The notes beneath the pieces were generated by a model. The model was not told where the DNA came from, searched no databases, and saw only the letters and a list, made by a program, of their open reading frames with translations. From positions 4,964 through 68,963 of the forward strand of contig CANQKY010000001.1 in NCBI GenBank assembly GCA_947624575.1: 64,000 bases of DNA, in the 5' to 3' direction. Origin of the DNA: an uncultured Clostridia bacterium (GTDB taxonomy: Bacteria > Bacillota > Clostridia > Oscillospirales > Ruminococcaceae). Position 1 is the stretch's first letter, and each line of letters begins with the position of its first letter. This document shows positions 1 through 64,000 of this stretch, one piece after another. The translations under genes were made by a program, and so were the position numbers.

Positions 1-43
1 CAACTGGATCGAAAGGGTCTGAAAGAAAGGTGGGCGAACCGCA

Positions 44-1483
44 GTGACAAGTCTTTTGTATCCAGAGGGTGAAAAATGCGGGGAAATCGGCGACAGCACC
101 TTTGCAGATTTGTCCCTGGACCGTTTTGTGCGCTGCTTTTGCCGAGATCTGACAAAGCAGGAGATATTTTTGGATATTCTGTCAAAACCGTTATTATCGC
201 AATATGCTGTCCGGTATCGGCAGGCTGTGCTTCGGGATTTTATGGCTCACCCGCAACTGGCAGCCGATTTATGCGGTCTGTTTGACCGGTTTACCGAGAT
301 CAGGCATACCTTCGAGGATTACCGCAAGGAAAATGTCCGCTTTTTCCGCCATTCTGAGACAAGCGGGAATGTACAAGGCGTATATAATCTTTTGAAGATG
401 GTCGCACTGACCCTCAAAAGAGAATTGCTGTTGGTGAAAGCCATTGCCGAAATGCTCTCCGGTTATGAGGTTCATTCGGACGGATTGACCGCACTCCTGT
501 CCGACTTACATACGATCTGTGCGCCCGACGAGTATGAGGAATTGCTGCAAATCTGCACCCACTTTGAAACAATCAGCGTGACCGAACCGTTTGAATTGCA
601 GATTCATATCGGGAAAAACGGGAAGCTGGAGGGGTGCAAAACGGCACGGTATTCCGCTTTTGCTTTGGAGCATAAAAAAGGACGCTTTGCAAAGAAGGAG
701 CAAGCCGCTTCTGCGACGTGGGTTCCCTTTCACGGTCAAACAGGTACGACCATGGACGCTTTGTTGACACTGCCCATAAAAGATTTGATATCCTTGCTGG
801 AAGATATCGCCGGGCAGATCTTTCGCTCTTTCCGCCATTATGCGGAAGAATGCCTGTTTTATCAGGCGGCATTGTCTTATTGCCGGTTTTGCGTCCAAAA
901 GGGCTGTTCACTGAACGATCCTGAATTTTCAACCGATCACAGTGAGCAATTTGTGGGTTTACGGGATTTGTTTTTGCTCGCACAAGCGCATCGGGCACAG
1001 GAGGTTGTCCCAAACGATGTTTTCCTGTCTTCCCAAGATAACGGTGTTGTGATCTTTGGGGAAAACGGCGGAGGAAAAACGGTTTATCTCCGCTCGGTCG
1101 GGTGCGCCCAAATTTTTGCACAGTCGGGGCTTCCCGTTCCTGCGGACTCGGCGAAAATCTGTTGTTTTTCATCGATTTTCACACAGTTTTCCGAAGAAGA
1201 AAACGGTGTGGATTATTCTGCCGGTCGTTTTGAACAGGAAGTGATGAAAATGGCGCATATACTTGATCGGGCAACAGAGAACAGCTTGCTGCTGTTCAAT
1301 GAACCCTTTCAAACGACCGATTACAAAGAAGGCGCGGAAGCCTTGAGCGATATTTTGCAATTTCTTTCGTCCGTAAAAGCAAACTGGGTCCTTGTGACAC
1401 ACATTCACCAAATCAAACCGCTGCTGCCGCATGAAACTGTTTTCATGCGTGTGGAGAGTAACTATCATATGAGATATGAATAA
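44..1483 (+). CDS. MutS-family ATPase paralog (ATPase domain V-like; no Smr or mismatch-binding domain recognised)
   Basis: 479-aa ORF. Walker A GENGGGKT and a downstream LLLFNEPFQTTD Walker-B-like segment are spaced as in MutS ATPase domains. Ends before a strong hairpin terminator. Confidence 0.55.
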   Translation: MTSLLYPEGEKCGEIGDSTFADLSLDRFVRCFCRDLTKQEIFLDILSKPLLSQYAVRYRQAVLRDFMAHPQLAADLCGLFDRFTEIRHTFEDYRKENVRFFRHSETSGNVQGVYNLLKMVALTLKRELLLVKAIAEMLSGYEVHSDGLTALLSDLHTICAPDEYEELLQICTHFETISVTEPFELQIHIGKNGKLEGCKTARYSAFALEHKKGRFAKKEQAASATWVPFHGQTGTTMDALLTLPIKDLISLLEDIAGQIFRSFRHYAEECLFYQAALSYCRFCVQKGCSLNDPEFSTDHSEQFVGLRDLFLLAQAHRAQEVVPNDVFLSSQDNGVVIFGENGGGKTVYLRSVGCAQIFAQSGLPVPADSAKICCFSSIFTQFSEEENGVDYSAGRFEQEVMKMAHILDRATENSLLLFNEPFQTTDYKEGAEALSDILQFLSSVKANWVLVTHIHQIKPLLPHETVFMRVESNYHMRYE

Positions 1484-1541
1484 GAAGCGGGATATAACTC
1501 GTTTTGAGCGACCCCCTGCTCCAATGGGGGAAAGTAAAAAT

Positions 1542-1569
1542 CGGCAAGGCATATGCCTTGCCGATTTTT
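1542..1569. terminator. Bidirectional intrinsic terminator between convergent genes
   Basis: Hairpin CGGCAAGGC-ATAT-GCCTTGCCG followed by ATTTTT. Lies between the + gene ending 1483 and the - gene ending 1607. Confidence 0.65.
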
Positions 1570-1606
1570 GGCGTCCGCCTAAAATCATCAAGACGGAGCT
1601 CGACTG

Positions 1607-2947
1607 TCATTCAATTTCTATTAAATTCTTTCGCGCATTGAAATCTTCAATCACACCAACAATCGCTTCGGATATATCCTCCGACACATAACTCATAACT
1701 TTACCCGATTCGATAGCTTTGGCAAATGCGACAATTTCATAGCGTATTCCCTCACCATCAAGCTGGTAGAAAAAGCGCTTATTATCGGCCGGATTTTCAT
1801 ACCGTACTTCAAAATAGTCTGTTTTCCACCAGGGTGCCGGGACATATATATAACTTTTTGTCCCTGCTATCACTAATTCTCCTTCGGCTTTGGCGCCTTT
1901 TGCGACCTTGATAGTAGCGATTCCGGAAGGATAAATAAAATCTATTTTTGTAAAGGCGTCCATATTTTCCGCCTTGTTTTGAAACTTTGTATAAAAAAGC
2001 TGTTCTTTGTATGTCGTTCCAAATATCTGGAAAACCGGCAGCATGGCGGCAGGCGCCCAGCCGCACATACTGTTCCACTTTTGTGAGAGGTCAGCTTCTT
2101 CTATAGCAATGCCGTCGCTAAGACTTGTGCAAACCGCATCAATAGAAACAACATTTCCGATTTTCCCGCTTTTGACCATCAAGATCAGTCTTGCATAGGC
2201 TGTTGAATATGCTGTTTTTATTGCATCCATAAGGATTAAGCCCTTATCTTTGGCATATTGAAAAAGTTCACTCACCTGCTTTCTTGTATAAGCAACAGGG
2301 GATTCGCAAAGGACATGTTTTCCTGCTGAAAGAGCCTTTTTGATGTCTTCGTAGTGCTTTTCCGGTTTGGATATAATATATACAGCATCTACTTGTTCCA
2401 ACAGTTCATCATAGTCATCTGTATAAAATAAATCTTTCACTTCCTGCTCATTGCTTGGAGAAGAAGCGCATACTCCCGTAACTTCGACACCGTTTACAAA
2501 TTTTGCCTCATTGATAAATTTGGTACGGAATGCTGCGGACCCGACAAGACCGATTTTCAGTTTTCGTTTTTCCGCTCTGACTTCTGAACTGGATATTCCT
2601 TTTGTCCTTGGAAGATATACCACCCTGCAAAATTCATTCAGGTAATCAAATCGTCCTTTCCAGTCCGAGCCGACCGTAAAAATATCCACATTCATTCTGC
2701 GGATATCGTCAATTTTTTGTCCCTCGTATTCCTCTATAATAATCTCGTCTGCAAGGCCGGTCGCCCGAACTGCCGCGATCCTTTCCATCAGGGACTGCTG
2801 ATTGTTGATTTTTCCCCTTGACTTGTCATAATCATCAGAGGTTATGCCAACGATCAAATAATCGCCCAACGCTTTAGCCCGCTCCAAAAGCCGTATATGT
2901 CCATAATGGAGCATATCATAAGTGCCGTATGTAATTACTTTAATCAT
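1607..2947 (-). CDS. Bifunctional TagD-like cytidylyltransferase / Gfo-Idh-MocA-type oxidoreductase
   Basis: N-terminus [34 protein letters not shown] closely resembles glycerol-3-phosphate cytidylyltransferase (HxGH motif = HYGH). The C-terminal two thirds start with the Rossmann-like [10 protein letters not shown] typical of Gfo/Idh/MocA. Start set at ATG 2947 (ATGA overlap with the upstream stop) instead of track start 2971. Confidence 0.7.
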
Positions 2948-4031
2948 TGTTAGCCCTCTGAAGCAGTCCACGCTTCTCCATATCTTTTAACGCATTTACC
3001 AGAGTGGTATTATCCTCATGCGTAAGATTTCCTATGTGACCAACCCGGAAAACCGAGTTTTTCATGTCTCCGCCGTTTGGGCAGATCCAGATACCATATT
3101 CATCTTTTAGTATTTCAAAGACTTTGTAGGCGTCCGCATGGATAGGACGCAAAGGCGTAACTCCGTTTGCGGGGGATTCCGAAATCAATTCAAACGGCAA
3201 GTCTTTTATTTTATTTCTGAAATCATTGGCTTGAGCCGCAACACGAGCCACTTCTTCGTCAGCACCGCCGTTTTTTTCTATTTCCAGAAGTCTTGCGTGT
3301 ATCTGTCTGAGAATTCCTACTGCCGGCGTGAACGGAGTCTGTCCTCTTTCCATATTTTTCAGAGAATCAGCCAAATTAAAATACATGGATTTCACCTTTG
3401 CCTGCTTTACCCGTTCTACCGCTCTTGGCGCAAGAACAATCACAGATATTCCGGGGGGACATGCCAATACTTTTTGTGACCCGGTTATCATAACGTCTGC
3501 GCCGCAATGTGCCATGTCGAATGGATCCGCCAGAAAGGAGGACACACAGTCACATACATAAAAGAGATGATTTTTTCTGCAAAACTCACCGATCATTTCA
3601 GCATCATACAGAACGCCGGTAGAGGTCTCATCAATATTCACAAGGAGCCCTGTGAATGATTTTGCATCATATTCATATAACCGTTCTTGTTTGAGCTTCT
3701 GTCCATGATTCAATGTGAGTGTCTCATGCGGAATATCATGAATTTCACATAATTCTGCAAAACGATGGCCAAAACTGCCTCCGTCAATCACAAGAACTTT
3801 ATCTGATTTTGTAAAGCAGTTCATAACCGTTGCTTCCATGGAACCGGTTGACGAATTAGTCATAAAAATCGCTTTGGAACCTTTCGGTGCTTTTGCATAT
3901 TTTAATATGAACTTCTCATTTTCCAACATGACAGCAGAAAATTCCGGAGTTCTGAAATAGGGAACCTGTTCCCCACCAACTGCTCGGACTTCTTCGCTGC
4001 ACATAACCGGGCCAATCGTAAAATTAAGCAT
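2940..4031 (-). CDS. Class V (serine-pyruvate / AEP-pyruvate type) aminotransferase
   Basis: 363 aa from ATG 4031 (AGGTGA RBS). The segment [13 protein letters not shown] carries the PLP-lysine context (SxK) of class V aminotransferases. Translationally coupled to the downstream cytidylyltransferase gene. Confidence 0.7.
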
Positions 4032-4161
4032 TAAATCACCTATCAATAGATTTGTTCAACATTTCCGTTTTGTAAATACCAACCTGTAAAGCGGTCAAAT
4101 TCTGTATCATTTAAAAGGAAGGATTCACTGCCATAGTTTCACTGTCATAACCATATTTTGC

Positions 4162-5457
4162 TTAACGATGTAAGCTGCCGCATTCTTTCCGCGTCCTTAA
4201 CTTCTGTTTTATGTTCCATATAAAAACTTTCTGACGGTTTCCCCATACATATTTTTGAAAGAGCAACTTAATTGTAGGAGGATTTGCCCATTTTTTATTT
4301 ATAGTTTTGTAATCCATTTCGCTTTGAAGATCTTTCATAAATTCATCGCGATCCGGATTATTTGAAATTGGACGTCTCATTGGTCCTTGATATTTTAAGG
4401 CGTCTTCAAAAACAAGTTCATGTCCGTACATGCTTTTCTTTGCCATTTCGAAAACGCTTTTTCCCATCTCTGTATTACATATAACAAGAGATGCTCCGCC
4501 ATTGGCTCCGTATAGTTCAGGACAATATAAATGGACACCCCATAAGTCCCCAAGTGTAATATCTGCAACACGGTCAGGTTCTGCAAATTTGCAGTGATAA
4601 CAAGACGGACGACTCATGAGATGTTTCAGCCATACTGACCAAAATGGGTTGAACCAGCGGTCTTTTACAATCATTTTTTTATGGTTCATCAACTCTATCC
4701 TCATTTCTTGAAAATCCCATTTTCCCCCGGGGGGGGGTAGGAATCTTATGCGCATTTTTTCAAAATCCCATTTTCCACATGAAAAAATACTTTTTCCTGT
4801 ATAGCGGTAATCCAATGAAGAAATTTTTGCTCCATATTTTTTCTCCAATTCCTTGTCCAATTTTTGGATATACAAAGGACTTGGCACCCCTTCACAAACA
4901 ACCTCGACGGTCAGCAATTTATCCCGGTTTACGTGAGCTACTTTCAAAAAAGAAAGCAATCCTGCAATTTGGCAGGGCGTACCGGAAAAGAGAACCTTCT
5001 TTCCTTCGTTTAAGAATCTTTTTACATGGCGATAAGAAAGTCCTATAATGCTTTGCGAATATTTTGACTTTCTAAATTTCCCAATATCGCGTTTATTGGT
5101 AATATAGCTGTGAAAGACAAGCAGCCCTTTTGCTTCCGCGCCAAAGATGACATAGTTTTTATCGCAAAAAGCATCTACGATTGCGGAAAACGCTCCGCCC
5201 GATGTGCTTTCGAAACGCGTTTCAGGATTATTGTGGTATCCCCCGAAAACATATTTACCGTCTCTATGCTTCACCGGCGTATACTCATACGGGCATACTT
5301 TCCGGCACATTCCGCATTCAATACATCTTTCTTTATCAATTTGAGGATACCGAAAACCTTCTTTATCCTCTGCCATGACGATCGCATTACGGCTACAAAC
5401 CTGTACACACCCTTCGCAACCAAAGCATTCCAATTTATTTTTCGAGTTCAAAAACAT
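4162..5457 (-). CDS. FrhB-like (coenzyme F420 hydrogenase beta-type) Fe-S protein, usual partner of polysaccharide pyruvyl transferases
   Basis: N-terminal 2x 4Fe-4S ferredoxin motifs (CFGCEGCVQVC, CIECGMCRKVCP) followed by an FrhB-like body. Abuts the pyruvyl transferase gene (5457/5458). Confidence 0.65.
   Translation of the reverse strand: MFLNSKNKLECFGCEGCVQVCSRNAIVMAEDKEGFRYPQIDKERCIECGMCRKVCPYEYTPVKHRDGKYVFGGYHNNPETRFESTSGGAFSAIVDAFCDKNYVIFGAEAKGLLVFHSYITNKRDIGKFRKSKYSQSIIGLSYRHVKRFLNEGKKVLFSGTPCQIAGLLSFLKVAHVNRDKLLTVEVVCEGVPSPLYIQKLDKELEKKYGAKISSLDYRYTGKSIFSCGKWDFEKMRIRFLPPPGGKWDFQEMRIELMNHKKMIVKDRWFNPFWSVWLKHLMSRPSCYHCKFAEPDRVADITLGDLWGVHLYCPELYGANGGASLVICNTEMGKSVFEMAKKSMYGHELVFEDALKYQGPMRRPISNNPDRDEFMKDLQSEMDYKTINKKWANPPTIKLLFQKYVWGNRQKVFIWNIKQKLRTRKECGSLHR
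4724..4737. repeat. C5G9 homopolymer tract inside the FrhB-like CDS
   Basis: Plus strand cccccggggggggg (C 4724-4728, G 4729-4737) encodes LPPPGG on the minus strand. Flanked by a 15-nt direct repeat aaaatcccattttcc at 4711-4725 and 4762-4776 (51 nt apart). Confidence 0.95.
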
Positions 5458-6585
5458 TTATAGCAGCTCCAATTCCATTTGTAAAAAATCCAAAGATTTT
5501 TTCCGAGCGTCACTAATGATTGCATGGATTTTATCATAGTCTATTTCTCCATACTTCTCCTTGCCGGTGACCATCAGTCGATCGGTAATACCAAAGAGCG
5601 ATAGCAGCTCCCATATTTTATTATCACACTGTTCTCGTGAGAAAACCACAAACGGACGTCTAAACTGTACGCTGAAAATCATTCCATGATATGAATTTGT
5701 CACGACATATTCTGCATATTTTACAAGCGAGAGGAATTCTTCCACCCCTGCTTCATAGAGCATCTGATGACCTCGTTGCACATTGTCCGCTCGCAAACTG
5801 ATGTCTATCACCTTCCAACCGTTCTCCTTTGCCAGCTTGTCCGCATAATCCAGCATCTTTGGGTTGTATCGGCGTGCATACAGAAGCAGATATTTGTCCT
5901 GTACAATCCGCTCTTCGGCAATACGGTCGTAATCCTCTGAAGTCAAAAGCAGCGTTGGATCAAGAACTCTTTGCACGGGAACCGTTGTGTTTGCCTTTAC
6001 ATAAGGGATCATGAGATCTTCGCGCAATCCGATCGCCTTAAAATTTTTCAGCCGTTCATTCAACAGCTGATAAGCATCGTTCTCCCCCCCCCGTTCAAAT
6101 AAATGCGTGTCCCCGAAGCTCGCTGCGTATGCAACCGAAGCTCCTTTCATACACGGGTAGTTCGCATAATATCCATCATCAAACCCAAACTCTTCCGGGC
6201 AAAAAATTGTGTCACTGCCACACACGAATTTATAGATATTTTCATGACCGGAAATCGACTCAAAATTTTGAGAAGTATACTTCTCTTTTGTATTTACAAA
6301 CCGTTCGCAATAAAACCTGTTGAATTTATGATAGTTTTCCTTTATTGCGGGCATGGTCAGTTCCACCATTTTCTTGTTCTCGTCGTCTTGATCCCACATT
6401 TTTTCGAACGGATTAAGTGGGTCTGCGTCAAGCAGAACATCGGGGCAGTAGTTTACTAGGACCGGCACATATAAATCCGGATTAAAGTTTTTTATTGTGG
6501 TATATAACGCATAAGATTGCAACGCGGAACCGTAATTCGTAAAATTACAATAGCGATTATAGGATACAATACCCAGTTTTTTCAT
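5458..6585 (-). CDS. Polysaccharide pyruvyl transferase (CsaB/WcaK-like)
   Basis: N-terminus MKKLGIVSYNRYCNFTNYGSALQSYAL and C-terminal NSYHGMIFSVQFRRPF are typical of the family. Start moved to ATG 6585 (GGAGAAGG RBS). The track's 5' extension to 6732 runs through a tRNA fragment and is rejected. Confidence 0.7.
   Translation of the reverse strand: MKKLGIVSYNRYCNFTNYGSALQSYALYTTIKNFNPDLYVPVLVNYCPDVLLDADPLNPFEKMWDQDDENKKMVELTMPAIKENYHKFNRFYCERFVNTKEKYTSQNFESISGHENIYKFVCGSDTIFCPEEFGFDDGYYANYPCMKGASVAYAASFGDTHLFERGGENDAYQLLNERLKNFKAIGLREDLMIPYVKANTTVPVQRVLDPTLLLTSEDYDRIAEERIVQDKYLLLYARRYNPKMLDYADKLAKENGWKVIDISLRADNVQRGHQMLYEAGVEEFLSLVKYAEYVVTNSYHGMIFSVQFRRPFVVFSREQCDNKIWELLSLFGITDRLMVTGKEKYGEIDYDKIHAIISDARKKSLDFLQMELELL
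6084..6092. repeat. C9 (G9 on coding strand) homopolymer tract inside the pyruvyl transferase CDS
   Basis: Plus strand ccccccccc at 6084-6092. The minus strand reads GAA CGG GGG GGG GAG = ERGGE. Confidence 0.95.
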
Positions 6586-6706
6586 TTTTCCTTCTCCGTA
6601 AACAGCAATTTTCATTGAGCGCATTTCAAACGATTCGTTTGCCTGTGCGGCATGTAACATTGGATAGCCGCAAACCCGAAATCGGGCGGGTTTGCGGCAC
6701 TTTCTT

Positions 6707-6751
6707 TGGCGTCCGCGAGGTGACTCGAACACCCGACCTACCGCTTAGGAG
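6707..6751 (-). pseudogene. Orphan 3' half of a tRNA-Arg(CCU)-like gene (att-type remnant)
   Basis: Minus strand reads CTCCTAA-GCGGT-AGGTC-GGGTG-TTCGAGT-CACCT-CGCGGAC-G-CCA. That is anticodon loop, 3' anticodon stem, variable loop, T arm, 3' acceptor strand, discriminator and CCA. No matching 5' acceptor strand (GTCCGCG), D arm or adjacent 5' anticodon stem upstream. Confidence 0.7.
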
Positions 6752-6956
6752 TACAATTTAGTCAATATTTCTTTATACGGTTTGGTCTGTCACGACGCTC
6801 TAAACCCGCGGTATTACTGGATTTATTAACGAAGTCGTTATAAATTCATCGTTCCTGATTCTGCTGGTTTTTCCTGATATTTCGTACTCCAATTAGCAAG
6901 AAATTAGCACGCCGCAGGAAGCAAACGCCATACAGCGACGAACATTTTGTTCATAC

Positions 6957-6985
6957 ATTATAGCACATTTTTGTCTATCAGTCAA
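6957..6985 (-). promoter_or_regulatory. Near-consensus sigma-70-type promoter firing toward lower coordinates
   Basis: Minus strand TTGACT (6985-6980), 17-nt spacer, TGC-TATAAT (extended -10, TATAAT = 6962-6957). Confidence 0.6.
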
Positions 6986-6998
6986 TTACGCATAAGGT

Positions 6999-7026
6999 GA
7001 GCAGGCATTCATTTCAATGCCTGCTC
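6999..7026. promoter_or_regulatory. 11-bp-stem palindrome between divergent promoter and HTH gene (operator candidate)
   Basis: GAGCAGGCATT-CATTTC-AATGCCTGCTC, immediately upstream of the AGGAGG RBS of the 7054 gene. Confidence 0.4.
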
Positions 7027-7053
7027 GCTTTATCTTATTTAGGAGGTATCTAT

Positions 7054-8163
7054 ATGTCAGAATACAAATTAGAATTAAAGCAGATCGTAGACTATCCACG
7101 GTGTCGGATCTATCGACAGTTTATCCGACAGCTGATCGCAGACCGGAGCATTCGCACGAGCGGAGGCTCCGGTCTTTTTTACTTTACCGTTCTTTCGAGC
7201 TATGCGAACTTCCGCACCTCATATAAGCGAATCGACGGTATCGGTTATACGATCTATCCCGGCGAGTGGCTTTGTCGGGTGAGTGAACTCTGCGAATGGT
7301 TTCGTACACGGTTTCATCATCAGGCGTTGTCGATCTTAAAGGATTTGCAGGATCGGCACTTGATTACCTATGCCCTGCTTGGACGAGGCAAGCTGGTCAA
7401 ATACAAGATCAAAGACTGGAGTAAAAGCAACCGCGTGCTGGACTATAATGCTCCATGCCAAAAGGATACGGGCTTCTTCTTTCTGCCGGTATCCTTGGCA
7501 AATGAACTCATCAGTGCAGGGCGCTGCTCTGAGATGGACGCCGTTTTAGATCTGTGGATCAACACGGTCTATCACGATGAGCGGGTACAGGGCTCCGAGG
7601 CAGGACCGGTTGTTTATCTGCGCAACGGTACCGGCTGCCCATTGACAGGTTACGCAGAGCTTGCAGAACGCTGGGGTGTATCGAAAGCGACAGCAGGGAG
7701 ATATATTCGCAAGCTGAAAGAGATGGAGTATATCACGGTGATTTCCTTTGCCGGAACATATGGCAGCGCAATCTATCTGCAAAAGTACCTCTCGATGATG
7801 TTCCAGATATCAGATGTCTTAGTGGATAAGGACGAAGTGGCTATGGCACTGCATATCGAGGTTGATCCGTCGAAAGAAGCGGCAGAGGTACCGGAAAGCA
7901 GCGGTTCAAATATGCCGTGCAGCGGTTCAGATTCGCACATTGAGATCATTCTGCAAAAGGTCGGGAAGATCCTGTCGGCACAAGGCTTCCCGTGCGTTCA
8001 TTGCCCATGGATCGAATATAAGTTATTACCATTATTAGACGATTGCAGAGGAACCGTTTTATCCTGGAAAGATAGAGAGCAGAGGTTTTTGCTTGTCCTT
8101 CGGTGTAAAGACAAACAGGAGATCTTCCGCTTTGAGATCAACCGGAAGGAGGCGTCGGTATGA
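7054..8163 (+). CDS. HTH DNA-binding protein of conjugative-element type
   Basis: 369 aa from ATG 7054 (AGGAGG RBS). HTH-like segment GYAELAERWGVSKATAGRYIRKLKEMEYI. Paired with the sigma-like gene downstream, as I recall from the ends of Firmicute conjugative elements. Confidence 0.5.
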   Translation: MSEYKLELKQIVDYPRCRIYRQFIRQLIADRSIRTSGGSGLFYFTVLSSYANFRTSYKRIDGIGYTIYPGEWLCRVSELCEWFRTRFHHQALSILKDLQDRHLITYALLGRGKLVKYKIKDWSKSNRVLDYNAPCQKDTGFFFLPVSLANELISAGRCSEMDAVLDLWINTVYHDERVQGSEAGPVVYLRNGTGCPLTGYAELAERWGVSKATAGRYIRKLKEMEYITVISFAGTYGSAIYLQKYLSMMFQISDVLVDKDEVAMALHIEVDPSKEAAEVPESSGSNMPCSGSDSHIEIILQKVGKILSAQGFPCVHCPWIEYKLLPLLDDCRGTVLSWKDREQRFLLVLRCKDKQEIFRFEINRKEASV

Positions 8164-8693
8164 GAAAGACGGTACCAATGAACACAGAAGACAATCCGTT
8201 ATATCATGATACATGGATGTTGTTGCGGAAATACCGGGATGTGGTATGGAGCTTGGAACTGTCCGTACAGCAAGCCAGACGGAAGTTTCAGATCGAGTTC
8301 GGGAGCAGCATCGAGGACTTTTTGGAGTCAATTTATCTTGCCGGCGTAGATTTTGCCGATTCCGGCATTGAGGAACACGCTCGGAGTATAGAGCGCAGTT
8401 ATCAAATGCTGAGGCTGATGGAAAACGCGGTAAACCTGCTTCGTAATAAGCACAAATTCGGTGAAGCATATTACTGGATCCTCTATTACAGCTTTTTATC
8501 CCCGCAGCAGTACCGCAATGTCGATGAGATCATTGAGGAGCTTCGCCCTCATATTCGGGATATCAGCCGCCGTACCTACTACCGCAAACGCAAAGAAGCC
8601 ATAGAAGTGCTTTCTTCCGTTTTGTGGGGGTATTCATCGAGGGATAGTCTAAAGCTTTTGGAACATTTCTGCCCGGATAGTGAAACTGTTTGA
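8160..8693 (+). CDS. Sigma-70 region-4-like HTH regulator (Tn916 ORF7-like class)
   Basis: 177 aa with ATGA overlap with the upstream gene. C-terminal ISRRTYYRKRKEAIEVLSSVLWGY resembles sigma-factor-like HTH proteins of conjugative transposons. Confidence 0.4.
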   Translation: MRKTVPMNTEDNPLYHDTWMLLRKYRDVVWSLELSVQQARRKFQIEFGSSIEDFLESIYLAGVDFADSGIEEHARSIERSYQMLRLMENAVNLLRNKHKFGEAYYWILYYSFLSPQQYRNVDEIIEELRPHIRDISRRTYYRKRKEAIEVLSSVLWGYSSRDSLKLLEHFCPDSETV

Positions 8694-8711
8694 TATAAGT
8701 TAATAAGGAAG

Positions 8712-8742
8712 TCCCGGCCATTCTGTTATGGAATAGCCGGGA
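8712..8742 (+). terminator. Hairpin terminator after the sigma-like gene
   Basis: TCCCGGC...GCCGGGA stem with inner ATTC/GAAT pairs, followed by T-rich sequence. Confidence 0.45.
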
Positions 8743-8779
8743 TTATATTCTTCCTGCAGCGTGACTTCGTTTTGCGCCT

Positions 8780-8816
8780 ATCAATCGTACATTTTGGGAA
8801 GTGTAATCAATCGTAC
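8780..8816. repeat. Two 11-nt direct repeats ATCAATCGTAC, 26 nt apart
   Basis: 8780-8790 and 8806-8816, at the visible GC-rich to AT-rich transition. Confidence 0.9.
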
Positions 8817-8945
8817 TCTCTCGCCTGCTTTTTCTGAAAGAGATTTCGTGAATCCCAATTTGGAAAAGAAGAATAATACCGATCGCAAATGACACCCATA
8901 TGTACAATTTCTAAAACTATTCACGCACCAATGCTTTTTATCTCT

Positions 8946-9428
8946 TTATATGTATTCAATCTTACTTAAATTTAGATTATATGATTTGAGTAATTCGTCG
9001 CAGATGTCTTTTGTTTCATTAAAAGCAGCAGCAAACTTTTTCACTTTGTCCGTTCTCATTAGAAGTCCAATCTCAGTAATTGTTCTTGTAAGTGTATTAA
9101 GGCAATCCGTGTGATATAAATCTCCATAACGGTTTACTTCTTCTGCCATAGCTGTTTCGTTATCTTCTAGATATACTTGCAAATCGCCTGAAGAAATATA
9201 GCAGCTTTTTAGCCCATTTTCCATATCGACACGCTGATATTCAATGTGAATTACCGCAGTTTTAATCTCAAAGACCATGCGCTGCAGATCGAGTAGTCTT
9301 TTTTGTAAAATCGCTTTCTTTGCATTTTTATTTTTGGTGCTTCGATCGTTTATTGTCGTTATTATCATGGAAATGATAGAGCTTACAAATACTGGCACTA
9401 ATATTTTGACCCAATCTGACCAATCCAT
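8946..9428 (-). CDS. Hypothetical membrane-anchored protein
   Basis: 160-aa ORF with an N-terminal hydrophobic helix (ILVPVFVSSIISMIITTI). AT-rich, no recognised domain. Confidence 0.4.
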   Translation of the reverse strand: MDWSDWVKILVPVFVSSIISMIITTINDRSTKNKNAKKAILQKRLLDLQRMVFEIKTAVIHIEYQRVDMENGLKSCYISSGDLQVYLEDNETAMAEEVNRYGDLYHTDCLNTLTRTITEIGLLMRTDKVKKFAAAFNETKDICDELLKSYNLNLSKIEYI

Positions 9429-9711
9429 AAATTCCCCTTCTTTTATGCTAATGCGATTATTAAAGTATGTTAAAATTCATAATATCGGGTTGATAGCAGG
9501 AGTCGTTGCGCTGTGGATATGTCATCAATGATACTATATATATTATAAGCGATTTTACTTAGAAAAGCAAGAGGGTTGTCGATATTTTGCGTTAAATAAA
9601 ATAAATCTAAACATTTTCATCACAGTTGCTCGTTCGGATTTATGATTCATATCATAGAATGCTCTTTTCCTCGTGATATAAGTCCTATATAATAGAAAAC
9701 CGCAATACTTC

Positions 9712-9805
9712 AAAAACTATCTTCTCATGTTCAAAGTGAATGAATCTGAGAAAACGGTGATAATATACCGCTTTTCTACGGTGCGCGGGATTATTTCACG
9801 CTGCC
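9712..9805 (+). pseudogene. 3'-end fragment of a ParE/RelE-family toxin gene (copy of 32924-33017)
   Basis: About 94 nt aligned by eye with 32924-33017: 4 mismatches and one 1-nt deletion (ccgcttttct vs ccgttttttct) that breaks the frame. No 5' part. Confidence 0.8.
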
Positions 9806-9848
9806 TTTTTTCTGTGCCGTATAGGGTTCAGACAATATGAGCTTCATG

Positions 9849-9922
9849 ACCCGCCAAATGCGCCAGTTGTATGATCGTGTGTTCGCTGTAAAAGCGATCC
9901 GCAATATGCAACAGCTTTCCGT
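9849..9922 (-). pseudogene. 3'-end fragment of an abiEi-like antitoxin gene (inverted copy of 47973-48046)
   Basis: The 74-nt minus-strand sequence matches 47973-48046 with 5 mismatches. Encodes KLLHIADRFYSEHTIIQLAHLAG, identical to the C-terminus of the 47393 gene product. Confidence 0.8.
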
Positions 9923-9933
9923 ATATACGAAAA

Positions 9934-10989
9934 TTACTCTTTATTATTTGCAGTTGATGTTCCCAGATCCAGTTCGCATGAGTTATCATATACAGATGCG
10001 GTTTCTTGCGAACTATAAGTAACACCCGATGGTTTTTCTTTTGTGAGCCAATCGTTTTTCCATGCCCAAAAGGAGAAAAGCAAAGATGCAATTAAAATTA
10101 AATCAACAATCCAGATCGGTGAATAAAACTTCCATGCTGAAAAAATTTTTTTAGGAATCTTTGAACCTCTCAATAGATAGAGGATTAGGCAAATAATGAG
10201 ATTAAATGCAACTATTCCAACTAGAGAAATAATTCCAATTAATCTATATATTGATATGGCATTAATATTTTCTAAAACAGAAGATGAAAACGAAAAAACA
10301 CCAGCAAATGTTAAAACTATTGATGCAAAGATCCCAAGAACTGAAACTGTCGAGTTATAAATACCATTTCTAAGATTCTCTATGCTCTTCTCGCTTTCAT
10401 TGATTTTTGATTCAAGCATATACATAGTTTTAAACAAGCCGGTGCTTTGCTCTTTACCTTCCTTGCCAACCTTATTTTCTAATGCAGATACCTGATTTGT
10501 GGCTATATCTATTTTTTGTTTCAAGCCTGTATATAGAATATGAGTATAATTCCCCATACTTTCATATGATGATATACGGTCATAAATACAGCTCCAGACA
10601 TAAAAACACCAATTATATATTATGTCAAAATAAGGAGAATTTTGCGGGATGTTTGCAATTGTTCGAGAAAAATAGCTTTTTGAAACGGATTGATCAAATT
10701 CATCAAACTTGGACAACAAACGTTTCGGATCAGACTTAAAGTAATTATCAACTTTGTTCAAAATGGTGTCTACAACTCTAACAGCAAGTTGACTACTAGA
10801 TATAGGATTTGCTGACAAACATTTCAAATTAGCATTATGAAATTTTTTCATAGCACTAAAAGATTGCGGCTTATTATATTCTTTACTAAAGGCAGAATCA
10901 GCTAATTCACCGATATCAAAAGACTCTAAAAAACAATCTATTAATTGTTCTGTCAGTTCGATTATTTGGTTTTCAATTCTTATGTTCAT
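9934..10989 (-). CDS. Hypothetical protein with soluble N-terminal domain and four C-terminal TM helices (candidate toxin/effector of a two-gene module)
   Basis: 351-aa ORF. Its start is 2 nt after the stop of the upstream gene. C-terminal hydrophobic segments include VLGIFASIVLTFAGVF, IGIISLVGIVAFNLIICLILYLL and IWIVDLILIASLLFSFWAW. Confidence 0.55.
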   Translation of the reverse strand: MNIRIENQIIELTEQLIDCFLESFDIGELADSAFSKEYNKPQSFSAMKKFHNANLKCLSANPISSSQLAVRVVDTILNKVDNYFKSDPKRLLSKFDEFDQSVSKSYFSRTIANIPQNSPYFDIIYNWCFYVWSCIYDRISSYESMGNYTHILYTGLKQKIDIATNQVSALENKVGKEGKEQSTGLFKTMYMLESKINESEKSIENLRNGIYNSTVSVLGIFASIVLTFAGVFSFSSSVLENINAISIYRLIGIISLVGIVAFNLIICLILYLLRGSKIPKKIFSAWKFYSPIWIVDLILIASLLFSFWAWKNDWLTKEKPSGVTYSSQETASVYDNSCELDLGTSTANNKE

Positions 10990-10991
10990 AA

Positions 10992-11804
10992 TTACTGACC
11001 ATAATATGTATATTCAAAAATAAATTTTACAATAGCATTGGAGCTTAGAGAAGATTCTAACGGTTTAGCAAAAAAGGTCCTTACTTTTTCTTCGTCGATA
11101 AAACGCTTATTGTATTTTTCATCGGATTCTTGTGATTGAATATTTTCTTTGAACAAATCCATGGTGCCGCCAATCGCTTTTGCTTGATACATGCCAAAGT
11201 TGAGAAAAACATCTTTTAATAGCTTCTTTATATTTTCATTGAAAACATCTTCAACCTTATATGTATCTGGAATTGGAGCGTCGCTATTTAATGATGTTAT
11301 TGATATTGTTTGAGGGCTTTCTGGCAACAAACTATCTTGGGCATCATTGGTGCCAGTAATGATATTGTCCATGGGAAAACTTTCTGGATGGGCAGAAAGC
11401 ACGCAGTAGCCGACACCACAGCTATTAATAAAAATGGGATATTCTCTAAATAGCTTGTCCTTATTTTTGATTGCAACTAAGTCGGCAATTGCTAATAATT
11501 TTTCGACTTTTAATCTATTGCAAGTATACTTATTTTTAGTCTCAAAAAATAAACTGGTTAGGTACTTAGCTGCGTCAAATATATTTATATTATCAGCCAC
11601 TTTATCGCTTCTTTCTGTATGAACTATGGTAGGATGTGGGTGGTCAAAAATTACGCCAGACAAGATGTCCACATTTTCCCCGAAATCCCCCATACAAATT
11701 ATTGTAGAGGATTTTGCATCAGTTTTCAAGTAGATTTTCAAAAAAATACGCCTCTTTTCGACACACTTTTTGCATTTTAATTGCTTTTGACAATTTTTTT
11801 GCAT
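10992..11804 (-). CDS. Panacea (DUF4065/SocA)-like protein, candidate antitoxin
   Basis: The segment AAKYLTSLFFETKNKYTCNRLKVEKLLAIADLVAIKNKDKLFREYPIF resembles the N-terminal LKLQKLLY core of DUF4065. The true start is probably internal (TTG or ATG near MGDFGENV) because the -10 box overlaps the first ATG. Confidence 0.4.
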   Translation of the reverse strand: MQKNCQKQLKCKKCVEKRRIFLKIYLKTDAKSSTIICMGDFGENVDILSGVIFDHPHPTIVHTERSDKVADNINIFDAAKYLTSLFFETKNKYTCNRLKVEKLLAIADLVAIKNKDKLFREYPIFINSCGVGYCVLSAHPESFPMDNIITGTNDAQDSLLPESPQTISITSLNSDAPIPDTYKVEDVFNENIKKLLKDVFLNFGMYQAKAIGGTMDLFKENIQSQESDEKYNKRFIDEEKVRTFFAKPLESSLSSNAIVKFIFEYTYYGQ

Positions 11805-11807
11805 TAC

Positions 11808-11816
11808 ATTATAGCA
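11808..11816 (-). promoter_or_regulatory. Extended -10 promoter element for the 10992/9934 operon
   Basis: Minus strand TGCTATAAT. No good -35. The same 12-mer GTGCTATAATGT occurs in the promoter at 6955-6966. Confidence 0.4.
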
Positions 11817-11958
11817 CGTTTGGGGCGAGAATTTTGTTGAAAGCTGATAGAACTATAGAAAAAGCTGTCCATTCATTTAAATAGACAGCTTTTTAAGCTG
11901 CTTTTGTATATCAAATAATTTAATATTTTATGGAGATACAAGCAATTGAAGGAAGCCC

Positions 11959-11996
11959 AGGCGGTGAGATGTAACATCTTACCGCCTAAATTTTTG
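11959..11996 (+). terminator. Intrinsic terminator-like hairpin
   Basis: AGGCGGTGAGAT-GTAAC-ATCTTACCGCCT followed by AAATTTTT. A second hairpin AAAAAGCTGTC...GACAGCTTTTT lies at 11859-11894. Confidence 0.5.
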
Positions 11997-12060
11997 CCGT
12001 TAGCGAATGCAACACATGAGCGGCACGAAAGAAAAATTTTTTCCTCTTGTGCCTAATCTC

Positions 12061-12089
12061 TTTACAAAACAGAATGATGAGGATATACT
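12061..12089 (+). promoter_or_regulatory. Candidate promoter of the RiPP operon
   Basis: TTTACA, 17-nt spacer, TATACT. About 350 nt upstream of the first rSAM start. Confidence 0.4.
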
Positions 12090-12437
12090 ACAGACAAAAC
12101 AGTATGATTAACACAATGATTAAGCAGCCATCATACGCTGAATTTTGGCATTGTATCAGCCATTTTAGAAGCACAGTCTATAATAATACTTATCCTTTTT
12201 GGGTGGGAGATATGTCCGAAATTGTTAAAGTTGATTACTTTTTGGTATCAGAAAAGGGAAATAGCTCGCCGTATTATTTCGATACAGAGTCCATTTTTTT
12301 ACTGTAAGAGTAATAATGTGTTTCGTATGGAAAAAGTTGTGCTCCAGTATATGGTGGTGAGAGTGGCTGAGCGGGCAAATTCAAGGTGTGCATATATTAT
12401 AGGCATCATAGAAAAACTGACAGAAAGGATTTGCGGT

Positions 12438-13865
12438 ATGATTTCGGATATACAGTATTGCTGTTTAAAAGAAGATTATGTTCTTTGGCAGACTCAGGAA
12501 CGACTATATCTGTGTGAAATTAAAACAGGGCGGCCAGTGGCAGCACTTTCTACTGGGGTAACGCCTTTGTTGCTGACCTTAAGTGGTAATCGTCTTCTTG
12601 GGGACATCTTGGAGCATTGGGCTAAAACACAAAAAATACCTTTACAAGAACTGACAGAGAAAGTACAGCATCTTTTGAAATCCCTTGCACCATTTCTCAT
12701 GTTTTCTGATAACCTTATTTCGGATGCAACTTGTCCTAAACTGATAATAGGGGATTTTCCATATCATCCTGTTGCCGTAAAAAGTGAAAAACCTCTCTAT
12801 GTGACTTTCAACATAACCGATCGTTGTAGTCGAAATTGTATCTATTGTTACATGGATTCCATTTACACCAAACAGATGGACAACTCCCATCGTTTTCTTT
12901 CGGTAGAACGGTTTGCAGATGTTTTAAAAGAGTGCAAGGATATTGGTGTACAAGCTATTGAAGTCGGTGGTGGAGATCCTTTGAATCATCCTCAAATTTT
13001 AGAATATGTCCGTCTGTTAAGTCAAAGCAAAATTCCAAATGTGCTAATTTCCACTAAGAAATATGTGCAGGAAGAATTGGCTCTACGCTTCAAAGAGGCA
13101 GGGTTGCGGGAAATCCAAATCAGTTTGGATTCGGCAGATAAAGAGATCGCCGATATTTTGATGGGAGAGCGTGGAGCATATGAGGAGGTGGTGAAGACCA
13201 TTCACAACTTTCGAAAAGCAGGCATAGATGTAAAAGTAAATGCGGTGTTGACTTCGTTAAATTGCACTAATTTCAGCAATTTGATCCAACTACTGGAGTC
13301 CATGGGTGTTTCTACTCTATCTGCCAATTATTATGGCGCATCCTGCGGACGCCATGTTGAAAGTTTATTTCCTAAAGTGGAGCAGCTTCAGGAACTGAAA
13401 AAACAGGTAGATGGAATCACTCCTTCTTTGAAAACGCTCCATTTAAGAATGCCGGATTTTCAAGAAACATTTTACGAAAACAAATGGAGTAGTGATCGGC
13501 AGATCCGCAGTTATTATCGCAGTTATTGTGGCGCCATGAAGACTCGAATTTTGGTAAATCCAGATGGTACAGTGGGGTATTGTGCCTATATCACGCAAGA
13601 TCTTTCCCGTAAAAATGGACTGATATTTGGGAATTTACATACTCAAAGCTTAATGGAGATTTGGCAATCGCCGTCAGTGGAAGATATCCTGACCCCAAAT
13701 GTACAAAAATTCCGCGGAACTCTGTGTGCCGATTGTAGGGATTTTGAAAAGTGTTATCCAAAACGTTGCTTTTTGCGGTCAATCCTGCAATATGACACTC
13801 CTTTTGAAAAAGATCCGGATTGTCGCTATTGGAACGATATGCATTGTAAAGTAATAAGAGATTGA
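12438..13865 (+). CDS. Radical SAM/SPASM peptide maturase with N-terminal PqqD-like RRE (rSAM-1)
   Basis: CxxxCxxC cluster motif in DRCSRNCIYCY. An N-terminal ~85-aa wHTH-like segment (LKEDYVLWQTQERLYLCEIKTGRPVAALSTGVTPLLLTL...) sits upstream of the core. C-terminal SPASM pattern YCGAMKTRILVNPDGTVGYC ... CADCRDFEKCYPKRC. Start at ATG 12438 (GAAAGGA RBS) preferred over track start 12222. Confidence 0.8.
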   Translation: MISDIQYCCLKEDYVLWQTQERLYLCEIKTGRPVAALSTGVTPLLLTLSGNRLLGDILEHWAKTQKIPLQELTEKVQHLLKSLAPFLMFSDNLISDATCPKLIIGDFPYHPVAVKSEKPLYVTFNITDRCSRNCIYCYMDSIYTKQMDNSHRFLSVERFADVLKECKDIGVQAIEVGGGDPLNHPQILEYVRLLSQSKIPNVLISTKKYVQEELALRFKEAGLREIQISLDSADKEIADILMGERGAYEEVVKTIHNFRKAGIDVKVNAVLTSLNCTNFSNLIQLLESMGVSTLSANYYGASCGRHVESLFPKVEQLQELKKQVDGITPSLKTLHLRMPDFQETFYENKWSSDRQIRSYYRSYCGAMKTRILVNPDGTVGYCAYITQDLSRKNGLIFGNLHTQSLMEIWQSPSVEDILTPNVQKFRGTLCADCRDFEKCYPKRCFLRSILQYDTPFEKDPDCRYWNDMHCKVIRD

Positions 13866-13880
13866 AACAGGAGCGAGCAA

Positions 13881-15011
13881 ATGAGAAGTGGAACACCAAT
13901 ATATATTTTGCCTATGCCGACACAGGTAGTTTATGCGCTTTATGTAGCTTTTTGCGGTATACAATCTGAGCCCCCTGGGCAAAATGGCTTGGCGCATTTA
14001 TATGAACATTTAAGTATTCGAAAATATCTTTTGCAACTCGGCTGCAATTTAGATGAAGGATGTATGATTAACGGATTTACCAAACGGCAATATACTGGGT
14101 ATGTGTTTCAGGCGGATAAACGGTATGCGCCACAAGTCCTTGAGGGGATTGGCCGACTGGAAAATATGTCTGCAAGGGATGGATTTTCACCTAAGGATGT
14201 GAGCAATGAAAAGAATAAAATCCGTAGAGAAAACAGTCAGCGAGATACAATTGAAACACGCTTAATAGATAAACTGATGCGAACAATTTTTTTAAAAGAA
14301 AGTTATGGGAATTCTATTTTCTGCTCGGAAAAATGTCTAGACAATCTTGGAAAAGGAGCTCTGACAAATTATGCTATCTTGGTAGAACAGGCATCTAGAG
14401 GGTTGTTTTTGGTAGGAAATCCTGCTTTTTTCCCAAAAGAAACAGCATATGGAAAAGAAGTTTGGCAGCAAAATATTCCCCAATTATGTTTTGCCGAGCC
14501 TAAACCGCCCCATATGTGGGAAAAAGGGAAACACTATGCTGTTGGTTATGTGCAAGAACCATTTGACGGGTTTCGGGAATTTTTGGTTGCTTCGCTTTCC
14601 TCTTCTTTCCTAAAAATGGCCCTTTTAAGATGGCACGGAATCCATGTGGGCGGAGAAGTAAAATTATACATCGATCAGGCAGTATCGATCTTTTGGATGA
14701 CTGATACTCAAATTGACGATATACAGAACAAAACCATACAATGGACAACCCTTTGCAGAAACGTATTGAATGATTCCCGCTTTTTTGAAGAGTTTGAAAA
14801 GGCAAAAAAGCTATATCTATATCAACTTTTAAGAACGATTGATACACCGGAATATTTGGCAATGTATCTTTTTAAAACTGCCTGTCTGCTACACACACTT
14901 CCAGAGGTAGATAAAATATTGGTAGATGTGCATTCCGTTACGGCACAGGAGGTGCGGTCAATGATTGCACGAATGTTAGAAAAACAGATTGTATATAGCG
15001 TTGTTTTATAA
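13881..15011 (+). CDS. M16-family (insulinase/pitrilysin-like) zinc protease, candidate leader peptidase
   Basis: Inverted zinc motif HxxEH = HLYEH in GLAHLYEHLS. CAGGAG RBS. Sits between the two rSAM genes. Confidence 0.65.
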   Translation: MRSGTPIYILPMPTQVVYALYVAFCGIQSEPPGQNGLAHLYEHLSIRKYLLQLGCNLDEGCMINGFTKRQYTGYVFQADKRYAPQVLEGIGRLENMSARDGFSPKDVSNEKNKIRRENSQRDTIETRLIDKLMRTIFLKESYGNSIFCSEKCLDNLGKGALTNYAILVEQASRGLFLVGNPAFFPKETAYGKEVWQQNIPQLCFAEPKPPHMWEKGKHYAVGYVQEPFDGFREFLVASLSSSFLKMALLRWHGIHVGGEVKLYIDQAVSIFWMTDTQIDDIQNKTIQWTTLCRNVLNDSRFFEEFEKAKKLYLYQLLRTIDTPEYLAMYLFKTACLLHTLPEVDKILVDVHSVTAQEVRSMIARMLEKQIVYSVVL

Positions 15012-15026
15012 AAGAGGTAAATAATT

Positions 15027-16427
15027 ATGAATATGAAAATTAAGTATATCATCTGCGAGCGAGCAAATGTGGAATTACGAAATGGAAAAGCATTTTTGCA
15101 GTGTAGCGAAAAGTATGATCAGAGCAAAAACTACCGTGTAACTAGAATGGGCTGCTTGATTTTGGCGCAATTTGACGGAAGGCGCACATTAGGAGACATT
15201 ATTTCTCATATTAGTGAACTTACGGCTCTTACCCCAGAAAAAGCCATGAAGATGGTAGAAAAAGTAGCCGATATGTTTTCTTACTATATCGTAGAGGCAA
15301 AAGGGCGCACGCGAGATTTCCCCTCTGAAAAAACTATTTGTTCCTCAGTAAAGACCTCTACATATGATGAACTGAAATTAGAACCCAGTATATTTCCCTC
15401 TACTATCTACTATTCTGCGACAAATCGTTGCGGATTCTATTGTCGATACTGTTATAGGGATTCCAACAGCAACCGTGAGGAAACTTATTATTTGACAGCA
15501 ACGCGGTGGCAAGAACTTTTAAAAGAAGCGGAAGGAACCAACTGCGGTAGTTTTGATATCGGCGGTGGCGAACCATTCTTTCGCAAGGATATAATGGATA
15601 TTTTGGGCGTAGCAAAGAAAGCAGGGCTAAAAACCAAGATATCTACCAAACTTGGATTGTCGGAAGAAATTATGCGTGGATTACGCGAAACACAATTAGA
15701 TTCTCTGCAAGTTAGTTTGGATTCCTGCGATAAGGCGGTCTGTGCTTTTTTGACTGGTCAGACATACAGCTTTCAAATGGCAGAAAAAACCATCGACAAT
15801 GCCAATCGTCTAGGGCAAAAGATTCATGTGAATTGTGTTGTAAATAAATACAACATCGAAGGAATACCGAAGTTGATCGAATTTTTGGAAAAAAAGAAAG
15901 TTCCTACTTTGGGACTTACCAAGTATATCGCTTCCTGTGGACGAAACCAGTCCGATTTGTATGCCACTGAACAGCAATTTGATCAGTTAGACGAGTATAT
16001 TTATCAATATCGAAACAATAACCCCGCAATAGAGATTGATTATCAGTATTTACTGGGACGAACATTTGAAAAAATGAAGCAAACCGATCTAACTGCGCTA
16101 CGGGTCTTATGTGGCGGCGGAAAAGATCAATTGTATGTTCGTCATGACGGGGTCGTGGGGTTTTGTGATGCACTGTTGTATGATGATCATATTTTACTGG
16201 GTGATCTGAGCCGTCAAAGTATTTCCGAAGTATGGCGTTCTAGTGAAGTAAAAAAATGGAACACACCCGATCCAGAACCGTTTAAAAACACCATTTGTGG
16301 AGACTGTCGCCTTTTCTACAAGTGTTTCCCGTATCGCTGCTACAAGCGATCTATTATTGCTTATAACACGCCCTATGCTTTGGATCCATTTTGCCCAAGA
16401 GGTGAAAAATTATTATGTGTGATGTGA
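15027..16427 (+). CDS. Radical SAM/SPASM peptide maturase with N-terminal PqqD-like RRE (rSAM-2)
   Basis: Cluster motif in NRCGFYCRYCY. N-terminal RRE-like segment (VELRNGKAFLQCSEKYDQSKNYRVTRMGCLILAQFDGRRTLGDII). SPASM tail LCGGGKDQLYVRHDGVVGFC ... CGDCRLFYKCFPYRC. Confidence 0.8.
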   Translation: MNMKIKYIICERANVELRNGKAFLQCSEKYDQSKNYRVTRMGCLILAQFDGRRTLGDIISHISELTALTPEKAMKMVEKVADMFSYYIVEAKGRTRDFPSEKTICSSVKTSTYDELKLEPSIFPSTIYYSATNRCGFYCRYCYRDSNSNREETYYLTATRWQELLKEAEGTNCGSFDIGGGEPFFRKDIMDILGVAKKAGLKTKISTKLGLSEEIMRGLRETQLDSLQVSLDSCDKAVCAFLTGQTYSFQMAEKTIDNANRLGQKIHVNCVVNKYNIEGIPKLIEFLEKKKVPTLGLTKYIASCGRNQSDLYATEQQFDQLDEYIYQYRNNNPAIEIDYQYLLGRTFEKMKQTDLTALRVLCGGGKDQLYVRHDGVVGFCDALLYDDHILLGDLSRQSISEVWRSSEVKKWNTPDPEPFKNTICGDCRLFYKCFPYRCYKRSIIAYNTPYALDPFCPRGEKLLCVM

Positions 16428-17449
16428 TATATAAAGCGCCAATGGAAAAATACGTAATTATGTTGCCCCGGGAACAATCTGCTACTCGATTTTATATTCG
16501 AACACCTTACGGTGCAATCTGCGTATTCACCAATTTAGAAAAATTGGCGGAGGTGTTGGTGCCACCATCTATGATTCAAACTGATCTTACAGGAATGTCT
16601 CCCGTGGCAAATTTGTGTGCTTTTTTTGATCCCCATGCTATAGTGAATCAAGAAATTCGGGATGGTAAATTTTTAGAGCGATCTGACCCGAGGTATATTC
16701 CCAATGTGGAAAACACCTCATATCATCGTGGAGATACAGAATTTTTAGTTTATCAATATCCATTTAAAGGGATCCTCTGCCTGCTCTTAGATATTCTATG
16801 CGGTAGTGTGACTGCGGCAAGAGAGGAAAGTTTAATCTTGTTGGCCCGCATGGCACTAAAAAAATTAATTGTCCGTCTGTATGCAACAGATGGATATTAT
16901 CCTCTCCATGCGGCAGCGGTGGGAACAGGTAATAGCGCTTATGTCTTTGTGGCAGGAGGACGTGCGGGAAAATCGACTATTTTTATGAAACTCTTAGAGT
17001 ATGGATACATTCCTATAAATGATGATCTAGTGTTTATTAAAGAAACAAAAGATGGATTAAACTGTACCGGGTTCCCTATTATTCCCAGCGTGCGGAAGGA
17101 AAGTGCTGTTTTTTTGAACAGTAAGCTTGAAAATATACCATCTCTACGTGGCTTCGAAGGAGAATATTATGTAAATGTGTGGCATTCAGAATTTGATCCA
17201 TACAAAACATATCGTTTGGTGCGGTTGTATTATCCAAAATATGGATACAAAGAGTTTTGTGTTTTTCCGCCTAAGCCTGATTTGATGAAGAAACGATTGA
17301 TAAAATCCTTTTTTACACATCAGCAGGTGGCTATCGACAAACAAGAGCAGGCTGTAAATGTGTTAAACAAACTACTCCATATCTCGGCTTTGCAGATACA
17401 AAACACAGATGATATGGATGCTTTTGCGAAGGGTTTTCCGTTTGTTTAG
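16415..17449 (+). CDS. HPr kinase/phosphorylase-like P-loop protein (RiPP-associated, ScmC/PadeK-like class)
   Basis: P-loop GGRAGKSTIFMKLLEYGYIPINDDLVFI resembles the HprK C-terminal domain. Overlaps the rSAM-2 stop (translational coupling). Confidence 0.6.
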   Translation: MCDVIYKAPMEKYVIMLPREQSATRFYIRTPYGAICVFTNLEKLAEVLVPPSMIQTDLTGMSPVANLCAFFDPHAIVNQEIRDGKFLERSDPRYIPNVENTSYHRGDTEFLVYQYPFKGILCLLLDILCGSVTAAREESLILLARMALKKLIVRLYATDGYYPLHAAAVGTGNSAYVFVAGGRAGKSTIFMKLLEYGYIPINDDLVFIKETKDGLNCTGFPIIPSVRKESAVFLNSKLENIPSLRGFEGEYYVNVWHSEFDPYKTYRLVRLYYPKYGYKEFCVFPPKPDLMKKRLIKSFFTHQQVAIDKQEQAVNVLNKLLHISALQIQNTDDMDAFAKGFPFV

Positions 17450-17450
17450 T

Positions 17451-17472
17451 TCCAAATGAGATGTTTGATCAC
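17451..17472. repeat. Left arm of the inverted repeat bracketing the precursor gene array
   Basis: TCCAAATGAGATGTTTGATCAC. Its reverse complement occurs at 17997-18019 with one extra T. Confidence 0.95.
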
Positions 17473-17492
17473 CTGAAAAAAGGAGGCATAGC

Positions 17493-17630
17493 GTGATAGA
17501 CATAGAAGATATGATGAGTTTAGAGGATATGCAGGAAATCATCGAACTTTCCATGAATGATTTTGATGATATGGAAATTTTCTGTGTGTGTACAGGGACC
17601 TGTGTAACACTACGTTGTGTTCACGGGTAA
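17493..17630 (+). CDS. RiPP precursor peptide 1 (45 aa)
   Basis: AGGAGG RBS 6 nt upstream of GTG 17493 (alternative ATG 17511). Translation (M)IDIEDMMSLEDMQEIIELSMNDFDDMEIFCVCTGTCVTLRCVHG. Shares the DDMEIFCxCTGTCVTLRC block with two downstream ORFs despite synonymous codon divergence. Confidence 0.75.
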   Translation: MIDIEDMMSLEDMQEIIELSMNDFDDMEIFCVCTGTCVTLRCVHG

Positions 17631-17667
17631 TATTACTTAACAGACGCTAAAAAAGGAGGTATGGCCT

Positions 17668-17805
17668 ATGGAAGACATGCTTTTGAGCAAAGAGGAGTTG
17701 CAAGAACTATTTTCTGTCAACGCTAACGATCTGGATGACATGGAAATCTTTTGCTATTGTACGGGTACTTGCGTCACTCTTCGTTGCACAACTGGCAACA
17801 ACTAA
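17668..17805 (+). CDS. RiPP precursor peptide 2 (45 aa)
   Basis: AGGAGG RBS 8 nt upstream of ATG. Translation MEDMLLSKEELQELFSVNANDLDDMEIFCYCTGTCVTLRCTTGNN. Confidence 0.8.
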   Translation: MEDMLLSKEELQELFSVNANDLDDMEIFCYCTGTCVTLRCTTGNN

Positions 17806-17829
17806 TCGATAATCGAAAGGAGAATAGCA

Positions 17830-17964
17830 ATGAAAGATAACACGGAAATGACGGTAGAAGAAATGACTGCATTGCAATCACTACTGGTGAATGACTTTGA
17901 AGACATGGAAATCTTTTGCTATTGTACGGGTACTTGCGTCACTCTTCGTTGCGGTGTTAATTAA
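17830..17964 (+). CDS. RiPP precursor peptide 3 (44 aa)
   Basis: AAGGAGA RBS 6 nt upstream of ATG. Translation MKDNTEMTVEEMTALQSLLVNDFEDMEIFCYCTGTCVTLRCGVN. The 51-nt stretch 17902-17952 is identical to 17737-17787. Confidence 0.8.
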   Translation: MKDNTEMTVEEMTALQSLLVNDFEDMEIFCYCTGTCVTLRCGVN

Positions 17965-17996
17965 TCAATAATATATTGCAATTCTAGTCAACAACA

Positions 17997-18019
17997 GTGA
18001 TCAAACATCTCATTTTGGA
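17997..18019. repeat. Right arm of the inverted repeat bracketing the precursor gene array
   Basis: GTGATCAAACATCTCATTTTGGA, about 30 nt upstream of the ABC transporter RBS. Confidence 0.95.
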
Positions 18020-18052
18020 TATTTTCTTTGTAAAAATCGGAGGTAATGTTTT

Positions 18053-19870
18053 ATGCATCGCAACAGAAACAGTTCTTCATATAGGTCTAGGAAGAATATC
18101 AGATTTATGCTTTTTCATTTGTGGAAATGTTCGCCTTCGCGGGTGATTTGGTCTTTTGTCACCGCACTTTTCGGAAATGCTATCGAGATCGGCATAAGTG
18201 TATATCTTTTTCGCTATATCATAAACGGCATTCAGGCCGGATATTCTTTTGCGAGGCTGTTTTTAGTCACTTCGGCGGTTATGGGTATCGCCTTGCTTAT
18301 GCTCTTCTTTTTGGATTGGTACAACAACGTTTACATTCCTCGTTCTGATTTAAAAATAAGCAAATATTTTGATACTTTGCTGTTTCAAAAGGCTCGGCAG
18401 ATCGATCTTGAATACTTCGATAAGACGGAATTTTACAATCAATACACAAAAGCGGTACAAGAAAGCTCCAAAAGAGCCATCGGCGTGCTGAACGATCTTT
18501 CTTCTGTGTTTTCTGCCGTCACAGTGCTGTTCGGGTTGGGAACGATTCTTTTATCCATGAATCCGATTTTGATCGCATTTACATTTATGCCAATCGTGAT
18601 ATCGCTGCCACTCAGTGTGCTGCGTAATAAACTTAATTTCAAATTTCAGCAGGAAACAACGCCGGAAAACCGAAAAATAGAATATTACAAACGGTTGCTC
18701 TATCAAAAAGAATATGCCAAAGAGATCAAGCTGACAAAAATCTTTCCGGTTTTGTTGTCTAAATATGTCACCACTAACGAGAACATGAGCAAACTTTCGG
18801 CAAAATTCGGCGTTCGTCGTGCGGGCTTAGGAATGTTGGAAACGTTTAATCAGGTGGCTGTAGTTATGTATGCTACCTATGTCTATTTAATATACAGCAT
18901 TACGGTGTCTAAAAGACTAATGATCGGGGATTTTGTGGCTTTATATAATGCCGTTCGCAGCGCGGAATATTCGCTTCGCCGTATAATTGAGATTGTGCCG
19001 CGCCTTAACGAACATAGCCTTTTTATCCAAAATGTGCGTGATTTTCTTAACTTGCAGCCTCATATTATTGAACCGGAAAATCCCATACCGATCTCAGACG
19101 GAGACTTTGATTTGTCCATTGAAGCCGTACAGTTTACATATGACGATCGAAGCCGCTTGATCTTACGGGACATCTGTATGCGAATTGAACAGAAACAAAA
19201 GATAGCCATTGTTGGACGAAACGGCGCGGGGAAATCCACTCTTGTCAAAACGATCATGCGGTTATACGAACCCAAGCAGGGATGCGTGTATTTCGGCGGC
19301 AAGGATTACAGGAATTATTCGCTTGAAGAATACCACGCATTGTTTGGAACGGTGTTTCAAGATTTCGCTTTATATCATATAAGCGTGGCAGAAAACGTGG
19401 CTATGGATTTTGTCACGCAGGAAAATGAGCCGCACATCCGCAAAGTGCTGAAAAAAGTGGGGCTTTACGATAAGATTATGGCAGAAGGCAAAGATATCTA
19501 TCACGACGTTTCAAAAGAGTTTTCCGAAGACGGCATAGTATTCTCCGGCGGCGAAGAACAAAAGCTCGCTATCGCAAGGGCGTTTGTTCACCCCAACAAG
19601 ATATTGGTTTTTGACGAGGCTTCAAGCGCGCTCGATCCCATTTCGGAATATGAAATGAACCATATGATTTTGGATATGGCAAAGGATAAAACGGTTATAT
19701 TGATATCTCATCGCCTGTCATCCACACGCGATGCGGACAGGATCTATTATTTGGAAAACGGTCAGATTCTCGAAGAGGGCACCCACGAGGAACTCATGGC
19801 GCAAAACGGCGGCTATGCGCGTATGTTCAGTTTGCAGGCGGAACAGTATCTGGGTAAAGAAAATGGCTAA
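18053..19870 (+). CDS. ABC exporter, fused permease/ATPase (no C39 peptidase domain)
   Basis: Six-TM N-terminal half. Walker A GRNGAGKST, signature FSGGEEQK, Walker B ILVFDEASSALD. Confidence 0.85.
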   Translation: MHRNRNSSSYRSRKNIRFMLFHLWKCSPSRVIWSFVTALFGNAIEIGISVYLFRYIINGIQAGYSFARLFLVTSAVMGIALLMLFFLDWYNNVYIPRSDLKISKYFDTLLFQKARQIDLEYFDKTEFYNQYTKAVQESSKRAIGVLNDLSSVFSAVTVLFGLGTILLSMNPILIAFTFMPIVISLPLSVLRNKLNFKFQQETTPENRKIEYYKRLLYQKEYAKEIKLTKIFPVLLSKYVTTNENMSKLSAKFGVRRAGLGMLETFNQVAVVMYATYVYLIYSITVSKRLMIGDFVALYNAVRSAEYSLRRIIEIVPRLNEHSLFIQNVRDFLNLQPHIIEPENPIPISDGDFDLSIEAVQFTYDDRSRLILRDICMRIEQKQKIAIVGRNGAGKSTLVKTIMRLYEPKQGCVYFGGKDYRNYSLEEYHALFGTVFQDFALYHISVAENVAMDFVTQENEPHIRKVLKKVGLYDKIMAEGKDIYHDVSKEFSEDGIVFSGGEEQKLAIARAFVHPNKILVFDEASSALDPISEYEMNHMILDMAKDKTVILISHRLSSTRDADRIYYLENGQILEEGTHEELMAQNGGYARMFSLQAEQYLGKENG

Positions 19871-20093
19871 ATATCGCTCCTTATGAAATTTTTCGGTTCT
19901 AAATGTGTTTATTTATATGGATGATTTAAAAACCATACCGACACCTTGAAAAAACAGGTCATCGAAGTAAGGAACTGGATGACTTTGACTCAATTGATGA
20001 GAGTATTTGACGGTATTCACAAGATTGTACGCACCGTTTACATAGTATTACCAAAGCCGCATTTATATCAAACTATCAAGATCGGGACATTCT

Positions 20094-20123
20094 AGAATTT
20101 AATGTCCATCGACATTAAATTCT
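20094..20123. promoter_or_regulatory. Perfect 13-bp-arm palindrome upstream of the nucleotidyltransferase gene
   Basis: AGAATTTAATGTC-CATC-GACATTAAATTCT. Confidence 0.5.
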
Positions 20124-20208
20124 TAAGTCTATGTATCTTTCACAAGCAGGAAAATACAAAATCAGTTTTTCCAATCAAACTGTAATGAGCAGAGGAGCGA
20201 AAAGGCTT

Positions 20209-21726
20209 ATGACATGCGATGAGTATATTTTTAAATATTTGATTAGTAATTTTTCGACTCTTGAATCAATTAAAATGTTAAGAGAAAATTCGCTTTACAT
20301 TAAATTTGCAGATAAATTTGCAAAAAAAGACAACAAAAAACTTATAGAAATGAATCGTTTATTTAACTCATTTAATATTACTGCAGCACGCAACATCCTT
20401 GGCGATATTGAAACAATGCATACTGAGTATATTATTTTTAAAGGTTTTGTGCTTTCACAACGTTTATATGGGAGCCCAGATCAAAGGATATGGGGCGACA
20501 TTGATTTTTATGTTAAATCACAGTATTTTGATAAGGTCTATTTTTACTTACTTAAAAAAGGGTATGAATTGACTTATAAAGATGGGTTATCTAATCCACA
20601 TCATGTAGGATTGAAAAAAGGAGGAAAACTACTAGAACTTCATAGAACTATTTTTCATCCTAAAGTTGAAATCAACGAAGATTTCTTAAGAAAAAATCTG
20701 CAACATTATATAATTTCAGACTCCAAAAATACAACATTTGAAGTTACAACATTTAATGAAACCGCTACCATCTTGCACCTAATTTATCATTTATATATGG
20801 ATACATATTTTGCCTCATTTAATTTGAAGTCGATATTTACAAGCAGAAAATTGCCAAAAGCACGTCGGTTTTTATATCGTGCTTATGAAATAGCTCTTTT
20901 TTCAGAAAAGTATTATTGCAAAATAAATTGGACAGATATTCAAAATGATTTGACACATCAGAAATTTCGTATATTCTTCAAAAAAATGATATTAGATATT
21001 ATTGAGATTTTTCCAAATGCATTCCCGGAAAGCTTTTTGAATACTGTATTTAGGCTTAATTATATTGGCGATGAAAGGGATGAATTATATAGGTGTTTTA
21101 TGAAAGCCAATGACAAGGAAACAAGTAAAAATACACTATTATGCGATTATATCAATAATAAATGGCTCGCACGTAGGGAAAAGAACATATCAAAAAAGGT
21201 TGGCGACAGTATAACACTTAATAAGGCATCAAAAAATGGAAGCGAATATGATTTGAGTTGCTTTATAAGCACGGAAAAATCAGCGGAAGGATTGAATGTA
21301 GTTTTTAAGGTGTCAAATGACGATTTCTGCATTAGTGAAAGAAATGACTATAATACAATGATAAGTGACGGAGTTCATTTGTTACTTTGTGGAACTGAAG
21401 AATACTCTTACAATAGCATATTCTTCTTTCCAAAAGAAATCGACGGGAATATCGAGGTTATACCTTATGATGCACTTAACAATGAGACTTTGAGTGACGA
21501 TTTAATCAAGGCTGAATTTACAAAAACTGAAAATGAGTATTGTATTACTGCCGGATTCAGCAATGAGTTTTTACAAAAAAATCATCTAAATTTGTATTTA
21601 TATTTGGGACTAGTTATATCTGATTGTAGTAGCCATACACATTATCGAAAAAACAGCTTAATTCTTTCAGAGGAAGACTCGCAGTGGTATAATCCTATAT
21701 ATTTTGCAAAGTTTGATATGGCATAA
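20209..21726 (+). CDS. NTP_transf_5-type nucleotidyltransferase family protein with long C-terminal extension
   Basis: FKGFVLSQRLYGSPDQRIWGDIDFYV matches the core of the uncharacterised nucleotidyltransferase family found with PqqD/HprK-like genes. The likely start is ATG 20209 (MTCDEY); the track ORF begins at 20131. Confidence 0.55.
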   Translation: MTCDEYIFKYLISNFSTLESIKMLRENSLYIKFADKFAKKDNKKLIEMNRLFNSFNITAARNILGDIETMHTEYIIFKGFVLSQRLYGSPDQRIWGDIDFYVKSQYFDKVYFYLLKKGYELTYKDGLSNPHHVGLKKGGKLLELHRTIFHPKVEINEDFLRKNLQHYIISDSKNTTFEVTTFNETATILHLIYHLYMDTYFASFNLKSIFTSRKLPKARRFLYRAYEIALFSEKYYCKINWTDIQNDLTHQKFRIFFKKMILDIIEIFPNAFPESFLNTVFRLNYIGDERDELYRCFMKANDKETSKNTLLCDYINNKWLARREKNISKKVGDSITLNKASKNGSEYDLSCFISTEKSAEGLNVVFKVSNDDFCISERNDYNTMISDGVHLLLCGTEEYSYNSIFFFPKEIDGNIEVIPYDALNNETLSDDLIKAEFTKTENEYCITAGFSNEFLQKNHLNLYLYLGLVISDCSSHTHYRKNSLILSEEDSQWYNPIYFAKFDMA

Positions 21727-21776
21727 ATCTGAAAGAAAAAAGTTCTATTCTTGAAACATATTAGAGGAAGAAGCGC

Positions 21777-22928
21777 ATGCCACATTGCAATAAAAAAATG
21801 CTATCGTTTTTTCTGACAACTAAATGCAACCTATGCTGCGTGTATTGCTATAACGCCACAGAACGTAATGCCCTTGAAGAGCAAAGCGTCTCATTAGAGA
21901 TAACCAAATATGCTATTGATTGGTATTTCGAGAATAACCAAAGTCGCCATATTCGTTTTTATGGTCCGGGTGAGCCTACGCAGGAATTCGCAAAAATGAG
22001 GGAAATTACCGAATATGCGAAGAATCATTCTAATGGCGGAGATAAAGTAACCGTTGAAATTCAGACTAATGGCGTATTCACAGAAGAAGTTCGAAAGTGG
22101 ATTTTGGATAATGTAAATATTGTGTGGATGTCTTTTGATGGTATGAAGGATATTCAAAACAGTAATCGCCCATTAAATCCGAAATACAAATCCATATTCG
22201 ATGAAAGGACTTCTGCGGATATATTAGAGGGCAATGTGAAATGGCTAATTCAAAATACCGGCAAAAGAGATTTAATGGTTGGTGCTCGTGTTACGATTAC
22301 AGATAGCAATATAGACAGACAGAAGGAATTGGTTGATTACTTTTATTCATTGGGGATAAGATATGTTTGGACGAATCCACTTTTTTATTCAGTAGGACAG
22401 GTTCCCGTCAGTGAAGATGAAAGAAAGCGTAAGGATTTTCATTTTGACATGAACAAGTATGTCGATGAGTATCTTCTTGCGTATACTTATGCAAAAGAAA
22501 AAGGTTTATTTTGGGGTAGTTTTTTGACAATAAATTTTGATGGAACAGCTGAACATCATTGTCGTTGCTGTACTCCGATGGAAGCTCCTCACATAACAAC
22601 GGATGGCTATATTTCAGCCTGTGATATGGCACTCAAGGGTTTGGATGCACACCATATGGATTGCTTTATCGTTGCAAAATGGAATGACCATACAAAACAA
22701 TTTGACTGGGATATGGATAAAGTTAGAACACTCTATGAGCGAAAATCCACCAATCTGTCGGATTGTTATAATTGCCCTGTCAAACTTCACTGTGGCGGGT
22801 GTTGTCTTGGCGAAACTATGAATGAATTTGGTTGTCTCGATAAACATAATTTTACAAAATGTAACGCAATTAGAAGACTTTATAAAGCACTTGGGCCTTG
22901 CAGGCCATACACTTATTTACATCCTTAA
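21777..22928 (+). CDS. Radical SAM/SPASM enzyme without RRE (rSAM-3)
   Basis: Cluster motif CNLCCVYC within FFLTTKCNLCCVYCYN. C-terminal Cys-rich SPASM-like HHCRCCTPMEAPHITTDGYISAC ... CYNCPVKLHCGGCC. Confidence 0.75.
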   Translation: MPHCNKKMLSFFLTTKCNLCCVYCYNATERNALEEQSVSLEITKYAIDWYFENNQSRHIRFYGPGEPTQEFAKMREITEYAKNHSNGGDKVTVEIQTNGVFTEEVRKWILDNVNIVWMSFDGMKDIQNSNRPLNPKYKSIFDERTSADILEGNVKWLIQNTGKRDLMVGARVTITDSNIDRQKELVDYFYSLGIRYVWTNPLFYSVGQVPVSEDERKRKDFHFDMNKYVDEYLLAYTYAKEKGLFWGSFLTINFDGTAEHHCRCCTPMEAPHITTDGYISACDMALKGLDAHHMDCFIVAKWNDHTKQFDWDMDKVRTLYERKSTNLSDCYNCPVKLHCGGCCLGETMNEFGCLDKHNFTKCNAIRRLYKALGPCRPYTYLHP

Positions 22929-22959
22929 ACTAAAAATCTTTAAAAGGAGATTAATAATT

Positions 22960-23712
22960 ATGAAAGTTTATGTCGTTAATGGTGCTGCTCATGAGGGCTT
23001 TGGTGAAGCTACCGCGCGAACTTTAATTGAAGAGGGATGCAAGGTTATAGGATTGTACGAAAAAGAAGACGAAAAAAATGTAGTAAAATTAAAACAAGAA
23101 TTTTCTGATTCTCAATTTGAATGCATTTGCATTGATTTGTTTGATTTTAACAAGTTAAAATTAACTCTTGCACATATTGACAGCTCAATTGATGGATTTG
23201 TTAATGCTGCTTTTACTTTTGACATGGAAAATGTTGATGATTTCAACTATGATTTAGCCGAAAAGCTTTTCAGAGCAAATTACCATGCCCCAATGCTTAT
23301 GGCGATTGAATTAAAAAAGAAAATGAGAACCGGTTCCTCAATTGTTTTTGTCACTAGTACCGAATCGGATAGGGGTTCATTCGGCGGGATTTCTTATGCG
23401 GCTTCTAAAGCGGCAATTCATAATATGATTAAATCTCTTGCATGCAATTGGGGCAAATCTAGTCGAATTAGAGTTAATGCTGTTGCAGCAGGCTGGATCG
23501 GCGGCGAAATGGACACAGACGGTCCTTTTGAGGTTTCCATGAACATTACCCCGTTGGGAAGGTTGGGACATGCTGATGAAATTGCAAATGCGGTGTCATT
23601 TCTTTTATCGGATAAAGCGAGCTTTATAAATGCTCAAGTTACCTATGTGGATGGGGGCTACCTTGCCGTTGATGATATAGCTAAATATGAGTTTGAAGTT
23701 TCTAAGAAATAA
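22960..23712 (+). CDS. Short-chain dehydrogenase/reductase (SDR)
   Basis: 250 aa from ATG 22960 (AAAGGAGA RBS). Catalytic YAASKAAIHNM (YxxxK). The N-terminal nucleotide-binding turn VVNGAAHEGFG is atypical. Confidence 0.7.
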   Translation: MKVYVVNGAAHEGFGEATARTLIEEGCKVIGLYEKEDEKNVVKLKQEFSDSQFECICIDLFDFNKLKLTLAHIDSSIDGFVNAAFTFDMENVDDFNYDLAEKLFRANYHAPMLMAIELKKKMRTGSSIVFVTSTESDRGSFGGISYAASKAAIHNMIKSLACNWGKSSRIRVNAVAAGWIGGEMDTDGPFEVSMNITPLGRLGHADEIANAVSFLLSDKASFINAQVTYVDGGYLAVDDIAKYEFEVSKK

Positions 23713-23728
23713 TTGATGTGAGTGAGAT

Positions 23729-24775
23729 ATGAAAAGTAAATATGATCAACGACAAAAGAAATGGGCATGGTATGATACGCTTCTGCTAATATTTGCAGTA
23801 GCTTCCCCTGTGATATCAGTTCTTTGCTCGATATTTATTCCCGGAACAACAGTAGATGGCCGAATTGCCATTATAGTCGGTGGATTTACGATACAAATAG
23901 TCTTGGCTTCAATTCAAATTAAACTTAGTATTAATCCAATTTTAGAAATGGTGGAAAAAAATAGGGATGCTTTATTGGATATTGAGAAAACTGTACAGAT
24001 AGTTGATGAAACAAAAAAAATCAATGAGACAAATAATAAACATCGAATTGATTATTTTCAAAGACGTTTAGACGAATTTGAAAGAATGCTGCAGCACTGT
24101 GTTCCTCCGAATTCAACATCGGAATTGTTAGACGTTAGGGTATATTACAATGAACTATATAATATGGCAGAGCAACTCTTACATGATAAAAACCCATCAA
24201 AGTGTTTTGTTTGGGCAATGACTGGATTTTCTGAAATGGAATGGTCTGACAATGGATGGGAGCAGGAGTGGACGAGACGGCTCAAGTGTTTGTCTGCCAG
24301 AAAGATAATTACAAAGAGAGTATGCTTGATCAGTAGAGAAATAATTAGTTTTTTGAAATGTACAGATAATAGTTGGTTCACTCCCATTTTACATACCGCA
24401 GCTAATGCTGCCCCGCTTCCTACAAATGCAGCTCGGTTTAAAAGTTTTGCAGATTATTTAAAAGATAATAATGGTGAATTAACTGAAAGTTATTTTCTGT
24501 ATCAGGACAATGCTGCATATAGTGAGCTAATTAGTGAAAAAGGTTTTTTTGGAATAACTTTATCCACTGGTGAAAAATATTTGACTAAAGGAGAAGCTCT
24601 TACAGTAGCTGATGGATTAACAGGTGAATATGTTTTTGATGAAAAACTTATTGAGAAAATATTTAACTTGCATGCACGTATATGCATACCAGAGAATGAC
24701 TTGTTGAAGGAGGTTAATAAGATTGCGTCGGTAGAATGTAGAAATTTTTTGAGACATTATGGAGCTGAAATATAA
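23729..24775 (+). CDS. Hypothetical membrane protein (two N-terminal TM helices; immunity/accessory candidate)
   Basis: 348-aa ORF, 17 nt after the SDR stop. TM segments LLLIFAVASPVISVLCSIFI and IAIIVGGFTIQIVLASIQI. No recognised domain. Confidence 0.5.
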   Translation: MKSKYDQRQKKWAWYDTLLLIFAVASPVISVLCSIFIPGTTVDGRIAIIVGGFTIQIVLASIQIKLSINPILEMVEKNRDALLDIEKTVQIVDETKKINETNNKHRIDYFQRRLDEFERMLQHCVPPNSTSELLDVRVYYNELYNMAEQLLHDKNPSKCFVWAMTGFSEMEWSDNGWEQEWTRRLKCLSARKIITKRVCLISREIISFLKCTDNSWFTPILHTAANAAPLPTNAARFKSFADYLKDNNGELTESYFLYQDNAAYSELISEKGFFGITLSTGEKYLTKGEALTVADGLTGEYVFDEKLIEKIFNLHARICIPENDLLKEVNKIASVECRNFLRHYGAEI

Positions 24776-24910
24776 CAATTAGTAAAGAGGATACACACAG
24801 ATAAATGAAAATGTGGGAAGAGATCACTAAACCATTAATTTTAAATCTGTAAGCTAAGTGGGTTTACATATTTTTATTTACTAAATTGATTTTGAAAAGA
24901 GGTCAGGCTC

Positions 24911-25258
24911 ATGTTAAACTCTAAATCGTTAAAGGGCATTGGATTATTACAATTAGAGATACTTCATCTTATTTCCTTAGGTAAAAAGGAAAGGATCGAA
25001 ATTATTGAAGAACACATTGATGAAGGAAATTTGATCGAATATATTTTTAACAAATATCAAGATGAATTTTCTATTGCATTTGATAATGAAGTGTATGGCA
25101 ACGAAGCCTTAAATCTATATTTTAAAAATTATAGCGGTCATATTCAGGGTAATGAAAGCAGAAAATATGGGATAATGAACGAAGATGATGGATTACTGTT
25201 AATATCCGCTTTAATAAGCGATAAAATCGAACACTCGGCGACCAACTGGACAAATTAA
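24911..25258 (+). CDS. Hypothetical protein
   Basis: 115-aa ORF in the AT-rich island, followed by a hairpin plus T-run near 25272-25317. No recognised domain. Confidence 0.35.
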   Translation: MLNSKSLKGIGLLQLEILHLISLGKKERIEIIEEHIDEGNLIEYIFNKYQDEFSIAFDNEVYGNEALNLYFKNYSGHIQGNESRKYGIMNEDDGLLLISALISDKIEHSATNWTN

Positions 25259-25885
25259 TTTATTAATCGAAAATCGTATCTTTGAATGTCATTCCGAAAG
25301 ATATGATTTTTTATGCTTTCTAACGATTTGTTATAAAATCGAGCCAAAACGCTTCGCCGGAGATAAGAACGGTGAAAAGGACAAATAATGCAAATTTTTG
25401 AATTAAATTAAAACAGAGAACAGAAACACATAGGATTTGAAGTATTGGGTGTGGATGTGTATCAGCACTGTATAAACAGTTTGCGGAATAATTCATTTAT
25501 AAATTTAAATCACATCCGCTTTATTAAAGAACATAAACAGTTGATGTTAGAAAGGCTTCAGATTATAGGAATAAGTTCAGAAATTGTTTTCAAATATCAA
25601 CAGGAAGTATGTCAACCTGCTGAAATACTTTGGAATTTAGCAATGAAATATACAGTGACTTCTAAATAAACAATTAGTTGATGGCATGATCAAACAGATT
25701 GAAAAAATCAGAGATTATGAGGTAAGCATTTTGTCCTCTTTGGTATAATACTTTCGAATGTCACGCCCTATAGTGCGCAGGTAATAATCGGCACTACATT
25801 GGCACTGTTCTGCGCTTGAAGCGTGAAAACGGATATGTTAAAATGAAGATGCTCAAAACTGTATCAGGAGCCGATTGCGGCAACA

Positions 25886-25914
25886 AAAGCACCATTTTCG
25901 GATGGTGCTTTTTT
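25886..25914 (+). terminator. Intrinsic terminator-like hairpin
   Basis: AAAGCACCAT-loop-ATGGTGCTTT followed by TTTT. A second hairpin AACGCCGCCTGA...TCAGGCGGCGTT lies at about 25941-25972. Confidence 0.5.
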
Positions 25915-26001
25915 GCTGCCGGATAACGCTCAAAAACCGAAACGCCGCCTGATGAAAATCTCAGGCGGCGTTACCTTTTCAAGTTCAAGGAGGAAAGATA
26001 T

Positions 26002-26385
26002 TTGAAGAACAAACCTGTTATCCAAAAGCAGAAACCTCGCCGGCATATCGAGTGGGGACGCTTGCTGTTCACACCCTTTTTGATCGTTACCGTCGCAGCC
26101 GGCGCGTCTATGCAGGCGTTTGCGGCAGGCACGGATATGTGGAGCAAAGCGACAGAGATCATGAAGGATGTCTATAATCAGATCCTGCTGATCTCCACCA
26201 TTGCCGCGATCGTCACCGCATCGATTGCTTTACTTTTGATGAACTTCTCCAAATCGGGGCGTACAGTGGACGAATCCCGCTCATGGCTGAAGCGTATCAT
26301 CATAACCTGGGCGATCCTCAACGGACTTGGCTTTATCATGGCGTACATTACTCCCTTCTTCAGCGGCGGTCAATGGAACGGATAA
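26002..26385 (+). CDS. VirB2/TrbC-like small membrane protein (pilin-like T4SS component candidate)
   Basis: TTG start after a GGAGGA RBS. Signal-peptide-like N-terminus ending AFAAG, then two hydrophobic helices. 127 aa. Confidence 0.45.
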   Translation: MKNKPVIQKQKPRRHIEWGRLLFTPFLIVTVAAGASMQAFAAGTDMWSKATEIMKDVYNQILLISTIAAIVTASIALLLMNFSKSGRTVDESRSWLKRIIITWAILNGLGFIMAYITPFFSGGQWNG

Positions 26386-26415
26386 CAATCGTCGAGGCGG
26401 AAAGGAGATGACGCC

Positions 26416-27126
26416 GTGGGCATACTGGACGGAATCGTAGAATGGATCGCGGAGCAGGTCATGCATGGATTGGATCTGATCAATTCATCGGTTTTGGGCG
26501 CATTGGGCTGCAATATGAACACCTTTCTGCGGTATTTTCCGGCTGCCGACACCATGTATAAAATATTCGTGGCGCTGGCAATCGGGCTGATACTTTTGAA
26601 TTGGGTATGGCAGTTGTTTAAGAATTACGGATTATCCGCCGGAATTGAGGCGGAGGATCCGATCAAGCTTTCGCTGCGCTCGATTCTCTTTATTTTGATC
26701 GTCTATTTTTCGGATCAAATTGTAGATACGGTTTTGAAGATCGGCGGAACACCGTACAGCTGGATTTTGAACTCGGAATTACCGCCGCTGGACTTTGCCA
26801 GCTTCAACAGTGTGCTGCTGGTCATTCTCGGCGTCTGTGCGAGCGGCGCCGTGTCAATCATCGCGCTGATCCTGATCCTCATTCTGGCATGGAACTATAT
26901 CAAATTGCTGTTTGAGGCAGCGGAGCGGTATATCATGCTCGGTGTTTTGGTTTATACAGCTCCTGTGGCTCTGGCAATGGGAGCATCGCAGACGACAAGT
27001 AATATTTTTAAAAGCTGGTGCCGCATGTTCGGCGGTCAGGTCTTCTTGCTTTTGATGAATGCATGGTGTCTGCGGCTGTTTACTTCCATGGTCGGCTCAT
27101 TCTTGTCTAATCCCTTATCTTTGTAA
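26416..27126 (+). CDS. Polytopic membrane protein, VirB6/TrbL-like candidate
   Basis: 236 aa with about five hydrophobic helices. Located between the pilin-like gene and VirB4. Confidence 0.5.
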   Translation: MGILDGIVEWIAEQVMHGLDLINSSVLGALGCNMNTFLRYFPAADTMYKIFVALAIGLILLNWVWQLFKNYGLSAGIEAEDPIKLSLRSILFILIVYFSDQIVDTVLKIGGTPYSWILNSELPPLDFASFNSVLLVILGVCASGAVSIIALILILILAWNYIKLLFEAAERYIMLGVLVYTAPVALAMGASQTTSNIFKSWCRMFGGQVFLLLMNAWCLRLFTSMVGSFLSNPLSL

Positions 27127-27138
27127 AAGGAGGATGTA

Positions 27139-28050
27139 ATGAAACGAAAAGCGTTTATCATATCCGTTGTCGCTGCTGTCTGTCTTTGCACCGTTTCCGC
27201 ACTTGCACTGACGGAAAGCGAAGTACAGCAGCAGGTCGATAGCGTCGGGCGCGAAGCAGTCACGGGGAATATCTTTATATGGTTCTTGTGTGCGATTGCC
27301 TTTTTGAAGATATCGCAAAAGATCGACAGCTTCATGTCCTCGCTGGGCATTCATGTGGGTCATACCGGCGGCTCCATGCTTGCAGAAGCACTGATTGCAA
27401 TGCGCGGTGTCGGCGTTGCAAAGAGTATAGCGGACGGACGCACAGGCGGTTCTTTCGGCGGCGGATCGTCTGCCGGATCGTCCGGTGGCTCCGGCTTTAT
27501 GAGCGGCGGTCTTGCCGGTGTGGTAAGCCGTAAATTCACCCATAATGCCGTGCAAAACGCTACGGGAGCGAAGGATGGCGGCATGGCAGGTGTTGCCTAT
27601 AACTCCTCTGTGAACAAGGGAGGCGGATTTGCCAACCGCGTGATCGGCAATGTGGCAACCGGGAATATTGCGGCAACAGGTTCTATCAGCGGTGAAAAAG
27701 CGCCGGATGCGCTTATGTCGTATCTGGGATATACCGCTCTCGGAAAAGATGCCGAAGATGTTCCGTCCTTTTCCAATGTGGAGATCGGCGGCGGTCGCAT
27801 TACGGCGACCGAAACCTCGTCAGAGCATCCGGAAGGGATCGCTATGGCAATGTACCATACAGATCAATATGCCGCTCCGGAAGGCGACTATACGACTGTA
27901 ACAGCGGCAGACGGTACAAGCTGGTATAAACAGTATGCGACAGAGGCTGTAGAACGAAAGCCCTATAAAGCACCGGACGGCACGGTTGCTTACCACGAAA
28001 ATGTGGTCAAGAAACTGCCGAAAGCACCGCCCAGGAAGGATAGGCTGTAA
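27139..28050 (+). CDS. Secreted/membrane Gly-Ser-rich protein of unknown function
   Basis: Signal peptide MKRKAFIISVVAAVCLCTVSALA. GGSFGGGSSAGSSGGSG linker. Confidence 0.45.
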   Translation: MKRKAFIISVVAAVCLCTVSALALTESEVQQQVDSVGREAVTGNIFIWFLCAIAFLKISQKIDSFMSSLGIHVGHTGGSMLAEALIAMRGVGVAKSIADGRTGGSFGGGSSAGSSGGSGFMSGGLAGVVSRKFTHNAVQNATGAKDGGMAGVAYNSSVNKGGGFANRVIGNVATGNIAATGSISGEKAPDALMSYLGYTALGKDAEDVPSFSNVEIGGGRITATETSSEHPEGIAMAMYHTDQYAAPEGDYTTVTAADGTSWYKQYATEAVERKPYKAPDGTVAYHENVVKKLPKAPPRKDRL

Positions 28051-29444
28051 TGGAGCGGGAGAAACAACCGGCATCTGAACCGCTCAAAAAGGGCGCACAG
28101 GCGGTAAATGCCGTTCGTGGCGCCGTGAAGACGGGCAAAGCCATTGCCGGAGCTGCAAAAGGTGCGGCAGTCGGGGGACCATACGGCGCGGCGGCAGGCT
28201 TTGTTTTGGGAAACCGTAAGCTGATTGGAGGAATCGTGATCGCAGTTATTGCGGTGATGTTGATTCCCGTTGTGTTGATCTGTATGCTTCCGCCGCTGAT
28301 TTTCGGCGGCTTCACAAGCGCCTTTTCTCCCGATGATCCTGCCGTTTCGATTTTGAACAGCAGTATAGCGGTGAATACCAATATAACGGATATATCCGTT
28401 TCGGTCAGCACGGTGCTTTCCGAAAGCCTAACCGATCTGTTGGCGCAGATCGATGCCGACTTTACTTCGTCGGGTGCAGATCAAAAGGAGATCATCAATC
28501 CGTATGAAAACGCGCCGACATTTAACGCAAACCGGTTTGTCGGACAATACTGCGCATCTAAAAGTGAGGACTTTCAGGCGATCTCCATTCAGGATATGGA
28601 GAGTACGCTGCGGCAAAATAAAGACAAGCTGTATTCTTACAGCAAAACAATCGAGGAGCGCACCAATCTCACCACAACGGTCACAGCAGATCCCGTTACC
28701 GGACAGGAAATCGAAACGACTACTTCCGCAACGGAAACTTGGGCGACCTATATCATATCCTACAACGGTGAATCCTATTTTGCCGACGCAGTATTTCGTC
28801 TGACCGATGAACAAAAGGCGCTTGCGGAGGATTATGCACAAAATCTAAGCCTGTTTTTGGGCGATAGTATGTTCCAGCGTTTGCCGGAAGGCTATCAAAG
28901 CACGCAATCATTGGGAGATATCCGTTTCACAGACGGACAAACGGCTGTCGTCTATTTTAATCAGCTGGATGAACGGTACGCGCATAAACCGTATGGGTTA
29001 GACAATATCGGCGGTTACGGGTGTGGTCCTACGGCTATGGCTATTGTAGTGTCATCGCTGACAGGCGATACAGTTGATCCGATCCAAATGGCGGAATGGT
29101 CGTACCAAAACGGCTATTGGTGTTCCGGAGGCGGTTCCTATCATGCGCTGATCCCGGCTGCGGCAGAAGCATGGGGCTTGCCGGTTGAAGGCTGTAATGC
29201 CGAGGAAGGGCAGAGGATCGTCGATGCGCTTGCAGACGGGAAACTGGTAGTTGCCATTATGATGAAAGGACACTTTACGAGCTCCGGGCATTTTATCGTT
29301 CTGCGCGGTGTAAAGGACGGGAAAATTCTTGTGGCAGATCCGGCAAGTTACACCCGCAGCGAGCAGGAATGGGATCTCTCGGTCATTCTGCGCGAGGCCA
29401 GTACCCGTGCGGCGGCAGGAGGACCGTTTTGGATCATAGGTTAG
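28050..29444 (+). CDS. T4SS-associated cell-wall hydrolase candidate with C-terminal papain-like (C39-type) cysteine peptidase domain
   Basis: N-terminal TM region. C-terminal YGCGPTAMAIVVSSL ... SSGHFIVLRGVKDG pattern (Cys/His). Confidence 0.5.
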   Translation: MEREKQPASEPLKKGAQAVNAVRGAVKTGKAIAGAAKGAAVGGPYGAAAGFVLGNRKLIGGIVIAVIAVMLIPVVLICMLPPLIFGGFTSAFSPDDPAVSILNSSIAVNTNITDISVSVSTVLSESLTDLLAQIDADFTSSGADQKEIINPYENAPTFNANRFVGQYCASKSEDFQAISIQDMESTLRQNKDKLYSYSKTIEERTNLTTTVTADPVTGQEIETTTSATETWATYIISYNGESYFADAVFRLTDEQKALAEDYAQNLSLFLGDSMFQRLPEGYQSTQSLGDIRFTDGQTAVVYFNQLDERYAHKPYGLDNIGGYGCGPTAMAIVVSSLTGDTVDPIQMAEWSYQNGYWCSGGGSYHALIPAAAEAWGLPVEGCNAEEGQRIVDALADGKLVVAIMMKGHFTSSGHFIVLRGVKDGKILVADPASYTRSEQEWDLSVILREASTRAAAGGPFWIIG

Positions 29445-29465
29445 TGATGAAAAGAGGTTATGACT

Positions 29466-29630
29466 ATGTTCTGTATTATTTCATTTATTGCCGGCGGCTT
29501 ATTCGGCGTGGTATTTATGTGCCTGTTTCAAATAAACCGATATGAAACGGAGAGAGAATACCGCATGGAACAGTCCGGTATGGAAAATGGCAAAGGAGAA
29601 TATGATGCATCAGCCGGAAGAACAATATGA
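29466..29630 (+). CDS. Small membrane protein (DUF3789-like), not in ORF track
   Basis: 54-aa ORF with an AGAGG RBS 8 nt upstream. Hydrophobic N-terminus MFCIISFIAGGLFGVVFMCLFQ. Confidence 0.45.
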   Translation: MFCIISFIAGGLFGVVFMCLFQINRYETEREYRMEQSGMENGKGEYDASAGRTI

Positions 29631-32439
29631 CGCTTATCTGATCCCTCCAAACTTTATGGAAGGCAGCACATTGTTTGGCGGGGCTTTCAAATTACGGAAT
29701 GTCATAGAGGCAGGTGTACTTGTTGCCGCAGTCGGCATTCCTGTGTTTATGCTTCGGCTTACTCTTACCGTCAAAATTATCGTGCTTTGTTTGACTGCTC
29801 TGCCGATTGGTCTGCTTGCTTTGATCGGTATTTCGGGTGAATGCCTGTCTTCCTATGTTCTCGCCTTTTTCAAGTTCTTGAAAAACCGGCGTGTGATAGG
29901 GAAAACAGCCGAGCAGCAACCGAAAGGATCGGCAAAGGAGAAAAAAGCAGAAAGCAAAAAGGTGTGTCTGCGCAGACAGGCAGAGGTGTCGAATTACCTC
30001 AATCCCTGTGCGGAATATCTGCCGATTGAGAAGATCGAAAACGGCATCATCTATATGAAAGACCACCGCTATATCAAAATCATAGAGGTCGTGCCGATCA
30101 ACTTCCTTCTGCGGAGCGCCAGAGAGCAGCGCAGTATCATCTATTCCTTCATCTCCTACCTGAAAATCAGTCCGGTCAAGCTCCAGTTTAAGGTGCTGAC
30201 AAAACGGGCAGATATCAATAAGCATGTGGAAATCGTGCGTCAGGAGATGGAGCGGGAAACCGATCCGCATTGCCGGGATCTGCAGGAGGACTACCTTAAG
30301 CTGATCGGCAGGCTCGGTTCCCGCGAAGCTACGACCCGCCGCTTTTTCATTGCCTTTGAATACGAGTCTGTGGGCAGGCGAAACGCAAACGAGGAAGCGG
30401 ATGCCGTTTCTTTTTTGCAAATTGCAGCCCGTACCGCTGTCAATTACTTAAAGCAGTGTGGAAATGAGGTGTTGACGCCTGAAAACGAGGATGAGTTTAC
30501 GGCAGAGGTATTGTATAGTATTCTCTGTCGGCAGGAAAGCGCAGGGCAGCCGCTTTCGCAGCGGGTGCAAGATGTCGTGTCGCAGTATATGACAGCCGGT
30601 ATGGATACGGATCATATTCCATGCACTGAGTTTTTTGCTCCGGGAACCATCGACTTTACGCACGGCAAATATATCTGCGTGGATGGGCGGTACTATTCCT
30701 ACCTGCTGATACCGTCTTACGGATATAAGTCAAAAGTGAATGCAGGGTGGCTGAGCTTGCTTGTCAACGCCGGAGATGGGATTGACATTGATCTGTTTCT
30801 CACCAAACAGCCCAAAGAGCGTATGGTGCAGAAGCTCGGTCAGCAGCTCCGCATCAACCGGTCAAAGATCAAAGAAACCAGCGATACCAATACAGACTTT
30901 GACGATCTGGACGGCGCGATCCGCAGCGGTTATTTCCTCAAGGACGGTTTATCCAACAACGAGGATTTCTACTACATGAATCTGCTGATCACCATGACCG
31001 CAGAAACCGTGGAGGATTTGGAGTGGCGTGAGCGCGAGATGCGCAGGCTGCTGATTTCGCAGGACTTAAATGTTTGCACCTGCTCTTTTCGTGAAGAGCA
31101 GGCATTTTTATCGGCTCTGCCGCTGACAAACTTGGAAAAGCATTTGTATGACCGCTCCAAACGCAATGTACTGACAACCGGTGCCGCAAGCTGCTATCCC
31201 TTTACCGCTTATGAGCTAAGCGATGATAACGGGATATTGCTCGGCGTCAATAAATTCAATAATTCGCTTGTCATTGTGGATATCTTCAATTCAATGGTCT
31301 ACAAGAATGCGAATATAGCGATCCTCGGCACTTCCGGAGCAGGCAAGACCTTTACCATGCAGCTGATGGCGCTTCGAATGCGGCGGAAAGGCATACAGGT
31401 GTTTATGATTGCTCCGTTGAAAGGGCATGAGTTTCACCGCGCCTGCCAGAATATCGGCGGTGAGTTTATTCAAATTTCACCGGCGTCAAAGAACTGCATC
31501 AATGTTATGGAGATCCGCCGGACGGATAAAACTGTGGACGAGCTGCTGGACGGCGGCAGTATGGAAAAGTCCGAGCTTGCCGCCAAAATCCAGCGGTTGC
31601 ATATTTTCTTTTCGCTTCTGATACCGGATATGTCCCATGAGGAAAAACAGCTTTTGGACGAGGCGCTGATTGTCACCTACAACCGCAAAGGCATTACCCA
31701 CGATAATACCTCGCTGGACGATCCCGATCACCCCGGGCATTACAGAGAGATGCCGATTTTGGGCGACCTTTACGAAGTGCTGAAAGGGAGTGCGGACACC
31801 AAACGGCTGGCGAATATTCTCAACCGCCTTGTGAACGGCTCGGCAAGCACCTTCAATCAGCAAACCAATGTCCGGCTGGATAATCAGTATACCGTGCTGG
31901 ATATTTCGGAGCTGTCGGGTGATCTGCTGCCGGTTGGTATGTTCGTGGCGCTTGACTATGTGTGGGATAAGGCAAAGGAAAACCGCACACAGGAAAAAAC
32001 CATTTTTATCGATGAGTGCTGGGCGCTGATCGGCGGATCGGGCAATCGGCTTGCTGCGGAATATGTTTTGGAGATCGCAAAAATCATTCGCGGCTATGGC
32101 GGCTCTGCCGTGTTTGCCACACAGGATCTCAACGATTTCTTTGCACTGGAGGATGGCAAATACGGTAAAGGCATCATCAACAACTGCAAAACCAAGGTGG
32201 TGCTGAATCTGGAGGACGAGGAAGCCGGGCGTGTGCAGTCTATCCTTCATCTATCGGAAGCCGAGGTCATGGAGATCACCCACTTTGAGCGCGGGAACGG
32301 GCTTATCAGCACAAACAACAACAATATCACGGTGGAGTTCAAGTGCAGCGATTTGGAAAAAAGCCTGATCACCACCGACCGTCGGGAATTACAGGAGCTG
32401 GTGAAACAAAGAAGGCAAGGGCAGACCGGCATACCCTAA
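29602..32439 (+). CDS. VirB4-family T4SS ATPase with N-terminal VirB3/PrgI-like TM segment
   Basis: Walker A GTSGAGKTF, Walker B TIFIDECW. Two TM helices near the N-terminus. Start probably ATG 29602/29605 after AAGGAG (track start 29542). Confidence 0.85.
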   Translation: MMHQPEEQYDAYLIPPNFMEGSTLFGGAFKLRNVIEAGVLVAAVGIPVFMLRLTLTVKIIVLCLTALPIGLLALIGISGECLSSYVLAFFKFLKNRRVIGKTAEQQPKGSAKEKKAESKKVCLRRQAEVSNYLNPCAEYLPIEKIENGIIYMKDHRYIKIIEVVPINFLLRSAREQRSIIYSFISYLKISPVKLQFKVLTKRADINKHVEIVRQEMERETDPHCRDLQEDYLKLIGRLGSREATTRRFFIAFEYESVGRRNANEEADAVSFLQIAARTAVNYLKQCGNEVLTPENEDEFTAEVLYSILCRQESAGQPLSQRVQDVVSQYMTAGMDTDHIPCTEFFAPGTIDFTHGKYICVDGRYYSYLLIPSYGYKSKVNAGWLSLLVNAGDGIDIDLFLTKQPKERMVQKLGQQLRINRSKIKETSDTNTDFDDLDGAIRSGYFLKDGLSNNEDFYYMNLLITMTAETVEDLEWREREMRRLLISQDLNVCTCSFREEQAFLSALPLTNLEKHLYDRSKRNVLTTGAASCYPFTAYELSDDNGILLGVNKFNNSLVIVDIFNSMVYKNANIAILGTSGAGKTFTMQLMALRMRRKGIQVFMIAPLKGHEFHRACQNIGGEFIQISPASKNCINVMEIRRTDKTVDELLDGGSMEKSELAAKIQRLHIFFSLLIPDMSHEEKQLLDEALIVTYNRKGITHDNTSLDDPDHPGHYREMPILGDLYEVLKGSADTKRLANILNRLVNGSASTFNQQTNVRLDNQYTVLDISELSGDLLPVGMFVALDYVWDKAKENRTQEKTIFIDECWALIGGSGNRLAAEYVLEIAKIIRGYGGSAVFATQDLNDFFALEDGKYGKGIINNCKTKVVLNLEDEEAGRVQSILHLSEAEVMEITHFERGNGLISTNNNNITVEFKCSDLEKSLITTDRRELQELVKQRRQGQTGIP

Positions 32440-32516
32440 TACGGATCGAGTGCATGTGATGCACACGAAAGCAACCTGGCTATATGTAACTTTTCTTACA
32501 CAGATGAATATACTGG

Positions 32517-32545
32517 TTGACAAAGGGATATAATTATGATACAAT
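32517..32545 (+). promoter_or_regulatory. Near-consensus promoter of the phd-type antitoxin gene
   Basis: TTGACA, 17-nt spacer, TACAAT. Confidence 0.6.
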
Positions 32546-32570
32546 CAGGTCATGAAAAGGAGATGTTACC

Positions 32571-32828
32571 ATGCCTCAAATTATTCCCATTAAGGACTTG
32601 AAGAAGACCAGTGAACTGTCGCAGATGTGCAAGGAAGCTACAGAACCGATCTATATCACGAAAAACGGTTATGGAGATATGGTGATTATGAGTATGGAAA
32701 TGTATGAGCAAAAAATGTTCCTGCTTGAGGCTTACGCAAAACTTGCCGCTGCGGAACAACAGGTTCAGGACGGAAAGGTGCTGGATGCCGGTGACGGGCT
32801 CAAAAGCATAAGAGAAATGATAAAGTAG
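32571..32828 (+). CDS. Phd/YefM-family antitoxin
   Basis: MPQIIPIKDLKKTSELSQMCKEATEPIYITKNGYGDMVIMSMEMYE is a typical Phd/YefM N-terminal domain. AAGGAGA RBS. Confidence 0.75.
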   Translation: MPQIIPIKDLKKTSELSQMCKEATEPIYITKNGYGDMVIMSMEMYEQKMFLLEAYAKLAAAEQQVQDGKVLDAGDGLKSIREMIK

Positions 32829-33022
32829 ATCAGTGCTATGCCCGTCTTCGTGAGAATCCGTTTATCTATGCAACCAGTGATGATGCCCGGCTTGCAAAAG
32901 AAGGATACCGTAAAGCACTGATTAAAAACTATCTTCTCATGTTCAAAGTGAACGAATCTGAGAAAACGGTGATAATATACCGTTTTTTCTACGGTGCGAG
33001 GGATTATTTCACACTGCTCTAA
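32829..33022 (+). pseudogene. 5'-truncated ParE/RelE-family toxin gene
   Basis: The open frame encodes ...DKVDQCYARLRENPFIYATSDDARLAKEGYRKALIKNYLLMFKVNESEKTVIIYRFFYGARDYFTLL*. It has no in-frame start until about 27 codons before the stop. The N-terminal ~35 aa of the family are missing. Confidence 0.55.
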
Positions 33023-33099
33023 AAACAACTGAATACAAGACGAAAAGCGTTCGGTTATTACTTGCCGGACGCTTTTTCTATGCCACAGGAGGTTTCACT

Positions 33100-33624
33100 A
33101 TGAAAACCAGAGAACAAATTTACAATCGTGAAGCAGCTGAGATCTTGCGGGATATCACCACCTACCACTACATCCGGCATGAACAGCTTCTGCGGCTTTA
33201 TCCGCAAAAGAGAAGGGAAGTGATCGACAATCTGCTCTCCTACCTTCTGCGGCAGGGACGCATTTTCTATGATCCGGTTCGGGACTGGTATCATGACGGG
33301 ACGGAGGAGTATGCCGATCTGGAAATGCTTGCCGCTCTATGGATACTGGCAGATTTCATTGACCGAACGGAATACCATTCGGCTACGGATTTTCCAATCA
33401 AGCTGCTTTTCTTTGCCGAGGGCGAAACCTATGAGGTTATCTATGTTCCGGCTGAAAAGGAAACGCTGATAGAACAGGCGCTTTTGCAGTCCGGCGAGGA
33501 AAACGGTAAACGCATTCTGATTATCGAGGACACATTGCAAATCGAACGCCTGCATATTGCAGATGTCGTCGCCTATTGTACCGTATCCGACACAGGTGAA
33601 ATTCAATATTACAAACATAAATAG
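33100..33624 (+). CDS. Conserved-looking ICE protein of unknown function
   Basis: 174-aa ORF with an AGGAGG-like RBS. No recognised catalytic motif. Confidence 0.45.
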   Translation: MKTREQIYNREAAEILRDITTYHYIRHEQLLRLYPQKRREVIDNLLSYLLRQGRIFYDPVRDWYHDGTEEYADLEMLAALWILADFIDRTEYHSATDFPIKLLFFAEGETYEVIYVPAEKETLIEQALLQSGEENGKRILIIEDTLQIERLHIADVVAYCTVSDTGEIQYYKHK

Positions 33625-33634
33625 GAGGAATTAC

Positions 33635-34297
33635 TTGAACCAACCTGAGCTATCCCAAAAGATAAAGCAGATTTTCGGAGAGGTTTCTCAATTGGCATCT
33701 ACGCTTTGTGCGATGGATCATACCGATCTCAAAAACTATCCGGATAACTATGAACTGCTTTCAACCGATGCCGCACTGCGGGGCGAACTGATCGCCTGCA
33801 AGCTGCGGCATTTGATTTACAGTACCACAAGTCTGAAAAAGGGCGAGTATCTTACAGCCGCCGCTGTTGTGCAGGGCATTCGCATATCCGACAATGGCGG
33901 TGTGCTGGAAATCACTTTGCCGAGCCTGCTCCCGAAACGCAAGCAAAGGCGAGGTGCCGAATTTCTGACCGATCCGCTCTACTTTGCGTTGAGTCAATAT
34001 GCGGATAGCCACACCCTTTCCAAATACAGTCATTGCGTGGTCTGCTTTTCGCATATATACAGCCGTGACCTGCCAAGCCGCCGTGTCCGTGACTATGATA
34101 ATTTGGAACTGAAACAGTTACTTGATGTCATTGCAACTTTTCTAATGGAAGACGACAGCGGACTTTTGTGCGATGCTTATAATACAACAGAGCTTGGAGA
34201 TTATGACTGCACCCGCATCTCGGTGATGGGGAAAGACCGCTTTCCGGACTGGATCAAAGAGCGTGAAAACCGCTTAAAATCCATATCCGATTTTTAG
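33635..34297 (+). CDS. Hypothetical protein with weak RusA-like acidic motif
   Basis: TTG 33635 lies 6 nt after an AGGAGG RBS (track start 33557 rejected). The segment RRVRDYDNLELKQLLDVIATFLMEDDSGL resembles the D-x-D-N...DD pattern of RusA-type resolvases. Weak evidence. Confidence 0.4.
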   Translation: MNQPELSQKIKQIFGEVSQLASTLCAMDHTDLKNYPDNYELLSTDAALRGELIACKLRHLIYSTTSLKKGEYLTAAAVVQGIRISDNGGVLEITLPSLLPKRKQRRGAEFLTDPLYFALSQYADSHTLSKYSHCVVCFSHIYSRDLPSRRVRDYDNLELKQLLDVIATFLMEDDSGLLCDAYNTTELGDYDCTRISVMGKDRFPDWIKERENRLKSISDF

Positions 34298-34495
34298 CTG
34301 TTTTTCGGGTGATCGGATGGGACGGTGCAAGGGGGATAAAAACCGGCGGCATAGCAAGGCTTTTCACCCTTCCGCACTGCCCGTTTTGTACCGGGGTTAA
34401 TCGTGGTTGGGTAATTTTTCGCAAAGGAGGCGATCCATATTCATTCACCAGACAGTCTGCCCGGAAAGAACACAATTGCTTACCGCCTGCTCGGT

Positions 34496-35560
34496 TTGGT
34501 CGCCGTTTTGGGCGAGTTTCCGACCGATCAGCTGCCTCGGCTTTCAGGCGGCGACAGTTATAAAGTCAATGTGGTGAAGGCGCTCAAAGCGCATCGGCTA
34601 TTGCGCACCTATTACGCTGACGGACAAAGAGCCTATCGGCTGACCTCCCGTGCAAAATCGCTTCTCACCGCCGACAATCCAAATCGGTTTGCCTTTGCGC
34701 TGACAGGTTCAGCCGAAACCAACCACATCAAATCAGAACTCACACGCCGCCTGCGCTTACACCGAATTGCGGAAGCCACCGTCACCATGCAAAACGCCGG
34801 CGTTCGTATTTTCCGTGATGAAAAGCCGGATGTTTTTTCTCCCGACCGGGAAGAAACAAACCGGATCAACCTGCCCGCTTTTTATAACTCCCGCGAGATC
34901 AAGGCAATGGGTACGGTGTTCGTAAAGATACACGGTGCCCGTTCGGTGGGCGTCCTGCTGACCGAAAATGAAATCCTCGTTGCATATAACCTTGGCGGCT
35001 CTCTGATGAAGTGGAGCTACAAAGCAGAAATGCGTACAAAGGCTCTGATGAAAACTGTTTTGTGCCGTGAGCGGCTTCCGAACCTGTACTCGCCCGATGC
35101 GGTACAAGGTCTGTTATTTGGGAACGATATGGATCTGGCGGCAGAAATCCTTGCCGGCGAAAGCGGCAAGCAATACTTCCTTTTGGACGGCAATTACGGA
35201 CATTTCTATTATCTCACAAATGATCGCAAGGGAGAACGGCTGTTAAGCCTTCTGTGCCGTGAGGAACTGCGGGAGCGATTAGACGAGATTCTGCTGACTG
35301 ATCTTTATGAAGCAGATGAGGGCATGACTGTCGAGAACGACGCTTTGGACGAAAACGGATCGCCTGTGCTGCTCGCCTACACCTGCGACCTGCCGAGGAT
35401 CAAGCGGTTTGATACCGCTTTGCAGTTGCAGAACAAAACCGGTACGGTCATTTGTTTTGATTTTCAAAAGGACGCACTCTGCCGATGCTGCGGCGAAGGA
35501 GTACAATTTCAGACCATAGATTTTAAGAAATGGGAAAGGAGCTTTTTTGAACCACCGTAA
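34496..35560 (+). CDS. Hypothetical ICE protein (possible wHTH; replication-relaxation-type candidate)
   Basis: The ORF is open upstream to an AAAGGAGG RBS at 34423-34430, so the real start may be a non-ATG codon near 34433-34439. No relaxase motifs recognised. Confidence 0.4.
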   Translation: MVAVLGEFPTDQLPRLSGGDSYKVNVVKALKAHRLLRTYYADGQRAYRLTSRAKSLLTADNPNRFAFALTGSAETNHIKSELTRRLRLHRIAEATVTMQNAGVRIFRDEKPDVFSPDREETNRINLPAFYNSREIKAMGTVFVKIHGARSVGVLLTENEILVAYNLGGSLMKWSYKAEMRTKALMKTVLCRERLPNLYSPDAVQGLLFGNDMDLAAEILAGESGKQYFLLDGNYGHFYYLTNDRKGERLLSLLCREELRERLDEILLTDLYEADEGMTVENDALDENGSPVLLAYTCDLPRIKRFDTALQLQNKTGTVICFDFQKDALCRCCGEGVQFQTIDFKKWERSFFEPP

Positions 35561-37421
35561 AAAAATACTCAGTATGATTTTCATTGCGCCGCTGCTGCTC
35601 ATCGCTCTCCTTTACGGAGGCGGGTATATTGCACAGTTCATGCGCAATTACAGCGAATGGCAAAATGCAGGTAACTCTCCCGGCAACGGAACTTCTCCGG
35701 TTATGCCGTCTTTCTCTCCGGCAGAATGCTTTTCCGCCATCTTCACCTGGCCTTACGGAATATTCGGTATTCTGATCTGCGTCGGCGTTTTGGCGCTGCT
35801 TCTTGTTATGGTGATGCGGATGGGCTACAGTGAAACAGGAGAATACGACAAGGAACGGAATTTCATTTACTCCCGCAAGGGTACTTACGGCACAGCCGGG
35901 TTTATGGATGAAAAAGAAGCCGGGGAGATCTTCGATCTGACCAATGACCTGAAAAAGCATACCGGCACCATATTTGGGATGCTGGACGGACGGTATGTGT
36001 GTATGCCGAAGGGCAGTATGTTCAACCGGAATGTGGCGGTGTACGGCGCCAGCGGCTCTATGAAAACGAGAGCTTACTGCATCAACCGCATTTTGCAGTC
36101 TGCGGCACAAGGCGAGTCCCTGATCATCTGTGACCCGAAATCCGAACTGTATGAGGTCACAAGCGAATATCTGCGAAGCCGAAGATATACGGTGCGGGTA
36201 TTTAATCTGGTATCTCCGGAAAATTCCGACTCCTGGAACTGTCTCTCTGAGATCGAGGGGGACGAGCTGATGGCGCAGCTTTTTTGTGATGTTATCATCA
36301 AGAATACCGGGAATGAACGGGGCGACCATTTTTGGGACGCAGCGGAGATGAACCTGCTCAAGGCGCTGGTTCTTTATGTGGAGCAAGGCTATCCGCCGGA
36401 GCGGAAAAACATTGGTGAGGTATATAAGCTATTGACGCTCAGCAGTGAAAAGGAACTGAACAGCCTATTTGATATGCTTCCGTCCGGGCATCCCGCCAGA
36501 GCGCCCTTTGCTATTTTCCGGCAATCTTCGGAAACAGTGCGCAGCGGCGTGATCGTCGGTCTTGGCTCCCGTATTCAGGTGTTCCAAAACAAGCGGATCC
36601 GCGATATGACAAGCCATAACGAGATCGATATGGTGTTGCCCGGCAAACAGCCCTGCGCTTATTACTGTATCACCAGCGATCAGGACAGCACCTTTGATTT
36701 TCTGTCCTCGCTGTTTTTATCCTTTGTGTTTATCAAGCTTGTCCGATATGCAGATAAGAACTGCGAGGGCGGATGCCTTGCCGTTCCGGTCCATGTGCTG
36801 GGTGAGGAATTGACCGCCTGCGGCGTGATCCCCGATCTGAGTCGGAAAATCAGCGTCATTCGATCTCGAAACATCAGCATTTCCTGCGTATTTCAAAATT
36901 TAGCAGGGCTTCAAAACCGCTATCCATATAACCAGTGGCAGGAGATACTCGGGAATTGTGATATTCAACTGTTTTTAGGCTGTGTGGATGAGCTGACCGC
37001 AAAATATATCAGCGACCGATCCGGTGAAGTGAGCGTCCATGTTTCAAGCAAGGCAAAGCAGCTCGGCACCTGGCGCATTTCCAACTACACGCCGGAATAC
37101 CGGGAAACCAGCGGTGTCGGAAAACGCAAGCTGCTGACCATGGACGAGGTCATGCGTCTGCCGATTTCAAAGGCTTTGGTAATCGTTCGTGGGAAGAAGC
37201 TTTTACAGGTAGATAAATGTGATTACACCTGTCACCCCGAAAGTAAAAAGCTGAAATCCTGCAAAGCGTCCGCACATATCCCGGAGTGGACAAAGCAGAG
37301 CATGAAGGAGGTGGACGATGCACCTATCTTGCCAAAGAAATCCGGCAGAAAGAAAAAGCCGGCAGCGGCATCCGCCGTAGTTGCAACAGACAAAGATAGC
37401 ATTATGTCAAAAGATGAATAG
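35547..37421 (+). CDS. Type IV coupling protein (VirD4/TraG/TraD family)
   Basis: N-terminal TM helices. Walker A GASGSMKT. Length and layout match T4CPs. Overlaps the upstream gene. Confidence 0.8.
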   Translation: MNHRKKILSMIFIAPLLLIALLYGGGYIAQFMRNYSEWQNAGNSPGNGTSPVMPSFSPAECFSAIFTWPYGIFGILICVGVLALLLVMVMRMGYSETGEYDKERNFIYSRKGTYGTAGFMDEKEAGEIFDLTNDLKKHTGTIFGMLDGRYVCMPKGSMFNRNVAVYGASGSMKTRAYCINRILQSAAQGESLIICDPKSELYEVTSEYLRSRRYTVRVFNLVSPENSDSWNCLSEIEGDELMAQLFCDVIIKNTGNERGDHFWDAAEMNLLKALVLYVEQGYPPERKNIGEVYKLLTLSSEKELNSLFDMLPSGHPARAPFAIFRQSSETVRSGVIVGLGSRIQVFQNKRIRDMTSHNEIDMVLPGKQPCAYYCITSDQDSTFDFLSSLFLSFVFIKLVRYADKNCEGGCLAVPVHVLGEELTACGVIPDLSRKISVIRSRNISISCVFQNLAGLQNRYPYNQWQEILGNCDIQLFLGCVDELTAKYISDRSGEVSVHVSSKAKQLGTWRISNYTPEYRETSGVGKRKLLTMDEVMRLPISKALVIVRGKKLLQVDKCDYTCHPESKKLKSCKASAHIPEWTKQSMKEVDDAPILPKKSGRKKKPAAASAVVATDKDSIMSKDE

Positions 37422-37434
37422 GAGGTTTTACACA

Positions 37435-38655
37435 ATGCCAACGAAAAAAACAGAGATACCGGTTGAAGCCGAGGTTTTGGCGCCGGAGGAAGTCGCGGAA
37501 GCTGTCGATGAAACGGCAGCGCCTGCACAGGAGGATATCGATGAAACCGGATCGGAAGAACCTGTCGCTGACCCATCGCCGCCCAAGCCCAAACGCACGC
37601 GAAAAAAGAAGGAGGAAGATCAGCCTGTTTCAAAACCGTCTGATGAACCGTTACCGACGGAAGATTGGGAAAAGGAAACAGTGGCTGTAATCACCCCAGA
37701 AGCCGATACCGAAAAACCGCCAGTGACAGATCTGCAAAGTGAACTGAGATCAGACCCCATCCTGACTGTCCATGTCGGCACCAATGTGATAACCGAAGAA
37801 AGCATTGCCGACACTGTATGGCATGAAATTCGCAACGCCTATCGCACACGCCGTATTTTAACCGGTACGCTGGGCGGCATCGAGCAGAACGAGGCAGGAA
37901 AAACTCTGGCTATCGTAGAATACAAGGGCTATCGGATTGTGATCCCCTTAAAAGAGATGGTCATGCACTTGCCGAACGATCTTTCCGGCAAAGAGTACAG
38001 GGAAATGATGATACGGCAGAATAAGATGCTGAGCAATATGCTCGGCGCAGAGATCGACTTTATTGTACGGGGTATCGATTCTACTACACGGAGCATTGTT
38101 GCCAGCCGCCGTGAAGCCATGCTGAAAAAGCGGGAGCAGTTTTATATGGAGGCGGATGAAAACGGTATGTTCCGTGTGTATGACGGCCGCATCGTGCAAG
38201 CCCGCGTCATTGCAGTTGCCGAAAAGGCAATCCGTATTGAAGCCTTTGGCGTTGAGTGTTCTATCATGGCGCGCGATTTATCATGGGATTGGATCGGTGA
38301 TGCACATGAACGCTTTTCGGTCGGTGATCAAATTCTGGTTCGGATTCGCAGTGTGAAACGGGAGAGCGTTGAGGAGCTTTCCATTCAGGCAGATGTCAAA
38401 AGTGTATCTGAGAAACGGCAGAACAATTTAAATCTCTGTCGCATTCAAGGAAAGTATGCCGGTAAGGTAACAGATGTGCATAAGGGTGTGGTTTATATCC
38501 GACTGACAAACGGCGTCAACGCAATTGCCCATGCCTGCTATGACCGCCGCATGCCGGGAAAGAAGGACGATGTCAGCTTTGCTGTGACGCATATTGATGA
38601 GGAAAGGGGAGTTGCACTGGGTATTATCACCCGCATTATCAAGCAAAACCTGTAG
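37435..38655 (+). CDS. S1/OB-fold domain protein with acidic Pro-rich N-terminus
   Basis: ATG 37435 after an AGGAGG RBS. S1-like segments GRIVQARVIAVAEKAIRIEAFGVE and GKYAGKVTDVHKGVVYIRLTNGV. Confidence 0.5.
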   Translation: MPTKKTEIPVEAEVLAPEEVAEAVDETAAPAQEDIDETGSEEPVADPSPPKPKRTRKKKEEDQPVSKPSDEPLPTEDWEKETVAVITPEADTEKPPVTDLQSELRSDPILTVHVGTNVITEESIADTVWHEIRNAYRTRRILTGTLGGIEQNEAGKTLAIVEYKGYRIVIPLKEMVMHLPNDLSGKEYREMMIRQNKMLSNMLGAEIDFIVRGIDSTTRSIVASRREAMLKKREQFYMEADENGMFRVYDGRIVQARVIAVAEKAIRIEAFGVECSIMARDLSWDWIGDAHERFSVGDQILVRIRSVKRESVEELSIQADVKSVSEKRQNNLNLCRIQGKYAGKVTDVHKGVVYIRLTNGVNAIAHACYDRRMPGKKDDVSFAVTHIDEERGVALGIITRIIKQNL

Positions 38656-38722
38656 CTGTTGAAAACCGGGAGTAAAAATCGTAAAGAAAGATAAGACGAG
38701 AAAATAAAGGAGGTTTTATATT

Positions 38723-39502
38723 ATGCGTAAAATAAGTCTTGTCTTAATTGTGATTTCTCTGCTGTTGTTGACCGGCTGCAGTAGAAAGAAAGAGGTGGTT
38801 TTCTCTGTTGAGGATCAAACCGCCCGTGCTGCGGAAAGTGTGGCTGTAACTTCGGATGCAAAGTCCGATGAAAATGAAACGATCTCTCTTGGACCATCAG
38901 AGAGTATGACAGATGAAAATATCATATTTTCTGAAACTGACGGCAACCGGAGCAGCGATGCGGAAAGAATGAAAACAGGCGAGGGACCCGGAACGGCAGC
39001 GGTACAGACGAATGCGGCGCAAAGCACAGTGTCGGCGGACACTTCTGCACGACCGACCGTTCCCGCGCAGGTAAAAGGGGAAACGGCTGCCTCGGCTATG
39101 CCGCCGTCTGCCGTTTCCTCTGCGGCTGCATCTATGCCGGAAGCGTCGTCTGCACCGCCCGTATCACAGCCGACAACGCCGCCGGAAAGCAGCTCACCTG
39201 CCGACGCACCGTCACAAGCCGAATCGCAACCGGAATCGTCTGTTCCGTCTATGCCGGTCATTGACATAGATTACTACATCAACTATGCCATTGCATACGG
39301 ACAGAGCATCGGACTTACCTACCTGCCCGGAGAGAGTGACTCCTGGAACGCGCCTACCGTGATCAACGGAAGCAACCGCGAGGCGGTGGAGCGTGAGATC
39401 CGAGAGGGCTTGGATTACACAAAGCAGATAGATAAACACACTACTTTCCATGTGTGGGCAGTGAAACGCCCGGACGGAAAGTACGAATTATACGGTATTT
39501 AA
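38723..39502 (+). CDS. Lipoprotein with Ser/Pro/Ala-rich low-complexity linker
   Basis: Lipobox LLLLTGCS after a signal peptide. Confidence 0.6.
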   Translation: MRKISLVLIVISLLLLTGCSRKKEVVFSVEDQTARAAESVAVTSDAKSDENETISLGPSESMTDENIIFSETDGNRSSDAERMKTGEGPGTAAVQTNAAQSTVSADTSARPTVPAQVKGETAASAMPPSAVSSAAASMPEASSAPPVSQPTTPPESSSPADAPSQAESQPESSVPSMPVIDIDYYINYAIAYGQSIGLTYLPGESDSWNAPTVINGSNREAVEREIREGLDYTKQIDKHTTFHVWAVKRPDGKYELYGI

Positions 39503-39576
39503 GAAAATAAAAAAGTATGAAACGGCGTGCCGAAAGGTGCGCCGTTTTGCATTTGCGAAAAGAGGTATCAAGTAAT

Positions 39577-42500
39577 ATGAAAAAACGGATCATAGCGTTT
39601 TTGGTGACGCTTTCCCTGCTGATTACCATGTTGGTCGGGACAGCCACCACCGCACAGGCAATGACGGTCAATCTGTATGTCACCAATCTGCCCCGTGCGG
39701 CAGAGCAAAACAGGACAGGCTGGGGCTGCCCTGCGGATTTATACCTTGCAGCAGGCTGGTTCCACGGTCGGTCATCGGACAATCTCGTGATTACCCAAGG
39801 GGATTACACCGGTAAGGTGGCATATTGTATCGAACCGGGCGTCAGACTATCGGCAAATTTTGATCAGAGCACTATAAACCAGTGGGATGAAAATCTGTGG
39901 GAGAACGGCTTTCTGACCAGCCCGCAGTTATCCTCCAGACAGATGCGGACATTGCTTGGTCGTATCCTCTACTACGGGTACGAGAACGAGACAGCGGAGC
40001 CGATCTTATGGGTATCCACCGATCAGATCGGCGCCACCAGTATCGCGCAGTATATCGCCACCCAGCTTCTCATTTGGGAAACAGTGGTGGGAGAACGAAT
40101 GCCGGACTTCACCAAGGTAAACGCCTCCCTGTACCGCGATGTGAGAGGACAGCCCTGCAGTCCGGTCATATCTCTGGTATCCCCTTCTCATCCTCTGTAT
40201 GGGCAGATTATGAGTGCATATGCCTATATCGAATCACAGGTGAAAAATCATAGTATGCTGCCAAGCTTTATGGCGGAGGATCCCCAGCTGGCAGAAACGG
40301 TGGAGCTGCAGCAGGACGGCAGCGGTTATACGGCAACGCTGACCGACACCAACGGTGTGCTCGGCAATTATAGTTTCAGCGCATCGGGTATCAGTTGCTC
40401 GGTAAGCGGAAACCAGTTGATCCTCCGCTCGGATACGCCGCTCACCGGCGAGATCACACTGTCCGCCAATAAAGGAGCAGCGCGGAAAGGTCTGCTGACG
40501 TGGACAGACGGGCAAACGGGGTATGCTTCCGACGCGAACAATATTCAGGATGTCGTAACCTATGGCGCAGATGTGGCCGACCCGATCTATGCCTATCTCA
40601 AACTGAAAAGCGAACAGTTCGGCAGCGCCAAGATCGTAAAGACTTCCGAGGACGGCAAGGTGGAGGGCGTCAAATTCCGTGTGGAGGGAAATGGGCTCGA
40701 TCAGATGGTGACCACCAATGCGTCGGGCGTGCTTCAAATCGATAACCTCATTCCCGGCGTATATACCGTGACAGAACTTGCGGAAGATAAATATGAACCA
40801 CAAGAAACGCGGCAGGTCACGGTCGTTGCCGGACAGACGGCGACCGTCACTTTTAACAACAAGCTGAAGCGCGGTGATCTGGCCGTCACTAAGACCGCCG
40901 AGGACGGGCTGGAGGAAGGTATGAAGTTCCATTTGTATGGCACATCTCTCTCCGGTCTGCCGGTGGACGAGTATGCCATCGTCGGTTCGGACGGTAAGGC
41001 AAAGTTTCAAGGCGTTTTGATTGGCACAGGATACACTCTCGAAGAAGTTGAAACACCTGACAGATATATCGTTCCTGATGAGCAGGAAGCCGATATTGAG
41101 TGGAAAAAGGTCACAAACAAATTCTTCGATAACGATTTGAAACGCGGCAATCTGACTGTTACCAAGACCGCTGAGGACGGGCTGGAGGAAGGTATGAAGT
41201 TCCATTTGTTCGGCACATCTCTCTCCGGTTTGCCGGTGGATGAGTACGCCATTGTCGGTTCGGACGGTAAGGCATATTTCAAGGACATCCTCATTGGCAC
41301 GGGCTATACGCTGGAGGAAGTTGAAACGCCTGACCGATATGTCGTACCCAAAAAGCAGACGGCGGCTGTTGAATGGAATAAGGTTACGGAGAAGTCCTTT
41401 GATAACCCCTTAAAAAAGTGGAACCTGACTGTTGCCAAGCGCGACAGCGAAACGGGTGTGCCGCAGGGCGATGCAACGCTTGCGGGCGCCGTGTACGGCG
41501 TGTATCAGGGTGATAAACTGATCGACCGGTATACGACCGATGCAGACGGCAAATTCACCACGAAATATTACCTTTGCGGCGATGATTGGAGTTTGCGTGA
41601 AATCACGCCGTCGGAAGGTTATCTTTTGGATGAAACCACTTACCATATCGGAGCGGAAGCAAAGAATTATACGGTAGAATACAACGCCGCTCCCGCTATC
41701 GGTTCGCCGGAGGATATCATCAAGGGCAAGATCGCCATTATCAAACACACCGACGATGGCAGTACGCAAATCGAAACGCCGGAGGTCGGCGCGGTTTTTG
41801 AGGTGTATCTCAAGAGCGTCGGCAGCTATGCGGCGGCTAAGGCAACCGAACGGGATCGCCTTATTTGTGATGAAAACGGCTTTGCCGAAACCAAGGAACT
41901 GCCCTACGGCGTTTATACCGTCCATCAGGTGAGTGGCTGGGACGGCCGCGACCTGCTGCCCGACTTCGATGTGTATATTGCAAAGGACGGTCAGACCTAC
42001 CGCTATCTTATCAACAATCACAACTTTGAAAGTTATATCAAGATCGTAAAAACCGATGCGGAAACCGGCAAAACCATTCCCTATGCGGGAGCAGGATTTC
42101 AGATCTATGATCCCGACGGAAATCTTGTTTCCATGAGCTACACCTACCCGCAGTTTACGACCATTGATACCTTTTACACCAATGCCGAGGGATATTTGCT
42201 CACTCCCGAAAAGCTGCCCTATGGCGAGGGCTATTCTATCGTAGAGGTGCAGGCGCCGTATGGGTATGTGCTAAACACCGACCCGGTGTATTTTGATGTG
42301 ACAGAAGAAAATTCCGCAGAGGAAGACACCGTGACCGTGGTGGAGGTGACCAAAGCGGATATGCCGCAGAAAGGGAATATCATTGTCACCAAGACCGGTG
42401 AGGTGTTCTCCTCAGTCACCGAGAACGGCGGTATCTATCAGCCGCGCTATGAGGAAACAGGGCTTCCCGGCGCCGTTTATGAGATCACCGCTGCCGAAGA

Positions 42501-44613
42501 TATTATCACGCCGGACGGCACACTTCGTTACGCCAAAGGCACGGTCGTGGATACCGTCACCACCGGTGAGCACGGCAAAGCTGTCAGCAAGGCGCTTTAT
42601 CTCGGAAAGTACGAGATTCGTGAAATCACCGCTCCTTACGGCATGGTATTGAACGAGGAAATCCGCGCCGTGGAACTGACCTATGCCGGACAGGAAACCA
42701 CGATCACCGAAACAGCAACCGAATTTTATAACAAGCGCCAGAAAGTCGAAATCGACCTCTCCAAAGTGATGGAGAAAGACGACCGCTTTGGTATCGGAAA
42801 TAACGACGAGATTTTGTCGGTGCAGTTTGGACTGTTCGCCGCCGAGGACATTGTGGCGGCAGACGGTACGAGGATTTCGAAGGATGGGCTCATTGAAACC
42901 GTGACCTGTGACGAAAACGGTTATGCCGTCTTTACAACCGATCTTCCCGTGAGTACGAAGTTGTATGTGAAGGAAATCGCTACGGACAGCCATTATATCC
43001 TCTCCGATACGCAGTACCCCGTTGCATTCAAATATGCCGGGCAGGAAGTGGCTGTCATTCATGTCACCGTGAATGACGGCGAATCCATTGAAAACGAAAT
43101 TCTCCGAGGGAATATTCTCGGTCACAAGACCGACCGGGAAACCAAAGAAAATATCGCAGGCGCAGTTTTCGGACTGTTTGCCTCTGACACCACCGAATAC
43201 ACCGAGGACAATGCAATCCTGACTGCCGTTACCGGCGAGGACGGCGTTTTCAAATTCGAGGATCTGCCGTATGGCAGTTATGTGATTGTGGAACTGCACC
43301 CTGCCGAGGGCTATCTCCCGAACACCGAGCCGCATCATGTCCATGTGACGACCGAGGCGGAGGTGATCGAGATCACGGTGGTCAATGACAAAATCCCCGA
43401 AATCGGCACAACGGCAACGACAGAGGAAGAAAAGCAAACCCACCCCAACGAGCAGATCACCATCGAGGATGAGGTGGAGTACAAGCACCTGATCCCCGGC
43501 AAGGAATATACCGTGAAAGGTATTCTCATGGATAAAGCCACCGGCGAACCCTTCCTTGTGAACGGCGAGCAGATTGTGTCCGAAGTCACTTTCATTCCCG
43601 AAGATTTCTCCGGCTTTGTGACCGTCACCTTTGTCTTTGACGGCACAGGTATCACGCAGAATACCGACCTTGTGGTGTTTGAGAGCCTATACAAAGACGG
43701 TCTGGCATTGACCGTTCACGCCGACATCGAAGATAAAGATCAAACTGTGACCGTACTGGTACCGGAGATCGGCACGACTGCCTCGGTAGACGGCGAAAAG
43801 GAAATATGCGCCACCGAGGTATTCACCCTTGAAGATGTTGTTTCCTATGAGAACCTGATCCCCGGCAAGGAGTATCTGCTCAAGGGCGTTCTGATGGACA
43901 AAACCACCGGCGAGCCGCTCCTGCTGAACGGCGAGGAAATCCGTTCGGAAATCACCTTCGTGCCGGAAGCGCCTGCCGGTGAGATAACGGTATCCTTCTC
44001 TTTCGATTCCAAGTATATCAAAGAGGACACGGATATTGTGGTATTTGAAAGCCTGTGTAAAGACGGTCTGGAACTGGCTGCTCATGCGGACATTGAAGAT
44101 GAAGGGCAGACCGTGAAGGTCCATGTGCCTGAAATCGGCACACAGGCGACTGCCAACGGCGAAAAAGAGGTCGAGGCAAAGGGCGAGATCACCATTGAGG
44201 ACACCGTTTCCTATCAGCATCTCACTCCCGGAAAGGAGTATACGATAAAGGGTGTTCTGATGAACAAAGCGACCGGTGAACCGTTCCTTGTAAACGGCAG
44301 GGAGCTGCACGCCGAAGCAACCTTTACTCCCGAAACCGCCGATGGCGAAGTGATCGTGTACTTTGCCTTTGACGCAGCTGGCATTATCGCCGAAACCGAA
44401 CTTGTTGTGTTTGAAACGCTCTACCGTGACGGTGTGGAGATCGCCGTTCACGCGGATATTGCGGACGAGGAACAGACAGTGACCCTAAAGCCTGTTTTGC
44501 CGGTTAGTCCCAAAACCGGTGTTCGCTATCCGCTGCGACTGCTTCTGCTAGCAGGCAGTTCGCTGGCAGTTATTCTTTTGACTGTCAATCGGAAGCGGTA
44601 TACTGCCGCATAA
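39577..44613 (+). CDS. Cell-wall-anchored thioester-domain / CnaB-type / VaFE-repeat adhesin (TIE-protein class)
   Basis: Signal peptide MKKRIIAFLVTLSLLITMLVGTATTAQA. Thioester-domain motifs AYCIEPG and ATQLLIWE. Repeated SpaA/CnaB-like modules and three VaFE-type repeats (LVVFES/IVVFES/LVVFET). C-terminal SPKTG plus hydrophobic helix plus NRKRY tail. Track start 39517 lies inside the upstream terminator hairpin. Confidence 0.85.
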   Translation: MKKRIIAFLVTLSLLITMLVGTATTAQAMTVNLYVTNLPRAAEQNRTGWGCPADLYLAAGWFHGRSSDNLVITQGDYTGKVAYCIEPGVRLSANFDQSTINQWDENLWENGFLTSPQLSSRQMRTLLGRILYYGYENETAEPILWVSTDQIGATSIAQYIATQLLIWETVVGERMPDFTKVNASLYRDVRGQPCSPVISLVSPSHPLYGQIMSAYAYIESQVKNHSMLPSFMAEDPQLAETVELQQDGSGYTATLTDTNGVLGNYSFSASGISCSVSGNQLILRSDTPLTGEITLSANKGAARKGLLTWTDGQTGYASDANNIQDVVTYGADVADPIYAYLKLKSEQFGSAKIVKTSEDGKVEGVKFRVEGNGLDQMVTTNASGVLQIDNLIPGVYTVTELAEDKYEPQETRQVTVVAGQTATVTFNNKLKRGDLAVTKTAEDGLEEGMKFHLYGTSLSGLPVDEYAIVGSDGKAKFQGVLIGTGYTLEEVETPDRYIVPDEQEADIEWKKVTNKFFDNDLKRGNLTVTKTAEDGLEEGMKFHLFGTSLSGLPVDEYAIVGSDGKAYFKDILIGTGYTLEEVETPDRYVVPKKQTAAVEWNKVTEKSFDNPLKKWNLTVAKRDSETGVPQGDATLAGAVYGVYQGDKLIDRYTTDADGKFTTKYYLCGDDWSLREITPSEGYLLDETTYHIGAEAKNYTVEYNAAPAIGSPEDIIKGKIAIIKHTDDGSTQIETPEVGAVFEVYLKSVGSYAAAKATERDRLICDENGFAETKELPYGVYTVHQVSGWDGRDLLPDFDVYIAKDGQTYRYLINNHNFESYIKIVKTDAETGKTIPYAGAGFQIYDPDGNLVSMSYTYPQFTTIDTFYTNAEGYLLTPEKLPYGEGYSIVEVQAPYGYVLNTDPVYFDVTEENSAEEDTVTVVEVTKADMPQKGNIIVTKTGEVFSSVTENGGIYQPRYEETGLPGAVYEITAAEDIITPDGTLRYAKGTVVDTVTTGEHGKAVSKALYLGKYEIREITAPYGMVLNEEIRAVELTYAGQETTITETATEFYNKRQKVEIDLSKVMEKDDRFGIGNNDEILSVQFGLFAAEDIVAADGTRISKDGLIETVTCDENGYAVFTTDLPVSTKLYVKEIATDSHYILSDTQYPVAFKYAGQEVAVIHVTVNDGESIENEILRGNILGHKTDRETKENIAGAVFGLFASDTTEYTEDNAILTAVTGEDGVFKFEDLPYGSYVIVELHPAEGYLPNTEPHHVHVTTEAEVIEITVVNDKIPEIGTTATTEEEKQTHPNEQITIEDEVEYKHLIPGKEYTVKGILMDKATGEPFLVNGEQIVSEVTFIPEDFSGFVTVTFVFDGTGITQNTDLVVFESLYKDGLALTVHADIEDKDQTVTVLVPEIGTTASVDGEKEICATEVFTLEDVVSYENLIPGKEYLLKGVLMDKTTGEPLLLNGEEIRSEITFVPEAPAGEITVSFSFDSKYIKEDTDIVVFESLCKDGLELAAHADIEDEGQTVKVHVPEIGTQATANGEKEVEAKGEITIEDTVSYQHLTPGKEYTIKGVLMNKATGEPFLVNGRELHAEATFTPETADGEVIVYFAFDAAGIIAETELVVFETLYRDGVEIAVHADIADEEQTVTLKPVLPVSPKTGVRYPLRLLLLAGSSLAVILLTVNRKRYTAA
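40861..41411 (+). repeat. Two tandem ~92-codon coding repeats inside the adhesin gene
   Basis: LKRG(D/N)L(A/T)VTKTAEDGLEEGMKFHL(Y/F)GTSLSGLPVDEYAIVGSDGKA... occurs twice with near-identical nucleotide sequence. Confidence 0.85.
43393..44487 (+). repeat. Three tandem ~120-codon VaFE-type coding repeats inside the adhesin gene
   Basis: Each unit starts (V)PEIGT(T/Q)A and contains LIPGKEY...G(I/V)LMDK(A/T)TGEP...VVFE(S/T)L(Y/C)(K/R)DG...HADI(E/A)D. Confidence 0.85.
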
Positions 44614-44727
44614 CTGCACGACCAAAGTACCCCAAAAGGAGCCTTTCGTACCAAAGTAGTATAATAATATAGGTGGGTTTTTCGAATGGCTCCCATCGGG
44701 GTATGTTGAAAAGGACGGAAAAACCAA

Positions 44728-45072
44728 ATGGATCATGTCTATCATGTCTTTTATTCTTTTCTGTATGCAGCCGGCGGTGATTGGAGGAATACATTCTATA
44801 TTGACTGTCTTTCCTGTCAAGAGTCTGTTTCTTGCAATACCGGACATCTTCTTGTGGCTGATCGGGACGGAAATCCTCTTTTGATCCCCGTTTGGCTTTT
44901 TGAGAAACTGACCGGTGAGGTTGTGGATAAAAAGGAATGTATTGGGATCATTTGCAGGGAGGACTTTGAGAGTTTCTATCACTTGTGGTTGCTTTGGCAT
45001 ACAGAAACAAAACAGAAATGCAGCGTGCAACAAGTGCTGAAAAATATGTGGGGTTCCAATATGCAGGGATAG
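44728..45072 (+). CDS. Hypothetical protein
   Basis: 114-aa ORF co-directional with its neighbours. Competes with an antisense 180-aa ORF. No recognised domain. Confidence 0.3.
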   Translation: MDHVYHVFYSFLYAAGGDWRNTFYIDCLSCQESVSCNTGHLLVADRDGNPLLIPVWLFEKLTGEVVDKKECIGIICREDFESFYHLWLLWHTETKQKCSVQQVLKNMWGSNMQG

Positions 45073-45106
45073 CATATTATCTGATCCCAAACGAGGAGGT
45101 GAGATT

Positions 45107-45508
45107 ATGAAGAAAAAGACGGTATATTGCCCGTATTGCGGTGCGAAGGCGACTTTGCATCGGTCCAGTTACATATATGGCAGTGAAACTAAAAAAGAGG
45201 GTCTTGTATATGTCTGTGATCGCTATCCGCATTGTGATGCTTATGTGGCAGCTCATCTGCGAAGCAGGCTTCCAATGGGTACATTGGCAAATGGCGAGCT
45301 GCGGAATAAGCGGATTCAAGCGCATAAGGCATTTGACTGGCTGTGGAAAAGCGGGCGAATGAAAAAGTGGCAAGCCTATAAATGGATGCAGGGCAAGCTG
45401 GGTCTTAATGAACAACAGGCTCATATTGCCATGTTCAGCGAATACATGTGCGACCGGCTGATTGAACTTTGCGATCAAGCATATGAAAATATGAAGTCGG
45501 CGGCATAG
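45107..45508 (+). CDS. Zinc-ribbon protein (DUF3268-like)
   Basis: YCPYCGAKATL ... YVCDRYPHCDAYVAAH, with four Cys in two CxxC-like pairs. GGAGGTGA RBS. Confidence 0.5.
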   Translation: MKKKTVYCPYCGAKATLHRSSYIYGSETKKEGLVYVCDRYPHCDAYVAAHLRSRLPMGTLANGELRNKRIQAHKAFDWLWKSGRMKKWQAYKWMQGKLGLNEQQAHIAMFSEYMCDRLIELCDQAYENMKSAA

Positions 45509-45544
45509 CCGTCCATTACATTATGTGAGAAAGAAGGGAAGGAG

Positions 45545-46117
45545 ATGAAACGAGTTTTACCATTAACAGACTCGCAGCGGCAGTTGGTAGAACAAAATCA
45601 GGAGTTGGTGCGGAGCATTGCCGGGCGATTTGTGTCGTTACCGGAATTGGAATTTGATGATCTGTTTCAGGAGGGATGCTTATGGCTGTGTAAGGCGGCT
45701 GTTACTTATCAGGAAAATCGCGGCGCCACTTTTATTACTTATGCCAATAAGGTAGTTATCAACGGTCTTAAAACTTATTGCAGAGTGGTCGGCTCCAAAC
45801 GCAAAAAGCAGTATTTATATACGCTGTATGATTGTGAGCAAAGCCCGACAGAGAACGAAGCGGACAAGCTGGTAACCGACCGGGATATGCTTCGTTTTCT
45901 CAATCAGATCAAACAGCAGTATGCCGGTACGGTGCGGTTGGGGATTGAAGCATTGGAGTGGAAGCTTCGGGACTACTCCGGTACTGAGATAGCCAAAATG
46001 TATGGAGTGACGCCGAATCTAGTAGGTGCGTGGATCTCTCGAGCTGCACAGAAGCTGCGAAAGAACAAGCGATTTTTGACTTGGATGGAGCGGCTTGGAG
46101 ATCGAAAGGCATCGTAA
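45545..46117 (+). CDS. Sigma-70 family RNA polymerase sigma factor (ICE-encoded)
   Basis: Region-2-like DDLFQEGCLWLCKAAVTYQENRGATFITYANKVVING and region-4 HTH GTEIAKMYGVTPNLVGAWISRAAQKLR. Confidence 0.65.
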   Translation: MKRVLPLTDSQRQLVEQNQELVRSIAGRFVSLPELEFDDLFQEGCLWLCKAAVTYQENRGATFITYANKVVINGLKTYCRVVGSKRKKQYLYTLYDCEQSPTENEADKLVTDRDMLRFLNQIKQQYAGTVRLGIEALEWKLRDYSGTEIAKMYGVTPNLVGAWISRAAQKLRKNKRFLTWMERLGDRKAS

Positions 46118-46136
46118 TGAAAAAAGGAGAGTACTT

Positions 46137-46823
46137 ATGAATCAATTTTACACGGCGGTAGGTCGTTTGAAAATCAATAGACAGTATGGCAGCAAGACGC
46201 CGTCTGTCATGTTGGGCTGTAAAGAATACCAGTTAGATGTGCAGGAAATGTTATTATGGTCTGTAATGAATTGGCGTATTTTGTCCAAGGATGAGCTTCG
46301 CTGCAGCTATGAAAAAGCATTGGCAGAAGAAAAGCTGATCTTTCGACGCAGCATGGAAGAATGTATGCGTCGCTTGCTGCAACGGGGACTGATTGCCGAA
46401 GGAATCGGAGAAACCGGTGCGGACGCATTATATGAACTTTTATCGGAGCTATATATCATTCCAATCTCCGAAAATCCGCTTCTGCGGCTGATATCATTCG
46501 TGCGCTTTACCTTTTTCCAAGGTATATCGTATTCTGTTACCAGACGGATTTTTGGGAAGGACAAACGGAATGACAGCGAGAAAAAGGTTATGCGGATTGT
46601 GAACCAAGCGGTCCTGTCTACCGCAGAGATTATTAAGTGCTTTCAGCAAAAGGTTTTTGACTTTTCATCTGAGGACACTTTGATGGATGCGCTTTATTTT
46701 GATACATACACGACCAGTGACAACATTTCCGAGGAAACACGATACCTGCCGGAATGTCGTCCCGTGCTGGCTTCCATAGCCAATTTGTATCTCCGCCGGC
46801 AAATTATCTTTGAAAGGGTGTGA
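46137..46823 (+). CDS. Hypothetical protein
   Basis: 228 aa from ATG 46137 (AAAGGAGAG RBS). Unknown function. Confidence 0.45.
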   Translation: MNQFYTAVGRLKINRQYGSKTPSVMLGCKEYQLDVQEMLLWSVMNWRILSKDELRCSYEKALAEEKLIFRRSMEECMRRLLQRGLIAEGIGETGADALYELLSELYIIPISENPLLRLISFVRFTFFQGISYSVTRRIFGKDKRNDSEKKVMRIVNQAVLSTAEIIKCFQQKVFDFSSEDTLMDALYFDTYTTSDNISEETRYLPECRPVLASIANLYLRRQIIFERV

Positions 46824-47274
46824 GAGATTGGAAGACGGCGGCAAGGCACCCGTTTGGTTTAAACGAAGGATGCTTCTTTCCGTTTTGCTTTGTGTGGTAT
46901 GTCTGCTGATCGGGACGGTAGGTTTCTTGTATTATGGGGATCAAGTCATGCTCATACTGAGTGCGGCGGTCTGTGCTTTGGGTGTCTTCAAAGCATGGAC
47001 CGCTTTCCGCATCATTGCAACCGAGGACTATGATACAGTAGAAGGTATCTGTATTGGCATCAAACCAAAACCGTTACGGCGCTATCGCCAAATACAGATC
47101 ATAGACGATGAGGGCAATGAATCCACTTTATATCTTGGGAAAAGATTGAAACTTCAAATCGGCTGCCGATATCGGTTCTTTTTCAAAAGAGGCGATCGGC
47201 AAATCACCGGCAGCGATCATCTGGACACATTGTTGGCTTTAAACCTGTTTCTCGGCTATGAAGAAGTACCATAA
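46810..47274 (+). CDS. Hypothetical membrane protein
   Basis: Two N-terminal TM helices (LLSVLLCVVCLLIGTVGFLYY, VMLILSAAVCALGVF). Start uncertain. Confidence 0.4.
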   Translation: MKGCERLEDGGKAPVWFKRRMLLSVLLCVVCLLIGTVGFLYYGDQVMLILSAAVCALGVFKAWTAFRIIATEDYDTVEGICIGIKPKPLRRYRQIQIIDDEGNESTLYLGKRLKLQIGCRYRFFFKRGDRQITGSDHLDTLLALNLFLGYEEVP

Positions 47275-47315
47275 TTGAAAAAATCGAGCAAAGAGAATTT
47301 TTCGTAGGAAAAGAT

Positions 47316-47344
47316 TTGACTTTTCATTCGCAAATTGATATAAT
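47316..47344 (+). promoter_or_regulatory. Consensus-like promoter of the abiE operon
   Basis: TTGACT, 17-nt spacer, TATAAT. Confidence 0.6.
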
Positions 47345-47392
47345 AAATACTACATAAATAAATAATATATACATAAAATATATCAAACGGGG

Positions 47393-48067
47393 GTGAAAAT
47401 CGTGAAACAATTATCCTATGTACAGTATGTTCGAAACATAATCGACGGTTTTCATGAAGGTGAACCGATCTTGATTCGCGAGCTTGGGCGTCGCATTGCG
47501 GCAGAATACCAAACGGATGAGCAAAAGGCGCGGTTGGCTGCTTCGAATGCGGTAAAGCGAATCATGCAAACCGATTTGATCCCGAATTTCCGCTGTTTTG
47601 GAAAAGGGATTTATTATCTTGCCAAGCAGACGCCCTTCGGTGAAACGGGTATTGACAAAGAAAAGCTGATTGCCATGAAGTATCTCAATGGGCATAACGG
47701 TTATGAGTCCGGTGCGTTGATGATGCATAAGCTCGGTTTGACCTCTTTGGCGCCGAGAGAGCGGGTTTTTGTATCCAATCGGGCGAAGACCAGAACCATT
47801 CGGGATACCGATCTGAATATTATTGTAAAGGTGCCGCGTACTGCGATCGATCGGAACAACTGCGATTGCCTGCAGTTTCTTGATATGCTCACCATTTACG
47901 ATGCGCAGCCGGTGGATGCAAATGACCCTTATGAAATACTCCATCATTTTATGCAGATGAAACACCTGGACTACGGAAAGCTATTGCATATTGCGGATCG
48001 CTTTTACAGCGAACATACGATCATACAGTTGGCGCATCTGGCGGGTAAAGAGGAGAAAAAGTTATGA
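47393..48067 (+). CDS. abiEi: AbiEi-family type IV antitoxin / transcriptional regulator
   Basis: About 220-aa protein directly upstream of, and overlapping by 4 nt (ATGA), an AbiEii-type nucleotidyltransferase gene. Start GTG 47393 or 47402. Confidence 0.6.
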   Translation: MKIVKQLSYVQYVRNIIDGFHEGEPILIRELGRRIAAEYQTDEQKARLAASNAVKRIMQTDLIPNFRCFGKGIYYLAKQTPFGETGIDKEKLIAMKYLNGHNGYESGALMMHKLGLTSLAPRERVFVSNRAKTRTIRDTDLNIIVKVPRTAIDRNNCDCLQFLDMLTIYDAQPVDANDPYEILHHFMQMKHLDYGKLLHIADRFYSEHTIIQLAHLAGKEEKKL

Positions 48068-49038
48068 CTTTACAGAATGAAAAAGATGCTTTTCGTGTTT
48101 TGATCGAGCAGGTATCCGAGGATACGGGTTATCGTCGTGATGTCATTGAAAAGGATTATTATGTCACCTTGGTTTTAAGGGAATTGGCACAGTTTCAATC
48201 GGAAGGTCTGCCGGCATATTTCAAGGGCGGCACAGCACTCTATAAGGCGTTACACAGCGTCAAGCGATTTTCTGAGGATATTGATTTATCAGTCGATACC
48301 AGCGATTGCAGCAGAACGCAAGGAGACAAAAGACTGAATCATGCTACTAAGAAATATACTTGTCTGCCACGCAGCCAAGAGGGACGCTCTAATAAGTCAG
48401 AAGTTATTGCTGTTTATCAATATAACCCACTCTTAGAATATGACACCCATGATGTTTTGCAGCGTTTTGGTAAGGTTAAGATTGAAGCGACTTCTTTTAC
48501 AATCAGTGAACCCTACGAGCCAATGACAGTAGCACCGATTCTATATGAGAAGGCAACGCCAATACAACAGCAGATCTTGACTGAAAGATATGGCGTTTTT
48601 CCTTTTTCCGTTTTAACTATGACGATCGAGCGGATCTTTGTTGATAAACTGTTTGCTGCTGAAGCTTATACAAGAAAAGCGGATCAGGATCATAGAGCAT
48701 TTGAGGCATCCAAGCACATTTATGATTTGGCTGTCATATTTGAGCATCCCCGCATTGTTGCATTGCTCAATGATGAACAGCAAATGGCTAAACTACTGTC
48801 AATACGGTTGCGAGAGGAAAGAGAGCGTCGGGACGGAATTCCCGGTGTCCTCCCAAAAGAGTTCACCTTTTTTGATAGTGCGTGTAAGAGCAGCAATATT
48901 CAAAGAGCGTATGAAATCATGCAGAATCAGTATGTTTTGATTGCAAAGGATCAAATCAGTTTAAGTGAAGCGCAGGACAAACTGCTCGTTTTGGAGGAAA
49001 AACTTTTGCAATGTAAGGCTTGGACAGAAGCACAGTAG
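48064..49038 (+). CDS. abiEii: AbiEii/AbiGii-family nucleotidyltransferase toxin
   Basis: YFKGGTALYKALHSVKRFSEDIDLSV matches the family core (GGTAL...RxSxDIDL). Confidence 0.75.
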   Translation: MTLQNEKDAFRVLIEQVSEDTGYRRDVIEKDYYVTLVLRELAQFQSEGLPAYFKGGTALYKALHSVKRFSEDIDLSVDTSDCSRTQGDKRLNHATKKYTCLPRSQEGRSNKSEVIAVYQYNPLLEYDTHDVLQRFGKVKIEATSFTISEPYEPMTVAPILYEKATPIQQQILTERYGVFPFSVLTMTIERIFVDKLFAAEAYTRKADQDHRAFEASKHIYDLAVIFEHPRIVALLNDEQQMAKLLSIRLREERERRDGIPGVLPKEFTFFDSACKSSNIQRAYEIMQNQYVLIAKDQISLSEAQDKLLVLEEKLLQCKAWTEAQ

Positions 49039-49079
49039 TATTTATCAATTCAAAATATCTATATATGGGATATAAACTA

Positions 49080-49108
49080 TTGACAAACACAATATATAGT
49101 GATATACT
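49080..49108 (+). promoter_or_regulatory. Near-consensus promoter upstream of ssb
   Basis: TTGACA, 17-nt spacer, TATACT. Followed by a ~200-nt leader that contains a terminator-like hairpin plus T-run (about 49217-49270). Confidence 0.55.
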
Positions 49109-49309
49109 ATCATTGTAATTGATTTTTGTGCTTAATCCGATTGGATTTGCAGACCTTGTGGTTTGTATTGCGGTAAAGTGCCGCATTGCACATGTTTGTT
49201 ATGTTTGTATTCAAAGTGCCGACAGTACGGTTTTGCCTTCGGGTGAATTGACCGTGTGCCGGCGCTTTTTTATATAGATATTTTAGCCGTTAGGCAGAAA
49301 GGGGAAGAT

Positions 49310-49720
49310 ATGGCACAGGTTTATGTAATTGGTCGTGTAACGGCCGATCCGGAGCTTAAAACCAGTGTAAACAAGCATCCTTATATGAGATTTGATATCG
49401 CCGAGAATATTGGAAGCAGAGATCGTATGAGGACGCAATACTATCAGGTATGTGCAATGGATGGTCATGCACAGCGCATTGCAAAAGCTTATGTAAAAAA
49501 GGGCTGCCTTCTTTGGATATCCGGTTCACTTGAATTGGAAGTATATACAAAGAGAGATGGCGTCACCACCGATAAGCGAATGAAGATCATGCTTGATAAC
49601 TGGGGTTTTGTTCCAATCCGGACAAGAGCAAATCAAGTCTTGTCTGAACATTCCCATGATAAAGCCACGACAGAAGCAGTCGTGGTTATAGATGGGGACA
49701 GAGATTCTCTGCCGGAGTAG
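49310..49720 (+). CDS. ssb: Single-stranded DNA-binding protein
   Basis: MAQVYVIGRVTADPELK... is an OB-fold SSB N-terminus, with an acidic C-terminal tail DGDRDSLPE. ATG 49310 after a GGGGAAG RBS. Confidence 0.8.
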   Translation: MAQVYVIGRVTADPELKTSVNKHPYMRFDIAENIGSRDRMRTQYYQVCAMDGHAQRIAKAYVKKGCLLWISGSLELEVYTKRDGVTTDKRMKIMLDNWGFVPIRTRANQVLSEHSHDKATTEAVVVIDGDRDSLPE

Positions 49721-49749
49721 TATCCGGCGCAATTGAGGAACCGTATGGT

Positions 49750-50622
49750 GTGTTTCAAAGGACAACACGATACGGTTCCTCTTTTTTTATTATCAGAAAG
49801 AGAGGAATGAACGAAATGAGAATAAAACAAGGGTTATGGTCAGATGTGACTTTGCTGATCGTAGCGGTATTGGCGATCATGGCATTTATTCGCGGCGGCT
49901 TGCAAATCGTGCTGTTGATCGGTGTGTTCGTCCTTTGGACTATACGGGCAGTGTATCGCTATGGATTGCCTTATCTGAGGATGCAAATGCACCGTTATGA
50001 AGCTCGCAGAATACACCGCAAATACAAGGCTGTGTCCAAGAAGAAAACAAAAAAGCCTATAGGCGGTTCCGATCCGGTCGGTCTTGTATTATTGCGTCAT
50101 GTGAACTTCCGTATTTCTGCGTATTTGCAGTCATCTTATCCGGAAGCTACATGGGAGTGGTGTGAAGAATACCCGGAACGCATCATCGCCAGAGGCGGTA
50201 CCGGTCGAATACGGCTGCACGGTGTACCGGATTTTAATTTTGCGGAAGTATCCTTCCAGCAGAATGCCGAGATCAACTGTTCTCTGCTGAAAGTTGTGCC
50301 GCTGGAGCTGCCGGTTCAGACCGCAGAAGAAACCGAGAAAAGAACGAAAAAGCCCAATCCTATTGATCCGCAGGTCTGGTATGAAACCAAAGCCAGAGAA
50401 GTGCTGCGCAATTTGATTACCGATCTGAACTCGCGCGGGCATCACAGTCTTACTATCTTGGAGAATGGAGATGTATCTATTCAGCAGGCGGATCAGGAAA
50501 TAACCCGTCCGGTATTCGACAGTATGCCGGATCGGATGTATTGGTCGCGGCTGAGTAAAGTGTTTGAGCGAGAAGGTATGGCAGCGAACATAAACGATAA
50601 AGGCCTTGTCGTGAATTGGTAA
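49750..50622 (+). CDS. Hypothetical membrane protein
   Basis: Two TM helices near the N-terminus (VTLLIVAVLAIMAFI, IVLLIGVFVLWTI). The start is probably an internal ATG (MNEMRIKQ). Confidence 0.4.
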   Translation: MFQRTTRYGSSFFIIRKRGMNEMRIKQGLWSDVTLLIVAVLAIMAFIRGGLQIVLLIGVFVLWTIRAVYRYGLPYLRMQMHRYEARRIHRKYKAVSKKKTKKPIGGSDPVGLVLLRHVNFRISAYLQSSYPEATWEWCEEYPERIIARGGTGRIRLHGVPDFNFAEVSFQQNAEINCSLLKVVPLELPVQTAEETEKRTKKPNPIDPQVWYETKAREVLRNLITDLNSRGHHSLTILENGDVSIQQADQEITRPVFDSMPDRMYWSRLSKVFEREGMAANINDKGLVVNW

Positions 50623-50640
50623 TGGGGAGGATAAGCGTAT

Positions 50641-51714
50641 ATGAAAGCTGGTTTAACTATTGAAGAGCTGGCAGCAGAAATACTTCGCCAAAAGGATGCC
50701 AAAGAGGACTACATTGTAGATACCGGTCGGCTGCGTATGGAGCCCAGCGGCAATGATGTGATTCTGCGGGTACTGGGTACAGATGAAGCAGATCGGATCG
50801 AACCGCTTGATATTGGTCCGAATGCGCATCGTCAAATCGGCGTGCAGCTTTCCATACCGGCTAAGTACTATGCCAAAATGCAGGATGAAAATCCGGAGTT
50901 ACTGAGCATCAATGTCAATAGCTGGTTTGAGCGGTCGTCCAAACAGCGTATGCTGCGCGTGATGGACGGAAGAGCGCGTGCATTTCTCAGCAACCGCTAT
51001 CGCAGGATCGACAATTATCAAATTGCAACGGCGGTTTTGCCGATTATCGGAGAGATGAAAGATGCGCGGGTGGAGAGCTGCCATATCACCGAAAATCGTA
51101 TGTATATCAAGGTGGTAAATCCTCGTCTGCAGCAGGAGGTCGTTCCCGGCGATATTGTGCAAGCTGGTACTATTATCAGCAACAGCGAGGTCGGACTCGG
51201 CTCTGTGAGCATTCAACCCTTGATTTACCGCCTGGTGTGCAGTAACGGCATGGTAGTCAATGACGCTGCAACCAAACGCAACCATATTGGAAGGGTAAAT
51301 TCCGCAGAGGAGAACTTCCAGCTCTATTCTGCGGAGACGCTCGAGGCAGACGATCACGCATTCCTGCTCAAAGTGCAGGATACGGTGCGGGCAGCTGTTG
51401 AAGAAGCAAAGTTCAGTCAGGTGGTCGATATGATGCGAGAGGCATCTGAGGCACATATGAATACCGCACATGTACCGGAGATCGTTCGCTTGACAAGCCG
51501 AGACTTTGGACTTACTGAGTCGGAACGGGACGGCGTATTGCAGTATCTGATCGAAGGCAATGACTTGAGCCTGTACGGATTATCCAATGCCGTTACACGG
51601 TATAGTCAGGATGTCGACAGCTATGACCGGGCAACCGATCTTGAAGCTGTGGGATATACCATTATGACAATGCCGATCAGACAGTGGAACAGAATCAATC
51701 AGATGGCAGCATGA
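50641..51714 (+). CDS. DUF932 (phage/plasmid-like) protein
   Basis: Length and segments (MLRVMDGRARAFLSNRYRRIDNYQIA, GTIISNSEVGLGSVSIQPLIYRLVCSNGMV) are typical of DUF932. Confidence 0.65.
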   Translation: MKAGLTIEELAAEILRQKDAKEDYIVDTGRLRMEPSGNDVILRVLGTDEADRIEPLDIGPNAHRQIGVQLSIPAKYYAKMQDENPELLSINVNSWFERSSKQRMLRVMDGRARAFLSNRYRRIDNYQIATAVLPIIGEMKDARVESCHITENRMYIKVVNPRLQQEVVPGDIVQAGTIISNSEVGLGSVSIQPLIYRLVCSNGMVVNDAATKRNHIGRVNSAEENFQLYSAETLEADDHAFLLKVQDTVRAAVEEAKFSQVVDMMREASEAHMNTAHVPEIVRLTSRDFGLTESERDGVLQYLIEGNDLSLYGLSNAVTRYSQDVDSYDRATDLEAVGYTIMTMPIRQWNRINQMAA

Positions 51715-51733
51715 TGTTGTCAAAGTAAATGAA

Positions 51734-52603
51734 ATGGAGGAAAAAATGATGATGAACACAAATGAAACCACATTGATGGAACAGAGGAAGTTTATTCTTC
51801 CCGCCATGGTGGAAAGCGATTTTTCAAGTGAAGATCTGTCGGAGGACTATGATGGTCTGCAGATGAGCTTTCAGCGAATCAAAATTCCCGGCGGCGGCAG
51901 TTTGCAGTTCGAAATACCGGGTGACGATCCTGAAAATCCCGATTATTCTAAGACGATCGAGGGGGTCATCGTATTTAATCACCAGACCGGCGCCTATTGG
52001 CCGGATGGTGCAGAGTATGATGATGAGGTTACACCTTTGTGTACCTCGGTCGATGGGAAGACCGGATTTGGTAATCCGGGCGGCGCGTGTGCTATTTGCC
52101 CGATGAATCAGTACGGAACCAGCACAGATAAGAACGGCAATCCCGGTAAAGGAAAAGCCTGCAAGAACATGCGGCATCTGTATATTCTTCGCAGTGGAGA
52201 ATATATGCCGATCCTTCTGGCATTGCCTCCTACCAGCCTGAAGCCGTTTTCCGACTTCATGAATCTCGCATTTGTATCCCGCCGCCGCCCTACATGGAGC
52301 AGCGTGGTACAGATCGGTTTGAAGCGGGTGGATAATGGTGCCAATACTTATAGTGTTGCGACCTTTAAGAAACTCTACGACTTTTCCGGCGAAGAACTGG
52401 CGCAGGTAAAACAGTATGCGATCGGTTTTCGTGAGCAGATTCATCTGATGCTTCAGCAGCGTGCAATCGGTGCGGAAAACCGCAAAGAGCCGGATGACCT
52501 TTATGAAACGGAAGGTCGATATGACTCGGTTGATAGCGGTCAGCACTTCACCGTGACAGGGCGGCAAACGATCGATGGGTCACGCGAGGCTCTGCCGGCA
52601 TAA
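51734..52603 (+). CDS. Hypothetical protein with Cys-cluster
   Basis: 289-aa ORF. CTSVDGKTGFGNPGGACAICPMNQ ... KACKNM is a possible zinc site. Unknown family. Confidence 0.45.
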   Translation: MEEKMMMNTNETTLMEQRKFILPAMVESDFSSEDLSEDYDGLQMSFQRIKIPGGGSLQFEIPGDDPENPDYSKTIEGVIVFNHQTGAYWPDGAEYDDEVTPLCTSVDGKTGFGNPGGACAICPMNQYGTSTDKNGNPGKGKACKNMRHLYILRSGEYMPILLALPPTSLKPFSDFMNLAFVSRRRPTWSSVVQIGLKRVDNGANTYSVATFKKLYDFSGEELAQVKQYAIGFREQIHLMLQQRAIGAENRKEPDDLYETEGRYDSVDSGQHFTVTGRQTIDGSREALPA

Positions 52604-52668
52604 AGACATTCTAAAAGGAACGCTGCTTGCTTATGTAAGCAGCGTCCACTTTTTAGGAAGTGGTGTGA

Positions 52669-53196
52669 ATGATAAAAGCTTTGACGGATGAGCAGAAAAA
52701 ATTTGCGGCAGAAAATCACGGTATGATATTTGCTTTCTTACATGATGCGGGTTTGCCGGTGGATGAATTCTATGGCGCAGCGGCGATAGGCTTTTTGCGC
52801 GCCGTAAACAAGTATTATGAAAGACCGGATCTCCTTTGCTATTCGTTTTCAACCATTGCCTGGAAAAATATGCGGAGCGAATCGTCCAATTATCAAAAGC
52901 GGTTGCGCCGCATACAGAAAGCAGATGCCGAGCTTTGTGATAGTATTTCTTCTGCAAAGTATTCTCTTTGGCGAGGCAGTCGAAGCTGGCAGAGTGAAAT
53001 AGCCATATATCTGGAAACACAGCGCCTTCTCCATGAGATCGCGGCGGCTTTACCGGACAAGCAGGCGCAGGCGGTTGTATTGAAAGCAAAGGGCTACAAC
53101 CTCAATGAGATTGCAAAGATCATGCGTATGCGCAATTATGAGGTCAGGAAACTGATCGAAACTGCTTATGCGGCTGTTTTGCAAATCCTTTTTTAA
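52669..53196 (+). CDS. Sigma-70-like factor (second ICE-encoded copy)
   Basis: Region-2-like FYGAAAIGFLRAVNKYYERPDLLCYSFSTIAWKNMRSE and region-4 HTH GYNLNEIAKIMRMRNYEVRKLIETA. Confidence 0.55.
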   Translation: MIKALTDEQKKFAAENHGMIFAFLHDAGLPVDEFYGAAAIGFLRAVNKYYERPDLLCYSFSTIAWKNMRSESSNYQKRLRRIQKADAELCDSISSAKYSLWRGSRSWQSEIAIYLETQRLLHEIAAALPDKQAQAVVLKAKGYNLNEIAKIMRMRNYEVRKLIETAYAAVLQILF

Positions 53197-53220
53197 TCAT
53201 AAGTGAAAGGGGAATTACGA

Positions 53221-53457
53221 ATGACAAACAAAAGATATATTACAATCAGCGGCGAACTGTTTTTTCCGTTGCAAAAGGGGCAGCCTGCTGTGATTGCAAG
53301 CGGCGGTAAGCTTATACAAACATCACGGGTATTGGAAATAATGGAAAACACCGAAGAAATTTCTCTGTTTGAAACCTTGCATTCCATTTATCAGGTATCT
53401 ATGTTACCAATATCCTGTGTATGTACGGTATCAGGACAGATGGCACGATCTGCCTAA
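53221..53457 (+). CDS. Hypothetical small protein
   Basis: 78 aa from ATG 53221 (AAAGGGGA RBS). Confidence 0.3.
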   Translation: MTNKRYITISGELFFPLQKGQPAVIASGGKLIQTSRVLEIMENTEEISLFETLHSIYQVSMLPISCVCTVSGQMARSA

Positions 53458-53468
53458 AGAAGAATAGG

Positions 53469-53494
53469 GCGCAGTCGGCATATGCCGACTGCGC
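53469..53494 (+). terminator. Perfect 26-nt palindrome terminator
   Basis: GCGCAGTCGGCATATGCCGACTGCGC followed by TATTTTACTTTT. Confidence 0.65.
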
Positions 53495-53524
53495 TATTTT
53501 ACTTTTGAGAAAGGAGAACGATTT

Positions 53525-54421
53525 ATGAGTTCAAGCATATTTGAGAAATTATCTGCTGTGCAGATCACGCCCGACAGTCGCATTACAGATGCGGATCGGC
53601 AATTTTGTGAAGCGCATCAACGAGCATACCATCAGGCAAAAGAAGGGCTGCAAAGCCTCAATGAGAAATGGGAGAACATCCGGAAACAGCAAATAGAAAG
53701 TCTTACTGGTGTTTCATCTGAGAGGAATGGCAGTTACAGCTATACCTATATTCATGGTGTTGACGCCAAAGATTTCCTTAATGCACTTGAAAGATTGCCC
53801 GCCGTCTTTATTGAATGGCTGGTTTGTTATTTTAATTCCACCTATCATGTGGAAATAGATTACCGACAGATTCAGAAATTTCTGCTGCCGAATGAACCGG
53901 ACCGTTATGAAAGTACCGCAGCGGAGAAAGAAGAATACCATGCTAAGCTCCAATCGCTTCTGCTTCGGTATGAGGATGTGCTGGAGCAGATCTTTATTCA
54001 GCTCGGCGATCGCACCTTTGCGGAACGCGCACTGGATGAAATTAAGGCAAAATGCCATGCCGCCGCTTGGAACAGCTACACAAAAGAAGCAGAGTTCATA
54101 GTACGAAACGACACTCTGCGACTGACTTCCTATGCCTGTAGTCGTAATGATTGGTATAATCCCCCAAGATGGGAATTACAAAGCAAAACAAAAGATATCC
54201 TGCGTGGTATCGCACACTTTGAACTCGGCGTATCCGGACAGTACCCAAAAACGATTTCTGAGATCCTCGGATATGATAACCGAGAGAATCCTCAAATCTT
54301 TTATGACTGTAAAAAGGTAGAGCAGTTGAAGATGTTTAAGAACGGACGGGTGGATATTAAATTTAAATCCCAGGACTATGCCGAACAGTTTGTTTTTGAG
54401 TACCTCGGTCGTGTTTATTGA
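53525..54421 (+). CDS. Hypothetical protein
   Basis: 298-aa ORF with an AAAGGAGAA RBS. No recognised domain. Confidence 0.45.
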   Translation: MSSSIFEKLSAVQITPDSRITDADRQFCEAHQRAYHQAKEGLQSLNEKWENIRKQQIESLTGVSSERNGSYSYTYIHGVDAKDFLNALERLPAVFIEWLVCYFNSTYHVEIDYRQIQKFLLPNEPDRYESTAAEKEEYHAKLQSLLLRYEDVLEQIFIQLGDRTFAERALDEIKAKCHAAAWNSYTKEAEFIVRNDTLRLTSYACSRNDWYNPPRWELQSKTKDILRGIAHFELGVSGQYPKTISEILGYDNRENPQIFYDCKKVEQLKMFKNGRVDIKFKSQDYAEQFVFEYLGRVY

Positions 54422-54434
54422 TGGGGGTGGGTGT

Positions 54435-55748
54435 GTGAAGTATCCGTTTTACGGAGAAACCGTACCGCAGGATCGGCGGCAGGAGTTTAACGATAAGCTC
54501 CTGTATCTCATTGGCAACGGTAAAACTGCGGAATGTGAGATCAGCGGCGCGGATATTTATAATCTCTACACCGGTGATGGCGGTCTGCATGGTCTGAATC
54601 GGCAGGATTATGACAATTACGCGGAATACAGCGAGGCAAAAAAGGAGATCGAAAACGGGCAATTCTTCACGCCGCCTTCTCTTTGCCGGCTGGTTGCGGA
54701 AAGTCTGGATCCTGCGGAAGACGCACTGATTGCCGATCTGACTTGTGGCGCCGGCGGCTTTTTCAATTTCTTGCCGACAGAAAGTAACTTGTACGGCTGT
54801 GAGATTGACACAAAGGCGTACAAGGTTGCGCGACATCTCTATCCGAAAGCCAATCTGGAAAACGGCGATATTCGTGCTTATGCTTCTACTGTCAGGTTTG
54901 ATTATGTGGTCGGGAATCCTCCATACAATCTGAATTGGTGGATCGGCAAAGGTGAGAATATGCTTTCGCAGCTTTATTATTGTGTGAAGGCGGCAGAGCT
55001 GTTGAAGCCGTATGGTATTTTAGCGGTTATAACGCCCATGTCCTTTCTTGCCGATGAGTTTTCAAACGGCGCTCAGATTGAGGAAATGGAAACCCGTTTT
55101 CGTTTTCTTGGTCAAGTGGCGTTGCCCGAAGACGCTTTCGCCTCTATCGGCGTAGCCCGCTTTCCGACCAAACTGCAATTCTGGCAAAAACACAATGGCA
55201 CGGAGCGGGTGCGCTCTTATCGTACGGAATTGGATGATACTCTTTCTCCGGGGTTTGACTGCGAACAGGCATCCTCATGGATCGCTGAGCATCTTTTATC
55301 CGAGGCAAAGGGTCTGATCTTACAGAATCGGTACAATGTCGTACAAGAACTGGCGAAGGAAAAGGAGATGTCGGAGGAGTTTCAGTATCAGGTGCAAAAA
55401 ATGCTCTACCAAATCAAGTGCCACCCAAAGACAAGGGACAGTTATACGAAATGCTATGAGTATCTGTACCGCTACTGTACGCAGAAACAGCCGGACGGCA
55501 TGAAGTACGAAGAATGGGAGAAGAAACGTATCACTGAGAAAAAGGTGCTTGCCTATCTGAGAAAGGCGCTTTCTCGGCAGAATATGAAACCGTCACAGGA
55601 CAGGATTACCCTTGTGAAGCGGAATTACGATTTTGTGTATAAGGGGTATAGCCATAAAGTACGGCTTACCATGTCCGATGATATGAAAAGACCAGTGCCG
55701 ATTTATGAGGTTGTGTCATCAGACGGTGTTGGAAATTTTCCGGGCTAA
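54435..55748 (+). CDS. N6-adenine DNA methyltransferase (orphan)
   Basis: GQFFTPPSL, motif I DLTCGAGGFFNF, motif IV VVGNPPYN. Probable GTG start at 54435 just after the upstream stop (track start 54378 overlaps the upstream gene). Confidence 0.8.
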   Translation: MKYPFYGETVPQDRRQEFNDKLLYLIGNGKTAECEISGADIYNLYTGDGGLHGLNRQDYDNYAEYSEAKKEIENGQFFTPPSLCRLVAESLDPAEDALIADLTCGAGGFFNFLPTESNLYGCEIDTKAYKVARHLYPKANLENGDIRAYASTVRFDYVVGNPPYNLNWWIGKGENMLSQLYYCVKAAELLKPYGILAVITPMSFLADEFSNGAQIEEMETRFRFLGQVALPEDAFASIGVARFPTKLQFWQKHNGTERVRSYRTELDDTLSPGFDCEQASSWIAEHLLSEAKGLILQNRYNVVQELAKEKEMSEEFQYQVQKMLYQIKCHPKTRDSYTKCYEYLYRYCTQKQPDGMKYEEWEKKRITEKKVLAYLRKALSRQNMKPSQDRITLVKRNYDFVYKGYSHKVRLTMSDDMKRPVPIYEVVSSDGVGNFPG

Positions 55749-55808
55749 GAGCGGCTGATCCGCAAAAAACAGCGGGAGTATGTTCGCCAAAACCGGAGAT
55801 TTTCCGAT

Positions 55809-57473
55809 ATGCCGGAAGATCCCACAATCGCAAAGTGGCTGTCTGATTTCTGTCTGTGGGATTCGGAAAACAAGGAGGAGATCCGTCTGAATGATATCCA
55901 GAAGCATGACATGAACCTTATGCTTCAAAAACGGTATGGATTGCTCCAGTGGGAACAAGGCAGTGGAAAAACGCTTGCCGGAATCGCTGCGGGAAAATAC
56001 CGTATGGAACAGGGAAACATTCACCATACATGGGTAGTGTCAACCGCGATCTCCATTCGGAACAACTGGGATGTCGTCCTGAAAAACTATGGATTATCCT
56101 ATGTCTTTGTGGAACGGCTAAAGGATCTCTTGAAGATCAAACGCGGCGATTTTGTTCTGATTACCCTCAATGCGCTGTCCAAGTATCGAAAGCAAGTCAA
56201 ACGGTGGATTCGGATGCACAATCAGAAGATACAACTGGTGTTTGACGAAAGCGACGAGATGACCAATCCGGGCAGCGTTCGTGCAAAGGCAGTTCTGGAC
56301 TGCTTTCGGAAATGCAGAGCAAAACTGCTGACGACCGGAACCAGCACACGAAACAACATATCGGAGTTTGCACCGCAGCTCGAACTGTTATATAACAATT
56401 CGGTCAATATGCTGTCCTGGTGTTCTACGATCTATCACTATGAGCGAGGTGAAGACGATTTAAGTCCAAAAAGTAATCCGTACTATGGAGAGCCGATCCC
56501 CGCATACAAGAAAGGGTACTCCTTGTTTACCGCATCGCACTTGCCGGAAAAGATCACGGTATTTGGCGTCGGACAGCGAACACAGGATATTTACAATGCG
56601 GAAGTGCTGGATGAAATCCTTGGAAAGACGGTTATCACCCGTACTTTTGAGGAAATTGTCGGCAAGGATATTCGCCGCATTCACCAAGTACCGGTGTCGT
56701 TTTCCCTCCCCGAACGGGAGGTGTATCAGATGGCAATGGAAGAGTTTTACAAGATGCGGGACAACTACTTTTCCTCGTCCGGTAATGCACGGAAGGATGC
56801 TATGATGAAACTGATGCAGCAGATCACGCTTCTGCTTCGAATCAGCGCCGCTCCCGATACTGTAAATGAATACGCCGGCGATACACCGGTCAAAATCCGC
56901 AAGATTGTGGATATGATCGGATCGTTCTCGGATGAAATCGTTGTAGTAGGCGTGCGGCATAAGGTGGTTCTGGCATCTTTTCAGAAAGCCATAGAAGAAG
57001 CTTATCCTGATCGCAAGATTTTTGCCGTGACCGGTTCTTCTTATACCTTTGCACAGCGCAGAGCCCTGCAGCAGACGCTCAAAGAAAGTGGGAACGGCAT
57101 TCTTCTCTGCACCCAGCAGAGCCTGCCTTCAAGCGTCAACTTTGAGTTTGTCAACAAGGTTATCATTCCGGAGCTGCATTATAATAACGCCAAAATGAGT
57201 CAGTTCTATATGCGGTTCATTCGGTATACCTCAACCGCGTGGAAGGATATTTACTTTGTCACCTACGGCGGCAGTATCGAATCGAATTTGATGCAGATGG
57301 TACTGGCAAAGGAAAAAATCAACCTGTTCATGAAAGGGCAGGCTGCCGATCTCAATGAAATCTATGACCGATTTGGAGTGGATTACGATCTTCTCTCTAT
57401 GCTTATGTACCGTGAGCAGGATGAGAAGGGACATTTTCATATCCGTTGGGGTCAACAGAAAATCGCATCATGA
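55809..57473 (+). CDS. SNF2/DEAD-like helicase
   Basis: Motif I WEQGSGKTLAG, motif II VFDESDE, and a C-terminal helicase-like block GILLCTQQSLPSSVNFEF. Confidence 0.7.
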   Translation: MPEDPTIAKWLSDFCLWDSENKEEIRLNDIQKHDMNLMLQKRYGLLQWEQGSGKTLAGIAAGKYRMEQGNIHHTWVVSTAISIRNNWDVVLKNYGLSYVFVERLKDLLKIKRGDFVLITLNALSKYRKQVKRWIRMHNQKIQLVFDESDEMTNPGSVRAKAVLDCFRKCRAKLLTTGTSTRNNISEFAPQLELLYNNSVNMLSWCSTIYHYERGEDDLSPKSNPYYGEPIPAYKKGYSLFTASHLPEKITVFGVGQRTQDIYNAEVLDEILGKTVITRTFEEIVGKDIRRIHQVPVSFSLPEREVYQMAMEEFYKMRDNYFSSSGNARKDAMMKLMQQITLLLRISAAPDTVNEYAGDTPVKIRKIVDMIGSFSDEIVVVGVRHKVVLASFQKAIEEAYPDRKIFAVTGSSYTFAQRRALQQTLKESGNGILLCTQQSLPSSVNFEFVNKVIIPELHYNNAKMSQFYMRFIRYTSTAWKDIYFVTYGGSIESNLMQMVLAKEKINLFMKGQAADLNEIYDRFGVDYDLLSMLMYREQDEKGHFHIRWGQQKIAS

Positions 57474-57488
57474 AATGGAGGAAATTCT

Positions 57489-58115
57489 ATGTCAAAAGAG
57501 AAATATCAATATGATTGTTTGGACTGTGACTATCATGATCCTGATGTCGGCTGTGTCATGCCAAGCACTGATCGACCGTATGCCTGCCCGCAAGGGCAGA
57601 AAAGTATTCTGTCAGAGTTGAAAACCGAGTGTTTCTTTCAGGAAGTATTGGACGATCTCGATGCAAAAACCGGTTACCCGAAGAGAAAAATCGGCCATAT
57701 GCGAGCTGATTATGACGGGTTTCGCTGGTGGAATAAGCCGTTCCCGTGCAACAATGACATTTGTACAGCAGAAATGGCGCATGAAATTGACCGTGTGTAT
57801 GCGCGGTTAATCTCGGACGATGCTTTTTATAACTTGGCTGCAATGAAGAAGTTTTGTAATGCACATTCGGGTGCTGCCAATCGAAGTAACTGTCGGGACG
57901 AATACAGTTTTTACTTTGAGGGTGAGCATTGTTTGTTCTGGGTCCGGTGTATTACTCGTTCCAAAGATTATAACCTGTATCTGCATGCGTTTACAAAGGA
58001 GATGAAAGGAGAAGCTATCGTTGGAGAGAAAGCCGGCAGCAAACCCACAAAGGCGCAGCAACTGGGGATCAACACTCTGACGAAAGAAGAATTTGAGAAC
58101 ATGCTGGTCGAATAA
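57489..58115 (+). CDS. Hypothetical Cys-rich protein with LigA-BRCT-like C-terminal tail
   Basis: The last ~31 aa, VGEKAGSKPTKAQQLGINTLTKEEFENMLVE, resemble the extreme C-terminus of NAD-dependent DNA ligase ([29 protein letters not shown] in E. coli LigA, from memory). Confidence 0.45.
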   Translation: MSKEKYQYDCLDCDYHDPDVGCVMPSTDRPYACPQGQKSILSELKTECFFQEVLDDLDAKTGYPKRKIGHMRADYDGFRWWNKPFPCNNDICTAEMAHEIDRVYARLISDDAFYNLAAMKKFCNAHSGAANRSNCRDEYSFYFEGEHCLFWVRCITRSKDYNLYLHAFTKEMKGEAIVGEKAGSKPTKAQQLGINTLTKEEFENMLVE

Positions 58116-58130
58116 CGACAGCACAACAGT

Positions 58131-58154
58131 GGCGGAGCAGAAACCTGCTCCGCC
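58131..58154 (+). terminator. Intrinsic terminator
   Basis: GGCGGAGCAG-AAAC-CTGCTCCGCC followed by TATTTTA. Confidence 0.6.
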
Positions 58155-58175
58155 TATTTTATCTGGAGGTCTATT

Positions 58176-58646
58176 ATGAGACGAAAAAAGATTGGCATAA
58201 AAAACTTTCAAGGCAGTGTGGACATCACGGATCCCTGCTATAGCAGAGATGTATGGTGCCGGATGAATGATGTGAAGATCAAGGAGGGCGACTATACCTG
58301 CATGGTATGGTATCACACCGACAAGGGCGAGCTTGACGGAAAGCCTTACTCCTACAAAATGGTCGGCATCATCGGCATATACCTTGACGGAATTATTCCA
58401 CCGCAGAAAGGCATGAAGGGAATCGGCAGTATTGGTGTGGACGCTGGTCTGGCCGGATTCTTTCATAACAAACCGGATTACAGTGACGAAGCGTGGAGTA
58501 AGTTCTGCAACAGAATCAGTCATGGCGATGCGTGGCTCATCGAGGATGGCTTTTACAGCTCCTCCGGATATGGCGACGGATGCTATGGTGTGTATGCGCA
58601 GAAAACGGACGGTGAGATCACTGCACTTGAGATTCGATTTTTATAA
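58176..58646 (+). CDS. DUF4241-like protein
   Basis: VDAGLAGFF and SSSGYGDGCYGVY motifs recall DUF4241. Confidence 0.5.
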   Translation: MRRKKIGIKNFQGSVDITDPCYSRDVWCRMNDVKIKEGDYTCMVWYHTDKGELDGKPYSYKMVGIIGIYLDGIIPPQKGMKGIGSIGVDAGLAGFFHNKPDYSDEAWSKFCNRISHGDAWLIEDGFYSSSGYGDGCYGVYAQKTDGEITALEIRFL

Positions 58647-58664
58647 ACGGGAGGTACAGATTAT

Positions 58665-59081
58665 ATGAGCAGAATTGAAACGGAGATTTGGGAACCGGTT
58701 CCCGATAAGCCGGGTTATGTACAATATGTCGGGCAACGAAAAGTATCGGAGGTGTTTCGGGATTTGGAGAACTTCCTGCGGGAAGAAAACCTCTATCCGG
58801 ATGAATACTTTTTGCCGAGTCATGACTTTTGCCGTGAACCGGATCAAAAAATGCCGCGCATCAGAGATGTGATCTGCTATGCGCAATGGGGCGGCAGCGA
58901 AGGCGTTTACTTAGAGATTGAGCTTTTGGCAAAACACCCAATCGAAAACCAATATGTTCGCGTGAACTTTGCTTCCGGAAAAACACTAGGCGAATCCGGC
59001 GAGGATTTCGACCGAATGCAGTACATTGCCGGGCGGATTTATAAGGCGTTTACAAGTGGGGGAATTAAAAACATAGGATAA
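58665..59081 (+). CDS. Hypothetical protein
   Basis: 138-aa ORF with a GGGAGG RBS. It is the last GC-rich gene before a strong terminator. Confidence 0.4.
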   Translation: MSRIETEIWEPVPDKPGYVQYVGQRKVSEVFRDLENFLREENLYPDEYFLPSHDFCREPDQKMPRIRDVICYAQWGGSEGVYLEIELLAKHPIENQYVRVNFASGKTLGESGEDFDRMQYIAGRIYKAFTSGGIKNIG

Positions 59082-59107
59082 ATGATGGTTAAGGTTAACA
59101 CAATAAG

Positions 59108-59149
59108 AAACCGCAGCTGTATCGTTAAGATACGGCTGCGGTTTCTTTT
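59108..59149 (+). terminator. Strong intrinsic terminator at the right edge of the GC-rich block
   Basis: 16-bp stem AAACCGCAGCTGTATC-GTTAA-GATACGGCTGCGGTTT followed by CTTTT. Confidence 0.7.
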
Positions 59150-59172
59150 GTAAAGCGAAAACCACCAGCAAT

Positions 59173-59243
59173 GTGAAGTAGTAAGATAAAGGGGAGATTA
59201 CATGGTGGCTTTCCATCTGTCCCCCTTATCGTCACTACTTTAC
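59173..59243. repeat. Imperfect ~25-nt inverted repeat at the ICE-like block / AT-rich flank junction
   Basis: GTGAAGTAGTAAGATAAAGGGGAGA ... TGTCCCCCTTATCGTCACTACTTTAC. Confidence 0.7.
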
Positions 59244-59360
59244 TGTGAAATGAACAAGCAGGAAGTTTTAAATTGTCAAGATGGAGGAGTAGATATGAAG
59301 ACTTGCAAGAAGGCTAGAACTGATATTATCGGTATTTTTTAATGAATTCACCCGTTTTCT

Positions 59361-59603
59361 CTATTCGCTATGTAAATACATATTATTGCATTGAGCACAT
59401 ACGGGCATTAATTCTTCATCTACCAACATTCTAAAGCGATTATAAGTCGGTGAGTTCCAAGTGTCATAAATGCCTGCTGTGTGCAAATCGCTAATGGCAA
59501 GTTCTGAAAAGTGTTTGCATGTGTTAACAGTTCCATCCGGCATAACATCCATACGTAATGAAATGCTGTTGCAAGCCTTTTTGTTTCCTGTAAAAAGCCT
59601 AAT
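59361..59603 (-). pseudogene. 5'-truncated radical SAM/SPASM gene remnant (C-terminal ~80 codons only)
   Basis: The open frame encodes ...KKACNSISLRMDVMPDGTVNTCKHF...ELMPVCAQCNNMYLHSE. This is a SPASM-type pattern (C-x-...-DG-x-V-x-x-C, CxxC). An in-frame stop lies at 59604-59606, and no rSAM core is found upstream. Confidence 0.6.
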
Positions 59604-59827
59604 TTACACTTTTGAATATGAGGATATTGTCACTGAAAAGAGCACCTAGATAATGCAATTGAGGTAGATAGCATTTCAAAGGCGGTTTTAATGTGACGGG
59701 TAATGAGTAAGCCAAGATATACACCCTCCTTATTTATTGCCCTGTTTTAATTAAAGCTATGGTGCGAGAATAGCATATAGTCACATAATGCCTTTTATCC
59801 AAGAATACAATGTTTTTCCTCCTTTAA

Positions 59828-60874
59828 TTAGAAAGCATTATTCCAAAAATGACATCCTTCCGCAAGCCGCTCATACTTTATATTGAGTAGGTGCAGAGTT
59901 GTAATAATGCCATTTGGAGAAAGATCATAATGGGTCAAAACAAAGTCTGCAAGTTCGGCATTTTTTTCAGGAATATTGCAACATACATTTACACTCATTG
60001 GTTGGGACATTCCAATGGCATAGGCAATTTGGACTTCTGCCCAATTAATATTATGTGTTCTTACCAGATCACAAGCAATTTTTCTTGCCATATATGCACC
60101 ACTGCGATCAACTTTGGATGGATCTTTTCCACTGAATGCACCTCCACCAACGGGACAATAACCGCCATATTGGTCACAAACGATTTTCCGACCAGTTAAC
60201 CCACAATCTGCTTGGGGTCCGCCAATAGTCCATATGCCTGCAGGATTGATAATAATGTCTGTTGTAGTTGCATCAACACCGCATTGTGTCAAAATGTCTT
60301 TGACTTTAGCCTTAACTGTATCAAATGTAAATGACATCTTTTGACAGACACTCACAAGAACCTTTTTAATACTATGTGGAGAGGGATCTTCATCAAGGTT
60401 AACAGTCACCTGACACTTGGCATCTCCGTGAAATGGAGATTGGTTATTCGATACTATATCCAGTTCAATTGCCTTTATGATTCTATTTGCTAGATCAAAT
60501 CCATAAGGAAGCATACTTTTGGTTTCGGCACAGGCATATCCGTACATCATGCCTTGATCCCCAGCACCCATTTTATCTCCTGATTCAATACCTGCAGCAA
60601 TCTCTGCAGATTGCGTGTGTAGCTCAATATGGACGCGATCAATATCATAACCAAGTTTTTCTCCGACTGATTTTACAACTGATATGTAGTCCACCTTAGC
60701 ATTTGTGGTAATCTCTCCTGCAACGAAAACACTATTGCCCTTTACCATTGTCTCACAGGCAACTCTACTATTTTGGTCTTGCTCTAAGCAAGAATCAAGA
60801 ATAGCATCGCTGATCTGATCCGCATACTTGTCAGGATGATATTTACTTACCTGTTCAGTGCTAAATAATCTCAT
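59828..60874 (-). CDS. metK: S-adenosylmethionine synthetase paralog (short, divergent)
   Basis: LFSTEQVSKYHPDKYADQISDAILDSCLEQDQNSRVACETMVK parallels the MetK N-terminus (SEGHPDKIADQISDA...RVACET). GAGDQGMMYGYA and GGGAFSGKDPSKVDRSGAY motifs are present. It has 348 aa; my recollection is that bacterial MetK is usually nearer 380-400 aa. Confidence 0.8.
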   Translation of the reverse strand: MRLFSTEQVSKYHPDKYADQISDAILDSCLEQDQNSRVACETMVKGNSVFVAGEITTNAKVDYISVVKSVGEKLGYDIDRVHIELHTQSAEIAAGIESGDKMGAGDQGMMYGYACAETKSMLPYGFDLANRIIKAIELDIVSNNQSPFHGDAKCQVTVNLDEDPSPHSIKKVLVSVCQKMSFTFDTVKAKVKDILTQCGVDATTTDIIINPAGIWTIGGPQADCGLTGRKIVCDQYGGYCPVGGGAFSGKDPSKVDRSGAYMARKIACDLVRTHNINWAEVQIAYAIGMSQPMSVNVCCNIPEKNAELADFVLTHYDLSPNGIITTLHLLNIKYERLAEGCHFWNNAF

Positions 60875-61066
60875 TGATTTTTCCTCCCGATATTTATTAT
60901 TCTGTTTTTTGAAAGAACTGTATTGTTTATATACCCATGTCTACTATTATGGTTAACAAGGAGATTATATCTTCTTTTTCTACAAATATCAATTGTTTGT
61001 GCACAAGAGAAAACATTTTTTCTCTTGTGCCGTTTTATATAATCTATTCTTTAGAGAAAAATCAAA

Positions 61067-61102
61067 ATGCTCTCCGAAAAGCAGTTGCTTTTCGGAGAGC
61101 AT
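61067..61102 (-). terminator. 16-bp-stem terminator after the histidine kinase gene
   Basis: ATGCTCTCCGAAAAGC-AGTT-GCTTTTCGGAGAGCAT with T-rich sequence on both sides. Confidence 0.65.
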
Positions 61103-61109
61103 TTCCTTT

Positions 61110-62390
61110 TTATGGACAATTATAAATTACTTTGACAGTGAAAATATGATTGTCTTGATTCAGAATGAGCTGACCGCCGGTATGATTCACAATTTTTGCG
61201 ACCCTTTGCAGCCCAATCCCCTGGTGGTTCCCGGCTTTTGTGGTATACCGTTCGTCCGAAACGATTGCCGAGAAATTGAGCCGGTCATACGGATTTTCTA
61301 TCGACATAAAGTGCCGTGTAGTGCCATCCTTGCGCGACGCCGCTTCCAGCGTGATCCGAATCCACCGTTTTTCTTCCGAAAGCTCTGCGGCACATTCAAA
61401 AGCATTATCAATCAAATTGTCGAATACCTCAACCAACTGAAAATTTTGAAGCGGAAAGTCCGGCAATAATTTTGAGGCGTTCACGATAAGCTTTATATTC
61501 TGCCGTTTTGCTTGTGAAGACCTGCCATAGAGAAGTGCGCGAAAAACAGGATTATCCAAATACAGGAAAACGTCGTCCGCCTCTGCTTCTTGTGTCAGCT
61601 CATTACAATAGGCGTCCACTCTCTTGACGAGCTTTTTCGTATCGGGTTCTGTGTCAACCATATGCTGCAGAAAGCGAATGTGTTTATGAAAGTCATGAGA
61701 TCGCTGCCTTGCATCGTCCAAATACTCATTTAATGTGGAGATATATTTTTTGGTTTCGGTAAGTTGCTTGTTCTGCAGTCTTTGGCGCCATGCCAATAGA
61801 ATGAAAGCCAATAGTACGATATACAGGACCTGTACCAGCAGTAGGAACAGCATGTTCGTGGTATGAATGTTGTAATAGTTCACCATGAACAGCTGACATA
61901 TGATGATTTCCGGAAGAAACAGTGTGACGAGAAAAAGCCATACTGTTTTTTTGTTTTGCGCATATTTCGATGCCAGATGAAACTTTGCCGATATTGCGGT
62001 CAGCAGCAAAGCACAGAAAAGAACAGAAAGATTGACAACAAGATTTCCCCATTGCGTTTTCATCAGATTTGTTGGAAGCAGGCAGAGGAAAATCAGCTCT
62101 AAAAAGAGCAATGCCGCATAAGCAAATACGGTTTGAAGCAGATTGTCCTTTTGCTTTGTTTTATAACAGCCGATGAAAAAGCAGAGAAAAATCAAACAAA
62201 AGTTGACGGGCAAAATGGAAAACAAAATGGAATCGACAAATGTGACGGCAATCGCTGCGGTACACAATAAAAGATAAGTGACGACAACAGCACTTTTGCT
62301 GCAGCGCCGTTGTGCCAATACCATCCAAAAAAGAATAAGAGCCAGACTTTCAATACAACAGTTAGCATAATTAAACCAATCAAAAGTCAC
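61110..62390 (-). CDS. AgrC/ComD-like (HPK10-type) membrane sensor histidine kinase
   Basis: Six to seven N-terminal TM helices. H-box RSHDFHKHIRF, N-box FDNLIDNAFE, G-box GIGLQRVAKIV. Confidence 0.7.
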   Translation of the reverse strand: MTFDWFNYANCCIESLALILFWMVLAQRRCSKSAVVVTYLLLCTAAIAVTFVDSILFSILPVNFCLIFLCFFIGCYKTKQKDNLLQTVFAYAALLFLELIFLCLLPTNLMKTQWGNLVVNLSVLFCALLLTAISAKFHLASKYAQNKKTVWLFLVTLFLPEIIICQLFMVNYYNIHTTNMLFLLLVQVLYIVLLAFILLAWRQRLQNKQLTETKKYISTLNEYLDDARQRSHDFHKHIRFLQHMVDTEPDTKKLVKRVDAYCNELTQEAEADDVFLYLDNPVFRALLYGRSSQAKRQNIKLIVNASKLLPDFPLQNFQLVEVFDNLIDNAFECAAELSEEKRWIRITLEAASRKDGTTRHFMSIENPYDRLNFSAIVSDERYTTKAGNHQGIGLQRVAKIVNHTGGQLILNQDNHIFTVKVIYNCP

Positions 62391-62444
62391 TGAATGATTC
62401 TCCTCCTGTCATAAGATGAGCATAGGAACTGCCGCGGCTTTTTG

Positions 62445-63206
62445 TCATTCGGCTTTTTCCAGATATTCCGCTATGTTTTTTCGATACCGATAGGATAACG
62501 GCTTTGGTATCTGATCGTCAAACAGCCATACAACAGCAGTGGTGCCCTGCATCTGCACACTGCGAATTTGATCCACATTGATAATGATGGAACGATAAAT
62601 CTGCCTTAAAAAATCCAAATGCAGCTCTTGAATTTGCTTTAGGGCTTCTTGAAAAGAATAATTTCTGCGGCTGATGGCAAGCTCCTGCCCGTTGATATAT
62701 TGAATGACCAGCTGATGGCGGTCATACTGAATGAAACTGATCTCAACCGGATCGATTTCTGCCATTGCGTTGTAGGATACCGGCAGGCGCAGACTGGGGT
62801 ACTGATAATGCCGGGTCAGGTATTCCGGCCATTCCAAAGCGACCCCAATGTGCATAAACAGCTGCTCTTTCGTAAACGGCTTCGATAGAAAGGAAACATA
62901 CCGTAAGTTGGCAAGAAGACGGTGAGAATGATAGGTGTGCATACTGATAAAAATGATTGGCGTAAAGGTATATTTGGCATTTTTTCTAATTTGTGCGGCA
63001 AACTGAATGCCGGTAGAGCGGGTGCCGCTGATTTCAATATCCAATAGAAATAAATCATAATCGCTTTTTTGCAGCCGATTTTCTGCTTCCCGGATATTTT
63101 TGGCAAAATCGATGGAGGCGTGAAAATGTTCACATAACTCTGTGGTATATTGCCCCAGTTCATTTGGACAATCATCTAAGTATAAAATACGGGGATTCGC
63201 AATCAT
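62445..63206 (-). CDS. LytTR-family response regulator (AgrA-like)
   Basis: Receiver motifs YLDDCP, LFLLDIEI and FLSKPF, with a C-terminal LytTR-like domain. Start at ATG 63206 (AAGGAGAA RBS) rather than track start 63254. Confidence 0.75.
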   Translation of the reverse strand: MIANPRILYLDDCPNELGQYTTELCEHFHASIDFAKNIREAENRLQKSDYDLFLLDIEISGTRSTGIQFAAQIRKNAKYTFTPIIFISMHTYHSHRLLANLRYVSFLSKPFTKEQLFMHIGVALEWPEYLTRHYQYPSLRLPVSYNAMAEIDPVEISFIQYDRHQLVIQYINGQELAISRRNYSFQEALKQIQELHLDFLRQIYRSIIINVDQIRSVQMQGTTAVVWLFDDQIPKPLSYRYRKNIAEYLEKAE

Positions 63207-63288
63207 CGTAGGTTCTCCTTGATTTGTTACTATGTTTTCTTTAGAATAGAACATTTTACAATTTTCGTCAATAGCCTACTTTTTAAGG

Positions 63289-63324
63289 CATAAGTGAGAG
63301 GAGAATTCTCTCCTCTCACTTATG
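63289..63324. promoter_or_regulatory. 16-bp perfect inverted repeat in the divergent agrA-like/agrB intergenic region
   Basis: CATAAGTGAGAGGAGA-ATTC-TCTCCTCTCACTTATG, checked base by base. Confidence 0.6.
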
Positions 63325-63387
63325 TTCTCTTGTTTTTTGAATATACAAGAGATATAGTAACAGTAAGATAATGAAAAGGTTGATTGT

Positions 63388-63975
63388 ATGAAGCACCTTG
63401 CCAAATATGTTGCGGATTGTTATCGAGAGAAAAACATAATGCCGTCTACAACTATTGACTGCATGGAATATACAATGCAGGCTTTACTAAACGAAATCAG
63501 CAAATGCTTGCTCTATGGGGTGTTGTTTGCTTTTTTTCATCTTTTACCGGATTATCTGTTTGCTTGTTCAGTATTTATTTCTCTTCGGTGGTTTGCTGGC
63601 GGTATTCATTGCAAAACATATTGGGGCTGTTTTGTTGTAAGTTTGTTTATGCTTGGCTTTTGTATATTAATGCCGCGTTTTTTTATGGGTAATCTTGATG
63701 TTATGATAGCGGTATCAACAGTTTCAATTATATGTCCATTGATTTTGTCACCGGTGACACCTTCATTTCGCATAATCAAGAAAAAGCAGGATCGCATCAA
63801 ATTGCGTGTTCTCGCAGTTATATTATCCTTATTTTGGATAGCAGTTGCGGCTCTTTTCATCAAAGAACTTACTAATGCTCTTATTATATTATATACTGTT
63901 GCCATGGTTAACTATCAACTTCCCATTGCAAAAGCAATGTCAGGTAGAAACACTACTACAACTGATATGCTCTAG
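63388..63975 (+). CDS. agrB: AgrB-family autoinducing-peptide processing membrane protease
   Basis: 195-aa polytopic protein. The ISLRWFAGGIHCKTYWGCFVVS motif (R...GG.H......C) is typical of AgrB. Confidence 0.75.
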   Translation: MKHLAKYVADCYREKNIMPSTTIDCMEYTMQALLNEISKCLLYGVLFAFFHLLPDYLFACSVFISLRWFAGGIHCKTYWGCFVVSLFMLGFCILMPRFFMGNLDVMIAVSTVSIICPLILSPVTPSFRIIKKKQDRIKLRVLAVILSLFWIAVAALFIKELTNALIILYTVAMVNYQLPIAKAMSGRNTTTTDML

Positions 63976-64000
63976 CGTTTGCTTATTATATGGCATAAAT

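What the first reader, a model, noticed from the sequence alone, without database searches (positions are those of the whole stretch)
12061..24775. Multi-radical-SAM RiPP locus with an unusual enzyme combination (2 RRE-rSAM/SPASM + M16 protease + HprK-like + ABC + NTP_transf_5 + third rSAM + SDR)
Eleven co-directional, tightly spaced genes lie in a visibly AT-rich block.
- Two radical SAM enzymes each have an N-terminal PqqD-like recognition element, a CxxxCxxC motif (CSRNCIYC, CGFYCRYC) and a SPASM tail.
- Between them sits an M16 protease (HLYEH).
- An HPr-kinase-like P-loop protein (GGRAGKST) follows, then three short Cys-rich precursor genes and an ABC exporter.
- After a 260-nt gap come an NTP_transf_5-type nucleotidyltransferase, a third rSAM/SPASM enzyme lacking an RRE, an SDR and a membrane protein.

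Individual parts recall known systems. Subtilosin has AlbA rSAM plus the M16-like AlbE/AlbF plus an ABC transporter. Thuricin CD has two rSAMs and two peptides. The uncharacterised SynChlorMet cassette has two rSAM/SPASM enzymes plus the HprK-like ScmC. The paeninodin lasso system has an HprK-like peptide kinase. I know of no characterised RiPP with this combination or with the core C-x-C-T-G-T-C-V-T-L-R-C. Novelty is an inference from memory only.
Basis: partly seen in the sequence, partly recalled or inferred. Interest (0 to 1): 0.9.

Follow-up and report, generated by a model that had tools for sequence, protein, structure and literature searches.

The report
Rare two-radical-SAM peptide gene cluster
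This is an intact gene cluster for a small, cysteine-rich, enzyme-modified peptide. It belongs to a very rare, so far undescribed family that combines two radical-SAM enzymes with a kinase-like protein and a nucleotidyltransferase, so the product may carry a new kind of peptide chemistry.

Summary
**Observation.** It is confirmed. Twelve co-directional genes (12438-24775, + strand) lie in an AT-rich island next to a conjugation module. All quoted motifs are present.

**Conserved core.** Comparison with five other locus types from metagenomes shows a recurring set:
- two paralogous RRE-radical-SAM/SPASM enzymes
- an M16 protease
- an HprK-like P-loop protein, always directly after radical-SAM enzyme 2
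- 1-3 short precursors
- ABC exporter(s)
- an NTP_transf_5 nucleotidyltransferase in every locus whose contig reaches far enough

**Precursors.** They share an acidic leader ending D-x-E-[IV]-[LF].

**Variable genes.** The third radical-SAM enzyme, the SDR and the membrane protein occur only here. The third enzyme is 85% identical to a gene in an unrelated mobilizable cassette. They are lineage-specific additions or a separate unit.

**Novelty.** No curated NCBIfam model is reached for any protein. No paper in the library prints these peptides. The precursor family appears in only a handful of contigs among billions of proteins.

**Likely mechanism (inferred).** Leader-guided thioether-type crosslinking at three Cys, phosphorylation plus sugar or nucleotide addition as in the lasso peptide pseudomycoidin, then M16 leader removal and ABC export.

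**Rating.** New variant of a known kind.

The parts
12438..13865 (+). rSAM-1: RRE-radical SAM/SPASM peptide maturase (475 aa from ATG 12438; the ORF opens at 12222)
   Evidence: Pfam Radical_SAM 98 bits and SPASM 47 bits. The CxxxCxxC motif and seven SPASM Cys are invariant in 50 relatives. Orthologues at 34-38% identity occupy the first position of L007, L011/L012 and L028. The N-terminal profile best matches the RRE proteins TfuB1 and PqqD.
13881..15011 (+). M16 (insulinase-type) zinc protease, the presumed leader peptidase
   Evidence: Pfam Peptidase_M16 38.9 bits against a cutoff of 22.3. The HxxEH motif (HLYEH) is invariant in four locus types.
15027..16427 (+). rSAM-2: second RRE-radical SAM/SPASM maturase, paralogue of rSAM-1 (26% identity)
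   Evidence: Pfam Radical_SAM and SPASM. This is the best-conserved enzyme of the family: 54% identity to L011/L012, 40% to L028 and 39% to L031. It is always followed directly by the HprK-like gene.
16415..17449 (+). HprK-like P-loop protein (344 aa), overlapping the rSAM-2 stop by 13 nt
   Evidence: Weak matches over the P-loop region to TIGR04355, TIGR04352 and ScmC TIGR04249, seen in all three members scanned. H165, G181, K186, T188 and N202-D203-D204 are invariant in five locus types. There is no Pfam hit and no significant PDB sequence hit.
17454..17472 (+). Left arm of a perfect 19-nt inverted repeat bracketing the precursor genes
   Evidence: Found. The predicted RNA fold closes the whole precursor region with this stem (z-score -3.74). 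Analogous brackets of different sequence occur in L028 and L031.
17493..17630 (+). Precursor A (45 aa, GTG start): ...NDFDDMEIF-CVCTGTCVTLRCVHG
   Evidence: Ribosome-binding site AAAGGAGG. It shows 13 synonymous against 2 non-synonymous codon changes versus B and C in the conserved block. It aligns with 11 homologues.
17668..17805 (+). Precursor B (45 aa): ...NDLDDMEIF-CYCTGTCVTLRCTTGNN
   Evidence: The same peptide is encoded on four metagenome contigs with the same neighbours.
17830..17964 (+). Precursor C (44 aa): ...NDFEDMEIF-CYCTGTCVTLRCGVN
17997..18015 (+). Right arm of the 19-nt inverted repeat
18053..19870 (+). ABC exporter (fused permease and ATPase, no peptidase domain)
   Evidence: Pfam ABC_tran 96 bits. 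It resembles MsbA, HlyB and NHLP-type exporters but scores below every cutoff. It is 53% identical to the ABC gene of L012.
20131..21726 (+). NTP_transf_5 nucleotidyltransferase (531 aa, or 505 aa from ATG 20209)
   Evidence: Pfam PF14907 76.9 bits against a cutoff of 31.2. The motif KG..YG-x4-R-x3-DxD is invariant in the window, L012 and L031. The same family follows the ABC gene(s), directly or after one gene, in L012, L028 and L031.
21777..22928 (+). rSAM-3: radical SAM/SPASM enzyme without an RRE (SCIFF/PapB/QhpD-like); a lineage-specific addition
   Evidence: The best NCBIfam hit is PapB at 86.8 bits against a cutoff of 340. The best PDB hit is CteB, aligned from CteB residue 97. It is 85% identical in protein and 80% in DNA, exactly gene-long, to a gene in the mobilizable cassettes L017-L022. 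It is absent from all related loci.
22960..23712 (+). Short-chain dehydrogenase/reductase (250 aa); a lineage-specific addition
   Evidence: Pfam adh_short_C2 147 bits. It is 35% identical to the SDR that accompanies the rSAM-3 homologue in L017.
23729..24775 (+). Membrane protein of unknown family (348 aa, hydrophobic N-terminal segments); its role is untested (immunity is one guess)
   Evidence: No significant Pfam or NCBIfam hit. It is present only in this locus type.

Best explanation
**What it is.** The window carries a complete member of a rare, undescribed RiPP family. The conserved core is nine genes: rSAM-1, M16, rSAM-2, the HprK-like protein, three precursors, the ABC exporter and NTP_transf_5.

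**Proposed pathway.**
1. Each 44-45-residue precursor has an acidic leader ending D-x-E-[IV]-[LF] and a core of about 15 residues built around C-T-G-x-C-x(3,4)-C.
2. The two paralogous radical-SAM/SPASM enzymes bind the leader through their N-terminal RRE-like domains. They install crosslinks at the three invariant Cys. Thioether (sactionine or ranthionine type) is the most likely chemistry.
3. The HprK-like P-loop protein is translationally coupled to rSAM-2. With the NTP_transf_5 enzyme it forms a tailoring pair like PsmK/PsmN of the lasso peptide pseudomycoidin. That pair phosphorylates a hydroxyl and then adds a sugar or nucleotide-derived group to the phosphate. Here the invariant Thr of C-T-G is the best acceptor candidate.
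4. The M16 protease removes the leader.
5. The ABC transporter exports the product.

**The other three genes.** rSAM-3, the SDR and the membrane protein are a lineage-specific tail. Other lineages carry different genes in that place: YcaO plus AsnB-like, FkbH plus ACP, a DOT1-like methyltransferase, or extra rSAMs.

**Setting.** The whole locus is AT-rich cargo beside a conjugative transfer module.

**Shown versus inferred.**
- Shown here: gene content, motifs, conservation of the set, selection on the peptides and rarity.
- Inferred: every chemical step.
For: **Gene content and motifs.**

**Conserved set in independent loci.**
- L011/L012.
- L007/L008/L036.
- L028-30.
- L031-33/L035.
- L037.

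**Two orthologous rSAM groups.** rSAM-1 matches the first rSAM of other loci at 34-38% identity. rSAM-2 matches the second at 39-54%. Identity across the two groups is 27-33%.

**Precursors.**
- The twelve-sequence alignment has invariant D, E, C-T-G, C and C.
- L037 shares the leader motif.
- Codon changes between paralogues are 13 synonymous against 2 non-synonymous.

**Catalytic motifs.**
- The SPASM Cys set is invariant.
- The RRE is supported at family level.
- HxxEH is invariant in the M16 proteins.
- The nucleotidyltransferase DxD motif is invariant.
- The HprK-like H, K and DD residues are invariant, with consistent weak matches to HprK-related families and ScmC.

**Precedent for the tailoring pair.** PsmK phosphorylates and PsmN then adds hexose to the phosphate in pseudomycoidin (PMC6993621; PMC9266682).

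**Precedent for M16 leader peptidases in RiPPs.** PMC10885120.
Against: - No product chemistry was tested.
- The HprK-like assignment is weak: 20.7 bits against a cutoff of 200, no Pfam hit and no significant PDB sequence hit. Both structure models failed, with pLDDT 34 and 30.
- In L028 and L031 the P-loop reads GGSHASKT and GGARTSKT, with Ser in place of the second Walker Gly.
- The peptides have no C-terminal Ser, which is the site used by the lasso kinases.
- I could not test whether PsmN belongs to PF14907.
- The NTP_transf_5 proteins of the different loci are only about 23-27% identical.
- In the window, a 260-nt gap with a palindrome separates NTP_transf_5 from the ABC gene.
- L037 and L007/L036 show no NTP_transf_5 within the DNA available.
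Confidence: 0.6

Rival explanations
1. All twelve genes form one pathway. rSAM-3 and the SDR act on the same peptides as extra tailoring steps (a third crosslink, or an oxidation, reduction or epimerisation). The membrane protein gives immunity.
For: - The genes are co-directional, with gaps of only 16-50 nt from NTP_transf_5 to the membrane gene.
- They lie in the same AT-rich island.
- The arrangement is identical on four to five independent metagenome contigs.
- Other lineages also carry variable tailoring genes downstream of NTP_transf_5.
- The nearest named families of rSAM-3 are thioether-forming peptide maturases: PapB, SCIFF and QhpD, and CteB in the PDB.
Against: - None of the three genes occurs in any related locus.
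- rSAM-3 has no RRE.
- Its 85%-identical homologue sits with a 35%-identical SDR in a different cassette that has no such precursor and lies on mobilizable elements.
- GC drops from about 0.40 in the core to 0.30-0.38 in this part.
Confidence: 0.35
2. The product is an ordinary sactipeptide- or ranthipeptide-type bacteriocin modified only by the rSAM enzymes. The HprK-like and NTP_transf_5 proteins do not modify the peptide. They could be an ATP-dependent chaperone or partner of rSAM-2, an immunity function, or a regulator.
For: - The kinase assignment is weak.
- The Walker motif varies between loci.
- The related ScmC has no known function, as reflected in its NCBIfam name.
- The tight coupling to rSAM-2 fits a protein partner as well as it fits an enzyme.
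Against: - His, Lys, Thr and Asn-Asp-Asp are invariant across locus types that are only 29-39% identical to the window protein, which points to catalysis.
- The nucleotidyltransferase catalytic DxD is invariant.
- In the one tested RiPP case, the same pair of protein types modifies the peptide.
Confidence: 0.25
3. The peptide is not an antibiotic. It is a signal or a metal-binding, Cys-rich peptide. The Cys residues may remain as free thiols or disulfides, and the rSAM enzymes may carry out other chemistry such as epimerisation or C-C crosslinks.
For: - The core is very short, with three or four Cys and an invariant C-T-G.
- The rSAM enzymes fall in the broad PqqE-like SPASM group, which includes C-C crosslinking enzymes and non-thioether enzymes.
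- No immunity gene could be identified.
Against: - A dedicated ABC exporter and multiple precursor paralogues are typical of bacteriocin loci.
- There is no sensor kinase or regulator in the window locus.
- Nothing tested here tells bioactivities apart.
Confidence: 0.15

Closest known systems
Sactipeptide and ranthipeptide gene clusters (subtilosin A alb; thuricin CD trn; thermocellin CteB)
   Same: - RRE-radical SAM/SPASM maturases sit next to short Cys-containing precursors and an ABC exporter.
- Subtilosin also has M16-type proteins (AlbE/AlbF).
- Thuricin CD also has two rSAM enzymes and more than one precursor. This last point and the AlbE/F point are from established knowledge, with AlbEF cited in PMC10885120.
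   Different: - AlbA model: 71.5 bits against a cutoff of 850. StsB model: 67-68 bits against 625.
- There is one M16 gene rather than an AlbE/F pair.
- The core is much shorter (about 15 residues), with a conserved C-T-G-x-C motif not matched by any curated precursor model.
- An HprK-like protein and NTP_transf_5 are conserved parts of the set.
SynChlorMet cassette (NCBIfam TIGR04249 ScmC, TIGR04250 ScmE, TIGR04251 ScmF), uncharacterised
   Same: Two PqqE-like rSAM/SPASM enzymes occur together with an HprK-related P-loop protein. All three HprK-like proteins scanned (window, P0068 and L011) give weak ScmC matches over the P-loop.
   Different: - Scores are far below the cutoffs: ScmC 16 against 125, ScmE 64-70 against 400, ScmF 59-91 against 400.
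- Here the RRE is fused to the enzymes rather than being a separate PqqD protein (the separate PqqD is from memory of the TIGRFAMs description).
- Here M16, the ABC exporter, NTP_transf_5 and defined precursors are present.
Lasso-peptide tailoring pair PsmK (HprK-type kinase) plus PsmN (nucleotidyltransferase-like) of pseudomycoidin; PadeK of paeninodin
   Same: An HprK-type protein and an 'uncharacterised NTP transferase' are encoded together in a RiPP cluster beside an ABC exporter. In pseudomycoidin they phosphorylate the peptide and then add hexose to the phosphate (PMC6993621).
   Different: - The window has no lasso cyclase and no B protein.
- The peptides here lack the C-terminal Ser that the lasso kinases use.
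- HprK-related models are matched only weakly.
- Homology of NTP_transf_5 to PsmN itself was not tested.
M16 leader peptidases of class III lanthipeptides (PttP1/PttP2)
   Same: A zinc M16 protease is encoded for, or correlated with, leader removal in a RiPP pathway (PMC10885120).
   Different: PttP1/PttP2 is a heteromeric pair, often encoded outside the cluster. Here a single 376-residue M16 gene sits between the two rSAM genes.

Membership tests
Radical SAM/SPASM RiPP maturases (PqqE-like group, which includes sactisynthases) | CxxxCxxC radical-SAM cluster motif | tested here: met
   CSRNCIYC and CGFYCRYC are present. Pfam Radical_SAM scores 98 and 75 bits. C130, C134 and C137 are invariant in 50 relatives.
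Radical SAM/SPASM RiPP maturases (PqqE-like group, which includes sactisynthases) | C-terminal SPASM domain with seven Cys for two auxiliary clusters | tested here: met
   Pfam SPASM scores 46.7 and 38.7 bits against a cutoff of 21.5. Seven C-terminal Cys and the Gly are invariant.
Radical SAM/SPASM RiPP maturases (PqqE-like group, which includes sactisynthases) | N-terminal RiPP recognition element (PqqD-like winged helix) | tested here: inconclusive
   The two window proteins give no Pfam PqqD hit. A profile of 20 N-termini of the family has TfuB1 (E 0.015) and PqqD (E 0.017) as its best PDB matches, and 8 of 20 members hit Pfam PqqD with best E 1.4e-5.
Radical SAM/SPASM RiPP maturases (PqqE-like group, which includes sactisynthases) | Thioether (S-C alpha/beta/gamma) crosslinks in the product | not testable with these tools
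   This needs mass spectrometry or NMR of the modified peptide.
Subtilosin-type system (AlbA with AlbE/AlbF) | Maturase reaches the AlbA model; paired M16-like AlbE and AlbF | tested here: not met
   NF012164 AlbA scores 71.5 bits against a cutoff of 850. Only one M16 gene is present.
SynChlorMet cassette | Proteins reach the ScmC, ScmE and ScmF equivalog cutoffs | tested here: not met
   ScmC scores 16.1 against 125. ScmE scores 64.4 and 69.7 against 400. ScmF scores 90.7 and 58.8 against 400.
HprK-related peptide kinases (TIGR04352, TIGR04355; lasso PadeK/PsmK type) | HprK/PEPCK-type P-loop domain with the catalytic His, Lys and Asp-Asp | tested here: inconclusive
   Scores are 20.7 and 13.7 bits against a cutoff of 200, but all three members scanned match the same region. 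H165, K186 and D203-D204 are invariant. There is no Pfam hit and no significant PDB hit. The structure models are unusable.
HprK-related peptide kinases (TIGR04352, TIGR04355; lasso PadeK/PsmK type) | C-terminal Ser of the precursor as phospho-acceptor; lasso cyclase and B protein in the cluster | tested here: not met
   The peptides end in G or N. The window has no Asn-synthase-like or B-protein gene. Only L028 has an AsnB-like gene, which scores 32.6 bits against 525 for the lasso cyclase model.
Pfam NTP_transf_5 (PF14907) | Score above the Pfam gathering threshold; G[SG]...DxD nucleotidyltransferase motif | tested here: met
   The score is 76.9 bits against a cutoff of 31.2. YG-x4-R-x3-DID is conserved in three locus types.
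Peptidase M16 | Pfam threshold reached and HxxEH zinc motif present | tested here: met
   The score is 38.9 bits against a cutoff of 22.3. HxxEH is invariant in four locus types.
PapB / SCIFF ranthipeptide maturases (for rSAM-3) | Reaches the equivalog cutoff; has an N-terminal RRE; has an adjacent cognate precursor | tested here: not met
   PapB scores 86.8 against 340 and SCIFF 70.5 against 425. The protein starts at the radical-SAM core, aligned from CteB residue 97. The homologous cassette has no cognate precursor next to the gene.
Thuricin CD-type two-rSAM sactibiotics | TrnC/TrnD-like maturases, each paired with one of two peptides | not tested
   No TrnC or TrnD model or sequence was available in the tools. 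The resemblance is architectural and recalled from the literature (see also PMC4289311).

The most novel reading that the evidence does not exclude
This is the first radical-SAM RiPP class in which crosslinking is obligatorily coupled to HprK-type O-phosphorylation and nucleotidyltransferase-dependent decoration of the core, most likely at the invariant Thr of C-T-G. The product would be a phosphodiester-linked glyco- or nucleotidyl-thioether peptide. It would also give the first function for ScmC-like proteins of double-rSAM cassettes. In addition, the precursor cassette would be controlled by a conserved long-range RNA stem or an invertible DNA segment that brackets only the precursor genes.
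Probability: 0.3. Interest if true: 0.8.

Novelty: new variant of a known kind. Interest (0 to 1): 0.62.

Why it matters
- **New chemistry.** If the inferred pathway holds, the family joins two tailoring logics never seen together: radical-SAM crosslinking, and the kinase plus nucleotidyltransferase decoration known only from lasso peptides. The scaffold is only about 15 residues, so the product is likely a new compact chemotype.
- **A handle on orphan proteins.** It offers a testable entry to the function of HprK-related ScmC-like proteins, which have sat beside paired radical-SAM enzymes in curated but uncharacterised cassettes.
- **Experimentally tractable.** The locus is small and complete, has three natural substrate variants, and rides on a conjugative element in low-GC anaerobe DNA. 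It is practical for heterologous expression and relevant to competition in anaerobic communities.
- **Natural combinatorial series.** Each lineage carries different tailoring genes: YcaO plus AsnB-like, FkbH plus ACP, a methyltransferase, or extra rSAMs.

Tried and rejected
- **Structure of the HprK-like protein.** AlphaFold2 gave unusable models with one sequence (pLDDT 34) and with two (pLDDT 30). No fold search was run.
- **Sequence or profile search of the HprK-like protein against the PDB.**
  - Nothing significant was found.
  - The only suggestive hit was the PEPCK P-loop at E 0.98.
  - Pfam gave nothing for any of five members.
- **Finding the source genome or relatives among GTDB representative genomes.**
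  - The first alignment was too divergent to search with.
  - The second found only distant rSAM enzymes, for example a Lachnospiraceae locus with a CxxxC-repeat precursor.
  - The source organism stays unidentified. The only clue is a 73% DNA match of a transfer gene to a Vescimonas plasmid.
- **Plasmid collection.** No HprK-like homologue was found, and the only rSAM-2 matches are about 25% identical rhizobial rSAMs.
- **Literature.**
  - No paper combines HprK or HPr kinase with radical-SAM peptides beyond a 2014 survey that mentions them separately.
  - Nothing was found for SynChlorMet, and nothing useful for PF14907.
  - No paper prints any of the peptide sequences.
- **Rfam scan of 8.5-26.5 kb.** No match reached a gathering score. 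The window has no tRNA genes.
- **Rejected: chance ORFs.** The short ORFs are not chance, given the codon-change pattern, ribosome-binding sites and homologues.
- **Rejected: membership of named families.** The locus is not a member of the subtilosin, SCIFF/PapB or SynChlorMet families, because the scores are far below the cutoffs.
- **Rejected: NTP_transf_5 as a separate unit.** The 260-nt gap does not set it apart, because the gene recurs downstream of the ABC gene(s) in three other locus types.

Full report
**1. What is in the window**

The + strand between 12.2 and 24.8 kb carries twelve tightly spaced genes.

| Gene | Coordinates | Notes |
|---|---|---|
| rSAM-1 | ORF from 12222; most likely start ATG 12438; ends 13865 | |
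| M16 protease | 13881-15011 | HLYEH |
| rSAM-2 | 15027-16427 | |
| P-loop protein | 16415-17449 | GGRAGKST; overlaps the rSAM-2 stop by 13 nt |
| Precursors A, B, C | 17493-17630, 17668-17805, 17830-17964 | each behind an AGGAGG-type ribosome-binding site |
| ABC exporter | 18053-19870 | no peptidase domain |
| NTP_transf_5 | 20131 (or 20209)-21726 | follows a 260-nt gap |
| rSAM-3 | 21777-22928 | |
| SDR | 22960-23712 | |
| Membrane protein | 23729-24775 | |

Pfam confirms the domain calls. The block is AT-rich: GC is 0.29-0.43, against about 0.50 from 26 kb on. The flank at 26-45 kb encodes a conjugative transfer apparatus: a TrbL-like protein, a VirB4-like ATPase, a coupling protein and a large SpaA/TQ/thioester adhesin. 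The locus therefore looks like cargo of a conjugative element.

**2. The short ORFs are real genes**

- The three precursor genes form a 63-nt direct-repeat family.
- Over the conserved 21-codon block, paralogue A differs from B and from C by 13 synonymous and only 2 non-synonymous codons. That is the signature of selection on the peptide.
- Homologous peptides sit in the same position in other loci (section 3).

**3. A conserved but very rare family**

*Rarity of the precursors and enzymes*
- A word-indexed search of 5.8 billion protein clusters with precursor B found only itself and paralogue C. These peptides occur on four or five contigs: one NCBI contig of 137,837 bp and a few ENA assemblies of one series.
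- rSAM-1 has few close relatives in the word-indexed search.
- The exhaustive HMMER search of 1.84 billion representatives found 180 proteins at E <= 1e-30 and 2889 at E <= 1e-10. Nearly all are RRE-rSAM/SPASM proteins of about 470 residues, 27-39% identical to rSAM-1.
- None of the top 50 matches any NCBIfam peptide-maturase model at 1e-40.

*Locus types found by looking up neighbourhoods*

| Locus type | Gene order |
|---|---|
| L011/L012 | PPTase fragment, rSAM-1, M16, rSAM-2, HprK-like (38%), three precursors, an IS transposase, ABC (53%), NTP_transf_5, ACP, FkbH-domain protein, 835-residue orphan |
| L007/L008/L036 | rSAM-1, M16, rSAM-2, two precursors, a split HprK-like gene among IS debris (a decaying copy) |
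| L028-30 | YcaO, rSAM-1, M16, two precursors, rSAM-2, HprK-like (30%), two ABC genes, an AsnB-like protein, NTP_transf_5 |
| L031-33/L035 | M16, two precursors, rSAM-2, HprK-like (31%), two ABC genes, NTP_transf_5, a DOT1-like methyltransferase |
| L037 | regulator, rSAM, rSAM-2-like, HprK-like, one precursor, rSAM, ABC, rSAM, M16-like |

*Further scans*
- A scan of 241 million metagenome records with the precursor alignment returned just three loci. All belong to these types.
- A scan of one genome per GTDB species returned none of the family.

*What recurs*
- The recurring set is rSAM-1, M16, rSAM-2, HprK-like, precursor(s), ABC and NTP_transf_5.
- rSAM-1 and rSAM-2 are distinct orthologous groups. 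Identity within a group is 34-54%. Across groups it is 27-33%. Each therefore has its own conserved role.
- The HprK-like gene follows the rSAM-2 orthologue directly, or overlaps it, in every intact locus.

**4. The peptides**

- Twelve distinct precursors align with invariant D24, E26, C31, T32, G33, C35 and C40.
- The leader ends ...[SN][IV][DN]D[LF][DE]D-x-E-[IV]-[LF]. The core is x-x-C-T-G-x(1,2)-C-x(3,4)-C followed by 3-5 mostly Gly or Asn residues.
- The first Cys of the window's C-x-C is T, S or N in other members.
- L037 keeps the leader motif (SIDDLDDIDVL) but has a different core, CSCSTCCHWQVRN.
- No curated precursor model matches.

**5. The enzymes**

*rSAM-1 and rSAM-2*
- Both have CxxxCxxC and a complete seven-Cys SPASM set.
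- Their nearest named families are the broad PqqE-like group: PqqE, MoaA, NirJ, GeoRSP, ScmE/F, mycofactocin, WgkB, AlbA and StsB. All scores are far below the cutoffs.
- The N-terminal roughly 110 residues give no Pfam PqqD hit for the window proteins. A profile of 20 family N-termini, however, has the RRE proteins TfuB1 and PqqD as its best PDB matches (E about 0.015-0.017). Eight of the 20 members hit Pfam PqqD. An RRE is likely but is shown only at family level.

*M16 protease*
- The HxxEH motif is invariant.

*NTP_transf_5*
- It passes the Pfam threshold. Its KG..YG-x4-R-x3-DxD motif is conserved across locus types.

*P-loop protein*
- It is the weakest call.
- It has no Pfam hit and no significant PDB sequence match.
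- The three members scanned all match HprK-related kinase B, HprK-related kinase A and ScmC over the same P-loop stretch, at E 1e-3 to 3.5e-5.
- H165, G181, K186, T188 and N202-D203-D204 are invariant in five locus types.
- From my memory of HprK/P, the His-to-Lys and Lys-to-Asp-Asp spacings match that enzyme. I could not verify this with the tools.
- Two structure predictions failed.

**6. The variable tail**

- rSAM-3 begins at its radical-SAM core and has no RRE. Its best PDB match, CteB, aligns from CteB residue 97.
- Its nearest named families are PapB, QhpD and the SCIFF maturases, all below cutoff.
- Its 90% cluster has 44 members. One member, P0013, is seen on 77 contigs.
- In those contigs the gene is 85% identical in protein and 80% in DNA. 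The DNA similarity stops exactly at the gene ends.
- There it sits in a different cassette: rSAM, a PAS-like protein, a 129-residue protein, an SDR (35% identical to the window's), a PAD_porph-family protein and a SET/GNAT protein. The cassette lies next to a serine recombinase and a Mob_Pre relaxase, with no similar precursor.
- None of rSAM-3, the SDR or the membrane protein occurs in the other family loci.
- They are therefore either a lineage-specific tailoring set recruited from a mobile pool, or an independent unit parked next to the cluster. I put about 0.35 on participation in the same pathway.

**7. Mechanism**

*Shown*
- An intact, selected and recurrent gene set with preserved catalytic motifs.

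*Inferred*
- Leader-guided modification of the three invariant Cys by the two rSAM/SPASM enzymes. Thioether formation is the commonest outcome for Cys-rich substrates of this enzyme group (established knowledge of sactipeptides and ranthipeptides).
- Decoration by the HprK-like and NTP_transf_5 pair. The one tested precedent is pseudomycoidin. There PsmK phosphorylates the peptide, and PsmN, an 'uncharacterised NTP transferase', is needed to add one or two hexoses to the phosphate (PMC6993621; PMC9266682).
- The acceptor here. These peptides have no C-terminal Ser, so the invariant Thr of C-T-G is the best candidate.
- Leader removal by M16. Precedents are PttP1/P2 and AlbE/F (PMC10885120).
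- Export by the ABC transporter.

*Confidence*
- That this is a functional RiPP cluster of an undescribed family: about 0.85.
- For the full pathway as stated: about 0.6 overall.
- For thioether chemistry: about 0.5.
- For peptide phosphorylation: about 0.4.

**8. Comparison with known systems**

- The locus works like a sactipeptide or ranthipeptide cluster, but it is not a member of the AlbA, StsB, SCIFF or PapB families. The scores are several-fold to about ten-fold below the cutoffs.
- It shares the architecture of the uncharacterised SynChlorMet cassette (two PqqE-like rSAM/SPASM enzymes plus an HprK-related protein). It fails all three equivalog cutoffs.
- It shares the kinase plus nucleotidyltransferase pair with Firmicute lasso clusters, but it has no lasso machinery.
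- Literature searches found no description of this combination or of these peptides.
- I rate it a new variant of a known kind: a radical-SAM RiPP with a new, conserved enzyme set and a new precursor family.

**9. A feature seen in passing**

- A perfect 19-nt inverted repeat brackets exactly the three precursor genes: 17454-17472 and 17997-18015.
- The predicted RNA fold of 17445-18025 closes the whole tricistronic segment with this stem, in both the minimum-energy and centroid structures (z-score -3.74).
- Brackets of different sequence occupy the same position in L028 (21 of 24 complementary) and L031 (13 of 13, plus an extension).
- Flank duplex energies beat all 60 shuffles in the window (z -4.5) and in L031 (z -3.1). 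The + strand is favoured over the - strand.
- This suggests an RNA stem that processes or stabilises the precursor transcript, or else an invertible DNA segment. All five available assemblies show the same orientation.

**10. Limits**

- The source organism is unknown.
- No product chemistry can be tested here.
- The kinase assignment is weak.
- The family census depends on a small number of short metagenome contigs.

Noticed in passing
window 17454-17472 and 17997-18015; also L028 11204-11227 / 11638-11661 and L031 971-983 / 1345-1357: A perfect 19-nt inverted repeat brackets exactly the three precursor genes. The predicted RNA fold closes the whole precursor segment with this stem (z-score -3.74). 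Brackets of different sequence sit at the same place in two other locus types. It could be an RNA processing or stabilising stem, or the ends of an invertible DNA segment.
   Followed up: partly
window 20096-20123: A 12-bp perfect palindrome (GAATTTAATGTC-catc-GACATTAAATTC) lies in the 260-nt gap, just upstream of the NTP_transf_5 start. It could be an operator or a weak hairpin.
   Followed up: no
L017-L022 (for example L017 10001-15597): The 85%-identical homologue of rSAM-3 lies in a recurrent cassette of unknown function: rSAM, a PAS-like 395-residue protein, a 129-residue protein, an SDR, a PAD_porph-family protein and a SET/GNAT protein. The cassette sits beside a serine recombinase and a Mob_Pre relaxase. 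That rSAM protein is seen on 77 contigs.
   Followed up: partly
L012 12860-17213; L028 6853-8568 and 18033-19718; L031 9218-9886; L037 whole locus: Each lineage of the family carries different extra genes. L012 has an ACP, an FkbH-domain protein and an 835-residue orphan, plus a PPTase fragment upstream. L028 has YcaO (overlapping rSAM-1) and an AsnB-like protein. L031 has a DOT1-like methyltransferase. L037 has four rSAM enzymes and a different core, CSCSTCCHWQVRN, behind the same leader motif.
   Followed up: partly
L007 4605-5857; L036 300-3800: One locus type appears to be decaying. Transposase fragments lie around the precursor genes, and the HprK-like gene is split into two ORFs (L036 2272-2709 and 3102-3797).
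   Followed up: partly
L009 1879-6358: A high-GC (0.70) locus has a 68-residue precursor ending SCCGTCTGISFIPPCKNACIAVSPLF, which also contains C-T-G. Two rSAM/SPASM enzymes and an S8 protease follow it. It may be a distant cousin of the family.
   Followed up: no
window 26002-44613: A conjugative transfer module sits directly downstream of the AT-rich island. It includes a TrbL-like protein, a C39-like hydrolase, a VirB4-like ATPase, a coupling protein and a 1698-residue adhesin with thioester, TQ-ester and SpaA domains. Its only DNA match is 73% identity to a Vescimonas fastidiosa plasmid gene.
   Followed up: partly
window 9934-11804 (- strand) and 24911-25669 (+ strand): Four ORFs inside the same AT-rich island have no Pfam or NCBIfam match: 351 residues (hydrophobic C-terminal segments), 270, 115 and 74 residues. 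Any link to the cluster, such as immunity or regulation, is unknown.
   Followed up: no
window 1607-6732 (- strand): The left flank encodes polysaccharide-type biosynthesis genes: a pyruvyl transferase, an FrhB-like Fe-S protein, a class-V aminotransferase, and a cytidylyltransferase fused to a GFO/IDH/MocA-type oxidoreductase. They are unrelated to the finding.
   Followed up: no

Follow-up and report, generated by a model that had tools for sequence, protein, structure and literature searches.

In RiPP pathways the substrate peptide is needed far in excess of the enzyme, and, to our knowledge, it has seldom been established how this ratio is set for precursor genes that lie inside an operon. 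The window, that is, the whole stretch of 64,000 nt of DNA that was analysed, raises this question in a defined form, as it contains three small precursor genes placed between enzyme genes and an exporter gene and bracketed by the two arms of an inverted repeat. It is therefore asked here what these arms do, and whether they act in the mRNA, in the DNA or not at all. The reading that explains the data best, to which a probability of about one half was assigned, is that a long-range mRNA duplex would set the cistrons of the three precursors apart from those of the enzymes and the exporter.

Gene content of the operon and position of the arms

The genes from 12222 to 19870 run in one direction and are tightly packed, with gaps of 15–88 nt. 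On the forward strand, they comprise a gene for an rSAM/SPASM protein (12222–13865), an M16 peptidase gene (13881–15011), a second rSAM/SPASM gene, rSAM-2 (15027–16427), and a gene for an HprK-related P-loop protein (16415–17449), the start of which overlaps the stop of rSAM-2 and which is the last enzyme gene before the arms. Three genes for Cys-rich peptides follow on the same strand, namely A1 (17493–17630; 45 aa, GTG start, C-terminal end ...DDMEIFCVCTGTCVTLRCVHG), A2 (17668–17805; 45 aa, C-terminal end ...CYCTGTCVTLRCTTGNN) and A3 (17830–17964; 44 aa, C-terminal end ...CYCTGTCVTLRCGVN). The ABC exporter gene (18053–19870, forward strand) is the first gene past the second arm and is separated by a gap of 260 nt from the genes of an NTP_transf_5 protein, a third rSAM enzyme and an SDR. 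Upstream of the first operon gene there are a terminator-like hairpin (11959–11987) and a promoter-like site (12061–12089), while no consensus promoter was found on the forward strand between 16726 and 17785, no consensus promoter or terminator between the flanks of the two arms, and no match to an Rfam family across 11800–20300. The locus is a low-GC island, with a GC content of 0.366 in comparison with 0.539 genome-wide. It is read as an rSAM RiPP operon, with A1–A3 as tandem precursor genes of peptide antibiotics.

The left arm, TCCAAATGAGATGTTTGATCAC (17451–17472), and the right arm, GTGATCAAACATCTCATTTTGGA (17997–18019), both given on the forward strand, were detected by reading of the sequence and with a repeat finder. 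The two approaches agree on a core, AAATGAGATGTTTGATCAC (17454–17472), that is complementary at 19 of 19 positions to its exact reverse complement at 17997–18015; pairing is extended outward by TCC/GGA past an extra T of the right arm, resulting in 22 bp with one bulged U. There is no G-U pair and no mismatch, and the sole difference between the arms is the length of a homopolymer, A3 in one and T4 in the other. The original prediction of a 22-nt inverted repeat around the three precursors, with one extra T in its right arm and with its left arm beginning 2 nt after the stop codon of the HprK-like gene (TAG, 17447–17449), was confirmed on all these points. The arms of the 19-nt core are 524 nt apart, corresponding to a loop of about 520 nt. 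A loop of 524 nt would be full of translating ribosomes, which may keep the stem from forming in vivo.

Both arms are confined to the two spacers that flank the three-precursor array, and exactly this array is enclosed. The spacer holding the left arm has a length of 43 nt, from the stop of the HprK-like gene to A1; the Shine-Dalgarno sequence of A1 (GGAGG, 17482–17486) lies 9 nt beyond the end of the arm and the start of A1 about 21 nt downstream of it, so that the expected 30S footprint of A1 starts where the arm ends. The spacer holding the right arm extends over 88 nt, from A3 to the ABC exporter gene. The exporter's Shine-Dalgarno sequence (GGAGG, 18039–18043) is found 19 nt beyond the end of this arm and its ATG (18053) about 33–34 nt beyond it; the distance of about 30 nt to the ribosome-binding site that had been proposed needs correction to 19 nt, with 33 nt to the ATG. 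Since both arms are wholly within spacers and clear of the ribosome-binding sites, the Shine-Dalgarno sequences of A1 and of the exporter are not sequestered. A U-rich tract, TATTTTCTTTGT (18020–18031, forward strand), is located directly 3' of the right arm, and its geometry, as read from the sequence only, is terminator-like and suggests a possible function of that type.

Allowing up to three mismatches, the two arms are the only sites of this sequence in the window, a number of two sites being reached in 0 of 100 shuffles, and they are also the only ones in the whole 2.4-Mb genome, with one copy of each arm. None of 2000 shuffles gave a helix of such length between the two spacers and none of 1000 matched the duplex energy of the arms, and the complementarity of the arms is far beyond chance. 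No other inverted repeat in the genome resembles them, and the abundant palindromic repeat of this genome (GGTCCCCCTCCCTTTGACAAGGGAGG) is unrelated. The possibility that the arms are operators was also considered and rejected, as they share nothing with the 13+4+13 palindrome at 20094–20123. An 8-mer common to the arms and the terminator-like hairpin at 11959–11987 is within chance.

Five further contigs of the strain of the window were recovered by exact-protein look-ups. They come from independent metagenome assemblies, in each of which the strain is essentially that of the window, four of them spanning both arms and the fifth spanning the right arm; all are collinear with identical arms, and the assemblies of the lineage are at least 99.9% identical. 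The inverted repeat is thus not an assembly artefact.

The same assemblies bear on a reading at the DNA level. Invertons typically consist of inverted repeats of 15–30 bp around a few hundred bp, and a site-specific recombinase that flipped the 524-bp segment would leave the precursors antisense and their production off, with the exporter still expressed. The length, perfection and spacing of the arms match this anatomy, perfect arms would fit recombinational homogenisation, several small serine recombinases and tyrosine recombinases are encoded in the genome, and at least one classical-looking inverton candidate adjoins a recombinase on another contig. On the other hand, the window and the four assemblies that span both arms display one orientation (although assemblies at 2–3x coverage report the majority orientation only, and a flipped minority could go unseen), and no contig breaks at an arm. 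On the contig of the window no match to a serine recombinase (Resolvase family) was obtained, and its only tyrosine recombinase (Phage_integrase) is about 80 kb away. Moreover, the arms are unlike any other repeat of the genome, and the segment has no convincing outward promoter or alternative open reading frame from which the flipped state could gain a function. Apart from the anatomy, nothing was found in favour of a DNA inversion switch, which is regarded as improbable; if the segment did flip as DNA, it would represent a phase switch for the production of an antibiotic peptide, of interest for gut microbial ecology.

The predicted stem in the operon mRNA

The reading as an mRNA duplex was assessed by folding. 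The duplex of the two isolated arms has an energy of -30.8 kcal/mol. When the RNA of the arm region was folded, as had been suggested with the original prediction, the long-range stem was present in the minimum free energy (MFE) and centroid folds alike, and the 19-bp core had a mean pair probability of 0.90 in folding contexts of 0.6, 0.9, 1.5 and 2 kb. The pairing of the arms around all three precursor open reading frames, originally put forward as something that could occur, is therefore dominant in the predicted folds. The spacer behind the array has no local structure of its own (z +0.5), and the long-range stem is its only strong helix. A stable stem located 3' of cistrons needed in excess, which is the feature looked for in selective RNA processing and stabilisation (SRPS), is thereby provided by the predicted long-range stem. 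With regard to RNase III, the stem is a near-regular double-stranded RNA of about two helical turns (at least about 20 bp), a length that suits this enzyme, and an RNase III is encoded in the genome (TIGR02191, 219 bits against a cut-off of 166; contig C56, 14085–14636).

According to the proposed mechanism, the arms would pair on the polycistronic transcript of the rSAM operon, and the 22-bp stem would close the precursor cistrons into a "panhandle" loop of about 520 nt. This stem would be long and regular enough to be a substrate of RNase III, and it would most likely act as a site for this enzyme, with its inner half clamping the ends of the excised message. A staggered cut would produce three pieces, an upstream enzyme mRNA, the precursor segment and a downstream exporter mRNA. 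The ends of the precursor segment would stay paired through the inner ~11 bp (GUUUGAUCAC/GUGAUCAAAC) and would in this way be shielded from 5'-end-dependent and 3' exonucleases, while the flanking enzyme and exporter pieces would have exposed ends. In this way one promoter would give rise to a precursor message in excess of the messages for the enzymes and the exporter. If cleavage did not take place, the stem could still serve as a 3' (and 5') stabiliser of the precursor segment. The steps that we infer are the presence of the two arms on one transcript, their pairing in vivo, the cut and the difference in stability.

The U-rich tract behind the stem permits another reading at the RNA level, in which the right arm followed by UAUUUUCUUUGU would act as an attenuator: long-range pairing during a pause at the U-tract would end part of the transcripts ahead of the exporter gene, with the stem shielding their 3' ends. 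RiPP and bacteriocin operons, for example that of microcin C (PMC4231749), usually set the precursor-to-enzyme ratio by leaky terminators behind structural genes, and in the window there is no local hairpin at the post-array position. However, the hairpin must close within the U-tract pause, which is kinetically unlikely with a translated loop of 524 nt. The site also departs from intrinsic terminators in the length of its loop (524 nt) and in its AT-rich stem, though the U-rich tract is present, and it was not called in a terminator scan; the hairpins at the corresponding position in related loci, described below, likewise lack clean U-tracts. Furthermore, attenuation would raise the precursor message relative to the exporter only, and not relative to the upstream enzymes. 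This reading is considered highly improbable.

Related loci and the origin of the repeat

Only three relatives of the HprK-like protein were found in a collection of 5.8 billion proteins. The nearest one, with 38% identity, belongs to a human-gut lineage represented by contig L007 and eleven further contigs, in which the gene order is as in the window, the HprK-like and ABC genes flanking three precursors. Judged by the C-terminal tails (xxG; xTGNN; GVN), each precursor of the window has one counterpart there, and their order is unchanged. Since site, order and tails are kept in a lineage at 38% identity, the A1-A2-A3 array at this position is old, that is, ancestral to both. The spacers of the window and of L007 have no significant sequence similarity, and the arms are not recognisably common to both. 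A scan of JGI metagenomes yielded L024 and the 5'-truncated L025; in the locus of the L024 type there is one precursor, the identity of its HprK-like protein to that of the window is about 25%, and the four contigs of this type, recovered by exact-protein look-ups, are identical to each other. Precursors are embedded behind the HprK-like gene in three lineages, the window, the L007 type and the L024 type. No further lineages were found in GTDB genome contigs with the precursor and HprK-like alignments, nor among viral contigs and plasmids, and a class-level search of 400 genomes retrieved remote P-loop matches only.

Additionally, a copy of the region 18033–19898 of the window, 98.2% identical, is found in a sister species (G001), where the surroundings are unrelated and richer in GC, and the exporter gene has, to judge from this match, recently moved. 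The module in common with G001 begins 14 nt past the right arm and includes neither arm.

These comparisons bear on the second reading that had been offered for the repeat, the footprint of a cassette-like insertion, in which the arms are terminal inverted repeats of a mobile cassette or MITE that brought in the precursor array. Terminal inverted repeats of 19–22 bp fit the ends of IS elements and MITEs, the whole locus lies in a low-GC island (0.366 vs 0.539), and modules of the locus do move, as the exporter gene alone is about 98% identical in the sister species. Nevertheless, each arm occurs once in the genome even with up to three mismatches, and no target-site duplication is present at the flanks ...TTTAGT and TATTTTC.... 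The content enclosed is the ancestral array, which L007 has without the arms, and the exporter module of the sister species starts beyond the right arm and contains neither. The insertion reading is unsupported and already largely refuted, and the chance that it is correct is judged to be very remote; of the two readings initially proposed, that of an RNA stem for processing or stabilisation remains as the best explanation.

The preferred reading of an mRNA duplex that sets the precursor cistrons apart can be compared with the structures of the related loci. A very strong local hairpin follows the precursors of the L007 type (-23.9 kcal/mol, z -7.95) and another one follows the precursor of the L024 type (-25.6 kcal/mol, z -7.96), neither of them with a clean U-tract behind it. 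In the window, the long-range stem occupies the place of this strong post-precursor hairpin. The hairpins of the relatives plausibly do the same job that the stem would do.

The L024-type locus has, besides its hairpin, a bracket helix of 15 contiguous pairs (5936–5950 with 6142–6156, -18.6 kcal/mol), which begins with the final nucleotide of the HprK-like stop codon and reaches the spacer behind the precursor. Its probability is 13/3000 (~0.004) by helix length in dinucleotide shuffles, and 0.068 by whole-duplex energy. It contains two G-U pairs, which make it specific for the sense strand, the longest antisense helix being 7 bp. The centroid fold keeps this bracket, while in the MFE fold its right arm pairs with the start of the open reading frame instead. 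In L007, the pre-array and pre-exporter spacers can form an 11-bp GC-rich helix (-19.7 kcal/mol), with a probability of 13/300 (~0.04) by whole-duplex energy and of 0.39 by helix length; this pairing is marginal, every contig of the L007 type has an IS110-family element inserted between its hairpin and the exporter gene, and the right arm of this helix may belong to that element. Two control lineages have no bracket: L027, with precursors at the front of the operon (P = 0.2), and L026, with a non-coding stretch of 166 nt before the precursors (P = 0.56). The presence of a bracket or strong 3' stem where the precursors are embedded, its absence in the controls, whose precursors do not follow the HprK-like gene, and the lack of relationship between the arms fit a function at the RNA level, a pattern that rests on three plus two lineages, with statistics that are partly post hoc and modest.

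A weak AT-rich pairing of 4+9 bp in L007 (7514–7528/9636–9650) was considered as a homologue of the stem of the window, on the basis of its distances to the two start codons, which match those of the window. It was rejected: the slight variation among the twelve contigs of the L007 type breaks this pairing and does not compensate it, and the idea was dropped as the spacers of the window and L007 have no significant similarity.

The arms, with no G-U pair and no mismatch, make the repeat look young and not long-maintained, and a copy recently made by template switching would look alike. It may accordingly be asked whether template switching or a similar event recently copied about 22 nt between the spacers in inverted orientation, with no evolved function; the arms would still pair in the mRNA, and any cutting would be accidental. 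A perfect repeat differing solely in a homopolymer (A3 vs T4) is what would be expected of a recent copy, and there is no detectable conservation of the arm sequence in the nearest relative, L007. Elsewhere in the genome there are about two dozen unique perfect inverted repeats of at least 16 nt within 3 kb, where about 2 are expected by chance, and this excess indicates that repeat-creating processes operate in the genome. In contrast, the position of the arms, exactly in the spacers of 43 and 88 nt, with the ribosome-binding sites avoided and the precursor array exactly enclosed, argues against an unselected copy, and among the 24 unique repeats there are just 4 whose arms both lie outside long open reading frames. 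Two other such repeats, of at least 19 nt, enclose large open reading frames, one with a tyrosine-recombinase match and one IS-like. Also against this reading are the replacement of the strong local hairpin of the relatives by the stem and the bracket helix of its own in the independent L024-type lineage. An unselected origin of the repeat is possible, though on balance unlikely.

A wider version of the preferred reading, that of the mRNA duplex, is proposed tentatively and judged less likely than not: this rare rSAM RiPP family might use the panhandle as a conserved device, formed by pairing of spacers on either side of the precursors and differing in sequence from lineage to lineage, wherever the precursors are embedded in the operon without a promoter of their own, with RNase III excising the segment and its ends remaining clamped.

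Significance and comparison with known systems

Should the precursor message be cut out and clamped by the stem, this stem would constitute a compact, portable part with which to raise the yield of peptides in heterologous production. It would also, if the reading is true, mark the ends of precursor genes missed by gene callers, and it would give a clear physiological purpose to the long-range RNase III duplexes recently mapped in mRNAs of Firmicutes. No description of a stem around the whole precursor array in an rSAM RiPP operon was found in literature searches, in agreement with the initial remark that this arrangement had not been described for such loci. The general mechanism, RNase III acting on long-range intramolecular duplexes of Firmicute mRNAs, is already published (PMC11780869).

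As for the anatomy of invertons, the likeness lies in the length, perfection and spacing of the arms; the locus differs in that no recombinase is adjacent, no second orientation appears in any assembly, and whole genes are enclosed instead of a promoter.

The closest parallel in mechanism is found in Bacillus subtilis, in which mRNA segments separated by more than 100 nt form duplexes that RNase III cuts (Taggart et al., NAR 2025, PMC11780869). Both cases have in common an mRNA of Firmicute type, an RNase III gene and a regular duplex whose strands come from positions hundreds of nt apart. In B. subtilis, however, the cleavage was mapped and concerns housekeeping mRNAs, whereas here the duplex is predicted from the sequence; in addition, the arms are here in spacers that delimit small genes, and a cut would excise a defined segment with several cistrons.

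Processing stalks of RNase III also flank the 16S and 23S rRNA in the precursors of rRNA operons (PMC6582327). There, as in the proposed mechanism, long-range pairing of leader and trailer encloses a functional RNA and a cut in the stem frees part of a polycistronic transcript. The enclosed RNA of the stalks is a stable RNA, while the segment considered here, about 0.5 kb of mRNA with three translated genes, would be enclosed by a single 22-bp helix.

Finally, there are bacteriocin and cellulosome operons in which the stoichiometry of gene products is set by processing together with stabilising stems. Selective RNA processing and stabilisation is known in Clostridia from the cip-cel operon of Clostridium cellulolyticum (PMC4423207, PMC8219983). 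In the microcin C operon a structure after the precursor gene sets the precursor-to-enzyme ratio (PMC4231749), and the mRNA of the bacteriocin operon as-48ABC is, according to the summary given in a later article, processed into pieces of differing half-life, which sets the stoichiometry (Fernandez et al. 2008, cited in PMC3942455). As far as these accounts describe them, cip-cel and as-48ABC would share with the present locus a single promoter and a post-transcriptional control of stoichiometry by stems beside the cistron needed in excess, and local 3' hairpins like those reported for them are found after the precursors in the relatives of the window locus. The structures described in these accounts are local 3' stem-loops, whereas in the window the 5' partner lies upstream of the whole array, and one helix would protect both ends of the precursor message.

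Base composition and the ABC exporter gene

The entire RiPP locus (window 9000-25800) is a low-GC island, with a GC content of 0.366 versus 0.539 for the genome, and this difference points to its probable acquisition by horizontal transfer. The ABC exporter gene and its RBS (window 18033-19898) were 98.2% identical at the nucleotide level to positions 9414-11278 of locus L006, on contig C20 of the sister species G001, which belongs to the same genus as the window organism. In G001 this gene is an orphan, located in GC-richer surroundings unrelated to those of the window, with a sigma-factor-like gene upstream and dispersed palindromic repeats downstream. The gene looks like an export or immunity gene that was recently transferred. 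A SNP cluster at 18045-18090, partially matching the G001 allele, was detected in one metagenome assembly (L009).

Precursor genes and their position in relatives

The core-coding parts of precursor genes A2 and A3 (window 17734-17787 and 17899-17952) were 98% identical across 54 nt and their leaders differed, a pattern that suggests gene conversion between the pair. All contigs of the human-gut relative (L007 and L013-L023) carry a partly degraded IS110-family transposase gene that separates the ABC gene from the precursors (L007:8000-9680), and one of these contigs encodes an A2/A3 fusion precursor (P0010). In a fourth lineage of the family (L027:302-639 and 3298-6215), the two precursor genes are placed at the front of the locus, and only 20 nt separate the HprK-like gene from the ABC gene that comes after it; the position of the precursors is thus not fixed within this RiPP family.

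Other inverted repeats and palindromes

An AT-rich palindrome (13+4+13; window 20094-20123), unrelated in sequence to the arms bracketing the three precursors, lies within the 260-nt gap upstream of the NTP_transf_5 gene; one metagenome contig terminates inside it. Elsewhere in the genome, tyrosine recombinase genes flanked on both sides by 21-23 nt repeats were found at C21:10287/11740 and C17:3012/4487. Contig C34 of the genome has a tyrosine-recombinase match (2758-3237; open frame of 288 aa), and some 100 nt downstream of this match comes a perfect 19-nt inverted repeat (3330-3348 / 3587-3605; spacer 238 bp), a classical-looking inverton candidate. Finally, a dispersed palindromic family with the core GGTCCCCCTCCCTTTGACAAGGGAGG occurs genome-wide as inverted pairs spaced 100-150 nt (C4:15261-15423, C49:12841-13005 and about 30 further sites), and its features are MITE/REP-like.

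Follow-up and report, generated by a model that had tools for sequence, protein, structure and literature searches.

Do the three short, cysteine-rich open reading frames (ORFs) that lie in tandem in the stretch of uncultured Clostridia DNA analyzed here (64,000 nucleotides, hereafter the window) encode genuine precursor peptides, and, if so, what product would the enzymes encoded around them make? Judged from their sequence, these ORFs, termed P1, P2, and P3, are real tandem RiPP precursor genes, and the array is a real precursor array of the ruminococcin C/thuricin CD type. Specifically, we regard them as probable paralogous precursors of a radical-SAM (rSAM)-modified, secreted RiPP, most likely akin to the multi-precursor sactibiotics ruminococcin C and thuricin CD. 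The three ORFs described in an earlier note on this DNA were recovered with the same coordinates, strand, and translations (Table 1), and each is preceded by the Shine-Dalgarno sequence that the note had reported (P1, AAGGAGG, 6 nt to the start; P2, AAGGAGG, 8 nt; P3, AAGGAGA, 6 nt). The note also held the genes to be missing from the ORF track, an absence that arose because of a length cut-off; all three are present as called genes in the public NCBI/ENA gene calls.

Table 1. Features of the precursor locus, in window coordinates
Feature	Position	Strand	Details
Promoter-like site (consensus match only)	12061..12089	+	TTTACA-17-TATACT; upstream of rSAM-1
rSAM/SPASM maturase 1 (rSAM-1)	12222..13865	+	mechanical ORF, 547 aa; CxxxCxxC at residues 202-209; 7-Cys SPASM
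M16-family (insulinase-like) metallopeptidase	13881..15011	+	PF00675, E=1e-9; HxxEH intact (HLYEH)
rSAM/SPASM maturase 2 (rSAM-2)	15027..16427	+	466 aa; CxxxCxxC at residues 135-142; 7-Cys SPASM
HprK-related (ScmC-like) P-loop protein	16415..17449	+	344 aa; Walker A AGGRAGKST
Inverted repeat, left arm	17454..17472	+	perfect, 19 nt; brackets the peptide array
Precursor P1	17493..17630	+	45 aa, GTG start; MIDIEDMMSLEDMQEIIELSMNDFDDMEIFCVCTGTCVTLRCVHG; orthologous to Q1/R1, tail xxG
Precursor P2	17668..17805	+	45 aa; MEDMLLSKEELQELFSVNANDLDDMEIFCYCTGTCVTLRCTTGNN; orthologous to Q2/R2, tail xTGNN
Gene-conversion tract, copy 1	17737..17787	+	in P2; identical to 17902-17952
Precursor P3	17830..17964	+	44 aa; MKDNTEMTVEEMTALQSLLVNDFEDMEIFCYCTGTCVTLRCGVN; orthologous to Q3/R3, tail GVN
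Gene-conversion tract, copy 2	17902..17952	+	in P3; identical to 17737-17787
Inverted repeat, right arm	17997..18015	+	perfect, 19 nt
ABC exporter	18053..19870	+	605 aa; fused permease and ATPase, without C39 peptidase domain
PF14907 (NTP_transf_5) nucleotidyltransferase-like protein	20209..21726	+	505 aa in public gene calls
Third rSAM (rSAM-3)	21777..22928	+	383 aa, without N-terminal extension; CxxxCxxC at residues 17-24; C-terminal CxxCx5CxxxC
Short-chain dehydrogenase/reductase	22960..23712	+	250 aa as called in L001

The case for genuine genes is carried by homologous loci and by the selection seen in them. One distant lineage (locus L008) preserves the complete order of genes from rSAM-1 to the last of the three peptides, with two rSAMs, an M16 peptidase, and an HprK-like protein, and it retains the peptide core and three distinct C-terminal tails that pair with those of P1, P2, and P3, while the enzymes are only 23-53% identical. 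That the array is more than a chance arrangement is borne out by the recurrence of three peptides in the independent loci L008 and L011 and of a single family peptide in L010. The fragments L011 (of the L008 lineage) and L010 (a third lineage) place family peptides just upstream of an exporter homologous to that of the window (52% and 47% identity, respectively); a homologous ABC exporter is also present in L009. The three paralogues are older than the split of the two full-array lineages, and each has kept its own C-terminal tail.

All three peptides of the window share the block MEIFCxCTGTCVTLRC, and 3-5 residues remain after its last Cys. Over the 16 codons of this block, the comparison of P1 with P2 given in the earlier note is exact (4 identical, 11 synonymous, and 1 nonsynonymous). 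When selection was computed for the core of the homologous short ORFs, pN was 0.06-0.32 where pS was at least 0.65 (saturated), and nucleotide differences in the core fell on codon positions 1, 2, and 3 in the proportion 28:11:65. Leader pN was higher (0.34-0.77), and within the acidic N-terminal leader an xEE(L/M) element is conserved. Between lineages, 11-14 of the 18 core residues are identical, versus 23-53% identity for the enzymes. The proposal of a divergent acidic leader joined to a core under strong purifying selection is therefore upheld, with cross-lineage conservation and biosynthetic context in agreement.

The conserved core reads (F/L)(D/E)D(M/V/F)E(I/V)(F/L)-x-x-C-T-G-x-C-(V/I)-x-x-(R/K)-C-x0-2-G. 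The four-Cys spacing C-x-C-x3-C-x4-C proposed earlier is correct for the window's own peptides but does not extend to the family: four of seven homologues carry N or S in place of the first Cys. Only three Cys are invariant (C-T-G-x-C-x4-C), all within 10 residues near the C-terminus. Also invariant are the T, G, and R/K residues of the core, including the Thr adjoining the first invariant Cys, and an Asp and a Glu 7 and 5 residues upstream of it. The earlier argument that the peptides leave no room for a hairpin weighed only acceptors C-terminal to the Cys, and its four-Cys premise fails as well. The block (F/L)(D/E)D(M/V/F)E(I/V)(F/L), N-terminal to the Cys, could serve as a source of acceptors if it is part of the core.

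The identity between P2 and P3 that the earlier note reported is likewise exact, 51 nt being the maximal identical stretch (Table 1). Going by the alignments, it is a gene conversion specific to the window's lineage, because Q2 and Q3 of L008 differ at 16 nucleotide positions over the same 18 codons. Despite this homogenization, the C-terminal tails still pair P2 with Q2 and P3 with Q3. The tail of a further peptide, S3, is GVE, similar to that of P3.

The peptide family, so far undescribed, is very rare, comprising only three deep lineages among ~15 billion predicted proteins. In a word-indexed search, P2 matched only the window's own peptides among 5.8 billion clusters, and an exhaustive profile search of 1.84 billion representatives returned family members only, beside spurious repeat proteins (P0023-P0026, rejected from the family). 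Nothing was found in 185,579 species-representative genomes scanned with the rSAM-2 alignment and a degenerate core DNA pattern, from which the source genome itself would appear not to be among these representatives. Viral contigs yielded 0 matches to the family, and the strict core pattern yielded 0 matches in JGI metagenomes. A relaxed pattern gave 86 matches in the same metagenomes, all of which, once translated, were rejected as chance matches (without an acidic leader or a Met start, and in the wrong context). Against Pfam and NCBIfam families, P1-P3 gave no match apart from noise at E of at least 0.02, and the core sequences are printed in no paper found in the searched literature.

The peptides sit in a co-directional string of genes encoding rSAM-1, the M16 peptidase, rSAM-2, the HprK-like protein, P1-P2-P3, and the ABC exporter, followed 3' by the nucleotidyltransferase and a PapB-like third rSAM. 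The locus lies within an island adjoining a conjugative element. The promoter-like site upstream of rSAM-1, itself preceded by a strong terminator-like hairpin (11959-11987), is a candidate operon start. The true start of rSAM-1 is likely ATG 12438 (475 aa), because the alignment to its 469-aa orthologue in L008 begins at residue 79. A 260-nt gap precedes the PF14907 gene, which may therefore belong to a second transcription unit; the mechanical ORF of this gene begins at 20131. Beyond the gap, the segment carrying the nucleotidyltransferase and rSAM-3 has a lower GC content, and the homologous contigs stop before that point. No Cys-rich substrate ORF for rSAM-3 was found between 19.8 and 26.5 kb of the window. 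Catalytic motifs (CxxxCxxC, 7-Cys SPASM, HxxEH, and Walker A) are intact in both the window and L008, where the M16 motif reads HLSEH.

What the two conserved maturases do is harder to read. Both match PF04055 and PF13186, and against NCBIfam models they reach at most 64-97 bits, with cutoffs of about 230-850 and generic top matches (MoaA, PqqE, and NirJ). Such scores do not assign them a chemistry. No curated sactisynthase model was matched above its cutoff (AlbA, 71.5 versus 850 for rSAM-1; StsB, 67-68 versus 625; RumMC, 37 versus 720 for rSAM-3), and the RumMC model is absent among the best 25 listed matches of rSAM-1 and of rSAM-2. Radical-SAM chemistry is not predictable from remote similarity, and sactisynthases are paraphyletic (PMC10288494), so these low scores are compatible with sactionine chemistry. 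Five of six maturase sequences give a PqqD-like match, in each case at the same place near the N-terminus; the E values run from 3e-4 to 0.03, and every match falls below the Pfam gathering score. In rSAM-2 this weak PqqD/RRE-like region spans residues 35-81; the window's own rSAM-1 has no PqqD match, while its L008 orthologue matches at E=3e-4 and a more distant relative, P0011, also matches. The AlphaFold model of rSAM-2 (3 sequences) reached a pLDDT of 45.1, too low to use.

Taken with the gene order, these features suggest a pathway. First, the PqqD-like (RRE) domains of rSAM-1 and rSAM-2 would bind the acidic leader with its xEE(L/M) element. Second, rSAM-1 and rSAM-2, possibly as a complex, would make intramolecular thioethers for which the three invariant Cys would be the thiol donors. 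We favor S-C-alpha (sactionine) links, with acceptors that would lie between or N-terminal to the Cys, giving a topology that would be inverted or short-range relative to that of classical sactipeptides. Third, the M16 metallopeptidase, a candidate leader peptidase, would cut the leader off, plausibly just before (F/L)(D/E). Finally, the ABC transporter would export the products, which might act jointly or as isoforms of a bacteriocin-like agent.

Ruminococcin C offers a close parallel in gene content. Its regulon in Ruminococcus gnavus E1 comprises rumC1-C5, RumMc1/RumMc2, the M16 peptidase RumPc, which cleaves at /FE, and the exporter RumTc (PMC6760926). The same set of tandem paralogous precursors, two rSAMs, an M16 leader peptidase, and an exporter is found here, in a gut-type Firmicute context, and the (F/L)(D/E) dipeptide just before the conserved block resembles the RumPc site. 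The precursors, however, show no sequence relationship, no maturase of the window nears the RumMC model, and RumC distributes four Cys over two hairpin domains split by AGPAY, whereas the three Cys of the present core are confined to 10 residues at the C-terminal end. The HprK-like protein, the PF14907 nucleotidyltransferase, and the third rSAM are additional to the ruminococcin C regulon.

Thuricin CD is a parallel for the use of several different precursors (TrnA/TrnB) beside two rSAMs, with paralogues kept as distinct components, although it has two components and the present array has three. Its maturases, TrnC and TrnD, function only as a complex (PMC12093266), and this provides a model for the joint conservation of rSAM-1 and rSAM-2. 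Homology to thuricin CD was not detected beyond the rSAM/SPASM fold. Further, in the nested hairpin of thuricin CD the Cys donors are N-terminal and the acceptors C-terminal; this classical sactipeptide layout is not matched by P1-P3, with their Cys at the C-terminal end, and counts against our proposal, while the CxxxCxxC and SPASM-Cys maturases encoded beside the precursors are a feature shared with sactipeptides. In a third system, the subtilosin A alb operon (sboA-albABCDEFG) encodes the RRE-rSAM/SPASM protein AlbA, the M16-type AlbE/AlbF, and an ABC transporter. rSAM-1 does match the AlbA model, at a score far below the cutoff given above, and subtilosin A differs from the present array in having a single precursor, head-to-tail cyclized, with a classical hairpin.

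The remaining conserved enzyme, the HprK-like protein, is possibly a peptide kinase or a scaffold. All three orthologues weakly match HprK_rel_A/B and ScmC, and the combination of such a P-loop protein with two rSAM/SPASM proteins resembles SynChlorMet-type cassettes (ScmC, ScmE, ScmF, and HprK_rel_A/B). The likeness is a resemblance only, with no ScmC, ScmE, ScmF, or HprK_rel_A/B model matched above its cutoff (ScmC, 16 versus 125; HprK_rel_B, 20.7 versus 200; ScmF, 90.7 versus 400; ScmE, 64-70 versus 400) and nothing found on the SynChlorMet cassette in the literature search. A profile search of the PDB with the HprK-like alignment gave no match, and the single-sequence AlphaFold model was too low in confidence to use (pLDDT 34.5). 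Known lasso-peptide HprK homologues phosphorylate a C-terminal Ser, a residue that P1-P3 lack, which speaks against phosphorylation of that type; the enzymes B and C of lasso peptides are also missing here. Nevertheless, the tailoring enzymes of Firmicute lasso peptides include an HprK homologue together with a nucleotidyltransferase (PMC8498205), and the HprK-like protein and the PF14907 protein may carry out phospho- or glycosyl-type tailoring in a similar manner.

Among alternatives to the proposed chemistry, a ranthipeptide-type product, as inferred in the earlier note, fares best, although we think it unlikely. Here, short-range thioethers would run from Cys to the beta or gamma carbons of Thr, Asp, or Glu, made by the PapB/QhpD-like rSAM-3 alone or with rSAM-1/rSAM-2. 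Short-range thioethers are a feature of ranthipeptides and, for the present peptides, a predicted possibility only. As in the ranthipeptides and QhpC (with the maturases PapB, CteB/SCIFF, and QhpD), the precursors are Cys-rich, ~45 aa long, and carry acidic or hydroxylated residues close to Cys. The crowding of the Cys into a 10-residue stretch toward the C-terminus and the presence of the invariant Thr, Asp, and Glu also speak for this product. The best NCBIfam matches of rSAM-3 are PapB (86.8 bits, cutoff 340), QhpD (84, cutoff 453), the SCIFF maturase (70.5, cutoff 425), and CcpM; these matches, all far below cutoff, lend the ranthipeptide-like reading weak support. The acidic residues, however, lie N-terminal to the Cys rather than in CxxxD repeats, neither SCIFF nor any other ranthipeptide precursor model recognizes the peptides, and rSAM-3 lies past the 260-nt gap in the lower-GC segment. 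The genes conserved beside the peptides are rSAM-1 and rSAM-2, which fall outside the PapB/SCIFF/QhpD clade and show no preference for it.

We consider it less probable still that the maturases form no thioethers at all and instead catalyze epimerization, a C-C or C-O cross-link, or modification of the Thr/Gly in CTG, with the Cys forming disulfides or binding metal. The top model matches of rSAM-1 and rSAM-2 are not thioether enzymes, their chemistry is unpredictable at such similarity for the reason given above, and the invariant T, G, and R/K of the core are unexplained by a thioether-only model. Three invariant Cys are nevertheless an odd number that fits poorly with a pure disulfide role, and every characterized system that combines an RRE-rSAM/SPASM protein, an M16 peptidase, an exporter, and Cys-rich tandem precursors makes thioethers.

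A separate question is raised by the perfect inverted repeat whose arms, 524 bp apart, enclose exactly P1-P3 (0.04 matches expected by chance). In both MFE and centroid RNA folds, the repeat forms a stem, and it would probably act as a long-range RNA stem that isolates or stabilizes the precursor segment of the mRNA. In L008 and L011, a 16-bp hairpin follows the third peptide, and both substitutions between the two loci keep its pairing as G-U wobbles; this hairpin may be functionally analogous to the window's long-range stem. Perfect 19-bp arms at this distance around exactly three genes are also the geometry typical of invertible segments, and the repeat might instead serve as an inverton, a DNA inversion switch by which the precursor cassette would be turned off. 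Such a switch seems improbable to us, given that no recombinase was found among the window ORFs scanned, that four independent assemblies of the same strain share the window's orientation, and that at the equivalent position the related lineages have a hairpin of RNA type whose substitutions keep the pairing as G-U.

That the peptides are instead precursors of an intracellular, peptide-derived cofactor of the PqqA or MftA type is highly improbable; PqqE- and MftC-type models are among the better matches of rSAM-1/rSAM-2 and PqqD-like domains are present, but a dedicated ABC exporter lies 3' of the peptides in three lineages, the three diverged paralogues have distinct tails, no dependent oxidoreductase genes are evident, and the locus is both extremely rare and located in an island beside a conjugative element. 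A lanthipeptide was rejected, the cinnamycin_RiPP match of P1 (14.9 bits versus a cutoff of 35, E=0.032) being a composition artefact and the cluster proteins having no lanthionine synthetase domain.

Returning to the rSAM-modified, secreted product that we favor, its description could be carried further, to a new RiPP class, a step we regard as doubtful. Such a class would have three components, with C-terminal Cys (CTGxC-x4-C) linked by the paired rSAMs in a topology unlike that of sactipeptides or ranthipeptides, phospho- or nucleotidyl-tailoring by the HprK-like and PF14907 proteins, and excision of the precursor mRNA from the operon transcript via the 19-bp stem. The topology might be, for example, one with acceptors N-terminal to donors, or one of contiguous micro-rings.

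The locus provides a genome-mining lead, with a defined precursor motif and enzyme set represented in three natural sequence lineages and lying outside Pfam, NCBIfam, and the searched literature. Because the donor Cys lie at the far C-terminus and the maturases cannot be classified by sequence, the structure of the product would test whether rSAM enzymes form thioethers 'backwards' or over a short range, and a solved product would also inform the prediction of rSAM chemistry, a problem still unsolved. Further, the retention of three paralogues across deep divergence suggests multi-component action like that of thuricin CD, which is relevant to narrow-spectrum gut antimicrobials, and the inverted repeat around the cassette makes a simple test case of the way in which a single operon sets its precursor and enzyme levels. 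Outside the family, no similar peptide was seen in the covered flank of P0011 (cut off on the downstream side); this protein, the nearest outside relative of rSAM-1 (37% identity), adjoins a YcaO protein.

Our results confirm that the three tandem Cys-rich precursor ORFs described in the earlier note (P1-P3) are real. They are consecutive, their translations are as given there, and each has a Shine-Dalgarno sequence (AAGGAGG or AAGGAGA) spaced 6-8 nt from its start. They are indeed missing from the window's ORF track, but only through its length threshold; all three are called in the public NCBI/ENA genes. The main interpretation placed on them there is likewise supported, and the best-supported analysis of the system is that of a multi-precursor, radical-SAM (rSAM)-matured, exported RiPP.

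The peptide genes lie inside a co-directional string with intergenic gaps of 15-88 nt, or overlaps, and a 260-nt gap 3' of the ABC exporter is followed by a PF14907 nucleotidyltransferase, rSAM-3 and an SDR. In both the window and its orthologues on L008, a syntenic database contig, the CxxxCxxC and 7-Cys SPASM motifs are intact in rSAM-1 and rSAM-2, as is HxxEH in the M16 protein, and the 344-aa protein keeps its Walker A sequence, AGGRAGK(S/T)T. Weak matches to the NCBIfam HprK-related kinase A/B and ScmC models were obtained with this protein and with both of its orthologues. Sub-threshold PqqD-like (RRE) matches occur at the same N-terminal position in five of the six rSAM-1 and rSAM-2 sequences. 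These two maturases match generic SPASM models only (MoaA, PqqE, NirJ, ScmF, GeoRSP, AlbA and StsB), at 64-97 bits vs cutoffs of about 230-850, while rSAM-3, which has no N-terminal extension, favours the thioether clade (PapB 86.8, QhpD 84, SCIFF maturase 70.5, CcpM 65; all far below cutoff). A search near rSAM-3 for a separate Cys-rich substrate ORF found none. More than one start is possible for rSAM-1. From TTG 12222, the mechanical ORF has 547 aa; an ENA gene call gives 512 aa; and the alignment with the L008 orthologue (469 aa) favours a protein of 475 aa.

Coordinates of the precursor array, its neighbours and other features of the window
Feature	Position	Strand	Remark
rSAM/SPASM-1 (rSAM-1)	12222-13865		likely real start ATG 12438
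M16 peptidase	13881-15011
rSAM/SPASM-2 (rSAM-2)	15027-16427
344-aa protein (HprK-like)	16415-17449		without Pfam domain
Inverted repeat, 19 nt	17454-17472 and 17997-18015		arms 524 nt apart
P1, P2, P3	17493-17964	+	array
P1	17493-17630	+	GTG start
P2	17668-17805	+
P3	17830-17964	+
ABC exporter	18053-19870		without C39 domain
rSAM-3	21777-22928
Conjugation system	26002-44613		Firmicute-type
C39-like hydrolase	28050-29444		conjugative element
VirB4-like ATPase	29542-32439		conjugative element
DUF6100	33557-34297		conjugative element
VirD4 coupling protein	35547-37421		conjugative element
TED/SpaA/TQ adhesin	39517-44613		1698 aa; conjugative element
ECF-type sigma factor	45545-46117		3' of conjugation genes
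AbiEii-type nucleotidyltransferase toxin	48064-49038		within 47393-49038
SAM synthetase	59828-60874	-	adjoins kinase/regulator pair
GHKL (HATPase_c_5) histidine kinase	61110-62390	-
LytTR response regulator	62445-63254	-

Judged by sequence searches, the peptide family is very rare. P2 retrieved only the window's own peptides from 5.8 billion clusters, a P1-P3 profile added only three proteins (P0022, P0027 and P0028) from 1.84 billion representatives, and searches of 185,579 representative genomes, JGI metagenomes and viral contigs yielded no member. Four ENA contigs (L001-L004) are of the window's strain (99.9-100% identity) and contribute no evolutionary information. Only two relatives of rSAM-2 were found, at 53% identity. 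The contig of one, L008, encodes an rSAM, an M16 protein, an rSAM, a 339-aa HprK-like protein and three tandem peptides, Q1-Q3, ending in ...DDLEDVEVLCVCTGTCVLIKCAFG, ...DDLEDVEIFNYCTGVCVTLRCLTGNN and ...EFLEDVEILSFCTGSCIALRCGVN, respectively. L009 and L011, from another sample, belong to the lineage of L008 (89-94% nucleotide identity), and on L011 an ABC exporter with 52% identity to the window's is encoded 3' of the three peptides. In a third lineage (L010), a peptide ending in ...SELDDFEVLCVCTGTCVAARCGVE lies directly upstream of an exporter with 47% identity to the window's. On L008, an IS110-family transposase (7914-8732, - strand) lies 3' of the array, where L011 has the exporter; similarity between the two contigs stops at about 7810, so that the exporter of the L008 strain has been displaced by an insertion or rearrangement. 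Among outside proteins, the one closest to rSAM-1 is P0011 (37% identity; L005 8272-11395, and L006). It is encoded directly 3' of a YcaO gene, a different RiPP context, on a contig that stops before a downstream precursor gene, if any, would appear.

Selection on the core is evident within the window and beyond it. Between P1 and P2, the codons of MEIFCxCTGTCVTLRC are, exactly as claimed, identical at 4 positions, synonymous at 11 and nonsynonymous at 1. In Nei-Gojobori counts, the contrast of divergent leader and conserved core was borne out, with pN of 0.34-0.77 in the leader vs 0.06-0.32 in the core, at a saturated core pS of 0.65 or more, and core nucleotide differences were distributed 28:11:65 over codon positions 1:2:3. 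Between the window and L008, 11-14 residues of the 18-codon core are identical, and protein identities are 38% (rSAM-1), 23% (M16), 53% (rSAM-2) and 38% (HprK-like). The family core motif is (F/L)(D/E)D(M/V/F)E(I/V)(F/L)-x-x-C-T-G-x-C-(V/I)-x-x-(R/K)-C, with an invariant leader Glu within an xEE(L/M) element and an invariant Gly at most three residues past the last Cys. The premise of four Cys did not survive: three are universal, the first of the four being replaced by N in Q2 and its orthologue R2 and by S in Q3 and R3. Tails pair by position (P1 with Q1, xxG; P2 with Q2, xTGNN; P3 with Q3, GVN), which places the triplication before the split of the two lineages and means that each paralogue was kept. 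Recent duplication or gene conversion had been offered for the identical P2/P3 tract (17737-17787 = 17902-17952; 51 nt is its maximal length). The Q2 and Q3 cores differ at 16 nt and those of P2 and P3 at none, which demonstrates gene conversion in the window's lineage.

The 19-nt inverted repeat is perfect, and its arms flank precisely the three cistrons. It has no second occurrence in the window (chance expectation 0.04 matches), and the MFE and centroid predicted RNA folds both contain its stem, which closes the array. It is absent from L008 and L011, where a 16-bp hairpin lies directly 3' of the third peptide gene (L008 7730-7764, z = -7.7; L011 754-788, z = -5.6); at this position, a local hairpin is missing from the window (z = +0.65). 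Both hairpin substitutions between these contigs leave the stem paired through G-U wobbles, a sign of a role at the RNA level. The repeat probably serves RNA processing or stability, and we read repeat and hairpin as RNA-level devices separating the precursor mRNA from the enzyme genes. That the repeat is a DNA inverton is less likely, given that the ORFs scanned include no recombinase and that the bracketed segment has one orientation in all five assemblies.

For the proposed RiPP, the leader would be bound by the RRE domains, the three invariant Cys would form thioethers, the M16 protein would cut off the leader, perhaps in front of the conserved (F/L)(D/E) dipeptide, and the ABC transporter would export the product. 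The earlier argument that the core leaves no room for a hairpin is not decisive, since acceptors could sit N-terminal to the Cys, in the conserved acidic/hydrophobic block. The links may be to an alpha carbon or to a beta/gamma carbon. At the similarity seen here, rSAM chemistry is unpredictable, and sactisynthases are paraphyletic (PMC10288494). Ruminococcin C involves five tandem precursors, two rSAMs, an M16 peptidase with a /FE cut and an exporter (PMC6760926); the P1-P3 system would work likewise, with several precursors, rSAM maturation, M16 processing and export. Thuricin CD, the other characterised system that it would resemble in its working, has two precursors, with TrnC and TrnD active only as a complex (PMC12093266). 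The HprK-like and PF14907 proteins recall the kinase/nucleotidyltransferase pair by which Firmicute lasso peptides are tailored (PMC8498205), although the C-terminal Ser used there is absent from P1-P3. As an rSAM/SPASM RiPP with tandem precursors, the system belongs to a known kind. P1-P3 matched no family in Pfam or NCBIfam and no text in the literature searched, and the maturases reached no curated-model cutoff. Four aspects are new: the motif of the core, the grouping of the Cys at the C-terminal end, the three paralogues retained from before the split of the two best-sampled lineages, and the accessory set of HprK-like protein, PF14907 nucleotidyltransferase and third rSAM.

The RiPP cluster (about 10-26 kb) has 32-41% GC, lower still at 20-26 kb (32-37%), vs about 50% in the adjoining 26-44 kb, and thus looks like a horizontally acquired island. 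A conjugation system adjoins it, and the sole plasmid match is a human-gut Vescimonas fastidiosa plasmid (73% DNA identity). A kinase/LytTR pair like the one encoded in the window is often the regulator of a bacteriocin locus; this pair lies about 40 kb away from the RiPP cluster.
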